Below, in pieces: positions 1 to 64,000 of a stretch of DNA of 64,000 nucleotides. The DNA is from an uncultured delta proteobacterium. GTDB lineage: Bacteria > Desulfobacterota > Binatia > UBA9968. Every line of letters starts with the position of its first letter. Positions within the stretch are counted from its first letter, which is position 1. The stretch covers positions 1 to 64,000 of the forward strand of contig CAWJZV010000017.1 in assembly GCA_963847445.1 (NCBI GenBank), written 5' to 3'. A program made the position numbers and the translations under genes. Below the pieces are notes generated by a model. The model saw only the letters and a program-made list of their open reading frames with translations. It did not search any database and was not told the origin of the DNA.

Positions 1-1211
1 AGTACAAAACTTGTTCGGCCTCGAGCTGCCTGATCTCGTCGTCTTTTAGACCCAATAAATCTCTCGCTATTTCGTAGGTGTGTTGCCCCATTAGCGGCGC
101 CAGGCCGCGCACCTCGCCGGGCGTCTCGGAAAGACGCATTGGAACATTCTCGGTGGCTATGTTGCCGGCTTCAGGTTCAAACATTTCGACCAAGAATCCG
201 GTCGCGGCATACTGCCGGTCGCGTTTGAATTGATCTTCCACCTCTTGAACGACGGCGGCGCACACGCCGACGCTTTGTAGACTTTCCATGATCGCGTAAG
301 GATCCTGTTGCACGGTCCATTGGGTGACCCACTGGTCCAATTCTTCCCGGTGCCGCAACCGCCCCAGGTGGGTAGCAAACTTGGCAGCGGGCTTGGCGCC
401 AGATTTTTTCAGCACTACAGCGGTAAAACTTTCCCATTCAGCTTGCGTGTAGACCGAGATCACGCACCAACGGTCTGTACCTTGGCATGGGTACGCTCCG
501 TAGGGCGCCGCGATCGAGGTGCGGTTCCCCTGGGGTTTGGGGTCGCGCTGGTTCACGGAGTATTCCATATATTTGGGTCCGAGAAGCGAGGCGCCGATTT
601 CCAGCTGCGCGTTATCGATCATGTCGCCGCGGCCCGTCACCGTGCGCTGGAGCAAGGCGGCAACGACTCCGAACGCGCCGGCGACACCGCCCATGAAATC
701 CGGGTGCTGGGTTCTTGGCTCTGCGGTGGCTGTCGTCGCGTCGGGATAGTTCCACAAATAGGTAGCGCCCATGTTGTTGATCACATTCGGGCCATAGGTG
801 AGGTCGGTGGCGTGGGGGCCGGTGCAGCCCATGCCTTTGACGCGGATCAGAATGCACGCCGGGTTGAGTTCCTGGAGCTGAGGATAATCGAGCCCCCACT
901 TTTCCAAGATGCCCAGGCCGAAGTTTTCGATGAGGACATCGGACTTTTGCGCCAATCGTTTGACCAGGTCGCGCCCTTTGGCGGTTTGCATATTCACGGT
1001 GAAGGATTTCTTGCCGCGCTGGAGTTTCACGAAGTCGGGTTTCTTGTTCCACAGTTTTGGGTCCTCGCCGCGGTGGCCGTCGCCGCGCAAGCGGGTCTCG
1101 CAACGGATGACTTCGGCGCCGAACTCGCACAGCACCCGACCCACCGTCGGGACCCGCGGCTCCCGTGGTCAACTCGACAACGCGAATGGCTTCAAGGGGT
1201 AGGTTGCTCAT
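1..1211 (-). CDS. CaiB/BaiF CoA-transferase family III (frameshifted; 3' end at window edge)
   Basis: ATG at 1211 (MSNLPLEAIRVVELTTGAAGP); CaiB-like segments spread over several frames. Confidence 0.8.
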
Positions 1212-1228
1212 AAGGTCTCCAAAATGCG

Positions 1229-1307
1229 GGAGTGATGGAGTGGTGGAGTAATGGAGCATTGGGTTTTCCGAGTTAATCACCGCATCACTCCAGTTCTCCA
1301 TCACTCC
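1229..1307. repeat. Inverted octamer-repeat hairpin (GGAGTRRT x4 / AYYACTCC-like x3)
   Basis: ggagtgat ggagtggt ggagtaat ggagcatt ... atcactcc agttctcc atcactcc, intergenic. Confidence 0.8.
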
Positions 1308-1319
1308 GATCTTTGTCGT

Positions 1320-2527
1320 CGGATAACCTAGCGCCGCACTGAAGTTGCCAAATCCTCACTGGACAACCCGAGCTCGCCAGAAAGGATTGTCTCGGTTGTG
1401 CTCGCCGAGCAGCGGCGCCGGCCGATGGATCGAGCCCGGGCATTCTGTGAGTCGCGGCACGCCGGCGAATTCATGATATTTGCCGACCACCGGGTGATTC
1501 ATTTCAACAAAGAGCTGGCGCGCCTTGGTCTGCGAGCTCTCCATGAACTCTCCGGCCGTGTTGATCGGTGTGACGCTGATGCGCCGCTTTTGCCCTTCCT
1601 CGTACATTTCTCCTTTGTAAAACCGCGGCAAAATTCCGCGATCGCGGACTGAACGATGGCCGGGTGTTGGCGCCGATAGGTGGTCTTCTCGAACTCGGGA
1701 CCGAAGTCGATGGGGGTCGCCCCATCCATTCCACCAGGCGGCGCCATTGTTCCCGGGCGACAATGAAAAATCGCACATAGCCGTCTTTGACGGCGAAGGG
1801 ATCGTGAGATCCGCCTCTCCGCCGTTTCGTTTCGCGCGCGCCGGTTTCGCTCCGCTGGCGCTATAATGGGGGATGGCGTAGCCGGCGATGTGCGCTGCGC
1901 ATTCGTGCATGGACACGTCGATATGCTGGCCGCGGCCGCTCGCCAATCGGTGATAGAGGGCAACCGCGATCCCAACGCGCCGTAGGTCGATGCCATGCCA
2001 TAGGCAAGCTCGCCCGCGGGTTGAATCGGCGGTTTGCCCTGCTCACCGGCGATGTACAACAAATTGCCGAGGGCGATGGCGGTGATGTCATCGGCTTTGT
2101 ATTCGCGCCATGGACCCGACCGGCCAAACGCGGTGATAGAGGCGACGACAAGCCTGGAATTGACGGCGCTCAACTGCGCGTAGTTCAAGCCGAGCCTGTC
2201 CGATTGCTCGGGTGAATAGGTTTCGATGACAACGTCGGCTTTGCCCGCCAGTTGGAGAAAAATCGCCCGGCCGTCGGCGCTCTCCAGATCGAGCGTGATG
2301 CTGCGTTTATTGGTGTTAAAGTGGAGATGGTAGAGGCTCGTTCCAGGATGCGGCATATCGTCTTTGAACGGCGGGATCCGCCGTGACCGCTCGCCCGCAG
2401 GCGGTTCGACTTTGATGATGTCGGCGCCCATGTCAGCCAGGAGTTTAGTACAATGCAGTCCCGGCGGCCCAGCCAAATCAAGCACTCGATAATCTGATAA
2501 TGGTCCGCTGCGGTGCGATGGTTCCAT
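1320..2527 (-). CDS. CaiB/BaiF CoA-transferase family III (frameshifted; 3' end approximate)
   Basis: GPLSDYRVLDLAG..LADMGADIIKVEPP, NTNKRSITLDL, GRGQHIDVSM, PAPLLGEHN in ORFs 1499..2533 and 1356..1946. Confidence 0.85.
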
Positions 2528-2615
2528 AGCCACTCCGGGTGGGATTTTGTCCGTGGCCGAATCTTCGACGTCGAGCTATGTAGTAATGAATCGGCTATTT
2601 GGCATCTAGCCGGAC

Positions 2616-3216
2616 TCAACACTCGGCCGCTCTTGCCGCAGGTTTCAGCACTTTCGGCAGATCAGATCCCCCTTGGGAAATGGCAGGAGCACGCAGTCTA
2701 CGCGCGGATCGCTGTGCGCATCGTTCCAGGAGCGCGGTCTGGTAGCGCGGCGAGGTTACGTTATCGACGACAATCCAACCGCCGGGCACCAGGCGCGGAA
2801 CAATTAACTCGTAGATCTTGGCGTTCAACTCCGGGGGCTCGATGTCGGAGAAGCAGAATGCGATCGGGTCGAAACGGGTGGCGAAGTCGAAAGCGTCGCC
2901 ATGACAGACTTCGACCGTACCGGCCGCGCCGGCGCGGCTGATATTGCTCTCTCGCCAAGGCGACCTTTTTTTCATTTAGATCGACCGTGGTGAGCGTCAC
3001 ACCTCGGGCGCGCGCGGCCAGCGACAGCCACAGACTAGAGTAGCCACCGCTGCTGCCGAGCTCGAGAAATGCGCCGGGCGGGGCCGACATCGCCAGCAGC
3101 GATAGGCAGCGGCCGACGTCTGTCGAAACGCTGCGCAGTGATGGTTGGTCGCGCGCAACCTGATCCTCCAGCGCGCGCATCACTTGCCGCATTTCGGTCG
3201 AAATGTCATGAAACAT
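2616..3216 (-). CDS. O-methyltransferase (class I SAM), frameshifted
   Basis: LELGSSGGYSSLWL motif; C-terminal LVPGGWIVVDN in adjacent frame. Confidence 0.8.
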
Positions 3217-4619
3217 GGGCGCCTCCGGCGATGTTTTCCCAAGGCACGCTGCGCCGGTTGATCTGCTCTTCGACGTCGGCCGGGAATAAATTCTCTTTCA
3301 ACATGGCGAAATCGCCGTAGGCGCCGTGCACCGGGCCTAGCAAATTGCGTTCGGCGAGCAGCCCGGCCTTGCGCGTGCCGAACTTGGGCAGCCTGTCGCT
3401 ATACTTTTGATAGGTTTCATACCACTTGCGCGTCATCTGGATGTAGTAATCCAGCGGCACTGGCGGCTGCTCGGCTTCTTTGCACAGCGCCGTCGACGGT
3501 TCGCGCCGCCATTGCTGTGGCCGCGGCATGATGCCGCGTGACATGAGATATTCGAAGCAGTCGCTAGCCGAGGCTACGGCTTCCGCCACGGTCTTGAAAC
3601 CGTGCGGGCGCGCCATCTCGATGCCGGACACGAAGCTTGGCTGGACCATGCCGTTGCCGAACACTTCGACGGCGTCCTCCATCCAGCGCACCCAGTTGTC
3701 CCAGCCAACCCGCTCGGCCTTGCCGGGATTGATCCAGGGAAAGAGCTTTTTGTCCCATACTTCCATATTGAAGTGGATATGGTCGGCGCCGGCTTTTTTG
3801 TAGCGCCGCACTTCTTCGCGCGGCCGCGCATTGACTTCGAAGGTGATGCGCGGGTTGGTGCCGATATTTTTGATGGCTTCAATATACGGAATGTAGAAAT
3901 CTGCTTCGCTCTTGCCGTGGAGCGTCTTGGTGATACTGCCGCCGCTCAGCACGAAGCCCTGGCCAGCGCCGATTTTCTTGGCGTCATTGGCGACGTATTC
4001 GCAGACCGCGACGACGTCGCCCACCGACTTCACCGGAGCGTTGAGGGTGAAGTCGCGCGACAGCTTCATCTGGCGCGCGTTCTCGTTGATGTCGCAGAAC
4101 TTACATTCTTCCTTGGCGCCCCAGTACTGGCAGTTGCGGAAGATCGTGATGAACGAGGCGAATGCGACGATCTCGTGATAGGGCGTGCCGTCGGGTAAGG
4201 ATTTAGAATAATAGTCCGGCGTTTTGGGAATCCGTACCTCGGATACGACTTGCCCGTCGACGGTCAGGACGAGCCGGCCGTCGACGACATCGACCACATA
4301 GGGCGAATCGGGCGACAATGATGTTTGGATTGCCACCGGCCGCATCGCATAGGGCCCGTTGAGCAAAATAAAATGCTCCGGCACGCGCCGGTGCTCGTTT
4401 CTTTTAAAAGCGGACATCGGCACGAGGTCGTAAGAGAACAAGCGATAGGATTTGACCAGCGCTCCCGCGGAAGCATCGAGCGCCGCATCGCTAAACCAAT
4501 GGCCTAGGCTGAGCATATGCTGCTTGAGAATCGTCTCCTTGGGAACGTCCGGATATTTTTTGAAATACCCTTCCAAGAAATCGAAGCTGGATTCGGCTCG
4601 TTGTCGCGGTGTTAGCCAT
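3206..4619 (-). CDS. Radical SAM protein with CX8CX2C cluster motif
   Basis: CQYWGAKEECKFC; LSGG; FNMEVWD..F..INPGK. Probable true ATG at 4619 after AAAGGAG, one frameshift from ORF 3206..4576. Confidence 0.75.
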
Positions 4620-4678
4620 TCAGCGCTCCTTTCGCTGGCTAGCGTTTACTCGCACTTACCCGTGGGTGCCCATCGCCG

Positions 4679-5809
4679 CTACTTCAAGAGCGCATGGGCA
4701 GACGTTTGCGCGGGTTTGCGAACCTTATCGAGTTTTTCTTCCGACTGATTTTCGACCCGCCAAAAGTCCTCGACTGACAGGGCATCTTTCGCTGCGATGG
4801 TGCCCAATTCTCTCAGCCAGCGGGTATCAACATCGAGACGTCGAGTAGCTTGAGCGAGGCCGCGGGAAAAGACTTCCTGGCCATCGCGGCTCAAAAGCCA
4901 ATTGACGAAAACTTTTGTGCTGTTCGGATGCGCCGGCGCTTTGATGATCGCCAGATTGCCGCTGCCGCCGGTGCCGAAGGTCCCCTCTTTGAGAGTCGGC
5001 AGGGGCTTGACCGGCAAACCGGCTTTCACAAACGGCATAAAAGAATAGTAGGTGTTGCCGATCATTATGGCGACGCGTCCCTTGGCTAGACTTTCCGAAA
5101 GCACGCGCTGGTCGCGGCCGATAAATAAATCCTGCGCCGCGAGATTTTTCAAATACTCTTCGCCTTTGACCTGCCACATGTAGGACCAGTTGGAGTCTCC
5201 ACCGCCTGGGGTGCGCGGATCGAGATAGCCGATCTTGCCTTTCCACTTGGGGTTGAGAAAGTCGTCGAAGGAGCGCAGCTCGCTCGGATTGACCAGATCG
5301 GAGTTGTACCAAATGCTTTCCGGCAAATAGGCCTGAAACATGTAAATGAATCGCTTTGTCGTATCGACCCACAGATGGCCGCCCCACCACTGTTTCGCAT
5401 CTCTAACTTCGGGTAGCAGCAGCCAGGGATCGATCGGATCAAGAATGCCCTCGTCGAGCATGCCGGAGATGATCGAAGAGGAACCGCCGATGTGGAGATC
5501 GAAATGGCGCACACCGGCTTTGAATTCGTCCGCCATGCGGCGCACGCCGGCGCTGCCGCGCGCCGTGAAGACTTCCACTTCGATGCCGAAGCGTTTTTTG
5601 AATTGCTCCTCGATTTGTCGTTTCAACTCGGCGCTGGCCGGCATCGATACCGTGACCTTGCCCTCTTTCCGCGCGGCATCAACCAATTTGTCCCATTCCG
5701 GCGCGCTGGCGGCTTTACTTTGCTGACTGTAAATGGCGGATGCGAATACCAGCACGCCGAACAGCGTGGCTGCAAAAATACTTCTTGCGAGCAGGATCGG
5801 CACTGGCAT
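4679..5809 (-). CDS. ABC transporter extracellular solute-binding protein (Fe3+/thiamine-like)
   Basis: Signal peptide; AARKEGKVTV, DFLNPKWKGKI, APAHPNSTKVFVNWLLS. Confidence 0.85.
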   Translation of the reverse strand: MPVPILLARSIFAATLFGVLVFASAIYSQQSKAASAPEWDKLVDAARKEGKVTVSMPASAELKRQIEEQFKKRFGIEVEVFTARGSAGVRRMADEFKAGVRHFDLHIGGSSSIISGMLDEGILDPIDPWLLLPEVRDAKQWWGGHLWVDTTKRFIYMFQAYLPESIWYNSDLVNPSELRSFDDFLNPKWKGKIGYLDPRTPGGGDSNWSYMWQVKGEEYLKNLAAQDLFIGRDQRVLSESLAKGRVAIMIGNTYYSFMPFVKAGLPVKPLPTLKEGTFGTGGSGNLAIIKAPAHPNSTKVFVNWLLSRDGQEVFSRGLAQATRRLDVDTRWLRELGTIAAKDALSVEDFWRVENQSEEKLDKVRKPAQTSAHALLK

Positions 5810-6144
5810 CCTTTTGTCTCCAATACGCCGGCAAAATTGCCTACTCAGTGAACAAGTTTTTCGGAGCTTTGGGTGGACAGCGTAATCATTCTATTAATTG
5901 AATCCCTTGATATGTCAAGGACGTTTGCGTGAGGAACTCGTCATCATGAGCCGCAAATGTTCCCATGCCGAGCGTTGGCTAGTTGGACCGTTGTTGCGAT
6001 CTGTAAAACCGGTGATCGGAAAACGGCCGAAAGTTCACAAGCAAGATCTTGCTCAGCCACCGAAGACATTAGAAAGTCGATACTTTAGTTGATCGCCACT
6101 AACCACGGCCAAGACCGGGTGCACCACGATAGCGGTTTTTCATT

Positions 6145-7015
6145 TCACTTCGCCAGCAGCTTGCGGATCGAGCGCAGTTCCTTTTGCTTCTCATCGCTGA
6201 GTTTAGGATAGTCCATTTTCAAATCCTGGAGGGTGTCCAGGATGATCTGCGAAACGATCAGCCGGGCATTTTCTTTGTCGTCCGCCGGGACGACGTACCA
6301 TGGCGCTTGGCGTGTGCTGGTGGCGCTCAGGCAGGCCTCGTATGCCTTCATGTAATCGCTCCAAAGTTCCCGTTCATTCATATCGCCCATGCTGAACTTC
6401 CAATTCTTATCCGGTTCGTCGATGCGGGCGAGGAAGCGTTGGCGCTGCTCTTCTTTGGATAGATGGAGAAAGAACTTGATGATCCGGGTGCCGTTGCGGT
6501 GCAGGTGGGTTTCCAGGTCGCGGATCGAGCGATAGCGGTCCTGCCACACCGACTTTTCGTCCTGCACCCCATCGGGAAGCCGTTGGCTGCGCAGCAGCTC
6601 CGGATGAACCCGAACGATCAGAACCTCTTCATAGTAGGAACGGTTGAAAATACCGATGCGGCCGCGCTCGGGCAAACATTGCGTTGTGCGCCACAAAAAA
6701 TCATGGTCCAGTTCCGTGAGACTCGGATGCTTGAAGCTAAACACCTGGCAGCCTTGGGGGTTGACGCCGGACATCACATGCTTTATGGCGCTGTCCTTGC
6801 CCGCGGCATCCATGGCTTGGAAGATCAGCAGTAAAGAGAAGTTGTCCGAGGCGTAGAGAATGCTTTGCAGATCACTCAACTTTTCTATGCGCTCACGCAA
6901 GATCTTTTTGCAGTGCTTTTTTGAATCGTAGTAGGGCTTGACTTCAGTGGGCCACTTTTTCAGGTTAACGTTCTTGCCCTCGCGCACGCGGAAATCTTTG
7001 CGTCTCTATCTTCAT
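6145..7015 (-). CDS. ppk2: Polyphosphate kinase 2 family (class III-like)
   Basis: [45 protein letters not shown]; likely ATG at 7015 with a frameshift near the N-terminus. Confidence 0.9.
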
Positions 7016-7678
7016 GGTGTCTCCCTTCACGCCGACCCGAGTGTCGGTGATTGAGCCAGATTAGCGACTTTCCCCAGCTAATGAAAAGACCGCGTCAGAC
7101 TAAGCGGGCATGGCTGAGTTCCGTGATCGATTGCCAGCCGACGAGACAGCCTTGCCCATTTCCAATGAAACTCCAGCCTATCAGGAACAGCGCAAACTTA
7201 TCGAGTCAATTACCGCATCCTATGCGGCGCATGGGGCTTCGAATCGCCGCACTCTGTCAGGAGCAAATGGTCCAGGGAGAAAACCGATGCAGTGAAAGGA
7301 TTCTGTGTGAACGAGAATTATTGCGAAGACGTCACGGACAAGACGGGCCCGCTTCTTTACGTAGGGTTCAGCTCAGCTTCGCCTCGTTGCCGGCGGATCT
7401 TGCCACAAGGACAACAGGCGATCCCGCCCTGATTGGAAATTTCGATGGGGCATTCGGACAGCAAAGCGCCATGCCATGTCGTGACAACTAAGTCACCAGA
7501 GAAAGTTTTCGCATCAGCTTCGCGTTTTTGTCCTGGGTTCCAGACCTTTGGGAGCTTGAGTAGTTTTGGGTGATTTTGGTTACGATTCACCGTTGGTTCG
7601 CATCACCGATTACTCGCGCTAGAAAAAAATCTTCAAGTCAACCGGCTAATTTTCGCTGGCAATAAGGTTGTCGATTAC

Positions 7679-7694
7679 CGGCACACGCCTTGCT
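7679..7694 (+). promoter_or_regulatory. sigma54 -24/-12 promoter upstream of NRPS
   Basis: CGGCACACGCCTTGCT, GG-N10-GC, about 90 bp upstream of ATG 7781. Confidence 0.7.
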
Positions 7695-7780
7695 CAAACG
7701 GTTTTCAACGCGGGTATTTCCTGAACAGAAAAACGGCGTCGCTCAACCGCCGGGCGAAGCAGAGGCAATTTTTCTCTGGA

Positions 7781-10700
7781 ATGAACATGAATGCTATCGA
7801 CACAAGACGCTTCGACGTAGTCGACTCCTATCCTCTCTCTTCACTTCAACAGGGCATACTATTTCACTGTCTCGATGCCGCGGAGCAAGGCGTCTACGTC
7901 GATCAAATTTTTTGTACATTGGACGAAGCCATCGATACGCCCGCGCTGGCGCGCGCGTGGCGGCGCGTCTTCGAGCGCCATCCCATCCTGCGCACCAGCT
8001 TCCGCTGGGAAGGAATGCAGGAGCCGATTCAGGAAATTCATCGCCGAGTTGAAGTGCCCTTTGAACTGTTGGATTGGCGCAACTTCACTCAGTCGGAGCA
8101 ACAGGTGCAGAGCGATGCATTGTTGGCGCGCGAGCGGCGTCAAGGATTCGATTTGTCGAACGCGCCCATAACCCGTCTCACGCTGATCCAGTGCGCCGAT
8201 CGCCAATACAAACTGTTGTGGACCTATCATCACATCCTGGTGGACGGAAGATCGACATTCTTGATCATGGATGAGGTGTTTCAATACTATCAAGCTTTCC
8301 GTGACCGCCGCGACTTGGAGATCGCGCCACCTCGTCCCTATGGCGATTACATCGATTGGCTGCAAGGCCAAGAATTCGTGCGCTATGAAGACTACTGGCG
8401 AACGGCGCTCAAAGGCTTTCTTACCCCGGCGCAGCTCCGTTTACCTCCGGTTGAAAAAAAGCATCATGAAGCCGAGCAGATTTTCGCCGCCCAGGAACTG
8501 GCTGTGCCGGCCGATACGACGGCACGCGTCGACGCTTTCGCCAAAGCCCATGGGTTGACGCTGAATACCATGATTCAAGGCGCATGGGCTCTGTTGCTGC
8601 ACCATTATAGCGGCGAGAACGACATCGTCTTCGGGGCGACAAGAGCCTGCCGCTATTCATCGGTCAAAGGCGCTGAAACCATGGTCGGTCTGTTCCTCAA
8701 TACCTTGCCGATGCGCGTCGCGCTTCATCCTGAGGCGCGCATGATGGATGCCCTGCGTGACCTGCGCCGGCAGCAGGTCGAGCTCCGTGATTACGAGCAG
8801 ACGCCGCTCCATCAGGTGCAACTATGGAGCGAAATCGAACGCGGCAAACAGCTCTTCGAGAGCATCGTTGTGTTCGAGAGCACGCCAGCCGACGGTCCAC
8901 TACGGGCCAAAGGCGGAGAGTGGTCGAATCGGCGTTTCCAACATAAGGGCCAGAGCCACTATCCTTTGACCTTCGATGTTTGCGTCGACTCGCAGCTATT
9001 TTTGCGCATCCAGTATGACCGCCGGTGCTTCGACGACGGGTCGATCGAGAGGATGTTGCGGCACCTGCAGAACTTACTCGTCGGCATGATTGCCGATCCC
9101 GAACGGTCGATTGGACAAATTTCTCCGCTCTCGGAAAGCGAGAAACACCAACTCCTGCGGCAATGGAATGACACGGTTGAATCGTTTTCAACGCACTCCA
9201 CGGTTCACCAGCTATTTGAAGCGCAGGCCGAGCGCACCCCCGACGCTATTGCGGTGGAATTCAATGGCAGACGGCTGAGTTACCGCGATTTGAATGCTCG
9301 TGCCAACCAGGTGGCGCGTTACCTCAAGCGCCGGGGAGTGGGTCCGGAAAAATTGGTCGGAGTGTGCTTCGAGCGATCTGTTGAAATGATCGAAGCGCTT
9401 TTGGGAGTCCTCAAAGCCGGCGGTGGTTACGTTCCGATGGATCCGACGTATCCACCGGAACGGCTTGCCTACATGCTCGACGACGCCAAAATCGCTGTCT
9501 TATTGACCGAGGACCGCTGGCGCAGGAAGTTGGCTTTGTCCCTCTCAGCGTCCCAGTCTCGCAGCGCGCCGTTCGAGACGGTTTGCGTCGACAGGGTGTC
9601 CGGGCAAATCGATCAGGAGAGCACGCAGAATCTCGCATGCGACAGCGCCCCCGAAGACTTGGCCTATGTGATTTACACATCCGGCTCCACGGGATCACCT
9701 AAGGGAGTCGGGATTGCGCACCGCTCGCTGGTCAATTGTCTCAACAGCATGCGCGACCAGCTCGCGTTCACTGAACGGGACACGTTGCTGGCCGTGACCA
9801 CCATTTCGTTTGATATTGCCGGTATAGAAATCTATCTCCCCTTGATCACCGGTGCCAAGATCTTGTTGGCAGGACGCGAAGATGTCGCCGACGGCTCCCG
9901 GCTAGTCAAGCTCCTGATGCAACATGCCGCGACCGCGATGCAAGCCACCCCGTCGACATGGCGGCTCTTGCTTGAAGCCGGATGGCAAGGTGCCGATAGA
10001 TTCAAGATACTCTGCGGCGGCGAGTCTTTAGCCGCGGATTTGGTCGCGCCGCTGCTCGCGCGCGGAGTGGTGTGGAATCTGTACGGTCCCACGGAAACAA
10101 CCATCTGGTCCACGGCGCACCGTTTAACACCAGGAGACGCTTCGATACCGATCGGTCGGCCGATCGCCAACACCGAGATCTATGTTCTAGACGGCTGCCT
10201 GCATCCGGCTCCGATCGGGATTCCTGGAGAATTGCACATCGGCGGCGCCGGTTTGGCGCGAGGCTATCTCAATCGCCCCGAACTTACGGCGAAGAAATTC
10301 ATAGCAAATCCTTTCAGCACTAATCCAACGGCACGCTTGTACAAGACCGGCGACTTAGTTCGCTACTTACCGGACGGCAATTTGGAGTTCGTTGGCCGAA
10401 TCGACAATCAGGTCAAAGTGCGAGGGTTCCGTATTGAACTTGGCGAGATAGAAAACATACTCGCCCGGCATCCAGGAATTAGACAAGCGGCAGTGCTAGC
10501 GCGGGAAGATAATCCACAGGACAAACGATTGGTTGCCTACATTGTCCCGCGACCGGAGCTGGACCTGACCACCGACCGGCTGAGGAGCTACCTCAAAGAT
10601 CAACTACCCGAATATATGATTCCGTCGGCGTTTGTGCTGCTCGACGATTTGCCGTTAACGCCCAATGGAAAGATCGATCGAAAAGCCTTACCCAGTCCCG

Positions 10701-11860
10701 ATCAGAATCGCCTGGGGATAGGCGGGCGGTATCAATCCCCGCGCACGACGATGGAACAGGCTCTGGCTGGCATCTGGGCGGAAGTACTCGGCGTGGACAA
10801 GGTCGGGATTCACGACAACTTCTTTGATTTAGGCGGCCACTCGCTAGTGGCAGTGAGATTGGTGAACTTAATCAAGAGAAAAATCGGCCTAACGCTGCGC
10901 ATCGCCCATATATATCAAGCGCCGACGGTCAAACAAATGGCGGGTATTCTCGACAATCGTGAAGCAGCCACGTTATTTTCATCGCTCGTTCCGCTGCAAA
11001 CCAAGGGGGCGAAACCGGCGTTTTATTGGGTCCACGGCGACTCCAGCAACGCGTACTTAACTCGTTATCTGGACGCAGAGCAGTGCTTGTATGGATTACA
11101 ACACCAAAGCACCGATGGGCAGCCCGCGCGTTATCGGAGTGTCGAAGACATCGCCGCTCACTACCTCAAAGAGATTTGCGCCGTCCAACCCTATGGTCCC
11201 TATCGACTGGGTGGGAATTGTTTCGGCGGATTAGTAGCTTTCGAAATTGCCAACCAACTGCAGAGCAAGGGCGAAAAAATCGATCTGCTGGTGCTGCTAA
11301 ATCCTGCGACCCCAGTGACAGCGGGTCCTCTGCAGGTATCCCGGCCGATCCGGACTAAGGTAAACGATCTGCGCCATCTTCTGCAACTTTTTTCGTCGTT
11401 GCGAAGCAGTGGGCGTTGGAACGAAGGGCTGAACCGAGTGACAGGTGGCATAATCGGCCAAATGCGGAATCTGCTCGAGTCTGCGAAAAGAGCAAATCAA
11501 AAAGCCGTCTGCAAAATCTACGATCGCCTCGGTGCTTCGATTCCGGCGTCTCTGCGCAGCCGCTACATTTTGGAAATCTATTTTCGCGCCCTACGATATT
11601 ATGTGGGACGACCATTCCAAGGGGATATGGTTCTCTTGCTCGGTCAGGACTATTCGCGCCAGCACCGCGCCCATTGGTCCAAGCAATGCACAGGTAGGGT
11701 AACCATTCATGACGTGCGTGGGGACCATAACGGCGTCCTCGAAGAGCGAAACGTCAAGGTCTGGGCAAAGCACTTGGCTGCTTATCTTCGGGCATTAGCA
11801 ATCGAACGACCTGCCGTTAAGTCAGTTAAGAAATCTGCCCGCGCTCTAGCGTTCCAATGA
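7781..11860 (+). CDS. Stand-alone NRPS module C-A(Gly predicted)-T-TE
   Basis: C: YHHILVDG; A: YTSGSTGSPKG, NLYGPTE, YKTGDL, LTPNGKIDR; T: LGGHSL; TE: GNCFGG. Confidence 0.95.
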   Translation: MNMNAIDTRRFDVVDSYPLSSLQQGILFHCLDAAEQGVYVDQIFCTLDEAIDTPALARAWRRVFERHPILRTSFRWEGMQEPIQEIHRRVEVPFELLDWRNFTQSEQQVQSDALLARERRQGFDLSNAPITRLTLIQCADRQYKLLWTYHHILVDGRSTFLIMDEVFQYYQAFRDRRDLEIAPPRPYGDYIDWLQGQEFVRYEDYWRTALKGFLTPAQLRLPPVEKKHHEAEQIFAAQELAVPADTTARVDAFAKAHGLTLNTMIQGAWALLLHHYSGENDIVFGATRACRYSSVKGAETMVGLFLNTLPMRVALHPEARMMDALRDLRRQQVELRDYEQTPLHQVQLWSEIERGKQLFESIVVFESTPADGPLRAKGGEWSNRRFQHKGQSHYPLTFDVCVDSQLFLRIQYDRRCFDDGSIERMLRHLQNLLVGMIADPERSIGQISPLSESEKHQLLRQWNDTVESFSTHSTVHQLFEAQAERTPDAIAVEFNGRRLSYRDLNARANQVARYLKRRGVGPEKLVGVCFERSVEMIEALLGVLKAGGGYVPMDPTYPPERLAYMLDDAKIAVLLTEDRWRRKLALSLSASQSRSAPFETVCVDRVSGQIDQESTQNLACDSAPEDLAYVIYTSGSTGSPKGVGIAHRSLVNCLNSMRDQLAFTERDTLLAVTTISFDIAGIEIYLPLITGAKILLAGREDVADGSRLVKLLMQHAATAMQATPSTWRLLLEAGWQGADRFKILCGGESLAADLVAPLLARGVVWNLYGPTETTIWSTAHRLTPGDASIPIGRPIANTEIYVLDGCLHPAPIGIPGELHIGGAGLARGYLNRPELTAKKFIANPFSTNPTARLYKTGDLVRYLPDGNLEFVGRIDNQVKVRGFRIELGEIENILARHPGIRQAAVLAREDNPQDKRLVAYIVPRPELDLTTDRLRSYLKDQLPEYMIPSAFVLLDDLPLTPNGKIDRKALPSPDQNRLGIGGRYQSPRTTMEQALAGIWAEVLGVDKVGIHDNFFDLGGHSLVAVRLVNLIKRKIGLTLRIAHIYQAPTVKQMAGILDNREAATLFSSLVPLQTKGAKPAFYWVHGDSSNAYLTRYLDAEQCLYGLQHQSTDGQPARYRSVEDIAAHYLKEICAVQPYGPYRLGGNCFGGLVAFEIANQLQSKGEKIDLLVLLNPATPVTAGPLQVSRPIRTKVNDLRHLLQLFSSLRSSGRWNEGLNRVTGGIIGQMRNLLESAKRANQKAVCKIYDRLGASIPASLRSRYILEIYFRALRYYVGRPFQGDMVLLLGQDYSRQHRAHWSKQCTGRVTIHDVRGDHNGVLEERNVKVWAKHLAAYLRALAIERPAVKSVKKSARALAFQ

Positions 11861-11985
11861 TATAGCATCGTCGGCTTGGAGTCGGTGATGGGAAGTTTAA
11901 CGTCAATCCTTTCACTGGCTATGTTGGCCTCGATTTCCTGAGTCAGATTCGCCAGTGATGCGATTGTGGGTTGTCCCGTAGCGAT

Positions 11986-12762
11986 TCAGCTCTTCAAGCG
12001 ATAACCCGTCTTGAACATCCAGCCGACTACCGCCAGACAAAGCATGAAGAAGCCCAGCGTCATGGCGAGGCTGATTTCGACGCTGACGTCGGACGACTCG
12101 TAGAAGCTCCAGCGAAAGCCGCTGATCAGGTAAACCACGGGGTTGAACAGGGCGACGGTGCGCCAGGCCGGTGGCAGCATGTCGATGGAGTAGAAGGCGC
12201 CGCCGAGAAAGGTGAGCGGCGTGACGATCAGCATTGGAATGAACTGCAACTGCTCGAAGTTTTTGGCCCATATGCCGATGATGAAGCCGAACAGGCTGAA
12301 AGTCGCCGCGGTGAGCACGAGGAAGGCGATCATCCATAACGGGTGCTGGATGTGGACCGGCACGAACAGCGCGGCGGTGGCGAGGATGATTAGGCCCAGG
12401 GCGATGGACTTGGAAGCAGCGGCGCCGACGTAGGCGATAACGATTTCAAGGTAAGAGACGGGCGCGGACAAGAGCTCGTAAATCGTGCCGGTAAACTTGG
12501 GGAAGTAAATCCCGAAGGAAGCGTTGGAGATGCTCTGGGTGAATAGCGAGAGCATGATCAATCCCGGCACGATGAAGGCGCCGTAGGCGACGCCGTCGAC
12601 CTCGGCCATGCGCGCGCCGATGGCCGCGCCGAAGACGACGAAGTATAACGAAGTCGTGATCACCGGCGCGACTATGCTCTGAAACAGCGTGCGCAGCGCG
12701 CGCGCCATCTCGAATTTATAGATCGCCCAGACGCTGTGGCGGTTGAAAGCTAGGTTGCTCAT
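11986..12762 (-). CDS. yadH: ABC-2 permease, YadH-like
   Basis: Hydrophobic; [37 protein letters not shown]. Confidence 0.85.
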
Positions 12763-12791
12763 GGGTGTATATTAAACGCTTCGGAAGCGGT

Positions 12792-12911
12792 TGGCCGCAA
12801 AGAACGCAAAGTTCGCAAAAAAATAAATCGGAATATCACTCGCCAAGACGCAAAGATGCTAAGTTCGGAATCTCCTGATTTGCTTTGCGAACTTTGCGTT
12901 CTTTGCGGCCA
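12792..12911. repeat. Perfect 28-bp inverted repeat built from CGCAAAGNN nonamers
   Basis: tggccgcaaagaacgcaaagttcgcaaa (12792-12819) / tttgcgaactttgcgttctttgcggcca (12884-12911), followed by TTGAACGRY-like nonamers at about 12937-12969. Confidence 0.9.
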
Positions 12912-12978
12912 TTCCTCCCTATCCGAATCTTCTTCCTTCAACGATTTGAACGGCTTGAACGACTGGAACAATTTTTTC

Positions 12979-13902
<924 letters not shown>

Positions 13903-14052
13903 CGCTGGGATCTTAACGTAATCGCATGACCTCTGTAAGCGCGGCGCAAAACTGTCTCTTTGCCGCGCGACCATTTCCTGGTGATCGAGCCATGGCGTCC
14001 CACGGACCGCCGAAGCGGCTGCCAGTCCCGGTGAAAAACATTTACAGAATCT

Positions 14053-14095
14053 TGTCTACTATTAGACAGTATTTGTTGTCGAGTACGCCTAAGCT
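14053..14095 (+). promoter_or_regulatory. Crp-family box with class II -10
   Basis: TGTCT-actatt-AGACA 14053-14068; TAAGCT 14090-14095 (box centre at -41.5). Confidence 0.7.
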
Positions 14096-14379
14096 CGCCA
14101 AGACTGCAGAGGTTCGAGTTGCCGCGCTAAGTTGATTGGCAAGCGTCGGGACGGCGATTCTGGTGTGATTTCTCTCGATGCCGATTCAATAACCAATGAT
14201 TGAGGCAAATTCTGTGGACGCCCCGGAGAGCAGCGCTAAATGCGATTCCTGCGGTCATCGCTATTGTAAAGTTTGCGAGGAGTGCTCGGTTTCGCAACGC
14301 TACTCGGACTATTGGGTTTGTCACAGCTGTGCATCGTTAAGTCTGTGGATTCCATGTGCGCAATAAAAAGGAGGTTCGT

Positions 14380-14730
14380 ATGGATTGGGACAAAGTCAAG
14401 TTAGGCGGCTGGAGCGCTGCCGGTGGCGCGGTTCTAGCGATGATCGTCGGATTCAATTGGGGTGGTTGGGTGACCGGCGGGACTGCCGAAGTCTTGGCCA
14501 AGGAGATCGCCGAAAATGCAGTGGCCAAACGTTTTGCGCCGAGCTGTGTCGCGCGGTTTAACCTAGATGCGAATAAGGAACAGAAGCTCAAGGAGTTCAA
14601 GGCGAAGGATGCTTGGGACGGGCAGAAGTTCGTCGAAGAGCAGGGCTGGGCGACGCTGCCTGGAGAAGAACGACCCGACAGCAAGGTTGCCGAGGGCTGT
14701 GCCAAGAGTCTCATGGAAGCAAAATCGTAA
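14380..14730 (+). CDS. Membrane-anchored hypothetical protein
   Basis: AGGAGG RBS; N-terminal TM GFNWGGWVTGGTA; two Cys (CVARF...GCAK). Confidence 0.75.
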   Translation: MDWDKVKLGGWSAAGGAVLAMIVGFNWGGWVTGGTAEVLAKEIAENAVAKRFAPSCVARFNLDANKEQKLKEFKAKDAWDGQKFVEEQGWATLPGEERPDSKVAEGCAKSLMEAKS

Positions 14731-14799
14731 ATGGTGGCCGCGCATTCGGCTCGCAGTCAAACCGCCGGCCGGATGAACAGCGGCGATAGGAGAGTCCCA

Positions 14800-14919
14800 A
14801 TGGGCGATAAGAGCAAGAAGGATAAAGACAAACACCAGAAGCAGAAGCAAATACAACAGCAAACAGCGGCAAAAAATGCTCTCGCCAAGCAGCCCGCGAA
14901 AGTCTTCAAAACCAAGTAG
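14800..14919 (+). CDS. Small basic peptide (39 aa, MGDKSKKDKDKHQKQK...)
   Basis: AGGAG RBS, Lys/Gln-rich ORF. Confidence 0.55.
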   Translation: MGDKSKKDKDKHQKQKQIQQQTAAKNALAKQPAKVFKTK

Positions 14920-15113
14920 GGTCTATCTTTATGAACGTCGTCTGATACAATCAAATTCACGATTACTGACCTAACGTTCACATAGGACAAACTCGGTTCA
15001 ATTCTCCCGAGTCTCGATGAGGCGGTACCTACGGTCACCGCCTCTTCGCGTTTTTGGGCTGGATCACGACTAACAACCGCTAGGCGATACCGCCGGCAAG
15101 GAGCACTCTCCCA

Positions 15114-17399
15114 TTGCCACAGGATCTTAAAAACGCCGCGATCAACCGCATCGCCTTTATCGGCAACTACTTGCCGCGCCAGTGCGGCATCGCCACGTTC
15201 ACCACCGACCTGTGCGAAGCGATCGCCGCCGAGCATGGCGACACGACGTGCATCGCCGTGCCCGTCAACGACATCGAAGGCGGCTACGCCTATCCCGCGC
15301 GAGTGCGTTTTGAACTGACCGAGAAGGACATCGATTCTTATCGCCGCGCCGCCGACTTTCTGAACATCAACAAGGTCGACCTGGTCAGCCTGCAATTCGA
15401 ATATGGCATCTTCGGCGGCCGGGCCGGCAGCCACATCCTGACTCTGCTGCGCGATCTGCGCATGCCGATCGTGACGACGCTGCACACGATCTTGCGCGAA
15501 CCCGATGCGGATCAACGGCGCGTGTTGACTGAAGTCGCCGGCCTGTCGGATCGCTTGGTCGTGATGAGCGAGCGCGGCGCGGAGTTCCTGCAAGAGATCT
15601 ATCAGGTCGCGCCGGAGAAGATCGATCTGATCCCGCACGGCATTCCCGATGTGCCGTTTGTCGATCCGAGTTTTCACAAAGACCTGTTTGGCGTCGAAGG
15701 CAAGATCGTCTTGCTCAGCTTCGGCTTGCTCTCGGCCAACAAGGGCATCGAGAATGTCATCGCCGCGTTGCCGGCGATTCTGGCCAAGCATCCGAACGTG
15801 GTCTACTTCATCGTCGGCGCGACCCATCCGCATGTGCTGCGGCACGACGGCGAAACCTATCGTTTGTCGCTGCAATGGCTGGCGCAGGAGAAAGGCGTCG
15901 AAGGCCACGTGATCTTCTACAACCGCTTTGTCAGCCTGGAAGAACTTGTCGAGTTCATCGGCGCGGCGGACATTTACATCACGCCTTATCTCAACCCGGC
16001 GCAGATCGTCTCGGGCACGCTGGCCTACACGCTGGGCGCGGGCAAGGCGGTGATTTCGACGCCCTACTGGTACGCCGAAGAGATGCTGGCTGACGAACGT
16101 GGCGCGCTGGTGCCGTTCCGCGACCCGGCGGCGTTGGCCGAGCAAGTGATCGATCTGTTGGACAACGAGGCCAAGCGCCACGCCATGCGCAAGCGCGCTT
16201 ATCTTTTCGGGCGGGAGATGATCTGGCCGCAGGTGGCGCGCCGCTACATGGAGAGTTTTGAGCGCGCCCGCGCCGAACGGCGCCACTTTACTCCGCCCGG
16301 TTTTGCCGTCAAAGCGCTCGATAAACGCCCGGGCGAGCTGCCGCCGCTCAAACTCGATCACTTGCGCCACATGACGGACGATACCGGCATGTTGCAACAC
16401 GCGATTTTCACGGTGCCCAATTATCAGGAGGGCTACACCATCGACGACAATGCGCGCGCGCTGATCGTGAGCGCCTTCTTGGAAGAACTCGGCAATGTCG
16501 AGACTGCCGGTCTCATGTCGCGTTATCTCGCCTTCGTCTGGTACGCCTTCAATGCGAAGACCGGACGCTTTCGCAACTTTATGGACTATCAGCGCAACTG
16601 GCTGGAAGAAAACGGCTCCGACGACAGTCATGGCCGCACGTTGTGGGCGCTGGGCACGGTGTTGGGCCGCTCCAACACGCCGGCGCTGCAAAGCATGGCC
16701 GGCTGGGTGTTCGAGCAAGCGTTGCCGGCGATTCTCGACACGACCAGCCCGCGGGCCTGGGCATTCGCGCTGATCGGCATCCACGAGTATCTTCAGCGTT
16801 TTGCCGGTGACCGAACCATCACTCAGGTGCGTGAAGAGTTGGCTGGGCGGTTACTCGATTTATATCGCAAAACTCGAACCGGCGCTTGGCACTGGTATGA
16901 AGAATCGCTGACCTATTGCAATGCCGCGCTGCCGCACGCCCTGCTCATGTGCGGTCATGGCATCCCGAATGGCGACATGACCGAAGCCGGACTGGAGTCG
17001 CTCCGTTGGCTGGCAGACTTACAGCGCGCTGACGAGGCTGGCGGCCATTTCGTGCCCATCGGCTCCAACGGTTTTTACCAACGCGGCGGTGAGCGTGCCC
17101 GGTTCGATCAGCAGCCGGTCGAGGCTCAGGCCATGGTATCGGCTTGCCTCGAAGCGCACCGGATCACGGCGGACAAGAGCTGGCACAAAGAAGCGCGCCG
17201 CGCCTTCGACTGGTTTCTCGGCCGCAACGATCTCAACCTGCCGATCTACGATCCGACCACCGGCGGTTGCCGAGACGGTTTGCATGCCGACCGTGCGAAC
17301 GAAAATCAGGGCGCGGAATCCTCCCTGGCTTTTCTCCAGGCCGTACTGGAACTGCGCTTGGCTGAGACCACATTGGCATCCGTGGAAATAGGAGCTTGA
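15114..17399 (+). CDS. GT4 glycosyltransferase fused to a C-terminal helical glycosidase-like domain
   Basis: IAFIGNYLPRQCGIATF, FGLLSANKGIE; C-terminal GYTIDDNARAL, FDQQPVEA, NENQGAES. Confidence 0.9.
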   Translation: MPQDLKNAAINRIAFIGNYLPRQCGIATFTTDLCEAIAAEHGDTTCIAVPVNDIEGGYAYPARVRFELTEKDIDSYRRAADFLNINKVDLVSLQFEYGIFGGRAGSHILTLLRDLRMPIVTTLHTILREPDADQRRVLTEVAGLSDRLVVMSERGAEFLQEIYQVAPEKIDLIPHGIPDVPFVDPSFHKDLFGVEGKIVLLSFGLLSANKGIENVIAALPAILAKHPNVVYFIVGATHPHVLRHDGETYRLSLQWLAQEKGVEGHVIFYNRFVSLEELVEFIGAADIYITPYLNPAQIVSGTLAYTLGAGKAVISTPYWYAEEMLADERGALVPFRDPAALAEQVIDLLDNEAKRHAMRKRAYLFGREMIWPQVARRYMESFERARAERRHFTPPGFAVKALDKRPGELPPLKLDHLRHMTDDTGMLQHAIFTVPNYQEGYTIDDNARALIVSAFLEELGNVETAGLMSRYLAFVWYAFNAKTGRFRNFMDYQRNWLEENGSDDSHGRTLWALGTVLGRSNTPALQSMAGWVFEQALPAILDTTSPRAWAFALIGIHEYLQRFAGDRTITQVREELAGRLLDLYRKTRTGAWHWYEESLTYCNAALPHALLMCGHGIPNGDMTEAGLESLRWLADLQRADEAGGHFVPIGSNGFYQRGGERARFDQQPVEAQAMVSACLEAHRITADKSWHKEARRAFDWFLGRNDLNLPIYDPTTGGCRDGLHADRANENQGAESSLAFLQAVLELRLAETTLASVEIGA

Positions 17400-18367
17400 T
17401 GAACAATCAACACGCCGAACTTTTTCGCCGTCATAAACGCAATCCGATCTTGACCGCCGCCGATTGGCCCTATCCCGTCAATAGTGTTTTCAACCCGGGC
17501 GCGACTCTGTTGCCCGATGGAACGACTCTATTGCTCTGCCGCGTCGAAGATCGCCGGGGCCATTCCCACTTTACTGTCGCTCGCTCCGATAACGGCGTGG
17601 ATAACTGGCGCATCGAATCTCGGCCGACGCTGCAGGCCAACCCGGAAAACTTCCCCGAAGAAGTGTGGGGCATTGAAGACCCGCGTATCACGTATCTGCC
17701 GGAATTAAGCAAATATGCGGTTGTCTATACCGCTTTCTCACGCGATGGTCCGGGGGTCTCTCTAGCGCTCACTGAGGACTTTCATAGCTTCGAGCGCTTC
17801 GGCGTCATTATGTCACCGGAAGATAAAGATGCGGCATTATTGCCCCATCGTATCGGCGGGCAGTGGGTGTTGATCCATCGGCCGGTCAGCGCGCCGCGGG
17901 CGCACATGTGGATGTCATTTTCTCCGGACTTGCGCCACTGGGGCAATCACAAGCTGATGCTGGAAGCGCGCAAAGGCTCGTGGTGGGACGCGAATAAAAT
18001 CGGTCTTTCGCCCCCGCCCATCGAAACCGCGCAGGGCTGGCTGGTGATATACCATGGAGTGCGGCAAACTGCGTCCGGTTCGATCTACCGGCTTGGCCTT
18101 GCGCTGTTCGATTTGCAGGCGCCGGAGCGCTGCACAAAGCGGGGTAATGAGTGGATTTTCGGGCCGCAAGAAGGCTACGAGCAACGCGGCGACGTGGATA
18201 ATGTGGTTTTCCCCTGCGGTTACACGATTGCGCCGGACGGCGACACCATCCATCTCTACTACGGCGCGGCGGATACCAGCATTGGCTTGGCAACGGGGAG
18301 CATTCACGCCATGCTCGAATGGCTTGGACGTCATGGCGACCAACCGACGGCAATTCTAAGTGACTGA
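17396..18367 (+). CDS. GH130 family glycosidase/mannoside phosphorylase
   Basis: VFNPGA, GIEDPRI, EDKDAAL, IHRP, VVFPCG, YYGAADT. Confidence 0.9.
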   Translation: MMNNQHAELFRRHKRNPILTAADWPYPVNSVFNPGATLLPDGTTLLLCRVEDRRGHSHFTVARSDNGVDNWRIESRPTLQANPENFPEEVWGIEDPRITYLPELSKYAVVYTAFSRDGPGVSLALTEDFHSFERFGVIMSPEDKDAALLPHRIGGQWVLIHRPVSAPRAHMWMSFSPDLRHWGNHKLMLEARKGSWWDANKIGLSPPPIETAQGWLVIYHGVRQTASGSIYRLGLALFDLQAPERCTKRGNEWIFGPQEGYEQRGDVDNVVFPCGYTIAPDGDTIHLYYGAADTSIGLATGSIHAMLEWLGRHGDQPTAILSD

Positions 18368-18378
18368 AAGGAGCGGTT

Positions 18379-18567
18379 ATGGGTACTGAGACATTTCAAA
18401 AACGCCAGAAGGAAAACGCGCGGAAAGAAAAACATAAGCAGAAATTAGCCCGCCGGCTTGAACGCAAGAATGAGAAAGTGCCGGGCGAAAATAGTTTGGA
18501 TGTGGATATCTTACAGCTAGAGCGGGAAGCGGAGCAAGCCGCTGAGCAGTCCGAGTCAACGAACTGA
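18379..18567 (+). CDS. Small charged protein (62 aa)
   Basis: AAGGAG RBS; ETFQKRQKENARKEK. Confidence 0.6.
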   Translation: MGTETFQKRQKENARKEKHKQKLARRLERKNEKVPGENSLDVDILQLEREAEQAAEQSESTN

Positions 18568-18778
18568 TTAGGCCTGGTGTTGCGCAAAAGCGCGGATTTC
18601 GATCGGTACGGCTATCTTGAGTTTTCTGCTGGTAGCGTCGTTTTATGACGCTTGCGGAGACGCGGTGCAATAAGATGCGCGGTTTCCGGATCGCGTACCG
18701 GAACTTTCTCCATACTGAAGGAAGTTGAACGGTTCAGGGTTTGAGCCTCGCGGCGCCCAACGAACAGAGGAGAATCGC

Positions 18779-19291
18779 ATGACATTGAGTATTGGCGAAA
18801 AAGTCAGTCTGCCGAGTCACGGACCTTGTGTGATCGGCGCGGTGGTCAACAAACAGGTTGGCGGCACATCGACGGCGTTCTACCGTCTGGCCCCTCTGGA
18901 AGATAACGGCGGCGAATTGTTCATACCGGTCGACAAGATCACAGGATTGGGCATCCGGCAGTTGCTCAAACAGTCGGAGATTCCCAAACTGCTCGGCAGG
19001 CTCAGTCAGCCGGGCAAGCTAACGCCGCCGCCATCGACGGCGCGCAACTGGAAGCAGCGCGCCCTCGATAACGGCAAGCTATTGGGTTCCGGGTCGGCAT
19101 CGGACCTGGTGCAGATCGTCGAGACGCTCACCGACTTGCACGAGACCAAGACGCTGGCGCCCCATGAACGGCAGACTTTGGAACGAGCGAAGAAGCTACT
19201 GGTTTGTGAAATTGCCGAAGTGTTGGGGGAAACCCGGAGCGCCGTCGAGGAACAGATCGAAAGAGCATTACAGGCGCGCAAAGCCGGGTGA
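18779..19291 (+). CDS. CarD family transcriptional regulator
   Basis: IGEKVSLPSHGPCVI, NWKQR, ERQTLERAKKLLVCEIA; GAGGAG RBS. Confidence 0.85.
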   Translation: MTLSIGEKVSLPSHGPCVIGAVVNKQVGGTSTAFYRLAPLEDNGGELFIPVDKITGLGIRQLLKQSEIPKLLGRLSQPGKLTPPPSTARNWKQRALDNGKLLGSGSASDLVQIVETLTDLHETKTLAPHERQTLERAKKLLVCEIAEVLGETRSAVEEQIERALQARKAG

Positions 19292-19370
19292 AATGCTCGC
19301 TGAAAGAAACTCGAGTCCGAGGTGTGATCAGCTCTTTCGCCTGCATGCGCGCTCATCGGAGGGCAGAAAT

Positions 19371-20405
19371 ATGTCTTCTGATGCGAGTCCCGGCGAAATC
19401 AATATGACCCATGCCGCGTGGTATCAGTCGACCACCGCCTATGTGCGGCCGAGCCTGGGCAAATCGCTCTGGCAGGTGGTCAATACCTTCGTGCCTTATT
19501 TCATTTTGTTGGCGCTGATGGTTATCACGGTGCAGCGGGACTATCCCTATTGGACGACCCTGATGCTGGCTGTTGCAGCGGGCGGCATGCTGATTCGCGT
19601 CTTCATCCTGTTCCACGATTGTTGCCATGGATCGTTTTTCGCGTCGCACCGGGCCAATACCGTTTTCGGTTATGTCACCGGCGTGCTGACTTTCACACCG
19701 TTTGAAGACTGGCGGCTGAAGCACAACCGCCATCATGCTACGGCCGGCGACCTCGACCGCCGCGGCGTGGGCGATATTTGGACGATGACGACCGCTGAAT
19801 ATCTGGCGGCGCCGCTCTGGCAACGGTTCATCTACCGATTCTACCGCAATCCGATCGTTCTATTCGGGCCTGGGGCGACCCTGTTGTTTCTCTTCGTCCA
19901 GCGCTTTTGCACCAAAGGCGCTGGGCGGCGGGAGCGCCGCAGCGTATGGCGCACCAACTTGATGCTTGTGGTCGTTACCGCGCTGGCGACTTTGACCATC
20001 GGTTGGCAAACTTATCTGTTGGTTCAGCTACCGGTTATTGTGATTGGCGGCGGCCTCGGCGTTTGGTTGTTCTACGTCCAACACCAGTTCGACAACGCCT
20101 ATTGGGTGCGCCACGGCTCTTGGGATCCGCTGAAAGTCGCCCTGGAAGGCAGCTCCTATTTCAAGCTGCCGAAAATATTTCAATGGCTCACCGGTAACAT
20201 CGGTTTGCATCATATTCATCACGTGCGCCCGAATATTCCCAACTACAATTTGCAGCAATGCCAGGATGAAATCACAGCCTTCCGAGTCGTCAAGCCGATC
20301 ACCCTGGCCACCAGTCTGCGCTCGCTGCAACTCAGTCTCTTCGATGAAAAGCTTGGTAGGCCGGTTAGTTTTCGCTGGTTGACGACGCTCGGTGCGAGAG
20401 GATAA
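19371..20405 (+). CDS. Fatty acid desaturase
   Basis: His boxes HDCCH, HNRHH, HHIHH. Confidence 0.9.
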
Positions 20406-20551
20406 TTTTTCCTATCGGTCCGATCTTTTGGCAGCCAATTCGCGAGGCTATTGCAGCAAAACTGGGGCGCAGCGAGTTGGCTGGTAACGCCGTCTTGGCG
20501 TGCGGCGAGTCATGCATCCCATCCCAGAAAACTGTTTTTTTATTCCCTCAT

Positions 20552-20594
20552 TGTCTCTTTTTAGACAGCAAAACCGAGTGGCCGAACATATCTT
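20552..20594 (+). promoter_or_regulatory. Crp-family box with class II -10
   Basis: TGTCT-cttttt-AGACA 20552-20567; TATCTT 20589-20594. Confidence 0.7.
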
Positions 20595-20639
20595 CGAAGC
20601 AGTTAAATGGGCGGGTTGTCACTCACGCCGGTTGGCGGT

Positions 20640-21993
20640 TTGTTCAATCGGTCTCGCACTATAGCCAATTCAAGTCCCTGGTTAAAAAAAACTTGGTCAA
20701 CGATCTGGTGATCCGTGAGACGATCATCGATGGCAATTTGAAGGGCGCGGCGGTCAAGGATATTTTCACGCCGGAAAAACTAAAGGAGATTTCTCCCGAC
20801 TTGCTTGCCAGCAAAAAACTGGTTTCCTTCGAAACAGTAAGAGTGGTGGACCCCGGTCTTACGGCAGAGCTTGAAGCGGCGAACGTACCGTTTAGGGGAG
20901 AACTGACGAGCAATTGGCTGCCGACTCTGTTGTCTTGGGTGGTTCCCGTGGCGCTGTTTTTTCTGATGTGGAACTATCTGGGCAAGAAGATGGGGTCGGC
21001 TGGCGGCGGCTTGATGCAGATCGGCAAGAGCAAGGCGAAAGTCTACATCGAGAAAAAAACCGGAGTTACCTTCGCGGATGTTGCGGGCATCGACGAAGCC
21101 GAAGAAGAAGTCGCTGAAGTTGTCGGTTTTCTCAAAGACCCGGAAAAGTATCAAAGATTGGGCGGTCATATTCCCAAGGGCGTCTTGATCGTCGGACCGC
21201 CGGGTACGGGGAAAACTCTGCTCGCCCGCGCCGTGGCCGGCGAGGCTGGCGTGCCATTCTTCAGCCTGACCGGTTCTGACTTTGTCGAGATGTTTGTCGG
21301 CGTCGGCGCGGCGCGGGTGCAGGGATCTATTCATGCAAGCGGCTGAAGCATGCGCCGAGCATCATCTTCATCGACGAGCTCGATGCCATCGGCAAAGCCC
21401 GCGGCGTGAGTACGGTCACCGGCAACGACGAGCGCGAGCAGACTCTCAATCAACTCCTGGCCGAGATGGACGGCTTCGATCCGAATCAAGGAGTCATCAT
21501 CATGGCCGCCACCAACCGGCCGGAAATCCTCGACGCCGCGCTGCTCCGTCCCGGCCGCTTCGATCGGCAGATTTTAGTGGATCGTCCCGATATCAAAGGC
21601 CGGACTAAGATTCTCGAATTGCATGCCAAGAAGGTAAAGCTCTGCGCCGGATCTTGACCTAGCTAGTCGTCTCTCGAAGGACCGCGCCATGCGACGTTCC
21701 TGATGGTGCCCACCCAGAGTCCCAGAGAGTACAGCGAGGAAACCGCCCGGCAGATCGATGAAGAGGTTAAACAAATATTGTCAGAAGCGCATGGCAGGGC
21801 GCGCAATATCCTAGCCGCGCATCGCACGGCGCTTGATGAATTGGCCGGGCTGTTGCTGGAAAAGGAAGTTATCGATCGGCCAGCGCTGCAAGCGATCCTA
21901 AAAGTACGGAGCATCGACAGCCTCAAAGAAAAAAGACGCGCCGCGGACCTCTCCGAAAGCGAAAGCCATCAGAGCAACGCCGAACGGGAATAG
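20640..21993 (+). pseudogene. ftsH: FtsH remnant (AAA domain present; first TM and M41 protease core missing)
   Basis: [39 protein letters not shown]; then a jump to the C-terminal YSEETARQIDEEV with no HExxH. Confidence 0.8.
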
Positions 21994-22059
21994 CCAGCGG
22001 TTGGGAAATGATCGGGGCCGTTGCATCGTGCCGATTCGATCTGCCCACGAGAGCCAATT

Positions 22060-22404
22060 ATGAAGAACGAAACCACACGCCCCGAAGAAAAGTTCGACGA
22101 GCACGCCAACGAAGATGGTTATTTTGCCGCAAAAGAACATGAACTGATCGAGGACATGCGGCTCGAGTTTCACAAAGTCCGAGCGGCGCGGCGTGATGCG
22201 GCGCTGGCGACCTGTCCCAAGTGTTCGGGAAGATTCCAGAAGTACTCGCTCCTTGGATGCGTCGTCGAGCGCTGTGAAAACTGCGAGGGCATTTGGCTCA
22301 ATAAGGGCGAGCTCGACGGCATCTTGCGGCAGCAGGCGCGCGGTCCGCTGGCGATTTTCCTCGACCGTTGTTTCGCCAGGACTGAAACAGACAATAAGAA
22401 CTAG
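22060..22404 (+). CDS. zf-TFIIB-type zinc-ribbon protein
   Basis: EDGYF..KEHELIE, CPKC...CENCEGIWLNKGEL. Confidence 0.8.
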   Translation: MKNETTRPEEKFDEHANEDGYFAAKEHELIEDMRLEFHKVRAARRDAALATCPKCSGRFQKYSLLGCVVERCENCEGIWLNKGELDGILRQQARGPLAIFLDRCFARTETDNKN

Positions 22405-22543
22405 CGATACCCGCGTCATCTCGAACCTGATGGTAAGGTAGGAACGGCCCCCTGTGTCTAGCCTCTGGGACTGTCGCCCACAGGAGAGCGCGCCGACGTC
22501 GCAATCACTGGCTCGAACTCTTATAGTGCATTACAATTTACCG

Positions 22544-24256
22544 ATGGCCGAAACAGAAATCGCTCTCGCGCAGTTGCTCAATTACGCGCCGGTCCCTTTG
22601 GCGTTTGGCACCAGCGGCTTGCGCGGCTTGGTCAGAGACATCACTGACCTCGAAGCTTACATCAACGTCAAAGGCGCGCTGCGTTACTTGTTAGGCACTG
22701 GTGATATTCGCGCCAATAGCCGCGTGGTCATCGCTGGCGATCTGCGGCCAAGCACCGAGCGGATTATGCGCGCCTGTGTCCAAGCGATTTTCGACTCGGG
22801 ATGCCCGGTGGAAATCGCCGGCAAGATTCCCACGCCGGCTTTGGTCTTCCACGCGATCTCGCAGCAAAGCGCCGGCATAATGGTGACCGGCAGCCACATT
22901 CCCTTCGACCGTAACGGCATCAAGATCAATAAAAGCGTCGGCGAGGTGATGAAGTCCGACGAGGCCGGCATCATCGGCGAAGTCGAGCGGGTGCGGGCTG
23001 AAGAATACCGCAGAAGCGCGACCGTCTCGCCGTTCGATGCTTGCGGCATGCTCAAGCGCGCGCCGGAATTGCCGCCAATCGATGGCGCTGCCGAACAGTC
23101 GTATGTGCGCCGCTACATGGATTGCTTTAGGCGCGGCGGTCTGGCGGGCTTGCGGGTGCTCGTCTATCAGCATTCCGCCGTGGGGCGCGACCTCTTGCCG
23201 CAGATTCTGCGCGAGATGGGCGCCGAAGTGGTAACGGCTGGACGCAGCGAGACGTTCATTCCCATCGACACTGAGAATATTACCGACGAACAGTTGGAGC
23301 GCTTAGAAGAGTTTGCCCGTTCCGCCGAAAACGGCGGCCGGCCGATTGCAGCCATCGTTTCCACCGATGGCGACTCTGATCGGCCGTTGGTGACCGCCGT
23401 GCTGCCGGCCAATGAAGTTGTTCTCGGCGCTAGCCGCGTGCGCTTCCTGCCCGGCGATCTGCTCGGAGTGGTGGTTGGCGAATACCTGTGCGTCGATGCC
23501 GCGGCGGTGCCGATTAGCGCTAACGATGCGGTCGAACGCCGTCTGAAGGAACGCAAAATCATACTGGAGAAGACCAAGATCGGTTCTCCGTACGTCGTCG
23601 CCGCGCTCGACGACTTGCGCGCCGCTGGCAAGCAACAACGCATCGTCGGCTGGGAAGCCAACGGCGGATTTTTGACCGGCAGCGATATCGAGTTAAATGA
23701 CGGCGTATTGGCGGCGCTGCCGACGCGTGACGCGCTGCTGCCGATTCTGGCTAATCTGTTCGCCGCGGCGCAGCAGGGTTTGAGTTTGGCGGCGCTGTGG
23801 GACCGCTTGCCGGCGCGTTTTGGCCGGGCCGGCTTGCTCGATGATTTCCCGGTGGCGGCGAGCCAGGCGATTCTTGGTCAATTGTTTCCAGCCGGCGCTG
23901 CCATCGAAGTCGAGTTCGTTGGCGCCGGCGGTGTTGTCGATTGCAGTCGCGCCGATGGGAGTCGGGTGGTGCTGGCGCCATCGGCCGGCAAGAACTGGCA
24001 GCACTGTCTAGCTACATTGAGCCGTTTCTTTACGCCGGCCTCGGGTTTCGACGACATCGCCAGAATTAACGTCCTTGACGGCGTGCGCATCTATTTCCGC
24101 AACGGCGATATCGCCCATATCCGGCCGTCGGGCAACGCGCCGCAGCTGCGTATTTACGCCGTCAGCGACACGCAAGCGCGCGCCGATCAGATTGTCGACT
24201 ATGCCGTTCGCGAACCCGACGGGATTTTGCGCCAGCTGGAACGCGCTTTCACATAA
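22544..24256 (+). CDS. Phosphomannomutase/phosphoglucomutase
   Basis: FGTSGLRG, TGSHIP, DGDSDR, GWEANGG, RPSGNAPQLR. Confidence 0.9.
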   Translation: MAETEIALAQLLNYAPVPLAFGTSGLRGLVRDITDLEAYINVKGALRYLLGTGDIRANSRVVIAGDLRPSTERIMRACVQAIFDSGCPVEIAGKIPTPALVFHAISQQSAGIMVTGSHIPFDRNGIKINKSVGEVMKSDEAGIIGEVERVRAEEYRRSATVSPFDACGMLKRAPELPPIDGAAEQSYVRRYMDCFRRGGLAGLRVLVYQHSAVGRDLLPQILREMGAEVVTAGRSETFIPIDTENITDEQLERLEEFARSAENGGRPIAAIVSTDGDSDRPLVTAVLPANEVVLGASRVRFLPGDLLGVVVGEYLCVDAAAVPISANDAVERRLKERKIILEKTKIGSPYVVAALDDLRAAGKQQRIVGWEANGGFLTGSDIELNDGVLAALPTRDALLPILANLFAAAQQGLSLAALWDRLPARFGRAGLLDDFPVAASQAILGQLFPAGAAIEVEFVGAGGVVDCSRADGSRVVLAPSAGKNWQHCLATLSRFFTPASGFDDIARINVLDGVRIYFRNGDIAHIRPSGNAPQLRIYAVSDTQARADQIVDYAVREPDGILRQLERAFT

Positions 24257-24281
24257 GTTACGGTTGCGACAGCTGCATTCG

Positions 24282-26690
24282 TCAGGAAAACGAGCGAGCC
24301 GCGAGTTTTTCACCGGGAGAATAACCTCTTGGCGCGTCGGGCTCGAGGGCCAGCCGCAAGGCTTCGTCCGCGGTTTTTAAAAACTCAAAGTGGATACCCT
24401 CGCGGCCCGCGGGGGAGATCTCTTCCAAATCTCTTCGGTTTAAATCGGGCAGCAAAATACGAGTAATCCCGGCGCTTTTTGCCGCCAGCATTTTTTCTTT
24501 TATCCCTCCTACCGGCAAAACCAAGCCGCGCAGACTGATCTCGCCGGTCATCGCGACATCTTTGCTGATGCACCGTCCGGTCAGCAGTGAAACGAGCGCG
24601 ACGAATAGCGTGATCCCGGCACTGGGGCCGTCCTTGGGGACAGCGCCGGCGGGAATATGAATGTGCAGGTCATTGTTCTTGAAGATCGCGGGATCGATGC
24701 CCAGGGTCTCGGCGCGTGACTTGACCAGACTCAAAGCGGCCTGGGCGCTTTCCTTCATGACATCGCCCAACTGGCCGGTCAGAATTAACTTGCCGTCTCC
24801 CGCCATCCTGGTCGCTTCGACAAACAAAATGTCGCCGCCAAAAGGCGTCCAGGCCAGGCCGGTGGCGACTCCAGGTAAACTGGTGCGCAGCGCGATCTCG
24901 TTAAAAAATTTCTGCGGGCCCAAATAGGCATGGAGAGATTCCCGAGTGACGGTAATCGGTTCGGTAAAACCATCCGCGAAGCGCGTTGCCACACCGCGGC
25001 AGACCGCTGCTAGCGCACGCTCAAGTTGGCGCACCCCAGCTTCGCGCGTATAGGAGCGAATCACTTCGCGAATCGTCTCGTCGGGAAAATTGATCTCTCC
25101 CGGTTTGAGTCCGTTTTCGGAGATCTGCCGGGGAATCAAATATCCCTTGGCAATGGAAAGCTTTTCTTCCTCGATGTAGCCCGGCAATTCCAAGATCTCC
25201 ATTCGGTCGCGCAGCGGGCCTGGAATGGTATCGAGCACATTCGCCGTGGCGATGAACAATACCTGTGTTAGATCGAAAGGCACGCCCAGGTAATGGTCCT
25301 GAAAGGTTGAATTTTGCGAGGGATCGAGGACCTCCAGCAACGCCGCGGACGGGTTGCCATGAAAACTCGCACTGAGCTTATCGACTTCATCGAGCATGAA
25401 AACGGGATTTCGACTGCCGGCTTTTTTGATCCCTTGAATGATGTTCCCCGGTAGCGCGCCGATGTAGGTGCGCCGATGGCCGCGAATATCCGCCTCGTCA
25501 TGGACGCCGCCGAGACTCTGCCGGACAAACTTGCGATTCATCGCCCGAGCGATGCTTTGGCCCAGAGAGGTCTTTCCTACTCCCGGAGGGCCGACTAAGC
25601 ACAGGATGGGACTGTTCCCATCTGGCTTGAGTTTACGAACGGCGAGAAATTCGATAATGCGCCTTTTCACCTTTTCGAGACCGTAATGGTCGGCGTCGAG
25701 AATCTCGCGAGCTTTTGGCAGATCGATTTCTTCCTTGGTCAGAACGCTCCAAGGCAGCTCTACCAGCCAATCGAAGTAGGTTCTCAACAACGAGTGTTCA
25801 GGCGCCATCTCAGGAATCCGCTCGAAACGAGTCAGTTCTTTTAGCGCCTCCTTCTCGACCTCGGGCGGCATCTTTGCCTCGTAAAGTTTTTTTCTCAGCT
25901 CTTCGATTTCAACGCCCTTGCCATCGTCCTCGCCCAGCTCTTTTTGAATCGCCTTCAATTGTTCGCGCAGGAAATATTGGCGTTGGGACTTATCCATGGA
26001 GTCGCGAGTTTCGTCGCGCATTTTTTTGCTGAGTTCCAGCAGTTCGATCTGCCGCGCGAGCTTTTCCGAAACCTTCTGGGCACGCGTCTCCGGGTCAAGC
26101 GTCGCCAGAATTTCCTGCTTCTCGGCGACCGGCAAGTCCAGTGTGGAAGCGATCATATCGATTAGCGATAACGGATCTTCGATCCTTTCGATCATCGCTC
26201 GGAGTTCGTTCATCGGTTCCGGGAATAACGATAGGGCCCGGGCTGATTCTTGGCGCAGATGTAAGATGCGCGCCTCAAACTCCTTGGTCTGCGGTGTCTG
26301 TTCCTCAACCATGGTGACCCGCGCAATGAGCACCGGATCGGTCTCAATATATTCGGCGACTTCGAAACGGCGGCGGCCTTGGACGATGACCTGGCGCCGA
26401 CCGTCCGGCAGGGTAAACATGCGCAAGACGTCGGCCGCGGTACCGACTTCGTACAAGTCCTTGGGTTGAGGCGCCTCCATGTTCGGGTCGCGTTGCACGA
26501 CGAATCCGATGGGAATCTGTTGGCGCACGGCTTCTTCGACGGCTTGGAGCCTTGCCGGGCGGCCAACCATGAGCGGCATGACCATGGATGGATAGAGCAC
26601 CCGGTTGCGCATCGGTATGATGATCAATGCGCCGGCGGGGATATTGAGACGCGATTTTGCTTTCGGGGTTTCTGTCTCTTCAGCACTCAT
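24282..26690 (-). CDS. lon: Lon protease
   Basis: Lon N domain, GPPGVGKTS, PKDGPSAG, GGIKEK. Confidence 0.95.
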   Translation of the reverse strand: MSAEETETPKAKSRLNIPAGALIIIPMRNRVLYPSMVMPLMVGRPARLQAVEEAVRQQIPIGFVVQRDPNMEAPQPKDLYEVGTAADVLRMFTLPDGRRQVIVQGRRRFEVAEYIETDPVLIARVTMVEEQTPQTKEFEARILHLRQESARALSLFPEPMNELRAMIERIEDPLSLIDMIASTLDLPVAEKQEILATLDPETRAQKVSEKLARQIELLELSKKMRDETRDSMDKSQRQYFLREQLKAIQKELGEDDGKGVEIEELRKKLYEAKMPPEVEKEALKELTRFERIPEMAPEHSLLRTYFDWLVELPWSVLTKEEIDLPKAREILDADHYGLEKVKRRIIEFLAVRKLKPDGNSPILCLVGPPGVGKTSLGQSIARAMNRKFVRQSLGGVHDEADIRGHRRTYIGALPGNIIQGIKKAGSRNPVFMLDEVDKLSASFHGNPSAALLEVLDPSQNSTFQDHYLGVPFDLTQVLFIATANVLDTIPGPLRDRMEILELPGYIEEEKLSIAKGYLIPRQISENGLKPGEINFPDETIREVIRSYTREAGVRQLERALAAVCRGVATRFADGFTEPITVTRESLHAYLGPQKFFNEIALRTSLPGVATGLAWTPFGGDILFVEATRMAGDGKLILTGQLGDVMKESAQAALSLVKSRAETLGIDPAIFKNNDLHIHIPAGAVPKDGPSAGITLFVALVSLLTGRCISKDVAMTGEISLRGLVLPVGGIKEKMLAAKSAGITRILLPDLNRRDLEEISPAGREGIHFEFLKTADEALRLALEPDAPRGYSPGEKLAARSFS

Positions 26691-27118
26691 GATTGCTTCC
26701 TTATCTGGATGATGAGCAAGCCATCCTGGAACGATATTTCGCCGACCGATAGAGGATAGTCCCCTCCCACCAGCCTGAGTCGCCGCTCAAAACGACCGAG
26801 AGGAATTTCCCATAGCTTGAGTTCGCCGTCGTGACAGCATTGTGGCAGCGGCCGTTCGCCGGCGATGCGAAGATCGCGTCCCTCCAGCCGTACTTCGATC
26901 CGGTCAACTGCGACTCCAGCGAGGGCCGAAATCACCCACAGGTTCTCGTCGGTCTCGACGACGTTAACCGGCGGTTCCCAGCTTGGCGTTCTGCCGTGCT
27001 GTGCCCGGTACTGCGATGCGGTGTCGATTTGGAGAAAATTACGATGAATCCGCTCCGCTTGCTGAAGTAAATCATTGGCTCTCCGCCAAACGATAAAATC
27101 CCAATCTTGCGCTGACAT
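26687..27118 (-). CDS. Hsp20/alpha-crystallin small heat-shock protein
   Basis: WEPPVNVVET, EIPLGRFERRL, DGLLII; overlaps the lon start. Confidence 0.85.
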   Translation of the reverse strand: MSAQDWDFIVWRRANDLLQQAERIHRNFLQIDTASQYRAQHGRTPSWEPPVNVVETDENLWVISALAGVAVDRIEVRLEGRDLRIAGERPLPQCCHDGELKLWEIPLGRFERRLRLVGGDYPLSVGEISFQDGLLIIQIRKQS

Positions 27119-27213
27119 AGAATCTAAACCTCCGCCTGCGTATTCAGTCTTCTCCAGGGAAGCGTACCTCAGGAATTTCAAGTTCGCTAGGTTCGCGAAA
27201 ATTTTTTGCCGAA

Positions 27214-27256
27214 CGTCCAATATTAGACAGTAATCCGGCAACCGTTCAGGTATGTT
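27214..27256 (+). promoter_or_regulatory. Crp-family box with class II -10
   Basis: CGTCC-aatatt-AGACA 27214-27229; TATGTT 27251-27256. Confidence 0.65.
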
Positions 27257-27359
27257 AATCAATTAGCGCTGATCTCATCGGAGGACTTAGCTTGCCTGAA
27301 ATTCTTCAAGTAAGTCTCCTCCAGTTTCCCTTCTAACCGGTCCAACCAAGGAGGTTGCC

Positions 27360-27680
27360 ATGTTCAGTCGAAACGTCAGTTATAAACTCAAGGCCAAGAG
27401 TGCCGCGGAGTTTACCCGTATTGTCGAGGGAGAAGTCATTCCCCTGCTGAGAAGACAAAAAGGCTTCGACGATGCGATCAGTTTCATCGCGCCGGAACGC
27501 AATGAAGCGATCACGATCAGTCTGTGGGATAAAAAAGAGGACGCGGAGGCCCATATCACGAAGACCCATCCGGAGATTTTGAAGGCGCTAGCGAGCGTGA
27601 TTGAAGGTTCTCCCCGAGTGGAGTCCTTCGAGATCGGTAACTCGACCTCACATCAGATTGCCGCTAGTCCGGTCAATTAA
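27360..27680 (+). CDS. ABM-like (dimeric alpha-beta barrel) protein
   Basis: AGGAGG RBS; PLLRRQKGF, ITISLWD. Confidence 0.7.
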   Translation: MFSRNVSYKLKAKSAAEFTRIVEGEVIPLLRRQKGFDDAISFIAPERNEAITISLWDKKEDAEAHITKTHPEILKALASVIEGSPRVESFEIGNSTSHQIAASPVN

Positions 27681-27953
27681 CTGCGATGCCGGTTCGGAGA
27701 TGGCGACAACCTCCTTTCCGGACCGGCATGATTGGGCTGGGCGTTATCCTGTTCGTGGGGGCCGTCCGGCATTGAGCGCTCTGGTGATCGCGCCATTGGA
27801 AATCATCCCATCTGGACTTAACGCGAACCAGGAGGTAGGATGGCGTTCCTTAAGGGAGTTCAGTGCCTCGCACTCCCAAGCATGAATGATGGACCAAGCC
27901 GCCGGTCCAGTCGACGGTTTTTATAGGCGTCGTGGGCTTTTGAAGGAGACACG

Positions 27954-28637
27954 ATGGCGATTCAACAAACACCCCAAGCCGACCTGTTCAAGCAACAACT
28001 GCGCGATTCATTGCAGCGCGAGACGGCGAACTCTCGCGCCGTTAAGGTCGCGCGACACGCCAACGTTTACAACTGCGGCGACCAGGACGAGATGGTCTAC
28101 TTCGTCGAGAGCGGCCAGGTCAAACTTCTGATGCTCTCCACGGAAGGCAAAGAGTGTCTTTTGGCCATCCATAGCGGCGGCGATATCTTCGGCGAACTCT
28201 GTCTCTCCGGGTTAGGCGCGCGCTTGGAAACCGCGACGGCGATGAAAGCGACGACGTTAAAACAAATTCCCTGCTCGCAGTTCTTTGTCCGTCTCCGCCG
28301 CGACTCGCTGTTTGAAGGTTTCGTGCGCTATCTCGCTGTGCGGATCGCCGACCAGCAGCAAATCATCGCCAATCTCGTGACCGTGGATAGCGAACAGCGG
28401 CTCGGCCAGACCTTGTTACAATTGGCCCGCACCATGGGCAGGAAAGATCCGCGCAGCATCCGCATCGAGTTGAAAATTACCCATGAAGAGCTGTCCGAGA
28501 TGGTCGGCACGACGCGGCCGCGCATCAGTCTGTTCATGCAACGGTTTCACAATCTGGGTTTAGTCGAGACCAACAAAGATCACTTTTTCATTATCAAAGA
28601 AAATAAACTCAGCGATTACCTGGCCCAGATCGCCTAG
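27954..28637 (+). CDS. Crp/Fnr family regulator (copy 1)
   Basis: cNMP-fold GDIFGELCL; HTH ITHEELSEMVGTTRPRIS. Confidence 0.9.
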   Translation: MAIQQTPQADLFKQQLRDSLQRETANSRAVKVARHANVYNCGDQDEMVYFVESGQVKLLMLSTEGKECLLAIHSGGDIFGELCLSGLGARLETATAMKATTLKQIPCSQFFVRLRRDSLFEGFVRYLAVRIADQQQIIANLVTVDSEQRLGQTLLQLARTMGRKDPRSIRIELKITHEELSEMVGTTRPRISLFMQRFHNLGLVETNKDHFFIIKENKLSDYLAQIA

Positions 28638-28773
28638 AGCTGCTGACCATCTAAGCGAGCCTCGCATCGCGATAGTTCTTGTCTGTCGGAGCGGTGCCGG
28701 TCAAAACATCTGCAGACGGCAGGTGAAGTCGGGCGCGCTCGACCTCGCCAACCCCACTCTCTGCTAAGTCCGG

Positions 28774-28899
28774 TCGACCGTATGGTCGAGCCTATCGACT
28801 GTTTCGCCGAACCGTCCCGCCATTTCCCGCCGCCGGTATGAATAATCTCCAGCGAAATTGGCCGTCTCCCTAACCGCGAGCACTGGCACGTAAGCTGCT
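28774..28899 (+). promoter_or_regulatory. Enhancer motif 1 + sigma54 promoter
   Basis: TCGAC cgtatg GTCGA gccta TCGAC tgtttc GCCGA; TGGCACGTAAGCTGCT at 28884. Confidence 0.8.
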
Positions 28900-28943
28900 C
28901 TCATAGTCATTGTGAAAAGAAAATAGAAAGAAGGTACCTGATT

Positions 28944-29093
28944 ATGAGCCTGCTGTTGTTGATCGTTTTAGTGCTGTTGCTGGTCGGTGGTTTGCCCAAC
29001 TGGGGCTATCACAGCTATGGCTTCGCGCCGTCCGGTTTCGCCGGCATAGTGCTGCTGGTCGTGGTTGTTATGCTCCTGACCGGCCGGCTCTAA
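28944..29093 (+). CDS. DUF3309-family small membrane protein (49 aa; not in ORF track)
   Basis: MSLLLLIVLVLLLVGGLPNWGYHSYGFAPSGFAGIVLLVVVVMLLTGRL. Confidence 0.85.
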   Translation: MSLLLLIVLVLLLVGGLPNWGYHSYGFAPSGFAGIVLLVVVVMLLTGRL

Positions 29094-29221
29094 AAGGGGT
29101 CGCAAGCAAAATCACAAGGTAAGCCAATTCAGGGCGCAGGGTGTCACTCCAGAGGTTACTTGGAATTTGTCCCGGTAAGCCTGATTCGACCCTGCTAATC
29201 AATGCAACCGAGGAGGTTGAG

Positions 29222-29452
29222 ATGAAAAAGTTATTGTTGTTGTTAGGAGTGCTTTTGATCGGTGTCAGTCAAAGCGGCTGCATGTTATTGGGCGGGGCGG
29301 CGCTGGGAGCCATCGGGACAAGCGCGGGTTACGAGATCAACGCCAATAGCAAGATGGACCAGCTGGAATCTGATTACAAAGCCGAAAGAATATCACGCAG
29401 CGAATACCTGGCCCGCAAGTCGCAGCTAGAAAAAGGCTCGATCGTCTATTAG
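29222..29452 (+). CDS. Small glycine-rich lipoprotein (copy 1)
   Basis: GAGGAGG RBS; lipobox-like QSGC; paralog at 31401. Confidence 0.8.
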   Translation: MKKLLLLLGVLLIGVSQSGCMLLGGAALGAIGTSAGYEINANSKMDQLESDYKAERISRSEYLARKSQLEKGSIVY

Positions 29453-29597
29453 GAGCGATGATGATTCAAGGCTTCTATCTATGACGCCAGAATTAGACAG
29501 CAATTTACTTCAACCTAGTCGATGATTCGACAGTTATCGGCAGCAGCATTAACCGGATCCTTGCCAACGGATCCGAACACTGAAAAGGAGACGGTGT

Positions 29598-29810
29598 ATG
29601 TGGAACAAAGATGAGATCAAAGGTAAAGGCAAACAAATTTCCGGTGCGATCAAGGATAAAGCTGGGGAATTGATCAAGGACCGCAAACTCGAAGCCAAAG
29701 GCGAAGCTGAGCGGGTGGCCGGCAAGCTCCAGGAAAAGAGCGGCAAAGCACGCCGGAAAACCGGTGAGGCGGTACAAAAGGTCGGTAAGGCGATTGCCGG
29801 CAAAGTATAA
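29598..29810 (+). CDS. csbD: CsbD family stress protein
   Basis: MWNKDEIKGKGKQISGAIKDKAGELIKDRKLEAKGEAE. Confidence 0.9.
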   Translation: MWNKDEIKGKGKQISGAIKDKAGELIKDRKLEAKGEAERVAGKLQEKSGKARRKTGEAVQKVGKAIAGKV

Positions 29811-30219
29811 TCCAGTCATTCTCGGAGTAGTTAATAACGATGGCAGGCGGCAGAGAAACGTTGGTTAAATCCATTCACTCCCGCTGGGCATTGAACGGAG
29901 CTACGCGAAAGGCGTGCAATGTGATTTATGCGCGAACCACGGATCCGGCGGCATGATCGCCGCCTTGATCGGGCGCAAGGGCCGATGAAAGCCTGGCATG
30001 CACAACGCCAAGATCGTCACAGGGTAGATTATTCTGCCACGCTCATCAACTCGACGCTGTTTGGGTCGCCGGCTTCTGACGAAGGCTGGACGCGTCGCGA
30101 CAGGCACCCCGGCGAGCAGATTGAGCAAATGAACCAGCTTGCAGAACTAATGCCAACTGGTCGCCACTGACCAAGAGATCATCAGCGCACCGCGTCAAGT
30201 CTTTCTTTTCAGCGGCCAT

Positions 30220-30747
30220 ATGATCGACGCCGCCGGTCGCTCGCCAGCGCGCTTTCCGGCCGACAAGGAACCGCTTGCCGCTGCCGCCATTGAGAAACTG
30301 CTCGATGAGTTGGGCGCGGGCGCCGACGATGTGGCGATTTCCAGCGGCGCTTGCGGCGGCGATCTACTCTTTGCCGAGGCCTGTTGGCAACGCAGATTGC
30401 GCGTCGAGATCTACTTGCCATTCGTGGAAGAAGTATTCCTCAAAGAGTCCGTCAATTTTGCCGGCGAACATTGGCGGGAGAAGTTCTTTTGGGTCAAAGA
30501 GCACGTCCAGGGTTGGCATATTATGCCGCACGAGCTGGGAGCTACGCCCACCGGCGAAGATCCCTTTGCCGCGGTCAACCTGTGGATGCTCAATCAAGCG
30601 CTCGCTTACGGAACCAGGAAAGTGAGTTTTATCTGTCTATGGGATCGCCAAGCGGGTGACGGACCGGGAGGGACGAAGCATTTACACGATGCCATCGTCC
30701 AAGGCTCAGGCCAGGCTTATGTGCTCGATACGACGAAGCTGTGGTAA
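30220..30747 (+). CDS. Hypothetical protein, SLOG-like domain, probably N-truncated
   Basis: (FSGH)MID..GR..ARFP, SSGACGGDLLFAE, LWDRQAGDGPGGT. Confidence 0.55.
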   Translation: MIDAAGRSPARFPADKEPLAAAAIEKLLDELGAGADDVAISSGACGGDLLFAEACWQRRLRVEIYLPFVEEVFLKESVNFAGEHWREKFFWVKEHVQGWHIMPHELGATPTGEDPFAAVNLWMLNQALAYGTRKVSFICLWDRQAGDGPGGTKHLHDAIVQGSGQAYVLDTTKLW

Positions 30748-31011
30748 GCCGTCGCGAGCATCGACCAACACCAATGGTTGTAATTGCGGAGCTGGTCAAC
30801 GACCGAAACGATCGACAGAAATCTAACGCTTATGGGCGAGGGTTCCCAGGGACACAGCTCAAGCGAACGCTGGTATTTCATTCGCAGTATTGACCCACCA
30901 CGAAGAACGGTCCCTCGGTGTTTGACCCGATCGCTGCTGGTAGTATCTCAGTTGCCGATTAAGTCTACCGCTGCGCTAAACGAGTCGGTTTCGGTCCTGC
31001 CGAAATCTGCT

Positions 31012-31136
31012 TCGACGGTTTGGTCGAGAGTATCGACGGTTTAAACGAGCCGTTACTTGGTTTCCCTCTGACCGCCTCCAGAAGCTAGCGGAAACACAGT
31101 CTTTCCATCATCGAACGGTTCGGCACAGATAGTGCT
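31012..31136 (+). promoter_or_regulatory. Enhancer motif 2 + sigma54 promoter
   Basis: TCGAC ggtttg GTCGA gagta TCGAC ggttta AACGA; CGGCACAGATAGTGCT at 31121. Confidence 0.8.
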
Positions 31137-31179
31137 CTTACAGAGTCATGAATAGACAAAACAAATAGAGGAGAAACTT

Positions 31180-31260
31180 ATGGATACCTTATTAATCGTT
31201 CTCTTAGTGGTGTTTTTGGTCGGCGGTGGAGGCTGGGGATTTTCTCGTTGGCGCCGGTAG
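31180..31260 (+). CDS. 26-aa single-TM peptide (copy 1)
   Basis: GAGGAG RBS; MDTLLIVLLVVFLVGGGGWGFSRWRR; paralog at 61800 differs mostly at synonymous sites. Confidence 0.8.
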   Translation: MDTLLIVLLVVFLVGGGGWGFSRWRR

Positions 31261-31400
31261 CGCCCGCGGCCGTTGACCTGGCTGCGAAGTCGCCCAAGGT
31301 AAGCCAATTTAGGGCGCAGGGTTTTACTCCAGAGGTTACTTGGAATTTGTCCGGTAAGCCTGACTCGACCCTGCTAATCAATACAACCGAGGAGGTTGAG

Positions 31401-31631
31401 ATGAAAAAGTTATTGTTGTTGTTAGGAGTGCTCTTGATCGGTGTCAGTCAAAGCGGTTGCGCGTTCCTAGGCGGTGCGGCGCTGGGAGCCCTCGGCACAG
31501 GCGCGGGTTACGAGATCAACGCCAAGAGCAAGATGGACCAGCTGGAAGATGATTACAAAGCCGAGAGAATATCTCGTGCAGAATATGAGAGCCGTAAGTC
31601 ACAGCTAGAAAAAGGCTCGATCATCTATTAG
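31401..31631 (+). CDS. Small glycine-rich lipoprotein (copy 2)
   Basis: Near-identical to 29222..29452. Confidence 0.8.
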   Translation: MKKLLLLLGVLLIGVSQSGCAFLGGAALGALGTGAGYEINAKSKMDQLEDDYKAERISRAEYESRKSQLEKGSIIY

Positions 31632-31639
31632 GAGCGACT

Positions 31640-32035
31640 ATGACTCAAAGCAACCGTGCGGTACTGGCGTTCGCTCTGGGCTTGGCCCTGGTGACGAGCG
31701 TTGGTTGCAGCGACCACAATGTTTCCCTGGTGGGTAGAGATACGCTCCCCGCCAGGGCCAGTAAAACGGTCCGGAATGATATCGTGCGGACGGTGGAGCG
31801 GGTCGATACCGGCGCGAGCGTGATTCATCTTCGAGCCAGTCAGGGTCATCCCGCAATGGTTACATATAGCGCAGAGACCCGGGTGATGTATCTGGGGCGG
31901 GTCTATCCGGTCAGTCAACTGCAGTCCGGCGACGTCGTTGGCATGCAAATGCAGATGGACGCTCGTGGTAATCCCCACACGCATGCGATCGACCTGCAAA
32001 AGAGCAGCCGAGATTGGGCTCAGAGCCGAAATTAG
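31640..32035 (+). CDS. Hypothetical lipoprotein
   Basis: AGGAG RBS; signal peptide ending SVGC. Confidence 0.7.
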   Translation: MTQSNRAVLAFALGLALVTSVGCSDHNVSLVGRDTLPARASKTVRNDIVRTVERVDTGASVIHLRASQGHPAMVTYSAETRVMYLGRVYPVSQLQSGDVVGMQMQMDARGNPHTHAIDLQKSSRDWAQSRN

Positions 32036-32050
32036 TGAGCGACGCCGCCA

Positions 32051-32731
32051 ATGATTCAACAGACTCCCGAAGCGGAACGGTTCAAAGAGCAAATGCGCGA
32101 TTCGTTACGGCGCGAGACGATGAACTCTCGCGCTGTGACGATCCCGCGGCACTCGAATGTTTACACCTGCGGCGACCAGGACGAGATGGTCTATTTCATT
32201 GAGAGCGGTCAGATCAAACTGCTTATGGTCTCGCCCGAAGGCAAGGAGTGTCTCTTGGCGATCCATGGCAGCGGAGATATTTTCGGCGAGTTGTGCCTAT
32301 CCGGATTGGGCGCGCGGCACGAAACCGCGTCGGCGATGAAGGAAACCAAGTTAAAACAAATACCCTGTGCGCAGTTTTTTGCCCGTTTAAGCCGCGACGC
32401 GTTGTCGGAGGGATTCGTGCGTTATCTGGCCGTGCGCATTGCCGACCAACAACAAGTCATCGCCAATCTGGTGACGGTGGATAGCGAGCAGCGGCTCGGT
32501 AAGACACTGTTACAGTTGGCCCGCACCATGGGCAAGAAGGATCCGCACAGCATTCGCATCGAGTTGAAGATCACCCATGAGGAACTCTCCGAGATGGTCG
32601 GCACAACCCGGCCGAGGGTCAGCTTGTTCATGCAGCGGTTTCATAATCTCGGACTGATCGAGACCAACAAAGACCGTTTTTTCATCATCAAAGAAAAGCG
32701 ACTCACCGATTACTTGGCGCAGATTGCTTAG
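32051..32731 (+). CDS. Crp/Fnr family regulator (copy 2)
   Basis: Close paralog of 27954..28637; HTH GTTRPRVS. Confidence 0.9.
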   Translation: MIQQTPEAERFKEQMRDSLRRETMNSRAVTIPRHSNVYTCGDQDEMVYFIESGQIKLLMVSPEGKECLLAIHGSGDIFGELCLSGLGARHETASAMKETKLKQIPCAQFFARLSRDALSEGFVRYLAVRIADQQQVIANLVTVDSEQRLGKTLLQLARTMGKKDPHSIRIELKITHEELSEMVGTTRPRVSLFMQRFHNLGLIETNKDRFFIIKEKRLTDYLAQIA

Positions 32732-32755
32732 CCGGTTGTTCCCGCTAAGTTCCGT

Positions 32756-32894
32756 CCGTCCTTTTGGTCGAAAGGATCGATGGTTGTGCCGAGCGTTCTT
32801 TTATCTCCATATGTGATGCGCCGGTAATCCGCATCCAATTGAAAACGGCGCTTTCGCTCCCGCTCCGGTGTGGCATCGATAGTGTCGATAGTGC
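32756..32894 (+). promoter_or_regulatory. Enhancer motif 3 + sigma54 promoter disrupted by a 9-bp duplication
   Basis: CCGTC cttttg GTCGA aagga TCGAT ggttgt GCCGA; TGGCA-tcgatagtg-tcgatagtg-C at 32871. Confidence 0.6.
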
Positions 32895-32959
32895 CATAGT
32901 GCAGTAGATTGATGACGTAGGATACGAAATCAGCAAACAGCAAACGAGGAGAAACGATT

Positions 32960-33310
32960 ATGGTTGGATCATCAATGAACAAATCGCCGATGCTTTTACT
33001 GGTCGGCACTCTTATGGTCGCCGGATGCGCTGGCGGATCACTGACAACCCGTGAAAAGGGCGCCGGGATCGGTGCTGTCGGCGGCGCGGTTGCGGGCGGA
33101 CTCATTGGCGCCGCAGTCGGCCATCCAGGCGCCGGGGCGGCGATAGGTGGTGGTTTGGGCTTGGGCGCGGGTGTTTTGGTGGGTGACCAGATGCAGGGCC
33201 AAGGAAACCAGAACTCCACGCAAGACGAGAATATCCGGCAAAACCAACTGGAAATAGATCGTCAGCAAAGGGAGCTTGAGCGGCTGCGAAGAGAGCGCGC
33301 AGAGTATTAA
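32960..33310 (+). CDS. Glycine-zipper lipoprotein
   Basis: Lipobox VAGC; REKGAGIGAVGGAVAGGLIGAAVG. Confidence 0.85.
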   Translation: MVGSSMNKSPMLLLVGTLMVAGCAGGSLTTREKGAGIGAVGGAVAGGLIGAAVGHPGAGAAIGGGLGLGAGVLVGDQMQGQGNQNSTQDENIRQNQLEIDRQQRELERLRRERAEY

Positions 33311-33519
33311 AGATTTCAGCCGATCCTCAATATCAATGGGAGACTACGATAGGCACGATATGACTATGCTGTCGGTGCATGATCCATCGGTTACGAGACC
33401 ACGGACCTGAACGGCGGCGCCAACTTGCCGATCGTAGCACCACAATAAGAATTTAGCGGCTCATTGCTATCGGCGCCTGTCAGGGCGCTCTCCCTGTATT
33501 ATCGGGTTTTTTACCGGCG

Positions 33520-34668
33520 ATGGAAGTACAGACTCATAGTGACGATACGTCAGAGGTTTCACTCGAGACTGAGGGTGATGCCACGCTCGTCGTGCAACTG
33601 TCAGGCGCCTGGCGACTGCAAAAGAGCGCCGCCTCTGCCGGCCAGGTGCAAAAAGCGCTCGAGAGTTCGCATATTCGCAGGGTTCGCTTCGAGGCAAAAG
33701 CTCTCTCATCTTGGGACAGCAGCATCCTGATGTTTTTGATGAAAGTGATCGAGCTCTGCCGCCAGCAGGACATAGTCACCGAGCGCGAAGGATTGCCGGA
33801 CGGCATTCGCCGTCTGCTTGAACTCGCTGAGATAGCACCGGAGCAGGAAGGCGCCAGACCGGCGGCGGATGCGCAGTCTTTTTTGGCACAGGTCGGTACC
33901 ACCTCGACGGGGTTTTACCTCTCTTTGTCAGAGATGCTGCACTTTCTCGGCGAGGTGACGTTGGCGTTCGTCAAGCTGGTCAGGATGCGGGCGCGCTACC
34001 GGAGCGCCGATCTATTTCTAATTATCCAAGAATGCGGCCCGCAAGCGCTGCCGATCGTCACGCTCATCAGCTTTTTAGTAGGCGTTATCATGGCATTTGT
34101 CGGCGCTGTTCAGCTTCAGCAATTCGGCGCCCAGCTCTATGTGGCGGACCTCGTCGGCATCGCCGTCGTCCGCGATATGGGCGCCATGATGACCGGGATC
34201 ATCATGGCGGGCCGGACCGGCGCCGCGTTCGCAGCCAAGCTCGGCACCATGAAGGTGACTCAGGAAATCGACGCATTGATCACGCTGGGATTCTCACCGC
34301 TGGAATTTTTGGTGTTGCCGCGCGTGATCGCGCTGTGCCTGATGATGCCTTTGTTGTGTCTGTACTCCGACCTGCTGGGAATCCTGGGCGGCGCCGCGGT
34401 GGGGCTGTGGATGCTCGACCTTTCGTGGACCACCTATTACCACCAAACGGTAAATGCGATCAGCCTAACGGCGCTGTTCGGCGGCGTCTTTAAAAGCGTG
34501 ACTTACGGCGTGCTGATCGCTCTTTCGGGATGTCTGCGCGGCATCCAGTGTGGTGGCAGCGCTTCGGCTGTTGGCGAGGCCGCGACTTCCGCCGTGGTCA
34601 CGAGCATCGTCTTCATCGTCGCGGCTTGCGGCGCTTTGTCCGTGATATTTTATATCATTGGGGTTTGA
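33520..34668 (+). CDS. mlaE: MlaE family permease with STAS-like N-terminus
   Basis: AGRTGAAFAAKLGTMKVTQEIDAL, VLPRVIA. Confidence 0.9.
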   Translation: MEVQTHSDDTSEVSLETEGDATLVVQLSGAWRLQKSAASAGQVQKALESSHIRRVRFEAKALSSWDSSILMFLMKVIELCRQQDIVTEREGLPDGIRRLLELAEIAPEQEGARPAADAQSFLAQVGTTSTGFYLSLSEMLHFLGEVTLAFVKLVRMRARYRSADLFLIIQECGPQALPIVTLISFLVGVIMAFVGAVQLQQFGAQLYVADLVGIAVVRDMGAMMTGIIMAGRTGAAFAAKLGTMKVTQEIDALITLGFSPLEFLVLPRVIALCLMMPLLCLYSDLLGILGGAAVGLWMLDLSWTTYYHQTVNAISLTALFGGVFKSVTYGVLIALSGCLRGIQCGGSASAVGEAATSAVVTSIVFIVAACGALSVIFYIIGV

Positions 34669-34669
34669 C

Positions 34670-35458
34670 ATGAAGAGTGAAAGTCCAAACGAAATCGCCG
34701 CCGAAGCGCAAATTACCGTGCGCAATCTTACCCTGGCCTATGGCTCCTTCGTCTTGATGCGCGATCTCAACTTTACGGTTAAGCGGGGAGACGTGTTCAT
34801 CATCATGGGCGCTAGCGGCTGTGGCAAGAGCACGTTGCTGCGCAACATGATCGGTCTGATCGAACCGACGGAGGGAGAGATTTTCTACGATAAGGCGAAT
34901 TTTACCCGCGCCGATGCGGAGGCGCGGCGGAGCTTTTTTCGCCGCTTCGGCGTCTTGTATCAAAGCGGTGGTCTTTGGAGTTCCTTGACTCTGGCCGAAA
35001 ACGTCGCGCTGCCGCTGGAAGAATACACCGATCTAAGTCCGGTCGAGATCCGCGAGATCGCGACTTTCAAGCTTGCCCTGGTCGGCCTTAGCGGATTTGA
35101 AGATTATTACCCGTCGCAGATCAGCGGCGGCATGCAGAAACGTCTGGGATTGGCCCGCGCCATCGCGCTCGACCCCGAGGTGCTGTTCTTTGATGAGCCT
35201 TCGGCAGGGCTCGATCCCATCAGTTCGCGCCGGCTCGACGACTTGATCTTGGCTTTGCGCGATAGCATGGGCGCGACGGTGGTTGCAGTAACCCACGAGT
35301 TGCCAAGTATTTTTGCCATCGGCAATAACAGTATTTTTCTCGATGCTGAAAGCAAGACCGCGATCGCGAGCGGCGACCCCAAGGAGCTGCTCGCCCACAG
35401 TCAGAACGCCAAGGTGCGAGAATTTCTCACTCGCGGAGAAGGGCGGCCTGGTGAGTAA
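34670..35458 (+). CDS. mlaF: MlaF family ABC ATPase
   Basis: GASGCGKS, ISGGMQKR, DEPSAGLDP. Confidence 0.9.
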   Translation: MKSESPNEIAAEAQITVRNLTLAYGSFVLMRDLNFTVKRGDVFIIMGASGCGKSTLLRNMIGLIEPTEGEIFYDKANFTRADAEARRSFFRRFGVLYQSGGLWSSLTLAENVALPLEEYTDLSPVEIREIATFKLALVGLSGFEDYYPSQISGGMQKRLGLARAIALDPEVLFFDEPSAGLDPISSRRLDDLILALRDSMGATVVAVTHELPSIFAIGNNSIFLDAESKTAIASGDPKELLAHSQNAKVREFLTRGEGRPGE

Positions 35459-36455
35459 AAAAGCTAATCCGACACTCATCGGAGCCTTCGTGGTCGGCGC
35501 CATCGTTTTGGTTGTTGGCGCGGTCGCGATCATTGGCTCGGGACGGCTGTTCCGCAAAACCCACGAGTTTGTGCTCTACTTCGAAGGCTCGGTAAGCGGC
35601 CTAAGAGAAGGCGCTCCGGTGAAGTACAAGGGCGTCGAAATCGGTTCCATTACCAATATCCTGCTGCAACTCGATGAGCCTGCGGAGGTCAACCGAATTC
35701 CGGTAATTATCAAACTCGATGCCGATAAGGTCAGCGGCCGAGAAGTCGGCGGCAGTCTGACAGACCCGGCCGGGCTCAAGGCAGCAATTGACCGGGGACT
35801 GCGCGGGCAATTGCAGACGGAGAGTATCGTTACCGGTGTGCTGTTCGTGGCGCTCGATCTCGTTCCTGATAGCCCGGCAAAGTTCGTTCAGCCGCCAGGC
35901 TCCCGGTACCAGGAAATCCCCACCATCACGACGACGCTGCAAAAAGCGCAAGATATCCTCGGCCAGCTGCTTACCAAGTTCGATGACGTTGATTTCAAAG
36001 CGCTGCTGACCTCCAGTGCCGACGCAGTTAAGACTCTAGGCGACCTGGTAAAAAACAAAGACCTGCAAGAAGCCTTTGCCGGGGTCAATCGGTTAGTCAA
36101 TATGCCGGAGTTGCATGCGTCCATCCGCTCGCTTGATCAAACCGTGGTTAAAATCAGCCAAGCCGCGGACGGTGTGCAAAAGGTTGCCGGCAGTCTTGAT
36201 CGCAGCGTGGCCACGCTCTCGGTCGATTTGAAAGAGACCCTGACCGGCGTGCGTGACGCGGTCAAGCAGATCCAGGCCACCGTGGCGAACGTAGATGGCT
36301 TCGTCGACCCTAACTCGCCGACCTCTTATGAATTGACCAAGGCTTTGAAAGAGCTTTCCGGCGCGGCACGGTCGCTCAGATTAATGGCCGATTTTCTCGA
36401 ACGAAATCCTCGGGCACTCTTGTTCGGTAGACCGGAAAGCGAGAAGAAACCATGA
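35451..36455 (+). CDS. mlaD: MlaD/MCE protein (PqiB-like)
   Basis: IGAFVVGA, SVSGLREGAPVKYKGVEIG, LERNPRALLFG. Confidence 0.85.
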   Translation: MSKKANPTLIGAFVVGAIVLVVGAVAIIGSGRLFRKTHEFVLYFEGSVSGLREGAPVKYKGVEIGSITNILLQLDEPAEVNRIPVIIKLDADKVSGREVGGSLTDPAGLKAAIDRGLRGQLQTESIVTGVLFVALDLVPDSPAKFVQPPGSRYQEIPTITTTLQKAQDILGQLLTKFDDVDFKALLTSSADAVKTLGDLVKNKDLQEAFAGVNRLVNMPELHASIRSLDQTVVKISQAADGVQKVAGSLDRSVATLSVDLKETLTGVRDAVKQIQATVANVDGFVDPNSPTSYELTKALKELSGAARSLRLMADFLERNPRALLFGRPESEKKP

Positions 36456-37084
36456 GCGGGCGGGTGACACAGGTGCTGGCGATCGTCGCTGTGTGGGTTT
36501 GGTTCGGTGGTTGTGCCGCCTTTACCCCGCGAGCCGATCCGTCGAGTTTTTATATCCTTGGGTCCCTCCCCGAGGCGGACTTCGCGGCAGACAAGAACAC
36601 AGCCGGCATCAAAGCCAATTTTTCCGTAGGACTTGGCCCGATTGAATTACCCGGTTACCTAGACCGCCAACAGATCGCCACACGCACGTCGACGAATCGC
36701 TTGAGCTATTCGGAGACCGATCGTTGGGCCGCGCCGCTGAGCGAAAGCTTCAGCCGGGTTTTGGCGCAAAACATTGCGCAGCTCCTCACCCCCGCGCAAT
36801 TGAGCCAATTCCCCTGGCAGAGTAACGACACACCGGATTATCAGGTGAAGATCGAGGTGCTCCAATTCGAGGCCGACAGCAATCAGCAGGCTTGGCTGAG
36901 GGCGCGCTGGAGCGTGATCGGCAGAAACAAAAAGATTCTGATCAGCCAAAGATCGCAATTGAGTCGGCGCGCTGGATCGCCAGCCACCGAAGATTTCGTC
37001 AAGGCGTTGAGCGAGACCCTCGGGGACCTGAGCCGTGAGATAGTAAAGACTTTGCAGACTTTCGCGAAGCAGGAGAAATCCTAG
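36452..37084 (+). CDS. pqiC: PqiC-family ABC auxiliary lipoprotein
   Basis: LGPIELPGYLDRQQI, DRWAAPL. Confidence 0.85.
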   Translation: MSGRVTQVLAIVAVWVWFGGCAAFTPRADPSSFYILGSLPEADFAADKNTAGIKANFSVGLGPIELPGYLDRQQIATRTSTNRLSYSETDRWAAPLSESFSRVLAQNIAQLLTPAQLSQFPWQSNDTPDYQVKIEVLQFEADSNQQAWLRARWSVIGRNKKILISQRSQLSRRAGSPATEDFVKALSETLGDLSREIVKTLQTFAKQEKS

Positions 37085-37267
37085 ACCCCCAGCCAGTCTG
37101 GAAGAGTTAAATCGGCTTGAAAGTTTTTTCTTGAAATAAGCCCTTGGGAATGAAGTCCAGACTTTGTTGTAAGTGGGCGCAGCTTCACGAATTGAGATCG
37201 CCCCGGTTCGCTTCTTCTAACTGCGCGACTCATGGCAATCGAAGATAGGCGTGGTTTTCTATTGGTC

Positions 37268-37802
37268 CTATGGCAGTTCGAGTCGAACATTCGCGGTGCC
37301 CGAATCTATCATCTCCAAAACTTTCGCCGCCGCCTGCGATAGATCGATGATGCGATCTCCGGCAAAGGGTCCGCGATCGGTAATCTCAACTTCCACCGAT
37401 TTCCCATTGGCTAGATTCGTAACCTTTATCCTGCTACCGAAGGGCAGGCTGGGATGCGCGGCGGTAAGCCCCGCTTGATCATAAATCGTTCCGCTGGCCG
37501 TCTGCTTTCCTTGATGTTGCGCCCCATACCACGAAGCTTCGCCGGTTTGAGGTAATTTCGCAGCCACAGTGGGAGGTTTTTTTGGCGCCGCGCTCGGCGC
37601 AGGTTGGACTACCGACCGAAGTCTTGGGAGCGGTAGGTTGCGCCGGGGTTTCGGCCGGCGCGGCAATTTCCGGCGGACGTTGCAGCAAGGCGCAGCCCTG
37701 AAAAAGCCCAAGACCTAAACAGATTGCGAATAGTCGCAGGCGGCTATCGGAAAAACCCAGGAATACGAATCTGAGCAGCGAAAAAGAGAAATCATTAGCC
37801 AT
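37268..37802 (-). CDS. rlpA: RlpA family lipoprotein (frameshifted)
   Basis: GEASWYG..HQGKQTASG, TAAHPSLPFG, DRGPF..RIIDLS; lipobox FQGC in the upstream frame. Confidence 0.85.
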
Positions 37803-37983
37803 TGTAATAGATCCACTTCGACCGGTTAGATTTCCTATTGCAATGATTTGAGTTAGCAACCTGTAGTATGGCCTTTTCACCCCGCTTACAAGCGAAACTA
37901 CACTCGGAATCAACGAAACGCCCGACGAACGCAGATACCGGTGTGCCAGCCCGCGCGCTTGGCAATAAATGGTTTTTCACCAT

Positions 37984-37999
37984 TGTTCAGTTTTGGACA
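37984..37999. promoter_or_regulatory. Crp-family box (variant)
   Basis: TGTTC-agtttt-GGACA in a divergent intergenic region. Confidence 0.5.
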
Positions 38000-38087
38000 G
38001 CAACCGCTGCCGAGTCAGCGTAAGAATAGCATCGATAGGTCAAAGGTAAAGTATAGTGGTTGGGGCAAGAGAGAGAAGGATAAACAT

Positions 38088-38438
38088 ATGTTGGTATTAC
38101 TTGTGGCAGTTATCTCCGGGATCGCGATTGCTTACTTTGGAATGCAAAACATTAGCCCCGTTACGATCCGGCTCAATGAATTTGTTTGGAATGACGTCCC
38201 TTTGTATCTGGTGATCGTGGGCTCGTTGTTGGTCGGACTCTTCATGGCAGGGATTCTCTATTTTGCCAGGTCGGTTTCCTCGACGCTGACCATCTATGGA
38301 AAAGATCGCGCGATGAAAAAAACCAAACATACCGTAGCCGATCTGGAACAGCGGGTCCACGACCTCGAAGCGGAAAAGGCGCGACTCAATACCACACGAA
38401 CTTCTACGTCTGAAATCCCGCATCATACGCTGTCGTAA
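38088..38438 (+). CDS. LapA (DUF1049)-like membrane protein
   Basis: FGMQNISPVTI..VPLYLVI; coiled-coil C-terminus. Confidence 0.75.
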   Translation: MLVLLVAVISGIAIAYFGMQNISPVTIRLNEFVWNDVPLYLVIVGSLLVGLFMAGILYFARSVSSTLTIYGKDRAMKKTKHTVADLEQRVHDLEAEKARLNTTRTSTSEIPHHTLS

Positions 38439-38621
38439 GGGCAAGCCGGCCTCCGCGCCGATCGCCGCTTTTCCCGAGCGCGCGATAGCTGGTTCGATTA
38501 GAAACAATGATGTAGGGCCTTGCCTGTTTACCCACATCGCACAGAATCCCCTCGCGGAGCGCGGTCCGGCATAGGCCGGTCAACATTAAAATAGCCGGCG
38601 GTGGTTATACCTCGCTGAGTG

Positions 38622-39279
38622 TTACTGGAACCGCGCGCTATCGAGTCGGGCCAAACTCTCCAGCTTATGCACCCGTTCGTCATAACCGATCTGGCGGAAC
38701 AGATCGGCGAGACAAGCCGAACTTTCCGTAGTCCGCTTCGAACGCGCTGTCGAAGGGAACCTGTTCGAGGGCGGGATTCTCCGCAACGTAATTCATATAC
38801 TCGTGCTCGGCGTGATCTTCGAAGTGGGCATTCAGCAGATAGCTCCACCTGGGCCGGATCACATAGAGCAGCCAGGAAATATTGTAGTACAAAAAAGAAA
38901 TCACCTGAGGGATGAACCAGTGATGGAAAAAGCGTTCACGGATTCCGCTCTTATTCTTGAGTTCCTCCAGGATCAGCAGATGCCACTGCTCGTTGTCTTG
39001 TTGAGTCCGGCTCTCTCGGACCCAATCGAAGATGCGCCGGGCAAAAACAGGGTCGGCATGGGCATGGGTAATCGCGATATAGGCGACGTTCTCCCAGGCC
39101 TGGTAAGGCATCCGGGCAATGATCTCCAACACTCTAAATTTGGCAAGAGTTTTCGTGCGTCCGTACAGGAGGTCCATGGAAACGAACAGCAGGCGGGCGA
39201 GCAAACCATAGCGCATCCGTGGCGCGGCCAGGGTGTTTGCTTGCTCCAGCTTGAGCCGCTCAGAGGTTAGTCGCTCCAT
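38622..39279 (-). CDS. Alternative oxidase/PTOX-like diiron protein (frameshift near 38715)
   Basis: LEIIARMPY, DNEQWHL, FEDHAEHEY, and DERVH in the shifted frame. Confidence 0.8.
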
Positions 39280-39300
39280 CGTCGAATGCGCTCCTTTTCC

Positions 39301-39316
39301 GGTGAAATTTTAGACA
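39301..39316. promoter_or_regulatory. Crp-family box (variant) just upstream of the AOX-like gene
   Basis: GGTGA-aatttt-AGACA. Confidence 0.4.
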
Positions 39317-39560
39317 CTTTACTATCCGTGTAGTTTACTTTTGCCGGACTTTAATAGGCTTTTACCCGGTGCTGCGGAAGAAGCTTATCAGGCTTGCGAC
39401 AACAGTGATTCCACAGTCATCGATTTGGCTTCGTAACTGTGTCGTTTTGGCTTTCCGATCTTTTGCTCCTTTCGCCGTCGCAGCAGGAGCCCTAAGAATG
39501 TTTACAAACGTTTTCAGTCAAATCCTAGAGCCGTCAAATAATCGTTGATGCCGGTGTGGT

Positions 39561-39684
39561 TCGACCATTTGGTCGAAGCTCTCGACGCTTGTGACGAGCC
39601 GCAACTGCTCCATCGTGACAGCCTGAATAAATCTAAGGCAAATCCCGTGTGTTTCGCACTGGCGTGTCTGGCACACAACCTGCT
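39561..39684 (+). promoter_or_regulatory. Enhancer motif 4 + sigma54 promoter
   Basis: TCGAC catttg GTCGA agctc TCGAC gcttgt GACGA; TGGCACACAACCTGCT at 39669. Confidence 0.85.
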
Positions 39685-39792
39685 CTTACGTACGACAATG
39701 AGAACAGCGGATTCACTCAAAACTACAAAACTGATCCGCTCGCAGATAACGGCAATTCCTTGCCGCGAAAACAGAAGATAACCGGGGAAACA

Positions 39793-39933
39793 ATGAATTG
39801 TCCGCATTGCCAAAAAGAAGTTGTGCCTGAGTTTTACTGCATAAACTGTGGCTACGTACCACCCAGGATGCACGACCCCGAACCGATTAGTGGCAGCGAA
39901 CTTGAGATCCGCTTGAAACTCATTGAACGGTAA
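39793..39933 (+). CDS. Small zinc-ribbon protein (46 aa)
   Basis: MNCPHCQKEVVPEFYCINCGY. Confidence 0.6.
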   Translation: MNCPHCQKEVVPEFYCINCGYVPPRMHDPEPISGSELEIRLKLIER

Positions 39934-40028
39934 GGCAATAAGCGCGGTCTCCGTGCTGTCTCTGAGTAATGTTATGGGCGTCTGGCTCACCGGTAGATCC
40001 GATCACGCGAAAGAAAGGAATGACTGAC

Positions 40029-40103
40029 ATGAACAATCTGTTTTACATAGTGGGTGTAATTGTGGTGGTGGTTTTCGTTGCCGGGTTTTTAGGGCTCAGG
40101 TAA
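40029..40103 (+). CDS. 24-aa membrane peptide
   Basis: AAAGGA RBS; MNNLFYIVGVIVVVVFVAGFLGLR. Confidence 0.7.
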   Translation: MNNLFYIVGVIVVVVFVAGFLGLR

Positions 40104-40181
40104 GCCCAGCGCTTCTAAAGAGGAGCACGATGGTCGCGCGGCTCTCCACGGATGGGAAACCGCTTAATAACTTTGTTATGC

Positions 40182-40197
40182 GGTTCAGTATTGGACA
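40182..40197. promoter_or_regulatory. Crp-family box (variant)
   Basis: GGTTC-agtatt-GGACA upstream of 40316. Confidence 0.45.
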
Positions 40198-40315
40198 GTA
40201 GTCTCGGCGATTCATTGTAACTACGCTACACGGCCGACACGCCACCGTTAAGAACAAATTCGCATGAGTAGGTTTCGAGGATTAACGAATTATCAATTCA
40301 GAAATGGAGATACAG

Positions 40316-40907
40316 ATGGAAACGTTAGACACACAAACATGGATCATACTTGCAGCTGTTGTGGCCCTAGGATTGGTTGCACTTGGGGCCTGGTTCTTCT
40401 ACCAAAAAAAGCAATCCCATAAGCTGCAAGAACGCTTCGGCCCGGAATACGGCCGAACCGTCAACGAATTAGGCAGTCGAACCAAGGGCGAGTCGGATCT
40501 CAAGGCGCGCGAAAAGCGCGTCGAACGCCTCGATATCCTTGCTTTGGCACCGTCGGAAGCCGCCAGATTCACTGACGGCCTGGCAAGCATTACAGAGCCG
40601 ATTCGTCGATAACCCCAAGGGAGTGGTCGTGCAAGCGGAACAGCTGGTTCGTGAGTTGATGGAGAAGCGCGGTTACCCCATGGGTGATTTCGAGCGCCGT
40701 GCGGGCGACATTTCAGTCGACCATCCTGACGTTGTGGCAAATTACCGATCGGCGCAGGCCATCGCGGTGCGCGATCGGCAGGGCTCGGCGGACACCGAGG
40801 AGCTGCGCAAAGCGGTTGTCCATTATCGCGCGCTGTTCGATGAACTGCTCGAGGTGAGGGAAGCGAGGCAGGAGATTATCGCTGAGAAGCGCGTCGCGGC
40901 GCTATGA
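40316..40907 (+). CDS. Membrane-anchored hypothetical protein (frameshifted)
   Basis: LQERFGPEYGRTV..., QSRFVDNP, RGYP, TEELRKAVVHYRALFDELL. Confidence 0.75.
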
Positions 40908-40937
40908 TCAATTGGCGACCGTGAGGAATAAAACCAA

Positions 40938-41132
40938 ATGGAACGAATTCACAAGAAAAATGAAATCGTCGGCAACTCCGGCAAGAGTTTTGGCGAAGAC
41001 AGCCAATATCCCGTGGCGAAGGCTAGCGAGTCACAACCCCCTATAGACTGGTTCAAAATGGCCGAGCAGTCCATGCTGTTGTCCCGATTGCTGACAAATC
41101 AAAGAGGAAGATTAAATGGAACGAACTTATAA
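40938..41132 (+). pseudogene. Degenerate dodecin duplicate
   Basis: MERIHKKNEIVGNSGKSF...VAKASES..IDWF aligns to the adjacent dodecin, then diverges. Confidence 0.6.
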
Positions 41133-41331
41133 GAAAATTGAAATCGTCGGCATCTCTGAAACCAGTTTTGGCGAGGCCACGCAAAACGCCGTGGCCAAGG
41201 CCTGTCAGTCACTGCGCCATGTGGACTGGTTCGAAGTGACGGAAATGCGCGGGCTGGTTGAAAAGGACAAAGTCAAAGAATTTCAGGTCACCGTCAAGAT
41301 CGGGTTTCGGCTTGAAGATCAGCCGGCTTGA
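41116..41331 (+). CDS. Dodecin (flavin-binding)
   Basis: YKKIEIVGIS..SF..A..NAV, DWFEV..RG, FQVTVKIGFRLE. Confidence 0.9.
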   Translation: MERTYKKIEIVGISETSFGEATQNAVAKACQSLRHVDWFEVTEMRGLVEKDKVKEFQVTVKIGFRLEDQPA

Positions 41332-41577
41332 GCCCTAACGCGCCACAGCCAGGGGCAGAGGGGATTCTAATGTCGGAGAGAAACGAGACGTTTGTCGAAC
41401 GCTGCCGTGCGGCGATCGTCACGATTGCTGATTCGGCGGAGCTGGAACGGTATCTACGCGCAGCGGTGGCCGAGGAGTTTCCGCTGGTCAAGCCGGGCTT
41501 TAGCGCGAGCGAGCCAATGCCGATGTTACCACAGGCTCTCCGTGCATTACCTGAAGAAACTCTTCCTGGAGGAAATT

Positions 41578-42213
41578 ATGCCGCAGATTAATTCGACTCC
41601 TGGGATAGCAAACGTTCAGCGGAGTAGGGTTAGCGCGTTTGGCATTTTAGCCTTGTGGGCGTGCATTCTGCTGCCCGCGCCATCGCGCGCGGGCGACCCT
41701 ACTGAACAAGTGCGGAGCACAGTGGACAAGGTGCTGACCATTGTCAGGAATTCCCAGCCAACATCGAAAGCTCAATCGGAAGCGCAGCGGGCTCAATTGG
41801 TCGAGGTGATTTATCCCAGATTCGATTTTACGGAAATGGCCAAACGCTCGCTGGGCCGTCACTGGGCAGGCCGCACGCCGGAGGAGCAGAGCGAATTCGT
41901 CATAGTTTTCGCCGCGCTGATGGGCCGATCTTACGCCGATAATATAGAATCCGCTGCCAGTCCAAGTGTCCGCTACACGCGCGAAAGCGAAGATCGGAAC
42001 TATGCCCAAGTGGACACCGAGATCGTCACCGACAAGCGCCCGCCGGTAAGCATCAATTACAAACTCCACAGCGTCGATAAGCAGTGGAAAATCTATGACC
42101 TAGTGATCGAAGATATCAGCGTGGTCAACAACTACCGGTCGCAGTTCGATCGGGTCATCGAACGATCGTCTTTCGCGGAACTCGTGCGTTCGATGAAGGA
42201 AAAACAATCGTAG
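41578..42213 (+). CDS. mlaC: MlaC/Ttg2D phospholipid-binding protein
   Basis: FDFTEMAKRSLGRHW, WKIYDLVIEDISVVNNYRSQF. Confidence 0.85.
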   Translation: MPQINSTPGIANVQRSRVSAFGILALWACILLPAPSRAGDPTEQVRSTVDKVLTIVRNSQPTSKAQSEAQRAQLVEVIYPRFDFTEMAKRSLGRHWAGRTPEEQSEFVIVFAALMGRSYADNIESAASPSVRYTRESEDRNYAQVDTEIVTDKRPPVSINYKLHSVDKQWKIYDLVIEDISVVNNYRSQFDRVIERSSFAELVRSMKEKQS

Positions 42214-42358
42214 CCGGCAAAAACCCCGCGTTGAGACCCGGCGGGCGAGGCCGCCGGCAATCGCGACGGTCCACAGGTCGCAGAACGCCAAATGCGTCTG
42301 TGTACAACATACCTATAGCCGCTCTTGTTTCAGCGGCAAGAAAATCAAGCAGTCTAAT

Positions 42359-42483
42359 CCGACCCTTTGGTCGAAGCTCTCGACGCTGGCGTCGTGGCTG
42401 CGCGCCGATTCACCGCGATACCTGTCTTAATGTTTGAGGAAAGTCGCCTTGGTCTGGCGCCAAGATGCGGCACAACAGTTGCG
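42359..42483 (+). promoter_or_regulatory. Enhancer motif 5 + sigma54 promoter
   Basis: CCGAC cctttg GTCGA agctc TCGAC gctggc GTCGT; CGGCACAACAGTTGCG at 42468. Confidence 0.85.
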
Positions 42484-42525
42484 CTATAGGTAGTTTAGTA
42501 AAAATTTCAGTGGAGGAAAATAGTT

Positions 42526-43518
42526 ATGAGAAGATTACGATCAGTTCTATCGCCGGTGATTACGGCAGCGGGTGTCTTGGCTCTGTCGGGTGTCGGCTTG
42601 GCTCAGACACCGAGTGGTTCGCACCGTGAGGCGAGCGCCAGGGCGCATGAATTCATGTCCAGTGCGCCTTGTCCACTGGCCAGGGTTACCAAAGAGAAAA
42701 TTACCGAGGAACAAGCGCGAGATCTGGCCCAAGGGTTTGCGGACAAAAACTGGAACGGCTTCAAAGTGGTGCGGCCGCTCAGCTACGGCGGCGGCTATAC
42801 TACCATGTGCTACCAGACAGCCAGCGCCTTTGTCGCACCTCCTCTAGCGGGCAACGCCGCGCCGGCACGTCCTCTAGCAGCCAACGCCGCGCCGACACGC
42901 CCTCTGGTCCTATACTCCGTCGAGTATTCCATGGACCTGAAAAATCCCGCGGGTGAAACGCGCAATCTTTGCGTCGATCAGTACGGATTCATCACGGAGT
43001 TCTGCGGCGATTTCGCCATGGCGGGCGCAACCGGTCCGATCGGCCCAGCTGGCGCGATGGGCCCTGCCGGCCCCATGGGAGCGCAAGGTCCAGCCGGAAC
43101 AGCGGGCGCGCAAGGTCAATTGGGCTCGGTAGGCCCCCAAGCCCAATCTGGCGCGGCAAAGCCATGGTCCACGTTCAGGGATTTCTTGTTCGATTTCGAT
43201 AAGTCGGAGATTCGATCTAACGAGACCAAGCATGTAACTGACATCGCGGCCTACATGAAGCAGCATCCAGCCGTCAATGTCGGAATCGACGGTCACACTG
43301 ATCCGCGCGGCACCGATGCTTTCAACCAAGGGCTGAGCGAGCGGCGTGTCAACGCCATTAGCGAGGCGCTGGTTAATGCCGGAGTGTCCGCAAGCAGGAT
43401 CAAGACAGGCGCCTTCGGTGAGTCGCAGCCCAAGTGCAGTGCGCCCACCGAGCCTTGCTGGCAGAGCGACCGCCGCGTCGAGGTGCTGATCGGCAACGCG
43501 CAAACAGCAAGCAGATAA
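42526..43518 (+). CDS. Secreted OmpA-family protein with collagen-like G-X-Y linker
   Basis: Signal peptide; GATGPIGPAGAMGPAGPMGAQGPAG; FDFDKS, GHTDPRG..FNQGLSERR, DRRVE. Confidence 0.85.
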   Translation: MRRLRSVLSPVITAAGVLALSGVGLAQTPSGSHREASARAHEFMSSAPCPLARVTKEKITEEQARDLAQGFADKNWNGFKVVRPLSYGGGYTTMCYQTASAFVAPPLAGNAAPARPLAANAAPTRPLVLYSVEYSMDLKNPAGETRNLCVDQYGFITEFCGDFAMAGATGPIGPAGAMGPAGPMGAQGPAGTAGAQGQLGSVGPQAQSGAAKPWSTFRDFLFDFDKSEIRSNETKHVTDIAAYMKQHPAVNVGIDGHTDPRGTDAFNQGLSERRVNAISEALVNAGVSASRIKTGAFGESQPKCSAPTEPCWQSDRRVEVLIGNAQTASR

Positions 43519-43575
43519 CCGGCAAATTCACTCACTCTGGCGCGGCAAGTCTTAAGGTCAGAGAGGCAAACCGAC

Positions 43576-43613
43576 GAAGGACCCCCGATGCCAACTGGCC
43601 TCGGGGGTCCTTC
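43576..43613 (+). terminator. Stem-loop between the OmpA gene and the kinase
   Basis: gaaggacccccga / tcgggggtccttc 13-bp stem; weak U tract. Confidence 0.55.
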
Positions 43614-43651
43614 TGTATTAGGGTGTAATAGTGACTCTAAAGATTCCCTCC

Positions 43652-45367
43652 ATGCGCAGGATTTTTTTACCAAGCCACTTTCTCGTCTCCGGTCTGCTAC
43701 TTCTCGTCTTGGCCGCACTCTATGTTTTTTTTCAGGCGCGCAGCCTCAAGCACGCATTCCTGATACAGACTGAGAACAAAGGAGTCGCGGTGGCCAAGGC
43801 GATGGAGGCTAGTGTTAGAAGTGCCATCGTTGGCAACGCGCTCTTGGAGGATCTGATCGGGCAGCGTCTTTTCGACAATGCCCGCTTGATCGACCAACTG
43901 CTGCGCGCTCGGGATGTGGATGAGGCGCTGCTTAAACAGATCAGCGCCATGAACCGCTTGCAAAAAATCGATCTGCTCAATCAGGAGGGCCAACCGTGGG
44001 ACCTCGTAGCATTGTCGGCATCGATGGCAATGGCAAGGGTTGGCTATGACGTCTCTCAGCGCCAACAAATGAAAACAGTGGTATGGGGAAAACGTTGGCA
44101 GTTGGCCAACGGAAGTGACAAAAATACCGGCGCCGAGCCGCCGGCTAGAATCAAGCAAAAGGATTTCTGGAAAGGCAGCGCTTTTGGCGCTGCCGTCGGT
44201 GCCCGCAGCTTCCCCGGCATCATCGCGGTCCACGCCAACGCCGACTATATATTGAACTTCGAGAAAGAGATCGGAGTGCAAACTCAGATCGAGAATCTGG
44301 GCAAACATTCAGACAGTGAGTTCATCGCTTTCCTCGATAGCAATTTGAATGTCGTCGCCCATACCGACCGGGGCCGTATCGGACAGCAGGAAAAAGACCC
44401 GCTGCTTGGGAGGGTGAAGGCGAACGGTAAGCCTTTCGGCCAGGTCGTCGTGCGCAGCGACGGAAAACGCTACTTCGAGGTGGTGGAACCTGTGGCGAAT
44501 TTGGGTTTCCTCAAGATCGGTCTGTCGGTGCAATCGATGGAGGCCGCGTGGCAGAACAGCTTGCAGGCCATCGTCATTTTGGGCATGGCAATTGTCGCCG
44601 CGGGCATTCTCGGCATGGCGGCGATTTTCCATAACCAGAACTCGCATCTGCAAGAGGTCAAAGCTTTGGAAATCGAAGTGTTACGCAGAGAACGCCTTGC
44701 GGCGCTGGGAAACGTAGCGGCCACCGTCGCCCACGAGGTCAGAAACCCGCTCAATGCCATTTCGATGGGACTGCAACGTCTCAAGTTGGAATTTCAACCG
44801 ACTGAGGATCGCGATCAATACTCCCGTCTGACCGAGCTGATGTTGGGGGAATCGCGTCGCATCAATTCCATTGTCGAACAATTCCTCTCGCTGGCGCGTC
44901 CAGTCGAACTCAAAACCGAATCCTTGCCGCTGCAAGAAGTTCTCAAAGAGTTGGCGGCATTGGAAGAACGACACGCTCGGCAATCCAACGTGCGAATCGA
45001 AATTATCGCTGCGCGTGATCTGCCGGCGCTCAAGGCGGACCCCAGCCACCTTACCCAAGTTTTGCTGAATCTTATGCTTAATGGCATACAAGCGATGCCG
45101 CAAGGTGGAACCCTGACCCTGGAAGCGAAAAGGTCGAACGGTAACATTCTCATCGCCGTGACCGATACCGGAACTGGGATCGCGCCAGAACACGAGGGGC
45201 GAATTTTTGACCCTTACTTCACGACCAAGGTGCAGGGCACCGGGCTGGGTCTGGCGATTTCGCGCCGGCTTATCGAAGCTCACGGCGGAACGATTAAGGT
45301 TGCTAACCAAGCGAGCGGCGGAAGTCGCTTCGAAATTTCCTTGCCGCTCAACCGCGTGGAGGTGTAA
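43652..45367 (+). CDS. Membrane sensor histidine kinase (NtrB/ZraS-like)
   Basis: Two TMs; AHEVRNPL; N, G1, F and G2 boxes. Confidence 0.9.
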   Translation: MRRIFLPSHFLVSGLLLLVLAALYVFFQARSLKHAFLIQTENKGVAVAKAMEASVRSAIVGNALLEDLIGQRLFDNARLIDQLLRARDVDEALLKQISAMNRLQKIDLLNQEGQPWDLVALSASMAMARVGYDVSQRQQMKTVVWGKRWQLANGSDKNTGAEPPARIKQKDFWKGSAFGAAVGARSFPGIIAVHANADYILNFEKEIGVQTQIENLGKHSDSEFIAFLDSNLNVVAHTDRGRIGQQEKDPLLGRVKANGKPFGQVVVRSDGKRYFEVVEPVANLGFLKIGLSVQSMEAAWQNSLQAIVILGMAIVAAGILGMAAIFHNQNSHLQEVKALEIEVLRRERLAALGNVAATVAHEVRNPLNAISMGLQRLKLEFQPTEDRDQYSRLTELMLGESRRINSIVEQFLSLARPVELKTESLPLQEVLKELAALEERHARQSNVRIEIIAARDLPALKADPSHLTQVLLNLMLNGIQAMPQGGTLTLEAKRSNGNILIAVTDTGTGIAPEHEGRIFDPYFTTKVQGTGLGLAISRRLIEAHGGTIKVANQASGGSRFEISLPLNRVEV

Positions 45368-46789
45368 ATGCTCAATCGTTTTCATATTCTGATCGTCGAC
45401 GATGAACCGGTGCAACGCGAATTGGTTGGCGGCTTTCTCAAAAAACAAGGCTTTGAAGTGACCCTAGCCGATAGTGCTGAGAGAGCCTTGGAACTCTTTC
45501 GTCAGGACGCCTTTGATCTGATCCTGACCGATCAAAGGATGGCAAACATGTCGGGCTTGGATTTGCTGCAAGCCGTGCACACCATCAATCCGGAAACGCC
45601 GGTCATATTAGTTACGGCGTACGGCACTATCGAAGCGGCGGTCGCCGCCCTCAAGCAGGGCGCCGTCGATTACTTGACCAAACCGGTGAATTTGGAGGAA
45701 CTGCTGCAGCGCATTCGACAGGTGAGCGACCGCTACCGAATCATCAACGAGAACCGCGAGCTGCGGGAAGCGTTGGGCGAACGCCATCGCATCGAAGGGA
45801 TTATCGGCGAAAGCGGGCAAATGCTTGAGGTCCTCTCTTTGGTGCGCCGGGCGGCGCCAAGTGAAGCAACCGTTTTGATCCGGGGTGAGAGCGGCACGGG
45901 AAAAGAGCTGATTGCCCAAGCCATTCATTTTGCCAGCCCAAGGGCGCGCGCTCCTCTCGTCAAGGTCAACTGCGCGGCGCTTCCCGAAGCGCTTCTCGAA
46001 TCGGAATTGTTCGGCCACGAAAAAGGCGCCTTTACCGGCGCTATAGCGTCACGCCAAGGGCGCTTTGAGCTGGCCAATGGCGGCACACTGTTTCTCGACG
46101 AAATCGGCGACCTGCCATTGCACTTGCAGGCGAAGCTCCTGCGCGTGTTGCAGGAGCGGGAATACGAGAAGGTCGGCTCCAGCCGTTCGGTCAAGGTCAA
46201 CGTCAGGATCCTGGCTGCCAGCCATCGGCCCCTGGAGGCACTCCTAAAAGCCGGACAGTTGCGCGAAGATCTCTACTACCGGCTCAATGTCGTCACGATA
46301 CTCCTGCCACCGTTGCGCGAGAGACGCTCGGATCTTGCGCTGCTGATCGACCACTTCGTCAAGCGATTCGCGGCGAAGAACGGCAAGACGATCAGCGGCC
46401 TTACCGCTGAAGGCCGGGATATTCTTTTGCGCTACGACTATCCGGGAAATGTCCGTGAGCTGGAAAATATTATCGAGCGCGCGGTGGTCCTGACCAGGGA
46501 TGATGTGATCGGCAGTAGTGATTTACCTGTCACTGTCCAAGAAAAGGAAGCAGAGGATGATCACGAAGCCAACCTTGCGGTCGCAGTCGAACGGCTCGAG
46601 CGCCGCATGATACGGGAAGCGCTGGCCCGCTTCGAAGGGGTCCAGACGCGCGCCGCGGAACTACTGGGAATGAGTGAACGGGCGCTGCGCTATAAACTGA
46701 CAAAATACGGCTTTCGGGAGGAAGCCTCAGATACCGATTCCGAGCCGCAAGTTCCAGCCGCCGAAAAAAGTGCTGAATCAGAGGATTGA
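45368..46789 (+). CDS. sigma54-dependent response regulator (NtrC-family bEBP)
   Basis: REC; GESGTGKE, ESELFGHEKGAFTGA, YPGNVREL; Fis-type HTH. Confidence 0.95.
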   Translation: MLNRFHILIVDDEPVQRELVGGFLKKQGFEVTLADSAERALELFRQDAFDLILTDQRMANMSGLDLLQAVHTINPETPVILVTAYGTIEAAVAALKQGAVDYLTKPVNLEELLQRIRQVSDRYRIINENRELREALGERHRIEGIIGESGQMLEVLSLVRRAAPSEATVLIRGESGTGKELIAQAIHFASPRARAPLVKVNCAALPEALLESELFGHEKGAFTGAIASRQGRFELANGGTLFLDEIGDLPLHLQAKLLRVLQEREYEKVGSSRSVKVNVRILAASHRPLEALLKAGQLREDLYYRLNVVTILLPPLRERRSDLALLIDHFVKRFAAKNGKTISGLTAEGRDILLRYDYPGNVRELENIIERAVVLTRDDVIGSSDLPVTVQEKEAEDDHEANLAVAVERLERRMIREALARFEGVQTRAAELLGMSERALRYKLTKYGFREEASDTDSEPQVPAAEKSAESED

Positions 46790-46838
46790 ACTACCCTGCA
46801 GCAAGCTGGGGGGAAGCGAACGCATTTCGGGTGAACTT

Positions 46839-46917
46839 GTCGGGTGGTTGGAGGCGCGAAGCGCCGATACTCACCGTTCGGAATGATGGGTATCGCTAGC
46901 GCTCCACCCATCCTACG
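46839..46917. repeat. Inverted REP-like doublet (GTAG family)
   Basis: Minus strand cgtaggatgggtggagcgctagcgatacccatc facing plus strand gtcgggtggttggaggcgcgaagcgccgatactcacc; flanked by gcaagctg palindromic remnants at about 46793 and 46928. Confidence 0.65.
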
Positions 46918-47056
46918 TCGGAATCACACGGCAAGCTGCGGAGAATTAACCCGTAGCGACGAAATTAATTTGTCCTGAGAATGCGGGAATGACATGCTGC
47001 GGTTGTCAAAAAAGAAAAATTTGCCAGACTCGTTAGCTCAGTTCAGCGTTATCGGT

Positions 47057-48923
47057 TCAGCTGCCAGTTCCTACCGTCGGCTGCAATTCCACCAGCAGTT
47101 TCATCAGGGCGGTGAGATCCACCGGCTTGACCATGTGGCCATTGAACCCGGCCGCTTTGGACTTTTGCCGGTCTTCGTCCTGACCCCAACCGGTCAAGGC
47201 CACGATCACGATGTTCTTGCCCCACGGCTGTTCGCGTATTTTACGGGCCGCTTCATAGCCGTTCAACTTCGGCAAGCCAATGTCGAGCAGGACCACGTCG
47301 GCTCGGAACGTCAGCGCCGCTTCTACCGCCTCGAGGCCGTCGTATGCGGTGTGGGTCTCGTTGCCGGTCAGGTACAACAGTCGCGCCAGAGAGTCTGCCG
47401 ATAACCGGTTGTCATCGACAACGAGGATGCGGCAGGGTGTCATGGTCGTCGGCGCACTGACGGTCGGCTGTGGCGGCGGCGGTTGCGCTGTTTCAAGTGT
47501 TTCAATGACCGGCAGACGCACGACGAACTCACTGCCCTGACCGACACCGGCACTGTGGACCGACACCGTGCCGGCGTGCATCTCCACCAAGTTTTTCACC
47601 ACCGTCAGACCGATGCCCAAGCCGCCTACCGAACGCTTCAGAGAGGTATCGACCTGCGTGAACATGTCGAAGATGTGGGGAAGCTCGCCGGCGGCGATGC
47701 CGATACCGTTGTCGCGCACGCGGATGACGGCAAACGGAGTGGCGCGTGGCGAGTGCTGAGTGGCGAGTTTCAGAGCTTCGCTTCCAGCGCCCGCCGAAGC
47801 CCCGAGAGCATTCGACTGATTTCGTCCGACATCTTCAGGAGCGAGATCGCCACTTGCCATACCTTGAGCTCGCGATAATGCTGCACGGTCATCGCGAAAT
47901 TCTCCCTTCTTTTCCTACTCACCACTTGCCGCTCGACACTCACCACTAATTCAATGCGACCGCCCTTGTCGGTGAACTTGTTGGCGTTGTTCAAGAGGTT
48001 GCCCAACACCTGAGCCAGCCGGGTCGGGTCGGCGTTCAAGTAGATAGGCTGCGGCGGCAGCGTGATGGTCAATGCTTGTTCAGCCGACTCCATCGCCGGG
48101 CGGCTCGCTTCGACCGCGTGGCGCACGACCGACGCCAGTTCGACCCGCCCCCTGCGGAGTTCGATAGTGCCCCGGCTGATGCGGCTCACGTCGAGCAAAT
48201 CGTCCACCAGCCGCACCATCTCGCCGACCTGACGTTCCATCATCTCAGTCGCTGCATGGACGGACTGTTCATCTCCGGGTGCCAGCCGCATGATTTGCAG
48301 GGCGTTCGAGATCGGCGCGAGCGGGTTCCGGAGCTCGTGGGCCAGCATCGCCAAGAACTCGTTTTTGCGGCGGTCGGCGTCAAACATATTGGCGGCGTAT
48401 TGTCGCAAGTCGTCGGACAGCTGCATGCGCTTGGAGACGTCGATGAAATAGCAAACCACGCCGTACTGTCCATCGGGCAGGTTAATGCGATGGATCTGCC
48501 AGTCGTAGCATTCTCTTACCTTGCGGTCGTAGCGCACTTCGGAGAATTCAATGGCTACGTGCGGCTCGCCGGTTTCCAGGGTGTGCCGGAAACGAGCGAC
48601 GATCTCGTCGGCGGATTCGGCCGGCCAGAGGATGTGGATGACTTCGACAAAGTCTCTGCCGATCAGCTTCGCCGATGTCGCCGAAGACTGGACGAGCCTG
48701 TCCGGCTCATCTGACGGATGCGCAGATCCGCGTCCACCAGGTACATGCCGACCGGGGAGGCGTCAAAGACGGCCTCGAACCGGGCGTTGCTCTCGCGTAG
48801 CGCAGCCTCGGCCTTCTGGGCCTGCTCGGTCAGCTCGTGCTGGCGGACCGAGGAGATCAGCAGCGCCTCGTTTATTTCGCGCAGTTGCTGTTCCATGGTC
48901 ATAGGGGTGCCGGTGCTCTTCAT
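47057..48923 (-). CDS. PAS-histidine kinase-receiver hybrid, interrupted and frameshifted
   Basis: PAS (FDASPVGMYLVD), FLAMLAHELRNPL, NLLNNANKFT, VRDNGIG, GGLGIGL, REC LLDIGLP. Confidence 0.85.
47737..47947 (-). mobile_element. Heptamer-repeat hairpin element carrying an internally deleted four-helix-bundle gene (47770..47892)
   Basis: Inverted GAGTGGY heptamer arms (47737-47768 / 47917-47947); RBS AAGGGAG + MTVQHYRELKVWQVAI..SDEISRMLSGLRRAL. Confidence 0.7.
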
Positions 48924-48943
48924 TTCGTGTTCCTTCCGGGCTT

Positions 48944-50514
48944 TTAGCGCTTGCGAGGGCGGGGCTGAGAGCCTTTCCGGGGAGGCCGGCCGGTTCGCGG
49001 TCCGGGATCATTCTTCCCTGACTCCAAGGACCACGGGCCGGGGATGCCGCTGGTCAGGGCGCGGTAGCCCCGCATCGGCTCGCCGATCACCAGGCCCTTG
49101 GCGGTGATCTCGTACTCGCACATGTCGATGCTGTGCCGGCTGCGGCGCATCTTCACCACCAGCAGCATCTTGCGCAGTTGGCCGTTGATCGAGACGTAGC
49201 GCAGGCGCACGATGTCGTCGGCCAGGAACGAGATGGTGAAGTTGCTGAGGCCCATCGAGGTGAAGTTCTCCTCGACCTCGACGGTGCTGACGATGGTCAC
49301 GCCCAGCCGTGTGAGCGCCCCGATCATGCGGTAGAGCGACTCGCGAAAATCGGTGCGGAAGCCGGGGGCCAGCGCCATCTCGAAGCCGACCAGCGAGTCG
49401 ATGACCAGCCGCTTGCAGCCGATCTCTTTGACCGCGTTGACGATTTCGTGCACCGTCTCATCCACCGAGAGGTCGAGCGGCCGCAGGTAGATGATCTTGA
49501 GCGTGCCGTCCTTCTGGGGCGTGTCGAAGTCGAAGCCGAACGAGGCGGCCCGCTGCATGTACTCGGCGGGAAGCTCCTCGAAGATGGCGACGATCCCCGG
49601 CTCGCCCCGGCGCAGACCCTCGGCGATGAATTGGATGCCGAGCACCGATTTGCCCGCTCCGGAGGGTCCGGCCACGAGCAGGCTGTCGCCTTCGGGGATG
49701 CCGCCGCCCATCAGCGCGTCGAGTTCGCCGACGCCGGTGGAAAGCCGCCGCCGGCCCTTGACGTGGTCCGACTTCTGCCGGCGAGGCCGAAGGTGCGCGG
49801 GAAGGTCTGCAGGCCGTGCGTCGGTGATGCGGAAGGTGTGCAGGCCGGGCACGGACTCCTGGCCGCGCAGCTTCATGACCTGCATCTTGCGCACGATCGA
49901 GTTGCGCTCGACGCTCTGGTAGAGCCAGAACAGCCCGTCGGCCACGGTGAAGACCGGGTTGTCGCGCAGCTCGCCTTCGACGTACTCGCCGATCAGGAAC
50001 GTGGTGGCCTGCCAACTGGTCAGGTGCAGCGCCAGGCGCTGGACGAAGCCCTGGAGCTCCATTTCGCTGGCGCTGGCTGAGCGCCTTGCGCACCACGGTG
50101 CGGAACGAATCCACCACGACGATGCTCGCCTTGGACGCCTCGACCTCCTTGATGATCGCATCGAGGACCGCGCCGAGGTCCTGCTCCAGGACGACCTGGC
50201 TGAGGTTGACGAAGCGGATCGCTCCGTCCAGCTTGGCATGCGTCGAAGAACGTGAACTGCTGCTGGTAGCGCAGCATCTTGATGGCCGGCTCGCCGAGCA
50301 CGGTGAAGTACAGCGCCGGCCGCTCCGGCGTGGCGTTGGCGAACATGATCTGATGCGCCAGCGTGGTCTTGCCGCACCCGGGAGCGCCGGCGATGATGTT
50401 GAAGGAGTACTCGGGCAGGCCGCCGCCGAGGATTTCATCGAGGCCCGGCACGCCGGTGGGCAGTTGCCGAATGATCACTCGACCTTGCCTTGATCTTGTC
50501 CTGTGCGTGCTCAT
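48944..50514 (-). CDS. KaiC/RAD55-like double ATPase (multiple frameshifts)
   Basis: TGVPGLDEILGGG..GAPGCGKT; second domain STGVGELDALMGGG..GPSGAGKS, VVKMR. Confidence 0.85.
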
Positions 50515-50531
50515 GAATTAGTCTCGATTCT

Positions 50532-50943
50532 TTATAATGCTATTCGTCCAACGATAGCGTCGGGCCAAGCCTCGCGCACCAGGCGCAGCGTGAGGGTTCG
50601 CCGATGAAAGTGACCAGCAGCCCGAGCAAATGGGCGGTGATCGCGACCGCCGCCTCGGGTCCAGCGTTCGTCGCTGTCACCTGCGAGCACTTCAAGTCCT
50701 TCCAGGGAGCAGTCGGGCTTGAGCTTTACGGTTTGCAGTGAAGGGACTTCCGCGCGGGCCAGAGCCAGCGCCCGCCGCAGGAGCGACTTGAAGCCGTCTG
50801 AACCGGCGAATCGCGTCAGCGAAATCCGCAGCTTGTCGCACACACGCACCGCTTCAGGGACGATGCGCACCGGTGGCGCTCTGGCTCGCTGCTTCCAAAG
50901 CCACCAATCGCCGGGCCAAGTTTCCCATCGATGCAGATGACAT
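50532..50943 (-). CDS. Hypothetical protein upstream of the KaiC-like gene (frameshifted)
   Basis: MSSASMGNLARRLVALEA..VRVCDKLRISLTRFAGSDGFKSLLRRAL..LTLRLVREAWP. Confidence 0.65.
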
Positions 50944-51186
50944 ATTGATTATTAAACTAGTGTATCAGGGCAATTCACGCAGCCGACGCGTTAGATGTTA
51001 TTACCGCGGGAATATTCAAAGCTGTTTTCATGTTGGCTTAGGGCGCTCGGCGTTTTAGCTTGGATCGAATTTCTTCTGACTGCGTAATCGTTTACGGGCG
51101 GTCTCACCCCGCTTCTACCTGTAGAAAAAAAGCGCTCGCGAGTCAACGCGCGAGGTACGAGTTTGGCAATTTGTCTTTTTTGAAAC

Positions 51187-51202
51187 CGTCTAATTTTAGA
51201 CA
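51187..51202. promoter_or_regulatory. Crp-family box
   Basis: CGTCT-aatttt-AGACA upstream of 51286. Confidence 0.65.
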
Positions 51203-51285
51203 GCAATCCTTTTCAAGCAGCGTAAATGTATCAAGCCAGGCTCGATATTTTTGTCGCGATGGTTAGCGACTGGTTCGGAGGATAT

Positions 51286-51756
51286 ATGTTGATGCCGAGG
51301 AAAATACTGATTGTCGAAGACCGCGCCGATGTTCGCGATCTTCTCGGAGAGGCGCTAACCCTCTTGGGCTGGGAGACCATCCTCGCCGAGAGCGACCGGG
51401 AAGCGCTGGACAAACTTGAAAGCGAAATACCGAACGTCATTCTACTGAACATGCGAAAGCCGGAGAAGAACGGAATCAAGCTGGCAGCATCGCTCAAAGC
51501 ACATCCTGCTTACAAAAATATACCGATTCTTGCCGCGAGCGGGCAATCCCGTGGAGTGAGCCGAGAACGTTGTCTGGCGCTCGGCTTTGACGATTTCATT
51601 GCTAAACCGCTCGTGCTTCCCGAGCTCGAAATGCGCCTTACGAATATTTTGTCTGTGGAGAGACGAAAAACAATACGAGCAACAAGCCCTGTGAATCTCG
51701 AAACTAATCGCCGCGAACCAAGTTCGCGGGGCGCCAGTCGTCGGAGGGTCGCTTAG
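51286..51756 (+). CDS. Single-domain receiver protein lacking the phospho-Asp
   Basis: ILIVED...VILLNMRKP (D to N)...DFIAKP. Confidence 0.8.
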   Translation: MLMPRKILIVEDRADVRDLLGEALTLLGWETILAESDREALDKLESEIPNVILLNMRKPEKNGIKLAASLKAHPAYKNIPILAASGQSRGVSRERCLALGFDDFIAKPLVLPELEMRLTNILSVERRKTIRATSPVNLETNRREPSSRGASRRRVA

Positions 51757-51808
51757 TTATCGGTGTCAGATCGGCTATGTTCTGCGATGATGGAGCCGCA
51801 TGGAAGAA

Positions 51809-51995
51809 AAAAATCTCCCCTAGCCCCTCTTTTCCAAAGAGGGGAACCCGAAAACTCGCCGCGTCGCGAGCGGTTAATCTGAGTTTGTTGTGTATTTGAC
51901 ACCAGCCGTGTCCAGCCAAAACTTATGGATAATGATGAGTGTTTCAAAGGGGGATTGAAAGTCTCCCTTTGTAAAGGGAGATTTAGAGGGATTTT
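51809..51995. repeat. Inverted CCCCTTT-N-AAAGGGG palindromic elements (MITE/REP-like)
   Basis: aaaatctcccctagcccctcttttccaaagagggga ... tctccctttgtaaagggagatttagagggatttt. Confidence 0.7.
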
Positions 51996-52236
51996 TAACC
52001 TGCTTACACAACTTTGACGAAACCCTGGGAGATCTCATAGCGCCGACATCGACGTCGCCAGAAGCGTGAACGTCGTTTCAACTTATACTTTCACTCCGTC
52101 GCAGTTCCGCTGGCGCAACCCCATTATCGCTGCTTGAAGTTCCGACATCCGATTCGAGCCAAGCATTGCGACCCGGCACTTCTAAAGGTCTTCTCGCGCT
52201 GAGTTCAGTCGTATATAGTCGTGTCGAGGTCTTGGC

Positions 52237-53286
52237 ATGAAGATCGCGCAGATTACCAGCGTTTATATCTCCGTTCCGCCGAAGACCCATGGCGGAACGG
52301 AGCGCATCGTCTATTATCTTTGCCAGCAGCTCAGCCGGCGCGGCCATCAGGTGGAACTTTTTGCTTCGGGGGACTCCAAGGTTGACTGCACCCTCCAGTC
52401 AGTCTTGCCGGTCGCCTGCCAGGACGATCCGCTTTCGACTTTTTATCTTGAGAAAGAGTTTGAGACACGACACACCTATGACCTGTATCGCCAGGCCGAA
52501 CGTTTCGACGTAGTTCATGCGCACTCGCCTACATTAGCGCCGTATTTTTCTGCTTTTACGACAACGCCGACGTTGGTCACTTACGGTTATATAGAAAAAG
52601 AACTGCACGAATATTATCGCGCACACTTCCCGCAGTGCCTTCCGGTGTGCGTCAGCCAGGCGCAAAGAAAAATGTTAGGGGACGAATCGATCCCGGTGGT
52701 TTATAACGGCATCGCCATGGACGAGATCCATTTTAACGATAAACCGGAGGATTTCTTCATCATCGTCGGCCGCATGACGCCCGGAAAGGGCATCGCCGAG
52801 GCGATCCGCATTGCCAAGAAGGCCGGCGCGCGACTGCTGATTGTCGGCCATGTCACCAGTCATCTGCCGTGGAGCGAGGAGTACTTTCTCAAGGAGGTCA
52901 AACCGCATATTGACGGCGATAAGATCCGCTACATCGAGCGCCTGCCCTATCGCGAGATCGTCCAACTGATGAGCAAAGCCAAGGGGTTTCTTTTCCCGCT
53001 GCAGTGGGATGAGCCGTTCGGCATGGTCGTGATCGAAGCCATGGCTGCGGGAACTCCGGTGGTGGCCTACCCGCGCGGCTCCATGCCCGAGTTGATCAAG
53101 CACGGCGAGACCGGCTATCTGCTCGACCTTGAGGATGAGATGGTTGAGATGCTCGATCGAATCGACACGCTGGATCGCGCGCGATGCCGGGAGTGGGTCG
53201 AGGAACGGTTCGGCGTGGAGCGGATGGTCGATGCATATGAAAGGCTCTATAAGATGGCCGCGAGCGGGTGTTGGACCGGGACCTGA
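52237..53286 (+). CDS. GT4 glycosyltransferase
   Basis: MKIAQI..VPPKTHGGTER, WDEPFGMVVIEAMAAGTPV. Confidence 0.9.
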   Translation: MKIAQITSVYISVPPKTHGGTERIVYYLCQQLSRRGHQVELFASGDSKVDCTLQSVLPVACQDDPLSTFYLEKEFETRHTYDLYRQAERFDVVHAHSPTLAPYFSAFTTTPTLVTYGYIEKELHEYYRAHFPQCLPVCVSQAQRKMLGDESIPVVYNGIAMDEIHFNDKPEDFFIIVGRMTPGKGIAEAIRIAKKAGARLLIVGHVTSHLPWSEEYFLKEVKPHIDGDKIRYIERLPYREIVQLMSKAKGFLFPLQWDEPFGMVVIEAMAAGTPVVAYPRGSMPELIKHGETGYLLDLEDEMVEMLDRIDTLDRARCREWVEERFGVERMVDAYERLYKMAASGCWTGT

Positions 53287-53301
53287 AGTCAACGGCGAAC
53301 A

Positions 53302-54298
53302 ATGGCGAGTAAAAGGTGGAACCTTGAAAGCCTGGGAAGCGAAAGCAGCTATTGGCGCTCCTGCATCCTGATCACTGCGGCGCATCTCGATCTATTCGGT
53401 TGGATCGGCAAGCGGGAAAAAAGTCCCAGAGCGCTGGCTGCTCATTTTGGCGGCGAGGCAGTGGCGTGGGAGATGTTTCTCAATGCCCTCTGCGGCATGG
53501 GCTTGCTGCGCAAACGCGCAGGAAAATTTAGCAACTCGCGATTTACTTCGCGTCACCTTAGCGGGGCTGGAGCAACTTTGCTGTTGCCCAATTATGACGC
53601 TTGGAATAGTTGGGGTGGGCTCGCTTCCAGCCTCATCACCGGAAATCGACCGAGGACCCAGAAACCATTCGCCGCGGATCGCGCTCAGGCCAAGCGCTTA
53701 CTTTGCGCGCTGGATATCCATGCGCGGCAGATCGCGCCGTATCTGATCGAGAAATTGCCCCTCACCGGCTGCCAGACTCTGCTGGATGTCGGCGGCGGGC
53801 TGGGAACCTATGCCGCGGCTTTTTGTCGTCACTATCCTAGCCTTCGGGCGACTCTTGTTGAGCATCCCAATATTGTTCCTCTGGCGCGTCGGGCGATCAC
53901 GGGACTCGGGTATGGCGAAAAGAGTGCGGGTCATCGGACTGGATATTTCCCGGAATGCACTGCCGCGGGGATTCGATAGCGTATTCGTCTCCAACGTCCT
54001 ACACGCCCATGGGGTCGCTGAAAACCGCTCCTTAGTTGGCAAACTTTATCGTTGTCTCAACCCTCGGGGCCAGTTGATCCTGCGCGATGTTTTCATGAGT
54101 CGGGATAGGACCGCTCCCGAGTGGGGGACGCTCTTTTCCGTTTCGCTGCTTTTGCACACGCCCCAAGGACGTTGTTACGCTCTGGACGAGATTCTTGGTT
54201 GGCTGCGCCACGCCGGCTTCTCACGTATAAGCGGCCCCTACCGCAGCAGCCCGCTTCCCTTCGATCCCGATTCGATTTTAATAGCGCAGAAGAGCTGA
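53302..54298 (+). CDS. O-methyltransferase (dimerisation + SAM domain), frameshifted
   Basis: LLDVGGGLGTY; FVSNVLH, LNPRGQLILRD in the next frame. Confidence 0.85.
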
Positions 54299-54427
54299 TG
54301 CGTAATTGACGCGCAATGAGCGCCAGCAGTGCGCGCTTATTTTGCTATCCGGCTCGGATCGAGAGGACGGATTGAACCGTCTCGACAACCAGGAAGTAGC
54401 AGCAGCCTGAATCCTAAAAAAGAGAAA

Positions 54428-54443
54428 TGTCGGCTTTCTGACA
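54428..54443. promoter_or_regulatory. CooA-type Crp box upstream of Crp copy 3
   Basis: TGTCG-gctttc-TGACA; TGaTATACA about 20 bp downstream. Confidence 0.55.
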
Positions 54444-54780
54444 GATTCATTCGCCAATTCTGATATACACGGCAGACATCTTAGTGCGGCACATAGAATT
54501 TAATGAAACTAAAGGATCTGCCTGACTGGTCTAAACGTTTTGGCTCGCTTGAGCAGTCGGAGTCGCGCCGTTTTAAAAAGTGCCGAATCTTCGCCGTTGG
54601 GTCACTTCGCAATGCTCGTTATTGACTCCGACGGAGTCCAGAACCTCACATTGCTCGAGGTGGGTGCAGGTAAAATTAACAAAGTTCTTGCCGTGCTTAA
54701 GACTCATATTGGACGGCCACTCGATGAAATCGCGCAACTCGAAATAATCGACTGATGACCCAGTCGGGGACATCCTACTT

Positions 54781-55599
54781 ATGACCGACACTAATGCTAA
54801 AGCTCTACAGCAATTAAGAGACCTCGCCTCATATCCGTTACCGCAGTTGGAAAAGCTCGCGGCCAATCTGTCGATAAGACCATTCAAGACAAACAAAATT
54901 ATCTTCGATCAAAACGAGGACGCAAAGGTCGTTTATCTACTGCTATCAGGGGTCGTTAAGGTTTCTTACCTCCACAGCGATGAAAACCAAACGATAGTCA
55001 GTCTCCATCCGGCGGGCGAGTTTTTCGGTCTCGATGCGCTGATTCCCCAAATGAAGCATCCTTTCAGATGCGAAGCGTTCGAAAACTGCACGGTCGGTAC
55101 GATCAAGCCGCAAACCCTCGTTGAAATACTCCTGGGGATCTCCTATGAACCTTTCCTTCGGTGGCACACCGGGGCAATGAATGCCGGGCGAAAAATCTAC
55201 GTCCATTGCATCAAAGGCATTGGACTTGATCTGCGTAAACGTCTCGCTCTCGAACTCATGAATTTGGCCGATCGTTTCGGCAGGGCCGACGCTCGCGGGA
55301 TCGTGATTGATGTAAATATCAGTCATGAAGTCCTCGCCGGTATCGTCGGTGCGTCGCGCCAGCAGGTCACGGAACACCTCAATCAATTTGATCGTGAGAA
55401 GTGCATTTCAAGAGATGGACGTCGGATCATAATAAACGCGCAAAAACTTCGGCCGATCATAGAGAATCGGCGATCTAGTAAGAATCGTAAGCCGCTTGCC
55501 GTTTCACCGCGCACTCGTCCCAGTCTAAGCCGACCGTTTAGTCGAAAGTTTCGACGCTTTCGACGAGCCAGCTCGCTCTGCTCATCCGTGACGGATTAG
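54781..55599 (+). CDS. Crp/Fnr family regulator (RQ-type recognition helix)
   Basis: GEFFG; HTH ISHEVLAGIVGASRQQVTEHL; the C-terminal ~45 aa may be read-through. Confidence 0.85.
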   Translation: MTDTNAKALQQLRDLASYPLPQLEKLAANLSIRPFKTNKIIFDQNEDAKVVYLLLSGVVKVSYLHSDENQTIVSLHPAGEFFGLDALIPQMKHPFRCEAFENCTVGTIKPQTLVEILLGISYEPFLRWHTGAMNAGRKIYVHCIKGIGLDLRKRLALELMNLADRFGRADARGIVIDVNISHEVLAGIVGASRQQVTEHLNQFDREKCISRDGRRIIINAQKLRPIIENRRSSKNRKPLAVSPRTRPSLSRPFSRKFRRFRRASSLCSSVTD

Positions 55600-55656
55600 A
55601 GATCTCTCGAACCATCTAGCCTTTCCTTCAGGATGAGTTGCGGCACAAAGTTTGCT
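55530..55656 (+). promoter_or_regulatory. Enhancer motif 6 + sigma54 promoter
   Basis: CCGAC cgttta GTCGA aagtt TCGAC gctttc GACGA; CGGCACAAAGTTTGCT at 55641. Confidence 0.85.
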
Positions 55657-55722
55657 CGTACTTTGTCTGGATCGTCTTTACAAAGGAACGAAATGCTTGC
55701 AGGGCCGAGAAAAGGAGTTTCG

Positions 55723-56205
55723 ATGGGCTTTGACTGGGCGACATGGTGGCGCGGCTTTCTCGGAACTGCTCCTGATCGGGATCAAGTGGCGCTTGAAATC
55801 TTGCGCCAACGGTACATCGACCAGCGGCAGAGGGAAAGTCAATTGACCGAACACGCTGACAAGATGCATTATCCGCAATTTGGTGAAAAACTGCTCCAAA
55901 TCGCGGCGGACAAAAATAAACATGCCGAGTGGATCGGCGAAAGGATTATCGCTCTTGGAGGCAAGCTCCCCGAGGTGCCTGTGCGCCGCTCGACGAACAT
56001 AAACAGTTGGCAGTATTTGCAGCTGGATCTAGCGGAGGAAAAACGTTGCGCCGACCGCCTGCCAGAGCAAATTTGGCGTCTCGAACCCGAGCATCCCGAC
56101 ATTAGCAATTTCCTGCAACGGATTGCCGCAGCGGAGAAGCAGCATCTTCAAGCAATCAACGACATGCTGATGCGCAGCGATGGGTTTGCGCTATCGCTCG
56201 CTTAG
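55723..56205 (+). CDS. Ferritin-like protein
   Basis: AAGGAG RBS; D..KHAEWIGERIIALGG, DLAEE, AEKQH. Confidence 0.75.
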   Translation: MGFDWATWWRGFLGTAPDRDQVALEILRQRYIDQRQRESQLTEHADKMHYPQFGEKLLQIAADKNKHAEWIGERIIALGGKLPEVPVRRSTNINSWQYLQLDLAEEKRCADRLPEQIWRLEPEHPDISNFLQRIAAAEKQHLQAINDMLMRSDGFALSLA

Positions 56206-56308
56206 GACCGTGGTTAACTCTCCCCTTCGTAGGACAAAATACGCATAAGCCAAGTCGTATCCGCATACGATTCAATCGCTCTTATCAGTGAGCGTTGAGT
56301 AATTTTTT

Positions 56309-56433
56309 CCGACCTTTTAGTCGAAAGTTTCGACGCTTTCGACGGGCCTTGCTGTTTTTCCTTCTGACAAGCTAGAGAAAATATCGGATCATGCGGCCTT
56401 TCCCACACGGCAAGGCGTGGCACAAGGCTTGCG
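56309..56433 (+). promoter_or_regulatory. Enhancer motif 7 + sigma54 promoter
   Basis: CCGAC ctttta GTCGA aagtt TCGAC gctttc GACGG; TGGCACAAGGCTTGCG at 56418. Confidence 0.85.
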
Positions 56434-56656
56434 CATCATCAATTATCAATCGCCCGAACAGAGGTGTGACATGCGCACGGCAATGTTGATCGTCTTGATG
56501 ATTTGCTGCTGACCGCTGCACCGTCACTTGGCCTCCTGGTCGGTCGTAAGCTGACTACTTGCCGCGGCGGGCTCGAAGCGCAAATCGGCTCTACTTAACC
56601 AACATAACCGGGATCGGCCCTAAAGGCGCCGGTCTTGGAAACAGGGGAGGTGCTTT

Positions 56657-56875
56657 ATGCCTTTAATTCAACTCGTGGTGGTCCTGATCGTGGTGGGTGT
56701 GCTTCTTGGGCTGGTGAATCGTTACATTCCGATGGCAGGATCGATCAAGTCGATCCTGAATGGGGTTGTGGTCATCGGCGTAGTTCTGTGGCTGCTGAAT
56801 ATTTTCGGACTTTTCAATTCACTGTCGGCGATCCGGGTGGGCAAGCTGTCTTGGCTCGGCGCGATTGGCGCCTGA
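56657..56875 (+). CDS. Small two-TM membrane protein (Thivi_2564-like)
   Basis: GGAGG RBS; MPLIQLVVVLIVVGVLLGLVNRYIPMAGSIKSILN. Confidence 0.75.
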   Translation: MPLIQLVVVLIVVGVLLGLVNRYIPMAGSIKSILNGVVVIGVVLWLLNIFGLFNSLSAIRVGKLSWLGAIGA

Positions 56876-56940
56876 GTCGCGATAGGATCTCTGACTGCCG
56901 GTTGTGTAACCGATAGTCAGAGATCAAGAGATTGCCAGCC

Positions 56941-59368
56941 ATGTTGTTTTGGTCATTGCTGTTTCTCTTGCTTGTTCTAGCCGTTAGCCTATTGGACATT
57001 GCTTTCACTCCGGCACGCGCGCGAATCAGTTTGCCGGGGTTCCGTCGTCACACTCGCTGGGACTGGGCGACTTCCATTCCAACCGGGTTCAGACGTGTGC
57101 GAATGAGGGCTCTGGCGGCGGCTCGGGCAATCCGTGGTAGCCGCTTCGCCAAACGACAGTGGCAGAGAGGCGTCCTTAATCTTGTCGTTTGTTCAACGGT
57201 GATCATTACGACTCTAGTTTCAATCGGAGTTTATCACGTCAATTTTAACCGCAGCGATTTGCCTGACGTAGAAGCATTGGCCCGCTTTGAGTTTCCGACC
57301 ATCGGCACCGTCTACGACGCCGCCGGCCTGCCGCTCATTGAACTGGCAAAAGAGTACCGCAAGATCACCCGGTATAAGGACATTCCGCCGATTGTTCGCG
57401 ATGCCATCATCGCCGCCGAAGACAAGCGATTTTTCTCACATAGCGGGGTTGACTATGCGATCATTCCTCGCCTGCTGAGCAAAATCAGAATGCGCGCCTT
57501 TGGCGCCGGTCTGACTCGGATGGCAAGGGGAAGCGGCCAGTCCGGCGCTGCTGCCGCAAGGCGGCTCGACGATCACCCAACAGCTCGTGCGCGGTCATTT
57601 TCTCAAAAACCTGACGGCGAAGGAAAACAGCCACCAGCTGCAGTATGACGGCATGGTAGCGTGGGCGCTGTCTAAGCTGATCGGCGCGCGCACCGTCAAC
57701 ATGTTGGTTCGCAAGATCGAGGAGATTCGGCTCTCGTTGTGGATCGAAGAGGAGATGCAAAAGCGTTTCGGTTCGAAACGACAAGCTAAGGAAGAAATTC
57801 TCGCCCGCTACGCCAGCTTAATCTACATGGGAGACGGCCAGTACGGGTTCGCCACCGCAGCGCAATACTATTTTGGCCGGCCGCTGGCGAGGTTGACCGC
57901 CAATGACGCCGACCAGGCGGCGCTGCTCGCCGGTATCGCCAAGGCACCGCGTTACTACGCGCCCAACGCGAAGGATACCGAGCGAGTGCTGCGCCGCCGA
58001 AATCAAACCCTAAGCCTGATGGCCGCCAACGGTTTGATTTCCCAGGACCGTGCACGTGCCGCCGAGCAGCTCCCCATTGAAGTGATCGAGCGGCGCCAAG
58101 ACAAGCTGGGTCAGGCGCCTGCGGTCCTTGGAACGATCCTCCAGGAACTCAAAGGCCGAGGCGGCGCGGATCTCACTGCTGAAGATCTCTTTCAGGGGCG
58201 CATCCAGGTTTACTCGACGGTGGATGTCCGGGTGCAGCAAATTGCCAACCAAGCGCTGGAACGCGGCCTCGAACTTTACGAAAAACGACATCCCAGTGCC
58301 AAAGGGATAATCCAAGGTTCTGTCGTCGTGTTGCGCAACCACGATGCGAGCATCCTGGCCGAGACCGGCGGTCGGCAGTTCTACCAGGACCGCTCCGCCC
58401 GATACAGCGACTTTAACCGCGTCACCAAGTCCCTGCGGCAACCCGGGTCGACGATGAAGCCCTTCGCCTACCTGGCGGCCTTTCGCCAGGGAGGTTTCAA
58501 TCTCGAAACGATGGTTCCCGACGAACCGATCGGGGTTCGGGATGGCGAGAAACAGAGCACCAAATGGATCTCAAACTACGATCGACAATTCCGCGGCATG
58601 ATTCCGCTGCGCGAGGCGCTCGCAGAATCGAGCAACGCCGTGGCGATTTGGCTCACAGGGGAGATTGGCATTGGCAGTGTTCTGGCCACCTCACGCAGTC
58701 TAGGGGTGAAGACGCGGTTGCAGCCCTATCTGACCACGGCGTTGGGAGCGTCCGAAGTGAATTTGCTGGAGCTCGCCAATGCCTACCGCACCATGGCGTC
58801 GGGACTGTTCGCCGAGCCCTATGTGATCCGAAAAATCGTCCGCGAATCGGGCGAGGTGGTGGCTAAGGAAAAGGAGCGGTCAGCGGTCGCAGTCAACGAC
58901 CCGGCGCTCGCGCTGATTCAGGAAGGTCTGCGCGGTGTCGTGCGCATGCCCAGCGGCACGGCGCATACGCTTAACCCGAGCGTTTTCCCGATCGCGGTCA
59001 TGGGCAAGACCGGGACGACCAATGAGTTCAGGGATGCGCTCTTTGTCGGCTCGACCTTCGGCCCTGAAGGGATCACGGTCGCCGTTCGTGTCGGCTTTGA
59101 CGACAACCGTTCGCTCGGAACTGAAGAAACCGGCGGCAGGGTCGCGCTGCCGGTGTTCAGAGAACTGATGCTGCGAGTTTACCGCGACAAGCTGGTCGGG
59201 CCTGTGCCGCGGTTTCCAGCGCAAATGGAACAGAATATCAACGACTATCTCGCCGCCGGCTCGGTGCCTACCGGAGAATTCATGAGCGCTGTTAACTCTT
59301 CCCATCAATCGGCGCCGCTTGCGGTATGGGTCGAAGCCGGAAGCGCAACAGTGCAACGACAACCATAG
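56941..59368 (+). CDS. Class A penicillin-binding protein (transglycosylase-transpeptidase), frameshifted
   Basis: AAEDKRFFSHSGVD; RKIEE; RQPGSTMKP, SSN, KTGT. Confidence 0.85.
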
Positions 59369-59420
59369 AAGAATCGACCGGCTGTCCGTTCGCGCGGCGC
59401 GCAATAATTCTTGGCAAAAG

Positions 59421-59463
59421 TGTCTAATATTGGACAGAAACAGTTTTTGCGCCAGCCTAGGTT
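59421..59463 (+). promoter_or_regulatory. Crp-family box with class II -10
   Basis: TGTCT-aatatt-GGACA 59421-59436; TAGGTT 59458-59463. Confidence 0.7.
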
Positions 59464-59563
59464 CCATTTCAAATATCACCATTAAGTTTCAGCCCCGAGG
59501 TTTTTTGGAAACGTTAAAAGCAGATAGGCTTAAACCTAGGCACGCCATCCGGAGGATGCCGCG

Positions 59564-59860
59564 ATGAACAAATTAATGTTGCTGGCGGTTCTCATATTGG
59601 CTCCCGGTCTCGACGGGAATAGCTCTGCATATTCAAACCAAGCGGTGGCCGCCGATGTTTCCAGAGAGCGGCCTGGCGCGCGACCCGAGCTCGAACATGG
59701 CACCGAACAGCAGATCATCGCGCCCGCCGAAAGGTATTATAGTAACGAAAAAAGATTGCTTACCGCCGCCGGTCCGGCTAACGAGCGTGAAGTGAAAAGA
59801 TTAAAGTTGATATTTCTGCTGATGATGAGCCTGGGTCAATCTCGCGCCCCAGTTCATTAG
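59564..59860 (+). CDS. Hypothetical secreted protein
   Basis: GGAGG RBS; signal-like N-terminus. Confidence 0.55.
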   Translation: MNKLMLLAVLILAPGLDGNSSAYSNQAVAADVSRERPGARPELEHGTEQQIIAPAERYYSNEKRLLTAAGPANEREVKRLKLIFLLMMSLGQSRAPVH

Positions 59861-59878
59861 GAAAACCGTTCGAGCGAT

Positions 59879-59962
59879 CCGACCCTTTAGTCGAAAGTTG
59901 CGACGCGATCGGCGAGACCGTTGCGGCCTTTCCCACTTTCAGAGTGAGGCACAATATTTGCC
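59879..59962 (+). promoter_or_regulatory. Enhancer motif 8 + sigma54 promoter (short spacing)
   Basis: CCGAC ccttta GTCGA aagtt GCGAC gcgatc GGCGA; AGGCACAATATTTGCC at 59947. Confidence 0.75.
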
Positions 59963-60011
59963 CTAAAAAATTCCAGCAAGTCCGCGGGTCGCCGAAGGCG
60001 GAGAGATGATT

Positions 60012-60185
60012 ATGGACAAGATCATTTTGTTTTTGTCGATTGGGCTTATCGGTTGGTGGGTAGGAAACCTGGCGGGACAAGATCAATACGCGCAGGTATT
60101 AGGGGCCGATGCCAGTGTGCTCGAAATAATAATGGGAATTGTCGGCGCCGGCTACTTGTTCATGTTCACCTCCGGGACGCAATGA
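60012..60185 (+). CDS. GlsB/YeaQ/YmgE-like small membrane protein (57 aa; not in ORF track)
   Basis: MDKIILFLSIGLIGWWVGNLAG...LEIIMGIVGAGYLF. Confidence 0.55.
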   Translation: MDKIILFLSIGLIGWWVGNLAGQDQYAQVLGADASVLEIIMGIVGAGYLFMFTSGTQ

Positions 60186-60259
60186 CTCGACTAATAACCG
60201 CCGCGCGGACGGATTAAATCGACCCAGGCCGATCAGTTCTGAAAGACACGACCCGCAGC

Positions 60260-60386
60260 CCGACTATTTGGTCGAAGCTCTCGACCATGTCGACGAACGT
60301 ACGGTGGTTTCCCTCGATCTTGCTAAATGTTTTTCTTGTGAAATCCAGCGTCTTCCTTCGCGCCCAGATCTGGCATGCATTCTGCT
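60260..60386 (+). promoter_or_regulatory. Enhancer motif 9 + sigma54 promoter
   Basis: CCGAC tatttg GTCGA agctc TCGAC catgtc GACGA; TGGCATGCATTCTGCT at 60371. Confidence 0.85.
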
Positions 60387-60415
60387 CCGTATAGTTCAGA
60401 TACTTAGGGGATCCT

Positions 60416-60703
60416 ATGAAAAAAATAATCACCATTCACGGTCAACGCGTCGAGCTGTATAGTTCAGACCAAGGGCAAAGCTGGTCGAGTAATCCGCAAT
60501 CGACATTCGATTATGGACAACGCGAGGAGATCCTGCGCGGGGAACTGAAGCAGCGATTCGCAAGGATAGACGGAATGCAGCCCGCTCCCAATATCGAAGT
60601 TGGATTTGATATGCCAAGCCGCTTTGCGGGACGGAAGAGAAGCAAGCGCTCTGTTCCGTTAGGCTCCATCTCGTGTTGCCGTTCGTTTGCGCGCATCGAT
60701 TGA
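60416..60703 (+). CDS. Hypothetical protein
   Basis: ORF directly downstream of a sigma54 promoter, with AGGGGA RBS. Confidence 0.55.
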   Translation: MKKIITIHGQRVELYSSDQGQSWSSNPQSTFDYGQREEILRGELKQRFARIDGMQPAPNIEVGFDMPSRFAGRKRSKRSVPLGSISCCRSFARID

Positions 60704-61083
60704 AAGAATTCCAACCTGTAGGTAATTTGTCGCGGCACGGCGATCACGAGCGGTCCCGAGCACGTCCCTTAAGACTCAGTCGTTATTATGAGACGGAACT
60801 GTGCGGGCATAACGGTCCAGCAAATTATTGGTGTTGTTGAGCAGTAGACGATGAAAGATTGTCTTCAAAATATGAAGGAGGTCGGATTTATAAAAAAAAG
60901 ATCAATTCAAAGGGAGCTGACAACGGGTCAAGATGCACTGATTGTCAGTTCACCGACAACGATCTTCTGGAAGCCGAGGTTGAAAACGACTAGGTCCCGG
61001 GGGTAGTTCATCAGCGCTACCGTCAAGACGACCGAATCCAGAAGTCAGATATGAGTGACAATAAACCTAGAAGGAAAAATCTT

Positions 61084-61479
61084 ATGCGGAATAAAATTAT
61101 GACATCATGTTTGGTTGGTATTGGAATGTTGGCTTTAACGGGCATGAGCTTCGCGCAAACGACGCCAGCAAAGCCGGATATCGGCAGCGATAGCAAGGCG
61201 AAACCGGCCAAGCCGGAAACGGGCATGGACAGCAAGGCCAGTGAAAAGAAGGCGACAGGCGATGTGACTTCTGTCGATGCCAAAGCCGGTAAACTGGCGG
61301 TCAAGACCGCCGACCAGGACCTCAGCCTAAACGTTGAGGCGAGCGCCGCTAAAAAGTCGCTTGAGTCGATCAAGGTTGGGGACAAGGTTAACGTTTCCTA
61401 TCAGGATAAGGGCGGTATTCTAACGGCCAGCTCTGTCAGCAAGTCTGGAGCGACGCCAGGCCCCGGCGCTTCTCGGTAA
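61084..61479 (+). CDS. Secreted protein with OB-fold-like repeat
   Basis: Signal peptide SFAQ; TGDVTSVDAKAGKLAVK...IKVGDKVNVSY. Confidence 0.7.
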   Translation: MRNKIMTSCLVGIGMLALTGMSFAQTTPAKPDIGSDSKAKPAKPETGMDSKASEKKATGDVTSVDAKAGKLAVKTADQDLSLNVEASAAKKSLESIKVGDKVNVSYQDKGGILTASSVSKSGATPGPGASR

Positions 61480-61525
61480 ACCAAATAGCGATTGGTAGCA
61501 CTAAACTAAATAGTGCTGTCCTCGT

Positions 61526-61558
61526 CAGAGGAGGCGGCGAACTTCGCCGCCTCCTCTG
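61526..61558 (+). terminator. Strong stem-loop, likely terminator
   Basis: cagaggaggcggcgaa-c-ttcgccgcctcctctg. Confidence 0.7.
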
Positions 61559-61743
61559 TGTCGCTTATAAATGTATCTCAGTTTCGGCACATCGCTTCAG
61601 ACGATATTCGCAAGTTCGGGACGACCTGATTATTTCGCACTCGCAATCGCGCCGGTTAAGGTGAAGGTCATTGGTTTAAACAACTGACGGTTTTTAACGC
61701 GTCCTTTAGGACTCTGATACGACCATTGGTCGCGAGCAAGGGC

Positions 61744-61759
61744 CGGCACGGATCGTGCT
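61744..61759 (+). promoter_or_regulatory. sigma54 promoter upstream of the peptide gene and ku
   Basis: CGGCACGGATCGTGCT (GG-N10-GC); no intact enhancer at about -110. Confidence 0.6.
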
Positions 61760-61799
61760 CAATCTCAATTACAGCACAGACTAAAGAAGGAGAGTTTTT

Positions 61800-61880
61800 A
61801 TGGATACTCTACTGATCGTTCTTCTCGTGGTGTTTTTAGTCGGTGGCGGGGGCTGGGGATATTCTCGTTGGCGCCGGTAG
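61800..61880 (+). CDS. 26-aa single-TM peptide (copy 2)
   Basis: AAGGAG RBS; MDTLLIVLLVVFLVGGGGWGYSRWRR. Confidence 0.8.
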   Translation: MDTLLIVLLVVFLVGGGGWGYSRWRR

Positions 61881-62029
61881 CAACCGTTGCCAACCCCGAC
61901 CCGATCGAGGATCGGGCGAGATTTGAATCGTTTCAATTTTGCTACACCGGCTGTGAAGCCGTTTCCATGCGGTCACGGCCGAGTGGCGAATTTCACAGGC
62001 TTAATCCCAACCTGTAAGAAGGATTTTGT

Positions 62030-62881
62030 ATGCCTCCGCATTCTATCGGTTCTGGAACTATTTCCTTCGGCTTAGTGGCAATTCCGGTAAAACTTTACTC
62101 TGCCGCTTCTTCTCAGTCAGTCAGTTTTAATCTCTTGCATGCTAAATGCGGCAGTCGAATTCGCCAACAACGCTTCTGTCCGGTATGTAACGAAGTGCTC
62201 GAAAATGCCGACCTAGTTAAAGGCTTTGAGTTTGCCAAAGACCAATATGTAAAACTTGCCGACGAGGAGCTTAAAGCACTCGAGGGTGAAGCTTCCAAAG
62301 CGATTGAAATCGAGGAATTTGTCCCGCTCGCAAAAGTAGATCCGATTTACTTCGAAAAGACTTATTACCTTGGACCCGACAAAGGCGGCGAGAAACCTTA
62401 TCGGCTGCTAGCGGACGCGATGACCCAAGCCGGCAAAGTAGCTCTGGCTAAATTCATCATGCGCGGCAAGGAAAATCTTGTCTTGATTCGTTCAGCGCAA
62501 GATGGCTTGATGCTTCACACTATGTATTTCGCCGACGAGGTGCGAAGCTTCGATGAGGTTGCCAAGGGAGAGACAGCAAAAATCAGCGGCGCCGAGACCA
62601 ATCTGGCACTCCGGCTTATCGAGGAGTTGTCCAATCAAGAGTTCGAAGCCGAAAAGTATGAAGACCAATATCGCCGGCGGGTCACCGAACTGGTCAACAC
62701 CAAAGCCGAGGGCAAGGAGATTACGGTTGCCGCGCCGCAAGCGAAGCGCGCGCAGGTGATCGATCTAATGGCGGCGCTCAAAGAAAGTCTGGGTAGGAAA
62801 AGCAATCTCAAGGAAAGGAAGCCCGCGGTCCGTGCCAAATCGACCCAGCCTGAAAAAGACCGGAAATCAGCCAAAAAATGA
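62030..62881 (+). CDS. ku: Ku NHEJ protein
   Basis: GTISFGLVAIPVKLY, LVKGFE, VIDLMAALKESL. Confidence 0.95.
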   Translation: MPPHSIGSGTISFGLVAIPVKLYSAASSQSVSFNLLHAKCGSRIRQQRFCPVCNEVLENADLVKGFEFAKDQYVKLADEELKALEGEASKAIEIEEFVPLAKVDPIYFEKTYYLGPDKGGEKPYRLLADAMTQAGKVALAKFIMRGKENLVLIRSAQDGLMLHTMYFADEVRSFDEVAKGETAKISGAETNLALRLIEELSNQEFEAEKYEDQYRRRVTELVNTKAEGKEITVAAPQAKRAQVIDLMAALKESLGRKSNLKERKPAVRAKSTQPEKDRKSAKK

Positions 62882-63683
62882 GCGGTTCACCACCGCAGAG
62901 GTGGCGAAGATTCTCAATTTTTCAGGGAGCCGGATCCGTTCTTTTGTGCGTGCCGGTTTTATCACCCCTGATCGCGGAAACAAAAAGTCGCTCCAATTCA
63001 CGTTTCAGGACGTGATATTTTTAAAGACCGCTAAAGGCTTGCTCGATTCCCGCGTGCCGTCGAAGCGAGTCGCGCGCATGCTTTCGGCCTTAAAGCACCA
63101 GCTTCCCGATGGCCAACATCTGTCCAGTCTAAAAATTTACTCTGACGGCCGACGCGCCATCGTCTGGGACGGCAAGAGCCGCTGGCAGCCCGATTCGGGA
63201 CAGTTCCTTTTCAACTTCGACGCCCGCGCTATAGTGCAAAAGCTCAAGTTGCCACCAGCCCCGCCAAGCGAAAATCAACGGACCGCAGAGCACTGGTTCA
63301 ACTTAGCTGTCGAGCTCGAAGCAACGTCAATCAAGGAAGCGCAACGGGCCTATCATTTAGCTTTGGCGCTGGACGCAAAAATGGTCGACGCGCACTTAAA
63401 TCTTGGCAAACTTTATCATGACGGCGGCGAGCTGAAGAAAGCTGAGGCGCACTACCGCGCCGCGGCAGAGAACGCTCCGCACGATGCGGCAGCGCATTTC
63501 AATTTGGGCGTTCTGCTCGAAGATCTAAAACGGTCGCAAGACGCCATTGCCGCTTATCGAGAAGCGATCCGATTGGACCCCCGGTTCGCCGACGCCCACT
63601 ACAATCTCGGTCTGCTGTGCGAGGCGTTGGGCGAAAAGGCTGAAGCGATAAAGCATTTTCATAACGCCCAAAAAATTCGCTGA
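62878..63683 (+). CDS. MerR-like HTH + TPR protein (start probably frameshifted)
   Basis: FTTAEVAKIL..FTFQDV; SGQFLFNF; TPRs AHLNLG, AHFNLG, AHYNLG. Confidence 0.8.
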
Positions 63684-63689
63684 CTAACA

Positions 63690-64000
63690 ATGGCCTTAGA
63701 ATCTTACCGCAAGAAGCGCAATTTCAAGACTACCCCTGAACCAGCGGGCAGGATTAAAAAGCCGAAAAGCGGGGATCTCGCATTCGTAGTTCAAAAACAC
63801 GCCGCTAGCCGTCTGCATTACGACTTCAGATTGGAGCTTAACGGCGTGCTGCTGAGCTGGGCGGTGCCGAAAGGCCCTAGTCTAGATCCAAATGACAAAC
63901 GTCTGGCAATGCACGTCGAAGATCATCCCATTGAATACGGCGGATTCGAGGGGATAATTCCGCCAAAGCAATATGGCTCAGGGACCGTCATGCTATGGGA
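63690..64000 (+). CDS. ligD: DNA ligase D, N-terminal phosphoesterase domain (truncated by window; not in ORF track)
   Basis: [18 protein letters not shown]...[18 protein letters not shown]...[12 protein letters not shown]. Confidence 0.92.

Follow-up and report, generated by a model that had tools for sequence, protein, structure and literature searches.

The window analysed here, a stretch of DNA of 64,000 nucleotides, holds a cluster of stress genes in which about eight promoters are marked by a 16-bp palindrome whose spacing to the -10 element is constant. This box is only one part of the true element, an oriented promoter module that extends over about 60 bp and in which a T-tract is followed by YGTYCAATATTRGACAG and then by TAnnnT, 37 bp from the box start. 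The accepted window sites are all intergenic and on the + strand, with + strand genes downstream. Scores in bits are those of a full-module model trained only on foreign loci.

The first module (14036..14096, + strand, 36.5 bits) contains an exact box at 14053-14068 (TGTCTACTATTAGACA) and the -10-like hexamer TAAGCT at 14090-14095, and G283, a genome of the same genus, keeps the orthologous site on its contig C110, directly ahead of the syntenic block. The likely first genes behind it, both on the + strand and without Pfam family, are a 56-aa Cys-rich ORF (14196-14366) and a gene for a 124-aa putative membrane protein (14356-14730), a homologue of which is preceded by a site in one foreign locus (cluster of 2) and in genome G173; glycosyltransferase (GT4) and GH130 genes (15114-18367) come after these small ORFs. 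The second module (20535..20595, + strand, exact pattern, 22.3 bits with a core of 12.6) has its box at 20552-20567 (TGTCTCTTTTTAGACA) and TATCTT at 20589-20594. Behind it lies the gene of an FtsH-like AAA protease (20693..21993, + strand), read as three pieces (20693-21346, 21406-21657 and 21703-21993) with the AAA and Peptidase_M41 matches on separate ORFs; homologues are found behind a site in 2 foreign loci (cluster of 3).

The third module (27197..27257, + strand, one mismatch, 43.5 bits) combines a box at 27214-27229 (CGTCCAATATTAGACA) with TATGTT at 27251-27256, and both site and gene order recur in the foreign loci L038 and L061. Its first gene (27360..27680, + strand) encodes a 106-aa ABM-like protein (weak ABM match, E 0.0037) with a cluster of 4 site-preceded homologues. 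It is followed by Crp paralog 1 (27954..28637, + strand, 227 aa, cNMP_binding and HTH_Crp_2, helix TTRPRIS), which, with some 690 nt between it and the predicted start of this module, is probably autoregulated. Further on, a weak module (29467..29527, + strand, 14.8 bits) without TAnnnT at +37 carries a box at 29484-29499 (ACGCCAGAATTAGACA) that is a degenerate half-site, its core reaching only 5.7 bits because the left half is degenerate; the closest relative has a full site of 32.0 bits at the orthologous location (L001 position 461, L038 position 5058). A run of small + strand genes (29598..32035) extends from there up to the second crp gene, with a CsbD-like gene at 29598-29762 (CsbD E 2e-12) and five further ORFs without Pfam family (29928-30167, 30220-30747, 30784-31041, 31248-31631 and 31640-32035). 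Crp paralog 2 (32051..32731, + strand, 226 aa, helix TTRPRVS) has the domains of its counterpart.

The highest score of the window, 53.8 bits, belongs to the fourth module (37967..38027, + strand; one-mismatch box at 37984-37999, TGTTCAGTTTTGGACA; TAAGAA at +37, 38021-38026), behind which lies the gene of a 116-aa LapA-domain membrane protein (38088..38438, + strand; LapA_dom E 2e-8; cluster of 2). The fifth (40165..40225, + strand, core 22.7 and module 18.6 bits) has its box at 40182-40197 (GGTTCAGTATTGGACA) and TAACTA at +36, and precedes + strand genes at 40304..41331 for a 102-aa membrane protein, with a homologue behind a site in L044, a 122-aa ORF and two dodecins (40938-41132 and 41116-41331; Pfam match E 1e-26). 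The sixth (51170..51230, + strand, 41.2 bits; box 51187-51202, CGTCTAATTTTAGACA; TAAATG at +36) is followed by a receiver-only response regulator (51259..51756, + strand, Response_reg domain), for which a later start codon is likely, as the ATG at 51226 precedes the predicted transcript start. A third Crp-like gene (54781..55599, + strand, 272 aa, HTH_Crp_2, helix ASRQQVT) separates it from the seventh module (59404..59464, + strand, exact pattern, 49.9 bits; box 59421-59436, TGTCTAATATTGGACA; TAGGTT at 59458-59463) and the gene behind it for a 98-aa protein with a signal-peptide-like N-terminus and no Pfam family (59564..59860, + strand).

The exact pattern TGTCY-N6-RGACA (TGTCYNNNNNNRGACA) is found three times in the window, at 14053, 20552 and 59421, vs. 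a mean of 0.14 expected from 100 dinucleotide shuffles of the window, none of which reached three. The count of one-mismatch matches in the window is not significant (7 vs. 4.32 expected, with 14 of the 100 shuffles reaching 7); the boxes at 27214 and 51187, both with C for T at base 1, are such variants. As a whole, the 7.19-Mb genome holds 11 strict boxes, and the foreign-trained model finds 15 sites above 20 bits in it, six in the 64-kb window and a seventh at C17:74654, 10 kb past it. The five boxes that an earlier note on this DNA had listed first (14053, 20552, 27214, 51187 and 59421) are borne out, with module scores of 22.3-49.9 bits. Concerning those that it had listed as weaker, 40182 holds, 29484 survives only as the half-site described above and 39301 falls, while 37984, given its window-topping score, is not a weak site at all. 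The box at 39301 (core 8.0, module -11.6 bits) was rejected; only 22 bp separate it from a - strand start codon, which leaves no room for a promoter. A one-mismatch match at 51650, within a gene and with a GC-rich spacer, scored -12.9 and -29.9 and was set aside as a chance match.

The same note had placed a TAnnnT hexamer exactly 37 bp after the box start at 14053, 20552, 27214 and 59421, which is correct letter for letter; at three window sites, the final T is absent or one base nearer. The spacing is also enriched genome-wide: when the sites of the own genome are oriented by the box alone, TAnnnT stands at +37 in 6 of 18 and at any other offset in at most 2. Among 106 foreign sites, oriented by the upstream T-run alone, it stands at +37 in 47, at +38 in 7, at +36 in 4 and elsewhere in at most 4, and in the opposite orientation it is seen at +37 in 2 of the 106. 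Over 108 foreign sites, T, A and T occupy box offsets 37, 38 and 42 in 63, 80 and 79 sites, respectively. The suggested box centre at -41.5 is thus the same geometry at scale, in foreign sites drawn from 78 loci: TAnnnT begins 29.5 bp after the box centre, a figure that becomes -41.5 on the presumption that the hexamer covers -12 to -7.

As expected of a class II promoter, the -35 element is weak or absent, the consensus from -35 to -30 being C-A-G-C/A-A-A, with at most three of six positions matching TTGACA. The box itself spans -49 to -34 and thus overlaps the -35 position, an overlap that would suit the same Crp paralogs acting as repressors that block the -35 region until a signal releases them; proteins of the CRP/FNR family can repress or activate, according to the available part of one paper (PMC545781). 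Repression is nevertheless rather unlikely, as many unrelated promoters have the -10 at exactly one distance from the box, a constancy that one expects of an activator in contact with RNA polymerase and that a repressor does not need, and as promoters with so poor a -35 hexamer should be weak unaided.

The box consists of two symmetric 7-bp halves, and this twofold symmetry fits a dimer. Palindromes could also have nothing to do with a protein and stem from chance, from an RNA hairpin or terminator, or from a promoter cassette copied without any factor. On the - strand, the box is indeed followed by a T-rich run, and one of six folds (27214, - strand) is stabler than its shuffles (-14.2 kcal/mol, z -3.0); the five others are ordinary (z -1.7 to +0.6), and the 36 loci with a + strand crp gene upstream have no - strand transcript to terminate. 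Chance is ruled out by the shuffles, the offset counts and the presence or absence of the box among genomes, and the most conserved part of the module is formed by the box positions, so that an origin unrelated to protein binding is highly improbable. Moderate conservation is also seen at twenty positions in the stretch from the box to the -10, e.g. CCGAGTCAGCG, and goes beyond what a plain class II model explains.

Three proteins of the genome have an HTH_Crp_2 domain above the Pfam cut-off, and all three are encoded within the window. The products of 27954 and 32051, 83% identical to each other, are the only two in the genome of the TTRPR(I/V)S type. They belong to the CRP/FNR family by an N-terminal beta-roll of the cNMP-binding type (PF00027, E 4.7e-12 and 1.4e-13, above the curated cut-off) and a C-terminal Crp-type HTH (PF13545, E 1.9e-13 and 7.7e-15), with GlxR and the mycobacterial Crp as best solved relatives (E ~1e-23, full-length alignment). 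In the effector pocket, the residues after a conserved Arg are His or Leu and then Glu-Thr, in place of the canonical Ser or Thr. Residues R180, E181 and R185 of CRP have roles in DNA contact. In the alignment to GlxR, the Arg equivalent to R180 is kept, Pro and Leu stand at the positions of E181 and R185, and the helix has a new Arg at position 182 (CRP numbering); in the half-site, the TGT of CRP is kept and the next two bases are changed. The family to which these regulators belong comprises 4407 clusters at E 1e-10 or better, and the names among the best 120 of the 4407 are all generic.

Orthologues of the two paralogs, 77-96% identical, were found in 78 foreign loci, with the helix GTTRPRIS 74 times and GTTRPRVS 8 times. 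In 64 of the 78 loci at least one module above 20 bits lies within up to 3 kb of the orthologue, a count that is circular because the model was trained on the same loci. In 36 of 73 loci, a site begins 15-61 bp past the stop codon of crp, and 9 have one up to 900 bp upstream. Loci from Blastocatellia, with regulators 79-81% identical, have the same module. Of 40 genomes in the same order, 9 have the regulator, and 7 of these hold the strict box (53 matches); of the 31 where the regulator was not found, 3 hold it (4 matches). A control pattern read backwards has 0 matches in all 40; related genomes are non-independent samples in these counts. The exceptions are G137 and G287, with the regulator and without a strict box, and G128, G279 and G285, with one site each and without the regulator, all five being MAGs that are 92-100% complete. 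Wider samples, with the regulator in 3 of 150 genomes of the class and in 0 of 120 other genomes of the phylum, speak only to its patchiness. Across the order, the box and the RPR-helix Crp genes are mostly present or absent together, and comparative support for a link between the two comes from the loci, from the order-wide distribution and from the fixed geometry.

Genes that are always inherited together cannot be told apart by their co-occurrence, and the box might be bound by another co-inherited regulator, either a non-Crp factor or the product of 54781, which lies in the same window, has an HTH_Crp_2 domain and had been put forward as a candidate alongside the two paralogs. This protein is 25% identical to paralog 1, and its helix, with RQQV, is not of the RPR type. 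Its type occurs in 5 of the 40 genomes of the order, 2 of which are without the box, and is missing from 7 box-bearing genomes, two of them with 15 and 6 matches; its distribution fits the box worse than that of the RPR type, whose gene adjoins the box in the 36 loci mentioned above. The 54781 product is probably not the factor for this box, and another regulator is, on the whole, an improbable explanation.

The sites have been observed here, along with the constancy of their geometry, the way they cluster and the fact that they are inherited together with the regulator. The box is, with good probability, the docking site of the two RPR-helix Crp paralogs, which would switch on promoters of the housekeeping sigma factor as class II activators do. 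A dimer of the 27954 or 32051 product would bind YGTYCAATATTRGACA, centred at -41.5, in response to an inferred signal, and would activate transcription through contacts with RNA polymerase. The promoter would consist of the TAnnnT -10 and a remnant of the -35 (the conserved G and A immediately 3' of the box, at -33 and -30, respectively), and the T-rich tract at about -61 to -55 would occupy the place, upstream of the activator at class II promoters, to which the alpha C-terminal domain binds. Judging from the encoded products, the predicted regulon is mainly one of small membrane, secreted and stress-type proteins, with CsbD, the LapA-domain protein, the dodecins, the FtsH-like protease, an OmpA-collagen protein and VIT1 as predicted members, together with the response regulator and both regulator genes; the inclusion of the latter suggests positive autoregulation.

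Metatranscriptome contigs of relatives (88-99% alike) cover only small shares of the stretch. They cannot show transcript starts. One contig, of run X3, begins at about 27289 behind adapter letters, some 20-26 nt past the predicted start near 27263, another, of run X2 from the same study, begins at 27296, and others run across the weak 29484 box.

The regulon is one not previously described, and the mechanism proposed for it is textbook class II. More tentatively, and with doubt prevailing, the regulator, together with the promoter cassette of about 60 bp, may form a self-contained, horizontally spread switch for general stress or dormancy, which uncultured soil lineages with different phylum labels (Binatia and 'delta proteobacteria', Acidobacteriota and others) would have in common. 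The job done elsewhere by alternative sigma factors would then fall to a Crp-type activator with more than 75% identity across these phyla, and the conserved stretch between box and -10 might mark a second contact. Lineages known almost only from metagenomes gain a testable regulator, a predicted binding site and a first regulon, and many small proteins without family gain a context through predicted co-regulation with stress genes of the CsbD, Hsp20, Lon and FtsH types. For the recognition code of the CRP/FNR family, a further data point is that an altered helix (R-P-R) goes with an altered half-site (TGTCC).

A literature search on the box strings returned no paper containing them, and several systems of the same family can be compared. 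CooA, a CO-sensing activator of the CRP family, binds TGTCGGCNNGCCGACA as the Desulfovibrio/R. rubrum consensus, and shares with the present box the outer bases TGTC...GACA and with the present regulators, as proposed, the role of activator (PMC545781, in its available part). CooA-1 of C. hydrogenoformans is also a solved relative of the paralogs (E 1e-16). The inner bases differ, being CAA/TTG here and GGC/GCC in CooA sites, and no coo genes were present among the scanned genes in the window or behind the sites, which does not fit a CooA regulon. The form TGTCA-N6-CGACA, given for CooA in the earlier note, was not found in print by a literature search.

The motif of MrpC, a CRP-family protein, is reportedly GTGTC-N8-GACAC; a literature search for MrpC with this string gave no match. 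The motif obtained by ChIP-seq for MrpC of Myxococcus xanthus is TGTYN8RAC (PMC4320627), and the consensus YGTYCAATATTRGAC fits it, about half of the sites having C for T at base 1. A starvation- or stress-type programme and autoregulation, here predicted, are further likenesses. In the sites described here, the AT-rich centre (CAATATTG) is strongly conserved and the position within the promoter is fixed, whereas the MrpC motif is, in the available text of that study, a loose one spread over hundreds of promoters (PMC4320627). A preprint (10.1101/2021.11.28.470282) has Nla28 as its subject in the part available and is irrelevant here.

A close parallel in architecture is with class II promoters of E. 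coli. There, the CRP or FNR site is centred at -41.5. The modules resemble them in a 16-bp core of two 5-bp halves and a 6-bp spacer, in the centre at -41.5 relative to a start derived from the -10, in a poor -35 and in an A/T-rich tract upstream of the site, and the regulators likewise combine a cNMP-type sensor domain with a C-terminal HTH. The differences lie in the half-site (TGTCC, TGTTC or TGTCT here vs. TGTGA or TTGAT for CRP/FNR), in the helix (R-P-R-V/I-S-L vs. R-E-T-V-G-R in CRP), in the effector pocket, where the residues after the conserved Arg depart from the canonical motif, and in the predicted regulon, made of stress and envelope genes here and of catabolic or anaerobic genes for CRP and FNR.

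Three exact copies of the box TGTCYNNNNNNRGACA lie in the window (14053, 20552 and 59421), vs. a mean of 0.14 in dinucleotide shuffles of the window, none of the 100 shuffles having as many as three. Permitting one mismatch added 27214, 37984, 51187 and 51650, a level at which enrichment in the window was not significant (7 vs. 4.32 expected, with at least 7 in 14 of 100 shuffles). The entire 7.19-Mb genome has only 11 exact matches, which on its own is no evidence of enrichment across the genome; the signal lies in the three copies with AT spacers inside 64 kb. The boxes of an earlier note, which had described a Crp-variant palindrome centred at −41.5, were borne out and strengthened as an observation. 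All the copies in the window have the same orientation, facing + strand genes, and their flanks display a T-rich tract upstream, a G right after the right arm and a TAnnnT hexamer downstream. Read with its flanks, the box-bearing element is longer than the box, and oriented.

Using the protein of crp paralog 2 (32051-32731) as the query, 78 related loci were fetched, with encoded proteins 77–96% identical. Their taxon labels, which are MAG labels as given in the records, include Candidatus Binatia, "delta proteobacterium", Acidobacteriota (Blastocatellia, Pyrinomonadaceae), Syntrophobacteraceae, Heliomicrobium and others. Over the 430,615 bases of these foreign loci, a loose box regex gave 108 matches, almost all in the same extended context. 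The consensus of these 108 distinct sites comprises a T-tract 13 to 7 bp upstream of the box, the box with its adjoining G (YGTYCAATATTRGACAG), A-A two and three bases past that G, and, counted from the box start, a T at offset 37, an A at 38 and a T at 42. With the hexamer taken as −12 to −7, the box centre falls at −41.5, in exact agreement with the earlier claim, the T-tract at about −61 to −55, and the conserved G and A downstream of the box at −33 and −30, positions occupied in a TTGACA −35 hexamer by the G and the last A.

The initial orientation rule used the T-run and the hexamer together; since a rule including the hexamer could bias the spacing result, the spacing test was rerun with the T-run alone. 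TAnnnT was then found at offset 37 in 47 of the 106 foreign sites; offset 38 had 7, offset 36 had 4, and no other offset from 28 to 47 had more than 4. In the opposite orientation, 2 of 106 had it at offset 37.

As for the source genome, it was scanned, as the earlier note had suggested, with a weight matrix built from foreign sites only (threshold 20 bits), and the −10 spacing was counted. Fifteen sites exceeded the threshold, six of them (14053, 20552, 27214, 37984, 51187 and 59421) inside the window, which makes up 0.9% of the genome. A seventh lies on the same contig at 74654, 10 kb beyond the window end, and the remaining eight are found one each on eight other contigs. Site 40182 scored 18.6. 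At 29484, one of the weaker boxes first proposed, the score is 14.8 and the left arm is degenerate, and the orthologue in the closest relative (loci L001 and L038) is a full site of 32.0 bits. Boxes 39301 and 51650 failed the scoring and were rejected as module sites, so that the former, another of the weaker boxes, drops out under the foreign-trained model. Among the 18 own-genome sites whose core reaches 18 bits or more, oriented by the box alone, TAnnnT stands at +37 in six and at any other offset in at most two, and the four −10 hexamers read in the earlier note are right to the base.

The twenty positions from the box to the −10 show moderate conservation between genes and between phyla, with, for example, A-A at −31/−30, C-C at about −23/−22 and G at −15, many sites reading CCGAGTCAGCG. 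A plain class II model has no need of such a conserved stretch, which may reflect either a second contact or a common cassette from which the promoters descend.

Concerning the candidate binding factor, only three HTH_Crp_2 proteins of the genome lie above the Pfam cut-off, all inside the window. Two, the only RPR-type Crp genes of the genome, are crp paralogs 1 (27954-28637) and 2, 83% identical and both with the helix TTRPR(I/V)S; the third (54781-55599) has 25% identity to them and the helix ASRQQVT. Orthologues from the fetched loci have the helix as GTTRPRIS in 74 cases and as GTTRPRVS in 8. A module above 20 bits is present at 64 of the 78 foreign loci, a count that is circular because the model was trained on these loci. 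Where the regulator gene is complete (73 loci), a site starts 15–61 bp past its stop codon in 36, and nine loci have a site up to 900 bp upstream of the regulator.

The regulator is patchy, which makes a presence/absence comparison informative. It turned up in none of 120 other genomes of the phylum sample and in 9 of 40 genomes of the order sample, all nine in one family of 18 genomes; 77–96% identical among MAGs labelled as different phyla, it was yet seen in just 3 of the 150 genomes sampled from its own class. A search of these 40 order genomes for the strict pattern GTYYANTWTTRGACAG found it in 7 of the 9 that have the regulator (53 hits in total) vs. 3 of the 31 without (4 hits), some perfect palindromes being counted twice, on both strands; these are plain counts, taken over incomplete MAGs and over genomes whose relatedness makes them non-independent. 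A backwards-read control pattern had no hits across 41 genomes. The 54781 type was present in 5 of the 40 genomes, two of the five lacking the box, and seven box-bearing genomes lack this type. Among genomes reached via the foreign loci, two labelled Acidobacteriota have 4 and 16 strict boxes, another "delta proteobacterium" has 14 and one labelled Heliomicrobium has none, with no control hits in each. The co-occurrence of box and RPR-type Crp genes, a check put forward in the earlier note, was observed across the order sample. Box and module are confirmed and strengthened as an observation, and the comparative evidence supports the box as the putative target of RPR-helix Crp regulators at class II promoters. 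The assignment to these paralogs, as first proposed, gains comparative support, with binding predicted from sequence; the third gene fits less well.

The regulator aligns full-length with solved CRP-family regulators (GlxR and mycobacterial Crp, E ~1e-23; CooA-1, 1e-16). In the CRP–DNA complex, R180 reads the G of TGT, and E181 and R185 read the following GA. In the present helix the Arg equivalent to R180 is kept, followed by Pro for Glu and Arg for Thr, and the R185 position is Leu; such a helix would predict that TGT is kept and that the next two bases become CC, TC or CT. Class II activation is consistent with the fixed spacing, with the poor −35 and with the T-tract upstream. An acidic loop that is conserved, GDQDEM, occupies what we take to be the position of activating region 3 of CRP and FNR. 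The phosphate-binding Arg is conserved, with non-canonical neighbouring residues, and two cysteines of the sensor domain hardly vary, Cys67 being present in 78 and Cys82 in 76 of the 79 distinct orthologues.

Genes downstream of the sites encode mainly short proteins without family, many with membrane or signal-peptide-like N-termini. Sites also precede an FtsH-like AAA/M41 protease (20693-21993, in three ORFs), an ABM-like protein gene with crp paralog 1 behind it, a CsbD gene leading into five unknown ORFs and then crp paralog 2, a LapA-domain protein gene, two dodecin genes and a receiver-only response regulator gene and, outside the window in the same genome, OmpA-collagen protein, VIT1 and sensor kinase genes. 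Among the first genes behind the foreign sites are that of the regulator (a cluster of 4) and those of ABM-like proteins and sensor kinases; CarD-like, desaturase-like, CsbD, dodecin, superoxide dismutase-like and SufB-like proteins also occur there, these six as we read them from their first residues. Judged by family names, these genes look like those of a general stress or dormancy response.

The three ORFs of the FtsH-like protease could reflect sequencing-error frameshifts or a true pseudogene, as could a class A penicillin-binding protein (56932-59368) with its transglycosylase domain split across two overlapping ORFs. Of the five consecutive + strand ORFs directly upstream of crp paralog 2 (29928-32035; 80, 175, 86, 127 and 131 aa), none matches a Pfam family at E ≤0.01. 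Two OmpA-domain proteins carry collagen-like Gly-X-Y repeats (42526-43518, and 140237-140914 on contig C7), the C7 copy lying behind one of the genome's strongest sites (54.6 bits). In the stretch 24282-27262, Hsp20-like and Lon protease genes on the − strand are divergent from the 27214 promoter, and the − strand of that box region could form a longer hairpin (−14.2 kcal/mol, z −3.0), the other folded sites being unlike it. Relatives' metatranscriptome contigs from ice, soil and sediment (runs X1-X5) match 28920-29830, covering the DUF3309 gene, a 103-aa ORF (29141-29452) and the CsbD gene, at a high word depth that is no measure of expression.

A same-genus genome with neither regulator nor box (G262) matches the window only to about 5.7 kb, plus weak hits to common genes. 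Another, with the regulator (G283), is syntenic over about 1–22 kb and keeps the 14053 site. In a further genome (G173), the cluster is compact and rearranged, about 7 kb long; it has the regulator along with CarD-like, desaturase, phosphoglucomutase and ABM-like genes, and in it the homologue of the 124-aa gene is preceded by a site. The "island" first proposed is fair as a variable, accessory cluster, though not one distinguished by GC content. The stretch of about 6–12 kb with a single-module NRPS (7781-11860, C-A-T-TE domains, 1359 aa) and a nearby PPK2 gene (6145-6987) is not among the matches listed in G283, which is syntenic on both sides. Short stretches (35–90 bp, 77–100% identity) that recur on numerous contigs in each of the five same-genus genomes searched lie at 51806-51850, 51957-51995, about 1229-1313, 12780-12930 and 46837-46925; in the first two there are small inverted repeats rich in G/C, giving them the look of REP-type intergenic repeats.

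No paper in the literature searched contained the box strings that were looked for, the best 120 hits of the regulator's protein family bear only generic source names, and neither the regulator, its box nor its regulon was found in print as far as the literature searches reach. The kind of system is already known, namely a Crp/Fnr-type activator at class II promoters. Compared by site motif, the present box fits the ChIP-seq motif TGTYN8RAC of Myxococcus MrpC (PMC4320627); CooA sites, which read TGTCGGCNNGCCGACA (PMC545781), have only the outer four bases in common with the present box.

Follow-up and report, generated by a model that had tools for sequence, protein, structure and literature searches.

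A 46-kb island with about a dozen sigma-54 promoters and one shared upstream site in an uncultured delta proteobacterium

Genes and cassettes of the island

The window analyzed here is a 64,000-nucleotide stretch from an uncultured delta proteobacterium (GCA_963847445.1, CAWJZV010000017.1:1–64000). Its co-oriented genes are preceded by cassettes made up of a 37-bp double palindrome, which is a predicted enhancer, and a downstream -24/-12 promoter element. Stress-type families in the island, by Pfam name, are CsbD, BON, YflT, entericidin, DUF3309, OmpA, Mla, and Ku/LigD, and the gene for a 26-aa membrane peptide occurs in three copies. The labels given to the downstream genes in an earlier note on this DNA were retained for DUF3309, glycine-zipper, OmpA, ferritin-like, and Thivi_2564 proteins, all of which have Pfam or NCBIfam matches. 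For two other labels, GlsB-like (60006–60185) and Zn-ribbon (39793–39933), the protein has no family match at E ≤ 1e-2. The features are listed in window coordinates.

28774–28810, + strand: cassette 1 enhancer; promoter 28885–28898 (GGCACGTAAGCTGC)
28944–30747: cassette 1 genes, DUF3309 (28944–29093), lipoprotein (29141–29452), CsbD (29598–29810), protein without assigned family (30220–30747)
31012–31048, + strand: cassette 2 enhancer; promoter 31122–31135
31180–32731: cassette 2 genes, 26-aa membrane peptide (31180–31260), two unnamed/lipoprotein genes (31248–32035), Crp/FNR-like regulator (32051–32731)
32756–32907, + strand: cassette 3, enhancer 32756–32792, broken -24/-12 element from 32872
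32960–37084: cassette 3 genes, glycine-zipper lipoprotein (32960–33310), Mla-like MlaE-STAS, ABC ATPase, MlaD, and auxiliary lipoprotein (33520–37084)
39561–39597, + strand: cassette 4 enhancer; promoter 39670–39683
39793–42213: cassette 4 genes, 46-aa Cys-rich protein (39793–39933), small membrane proteins, dodecin (41116–41331), MlaC (41392–42213)
42359–42395, + strand: cassette 5 enhancer, putatively autoregulatory; promoter 42469–42482 (GGCACAACAGTTGC)
42526–43518, + strand: OmpA-like protein (Pfam/NCBIfam), first gene of the regulator operon
43631–45367, + strand: sensor histidine kinase with a weak single-Cache periplasmic domain, HisKA, and HATPase_c
45368–46789, + strand: sigma-54 activator with REC, AAA+ (GAFTGA), and HTH_8, the proposed enhancer binder
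55530–55566, + strand: cassette 6 enhancer; promoter 55642–55655; then ferritin-like protein (55723–56205)
56309–56345, + strand: cassette 7 enhancer; promoter 56419–56432
56657–59368: cassette 7 genes, Thivi_2564-family membrane protein (56657–56875), class A penicillin-binding protein in two frames (56932–59368)
59879–59915, + strand: cassette 8 enhancer; promoter 59948–59961; then small membrane protein (60006–60185)
60260–60296, + strand: cassette 9 enhancer; promoter 60372–60385; then unnamed proteins (60416–60703, 61051–61479)
61745–61758, + strand: cassette 12 promoter; then 26-aa peptide gene, second copy (61800–61880)
62030 onward: genes after cassette 12, Ku (62030–62881), MerR-TPR protein (62832–63683), LigD (from 63690)

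The 37-bp element and its promoters

All nine of the 37-bp double palindromes that the earlier note had placed on the + strand were recovered, at starts from 28774 to 60260, by a search for the full pattern with up to three mismatches. This search gave 19 matches in total, weaker reverse-strand readings included, against 0.05 expected. Exact matches to the core GTCGA-N5-TCGAC number eight in the window, compared with 0.14 expected from shuffles. The element consists of two 16-bp dyads, TCGACC-N4-GGTCGA followed by TCGACg-N6-gnCGA. The dyad starts are 21 bp apart (22 bp in family f3), so that both dyads share one helical face. Two additional sites lie past the window, at 66507 and 74241 of contig C17. 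The count of nine stands for the window, and the island has 11 sites, or 11–12 cassettes when the twelfth promoter is included. In a position-weight-matrix scan of the whole 7.19-Mb assembly, these 11 sites score 45–62 bits (25–59 when each is left out of the matrix). The next best score, 17.4 bits, is the reverse strand of one such site and is followed by 14.7, so no comparable copy occurs outside the 46-kb island. A literature search did not find a description of the motif.

The promoter distances also agree with the earlier note. Motif starts precede the GG of the -24/-12 element by 111, 110, 116, 109, 110, 112, 110, 69, and 112 bp. GGCAY-N6-TGC is present at 10 of the 11 cassettes in this genome, nine of them at 109–112 bp and one at 69 bp, and again at the twelfth promoter, where the upstream site has decayed and no intact enhancer is left. 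This agrees with the sigma-54 consensus TGGCAC-N5-TTGCW and its GG-N10-GC spacing. The pattern occurs 566 times in 14.38 million genomic positions, from which ~0.002 chance elements are expected in a 5-nt window at the 11 sites; nine were observed. At site 3 the element, which the earlier note had called disrupted, is interrupted by a 9-nt tandem repeat (TCGATAGTG TCGATAGTG CCATAGTG), and the orthologous promoter in a related genome (G044) is intact.

Extending the matrix scan to relatives, as the earlier note had suggested, showed the same pairing at fixed spacing. A promoter lies at 108–112 bp for 47 of the 53 matrix matches in 20 fetched loci and for 75 of the 83 distinct sites in all fetched loci. 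Real exceptions have spacings of 69, 99, 101, 102, and 102 bp, and those of family f3 are 91, 102, 102, 103, 103, and 113 bp. Spacing varies by ~10.5 bp, about one helical turn per step, and the short form in cassette 8 is about four turns below 110–111 bp. Paired dyads on one helical face, at a constrained position within 80–150 bp upstream of the promoter, are the arrangement of a tandem-dimer enhancer. The center of the spacer is AT-rich (0.69–0.70 versus 0.39–0.46 for most flanking bins), and a central block is conserved among 12 orthologous ompA promoters.

The genome has a single rpoN gene (one Sigma54_DBD match, 212 bits, contig C9). No protein reaches the cut-off of the RpoS model (best 293.8 versus 378.7), and sigma-70-like hexamers show no excess over shuffles (7 versus 9.9; 8 versus 5.2). 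With promoters of the -24/-12 type and such hexamers at shuffle level, control of the RpoS, SigB, or EcfG type was ruled against. The best HU/IHF-family gene, at 99.9 bits, falls below the IHF-alpha cut-off of 120.25.

All copies of the motif lie on one strand of one 46-kb stretch, some cassette subgroups share extra similarity, the 26-aa peptide gene is present three times, and in a few copies either promoter or site is gone. These patterns could indicate repeat copies, spread by a promoter-bearing mobile element or by recent local duplication, rather than a working regulon. We consider this very improbable. From site to promoter the intervening sequences otherwise diverge (54% mean column identity over whole cassettes), which upholds the earlier argument against simple duplication, and spacing is kept to 108–112 bp or to whole helical turns from it. 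In other species and genera, orthologous cassettes precede orthologous genes and conserve both motif and promoter. No terminal repeats with target duplications, and no scattered copies in unrelated contexts, were seen. With no copy beyond the island and cassettes orthologous across species, a MITE or other dispersed repeat was ruled against.

The kinase-activator pair in related genomes

The fifth cassette leads into an operon of the OmpA-like gene, the kinase, and the activator; with both regulatory genes downstream of this site, the pair is predicted to be autoregulated. The activator has Pfam matches to Response_reg (4.5e-33), Sigma54_activat (2.7e-72), AAA_lid_14 (5.1e-27), and HTH_8 (3.3e-14). 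Aligned with ZraR, it shows GHEKGAFTGA, the Walker A sequence GESGTGKE, and an Asp matching the receiver Asp of ZraR.

Among 31 genomes of the same genus, motif clusters share a contig with a regulator that is 79–91% identical, each cluster has one orientation, and one site is always ~2.9–3.1 kb upstream of the regulator gene. All three families of the order have a unit of enhancer, sigma-54 promoter, periplasmic-protein gene, kinase, and activator. Three genomes (G068, G077, and G112) have a single match each to the motif (R1), directly upstream of the kinase-activator operon, and the site is in the same position in G027 and G029. It also precedes the operon in 11 of 12 further loci, L156 showing just a partial motif; six of these loci belong to family f3, and in them the operon starts with a DegP/HtrA gene.

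Across the 123 genomes of the order that the motif search covered, with a regulator threshold of E ≤ 1e-150, 33 have both motif and regulator, 8 the motif only, 37 the regulator only, and 45 neither; these are kin genomes and not independent samples. Most regulator-only genomes (27 of 37) belong to family f3, in which the site is too diverged for the motif model. Six of the eight motif-only genomes are in 270–710 contigs, G003, G072, G107, and G033 are 66–88% complete, and G044 has a partial regulator match.

The recognition helix of the activator, (S/T)ERALRYKL, does not vary among the 33 orthologues read from the fetched loci and differs in the other activators of this genome and in E. coli ZraR. 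It is unchanged where the TCGAC half-site is kept. Linkage, co-distribution, and this conserved helix are the grounds on which the site is assigned to the local activator, making the protein at 45368–46789, with its own kinase, the most likely candidate for the binder.

Two other binders were considered. The sigma-54 activator domain (PF00158) is matched 36 times in the genome (30 strong matches, with several that are fragments of a single split gene), and the eight motif-only genomes lack an orthologue of the island activator at the threshold above. An activator encoded outside the island could then bind the site, but we regard this as improbable: site and regulator operon are linked in every fetched island or unit where the contig allows, and helix and half-site are conserved in parallel. 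Orthologues of the island activator were also absent from all 251 genomes searched from the other orders of the class (E ≤ 1e-170), the motif search being within the order.

The second candidate is the pair of Crp/FNR-like regulators of the island (27954–28637 and 32051–32731), which might bind the palindromes while a sigma-54 activator acts from solution or from another place. CRP-type sites classically have the form of a 5-N6-5 inverted repeat, both paralogues carry cNMP-binding and HTH_Crp_2 domains, and one is the last gene of the cassette 2 operon. Crp-like genes are also conserved in the islands of related genomes (G044, G018, G015, G014, G019, G043, G003, G083, G079, G071, and G101). 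However, they do not co-vary with the motif, being absent from 13 of 41 motif-positive genomes and present in 30 of 82 motif-negative ones. The protein is found in none of five family f2 and none of 28 family f3 genomes, although both families keep the site beside the kinase-activator pair, and the fetched sequence flanking the site in G027, G029, G068, G077, and G112 has no Crp-like gene. Sigma-54 promoters require an activator, and the cassettes offer no other conserved upstream element for one to bind. Binding by the Crp-like proteins is slightly less probable still than binding by an outside activator.

A predicted stress regulon and its relation to known systems

The 46-kb island, with about a dozen sigma-54 promoters and one shared upstream site, is a regulon of a familiar kind. 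The tandem enhancer is probably bound by the kinase-driven activator of the island, which would open the sigma-54 promoters as an envelope or general-stress program. Each dyad would bind one dimer of this NtrC-family response regulator. The Cache-type kinase would sense a periplasmic or envelope signal and phosphorylate the regulator, whose ATPase ring would form at the enhancer and, by looping of the DNA over the AT-rich center, reach sigma-54 RNA polymerase ~110 bp downstream. This would open 10–11 island promoters, including that of the regulator operon itself, resulting in positive feedback. What the sequences show is the sites, how they are spaced and conserved, and their co-distribution with the regulator; the binder, loop, signal, and physiology we infer. 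The predicted output, given that the genes encode small stress proteins of membrane and periplasm, Mla lipid-asymmetry and wall proteins, and Ku/LigD, is an envelope or general-stress response of the desiccation, osmotic, or stationary-phase type; the term general stress is a reading of gene content by Pfam names. The proposal of the earlier note, that sigma-54 and one enhancer-binding protein run a stress-type regulon, is supported by the single rpoN, the fixed spacing, the conserved orthologous promoters, and the lack of a dispersed repeat. The broken promoter at site 3 and the cassette 12 promoter without an intact site count against it.

The reading provides a wiring diagram for an uncultured lineage, with sensor kinase, activator, site, 10–12 promoters, and about 40 genes, and it gives a regulatory setting to several families without assigned function (DUF3309, Thivi_2564, the 26-aa membrane peptide, and a number of unnamed small proteins). 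It describes a one-operon envelope-stress circuit that would have become a large regulon by cassette multiplication. With spacings of 108–112 bp, or whole helical turns off, the island and its relatives amount to a natural experiment in how enhancer and promoter are phased. Should this prove to be the general stress response of the organism, it would be an example of such a response run by sigma-54. A bolder idea, which we think doubtful, is that in this lineage one sigma-54 two-component system replaces RpoS, SigB, or EcfG as the master switch for general stress (desiccation, osmotic, and stationary phase), with the regulon built by repeated copying of one enhancer-promoter cassette to positions before stress genes of a single island. 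If true, the switch would give an all-or-none, leak-free stress program with positive feedback.

NtrC at glnAp2 and DctD at dctA act by looping from two dyads on one helical face, which precede a -24/-12 promoter by ~80–150 bp. The paired-dyad layout and fixed promoter distance measured here are alike, whereas the half-site sequence is different, and nitrogen or transport genes are controlled there rather than a co-oriented island of stress genes. CsbD, YflT, BON (OsmY-type), entericidin, ferritin-like, and Ku/LigD proteins belong to the SigB (Bacillus), RpoS (E. coli), and EcfG (Alphaproteobacteria) regulons, which the island resembles in these families. Those regulons use a stress sigma factor of the sigma-70 family, in contrast to the sigma-54 and ATP-dependent activator predicted here.

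AtoC is the top-scoring NCBIfam model for the activator and AtoS the second for the kinase, but equivalogs of AtoSC were rejected (AtoC 526.1 bits versus a cut-off of 714; AtoS 231.8 versus 646), and no ato-type catabolic genes were found among the island genes scanned. ZraPSR of E. coli and Salmonella likewise has a membrane kinase and an activator of REC-AAA+-HTH_8 type. Identity between the island activator and ZraR is 46%, and among NCBIfam models ZraS matches the kinase best. Equivalogs were again rejected (ZraR 439.7 versus 760; ZraS 244.8 versus 479). In both systems, by prediction here, sigma-54 promoters and paired dyads let the activator turn on the operon that encodes it and a gene for a periplasmic protein. 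As its first operon gene this genome has an OmpA-like gene instead of a ZraP-type partner, and family f3 has DegP/HtrA. The unit of relatives begins with a gene for a small secreted Gly/Met-rich protein, and two of five scanned have weak Metal_resist matches (19.4 and 17.3 bits versus a cut-off of 29.2). The zra genes are divergent and those here co-oriented, and the ZraR recognition helix and binding site are unlike those of the island. In the E. coli zraP-zraS intergenic region, two copies of GAGTAAAAATGACTCGC form an inverted pair, and TCGAC-N6-GTCGA is absent. One study (PMC7657598) proposes an envelope-stress role for ZraSR and gives the E. coli ZraR regulon as zraP, zraSR, and perhaps mgtA, compared with 10–12 promoters here. 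At its ancestral core the island seems to have a two-component unit for envelope stress, of the ZraSR/AtoSC type, that was expanded to an island in this lineage.

Sites and promoters of the island

An earlier note described nine copies of a 37-bp double palindrome of two TCGAC-type dyads (the site, or enhancer) on the + strand, each ahead of a sigma-54 -24/-12 promoter (site and promoter together form a cassette). A search with the complete 37-bp pattern, allowing at most three mismatches, recovered all nine starts, and the window contains eight copies of the core GTCGA-N5-TCGAC where 0.14 are expected. Counted from the motif start, the GG of GGCAY-N6-TGC follows at 111, 110, 116, 109, 110, 112, 110, 69, and 112 bp, as claimed. 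The series was confirmed at these nine sites, but the count was too low: there are 11 sites and a twelfth promoter, which has a decayed upstream site and is followed by the second copy of the gene for a 26-aa membrane peptide and then by Ku. The window is C17:1-64000 in an assembly of 7.19 Mb and 48 contigs. Both additional sites, found in a whole-assembly scan, have a promoter at +110.

Sites, promoters, and spacers
32872-32907, promoter of site 3
61745-61758, twelfth sigma-54 promoter
C17:66507 and C17:74241, additional sites past the window on the same contig (C17)
28811-28884 and 56346-56418, examples of CT-rich spacers

The genome-wide position weight matrix scan proposed in the note gave the 11 sites 45-62 bits (25-59 with leave-one-out). 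The runner-up, at 17.4 bits, was the reverse strand of one of the 11 sites, followed by 14.7 bits. The 14.38 million genome positions include 566 instances of GGCAY-N6-TGC, and motif and -24/-12 element co-occur nine times against about 0.002 expected for 11 sites and a 5-nt window. A MITE, one of the alternatives that the note had named, or other dispersed repeat was excluded by the confinement of the sites to one 46-kb island and the orthology of the cassettes across species. The genome has one rpoN. G+C content is slightly lower in the island (28700-64000, on to C17:77300) than in the rest of the contig (0.553 vs 0.567-0.572).

In the promoter of site 3, three tandem copies of a 9-nt unit (TCGATAGTG, TCGATAGTG, CCATAGTG) shift the -12 element out of register; the orthologous promoter in G044, a genome of the same order, is intact. 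The repeat could be a natural off-switch for the operon of glycine-zipper and Mla genes, or else a variant of the strain or of the assembly.

Spacing was counted for sites defined independently of the promoter, giving 83 distinct sites with a promoter within 55-150 bp, of which 75 have a spacing of 108-112 bp. Three of the eight outliers are reverse-strand or out-of-register, and the other five have spacings of 69, 99, 101, 102, and 102 bp. In f3, one of the families of the order, spacings are 91, 102, 102, 103, 103, and 113 bp. Off-standard spacings are roughly one, two, or four helical turns away from about 111 bp, which is what a face-of-helix constraint on a short loop would predict. Spacer centers are AT-rich (0.69-0.70). 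CT-rich pentamers (TTTCC, TTCCC, and similar) occur in 44/75 spacers vs 26.5 ± 3.9 in shuffles and cluster at two positions, about 5-20 nt past the enhancer and about 15-25 nt ahead of the GG. CT-rich motifs in sigma-54 promoters have been tied to insulation from read-through (bioRxiv 10.1101/086108), a role that would fit head-to-tail operons. None of the three HU/IHF-family genes in the genome scored over the cut-off for IHF-alpha.

Outside the island, four pairs of a single dyad and a promoter were found from 654 single dyads; since about eight are expected by chance (an estimate), these provide no evidence of further members. Two of them, each a TCGAC-N6-GTCGA dyad with a sigma-54-like promoter, are plausible and may be regulon members: C42:135014, with a promoter at +107 and then a small lipoprotein, and C28:60724, with a promoter at +162 and then a YflT-like protein (C42 and C28 are other contigs of the assembly).

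The kinase-activator pair and its distribution

Cassette 5 precedes three genes, for an OmpA-like protein, a histidine kinase, and a sigma-54 activator.

Cassette 5 and its genes
42359, + strand, start of the site
42469, promoter
42526-43518, OmpA-like gene
43631-45367, histidine kinase with a weak single-Cache match, HisKA, and HATPase_c
45368-46789, activator with REC, sigma-54-interaction, and HTH_8 domains, GAFTGA, a Walker A motif, and the receiver Asp

Activator domains gave 36 matches in the genome, 30 of them strong and several of them pieces of one split gene, and another of these activators could in principle bind the site. This reading is disfavored by the linkage of the site to the unit (site, sigma-54 promoter, periplasmic-protein gene, kinase, and activator) and by the recognition helix of the linked activator, (S/T)ERALRYKL, which is invariant in 33/33 orthologues read and different in the remaining activators of the genome and in ZraR. 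An activator search of contigs found generic NtrC homologues (≤55% identity) and no orthologues among the matches listed. For the kinase, Atlas look-alikes fall toward Acidobacteriota or Binatota clusters, a tentative lead to its affiliation.

A 44-bp site model, built from sequence only, was run on 31 genomes of the genus. It found clusters of 2-10 sites, each cluster in a single orientation and on the same contig as an activator with 79%-91% identity. In every cluster one site precedes the activator gene by about 2.9-3.1 kb, a placement that marks a predicted conserved, autoregulated operon. At 20 fetched loci, 47/53 matrix matches have a promoter at a distance of 108-112 bp; the other six comprise a promoterless sequence seen twice, another promoterless site, a GGCCC variant, a weak match, and a reverse-strand reading. 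Site, central block, and promoter are all kept in an alignment of 12 orthologous ompA promoters.

Across 123 genomes of the order, the site model matched 41 (36/89 in family f1, 4/5 in f2, 0/28 in f3, and the genome G000) and the activator matched 70 (E ≤ 1e-150). The cross-tally, in which G005 and G085 (flagged unpublished) count as rows only, overstates statistical support because related genomes are not independent.

Site and activator matches in 123 genomes
Site and activator: 33
Site only: 8
Activator only: 37 (27 in f3)
Neither: 45

Loci were fetched from eleven of the "activator only" genomes, and one additional locus was included. In 11 of these 12 loci, the kinase-activator operon is preceded by a -24/-12 element and a tandem site of the TCGAC type, and the remaining one (L156) is partial; thus, the model was too strict and the site not truly missing. 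The f3 sequence is TCGAC-N6-GTCGA-N6-TCGAC-N6-GGCGC. In three genomes with one model match each (G068, G077, and G112) the sole site is directly before the unit, and it is likewise placed in G027 and G029. What the first gene of the unit codes for differs between groups: an OmpA-like protein in the genus studied here, DegP/HtrA in f3, and, in f2 as well as several f1 genera, a small secreted protein rich in Gly and Met. No activator orthologue was identified outside the order in 251 sampled genomes of the class (E ≤ 1e-170).

Crp-like regulators were considered as binders of the site since they are kept in many islands, but they were found in only 28/41 site-positive genomes, in 30/82 site-negative genomes, and in no f2 or f3 genome. 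The reading of the earlier note, a regulon run by sigma-54 and one bEBP, is borne out as real, conserved, and well-defined at the sequence level, and linkage and co-distribution point to the two-component pair of cassette 5 as its predicted regulator.

Genes behind the cassettes

Families of the first or downstream genes were assigned with Pfam and NCBIfam.

Gene families behind the cassettes
Small membrane or periplasmic proteins: DUF3309, CsbD (three genes), glycine zipper, entericidin, two BON proteins, YflT-like, holin-X-like membrane protein, Thivi_2564-family, LapA-like, 26-aa peptide (three copies: 31180-31260, 61800-61880, and C17:66677-66757)
Envelope: Mla-like set (MlaE-STAS, ABC ATPase, MlaD, auxiliary lipoprotein, MlaC), OmpA-like, class A penicillin-binding protein
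Other: dodecin, ferritin-like, M48 peptidase, BrkB, AI-2E-type transporter, endonuclease/exonuclease/phosphatase-family protein, Ku, LigD

Gene families such as CsbD, BON, and YflT characteristically belong to the stress regulons of SigB, RpoS, and EcfG. Among the labels proposed previously, DUF3309, glycine zipper, OmpA-like, ferritin-like, and Thivi_2564 agree with family matches, whereas "GlsB-like" and "Zn-ribbon" have none; several cassette-driven proteins matched no Pfam or NCBIfam family. Promoters are followed at about 45-225 nt by a start codon with a Shine-Dalgarno-like sequence. The gene for the hydrophobic 26-aa peptide (MDT[LI]LIV..GGGGWG[FY]SRWRR) is the first after three promoters; the peptide has 67%-89% identity to relatives in other genomes, and its small size put it out of reach of the family scans applied.

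The penicillin-binding protein occupies two overlapping frames (56932-57648 and 57587-59368) with the transglycosylase domain split across both, which suggests a frameshift or sequencing error. Two dodecin-like genes are adjacent (40938-41132 and 41116-41331), the first a degenerate copy (E 3e-4 vs 1e-26). Mid-island, 47770-50377 (- strand) and 51226-51756 code for a KaiC-like ATPase, fragments with PAS and HisKA, and a receiver protein on its own, all either on the strand opposite to the cassettes or with no cassette ahead of them; G083 and G101 also have KaiC-like genes near the unit.

Terminator-like sites (31 vs 22.2 and 16 vs 12.0 in shuffles) and sigma-70 matches were not much above shuffle level and therefore did not help to define operons. 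Assembled contigs from RNA libraries (two metatranscriptome runs; 42300-62299) cover the ompA-like gene, 55703-57201, and 60099-62299. Their word depth is above that over 50971-55639 and DNA run X1 is roughly flat, where the runs (two RNA and two DNA) are assembled contigs whose per-contig depth ranks no genes and carries no start or strand, and the RNA libraries possibly contain DNA.

Relation to known systems

No description of the motif or regulon was found in the literature searched, including text from PMC7657598, PMC4641369, and PMC12316311; TCGAC and GTCGA are both absent from the main text of PMC4641369. For Desulfovibrio, that paper includes envelope stress and general stress among the functions of its listed sigma-54 activators, and the idea as such therefore has precedent.

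The activator ranked first with AtoC (526 vs a cut-off of 714) and ZraR (440 vs 760) in NCBIfam, and the kinase with ZraS (245 vs 479), all below cut-off. Like ZraPSR, the system would be a two-component unit for envelope stress that works through sigma-54, regulates its own operon, and begins with a gene for a periplasmic protein. ZraR of E. coli has 46% identity with the activator, but the E. coli zraP-zraS intergenic site is an inverted pair of GAGTAAAAATGACTCGC and differs from the site described here. The system thus probably acts like ZraPSR, but its sub-cut-off scores and different site place it outside that equivalog. The regulon is a well-known kind of control system with a predicted regulator and a putative binding site. 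In E. coli, the direct targets of ZraR are reported to be zraP, zraSR, and perhaps mgtA (PMC7657598), and the regulon here is much larger. Its size, co-oriented island, strict helical phasing, and general-stress-like gene content make it notable.
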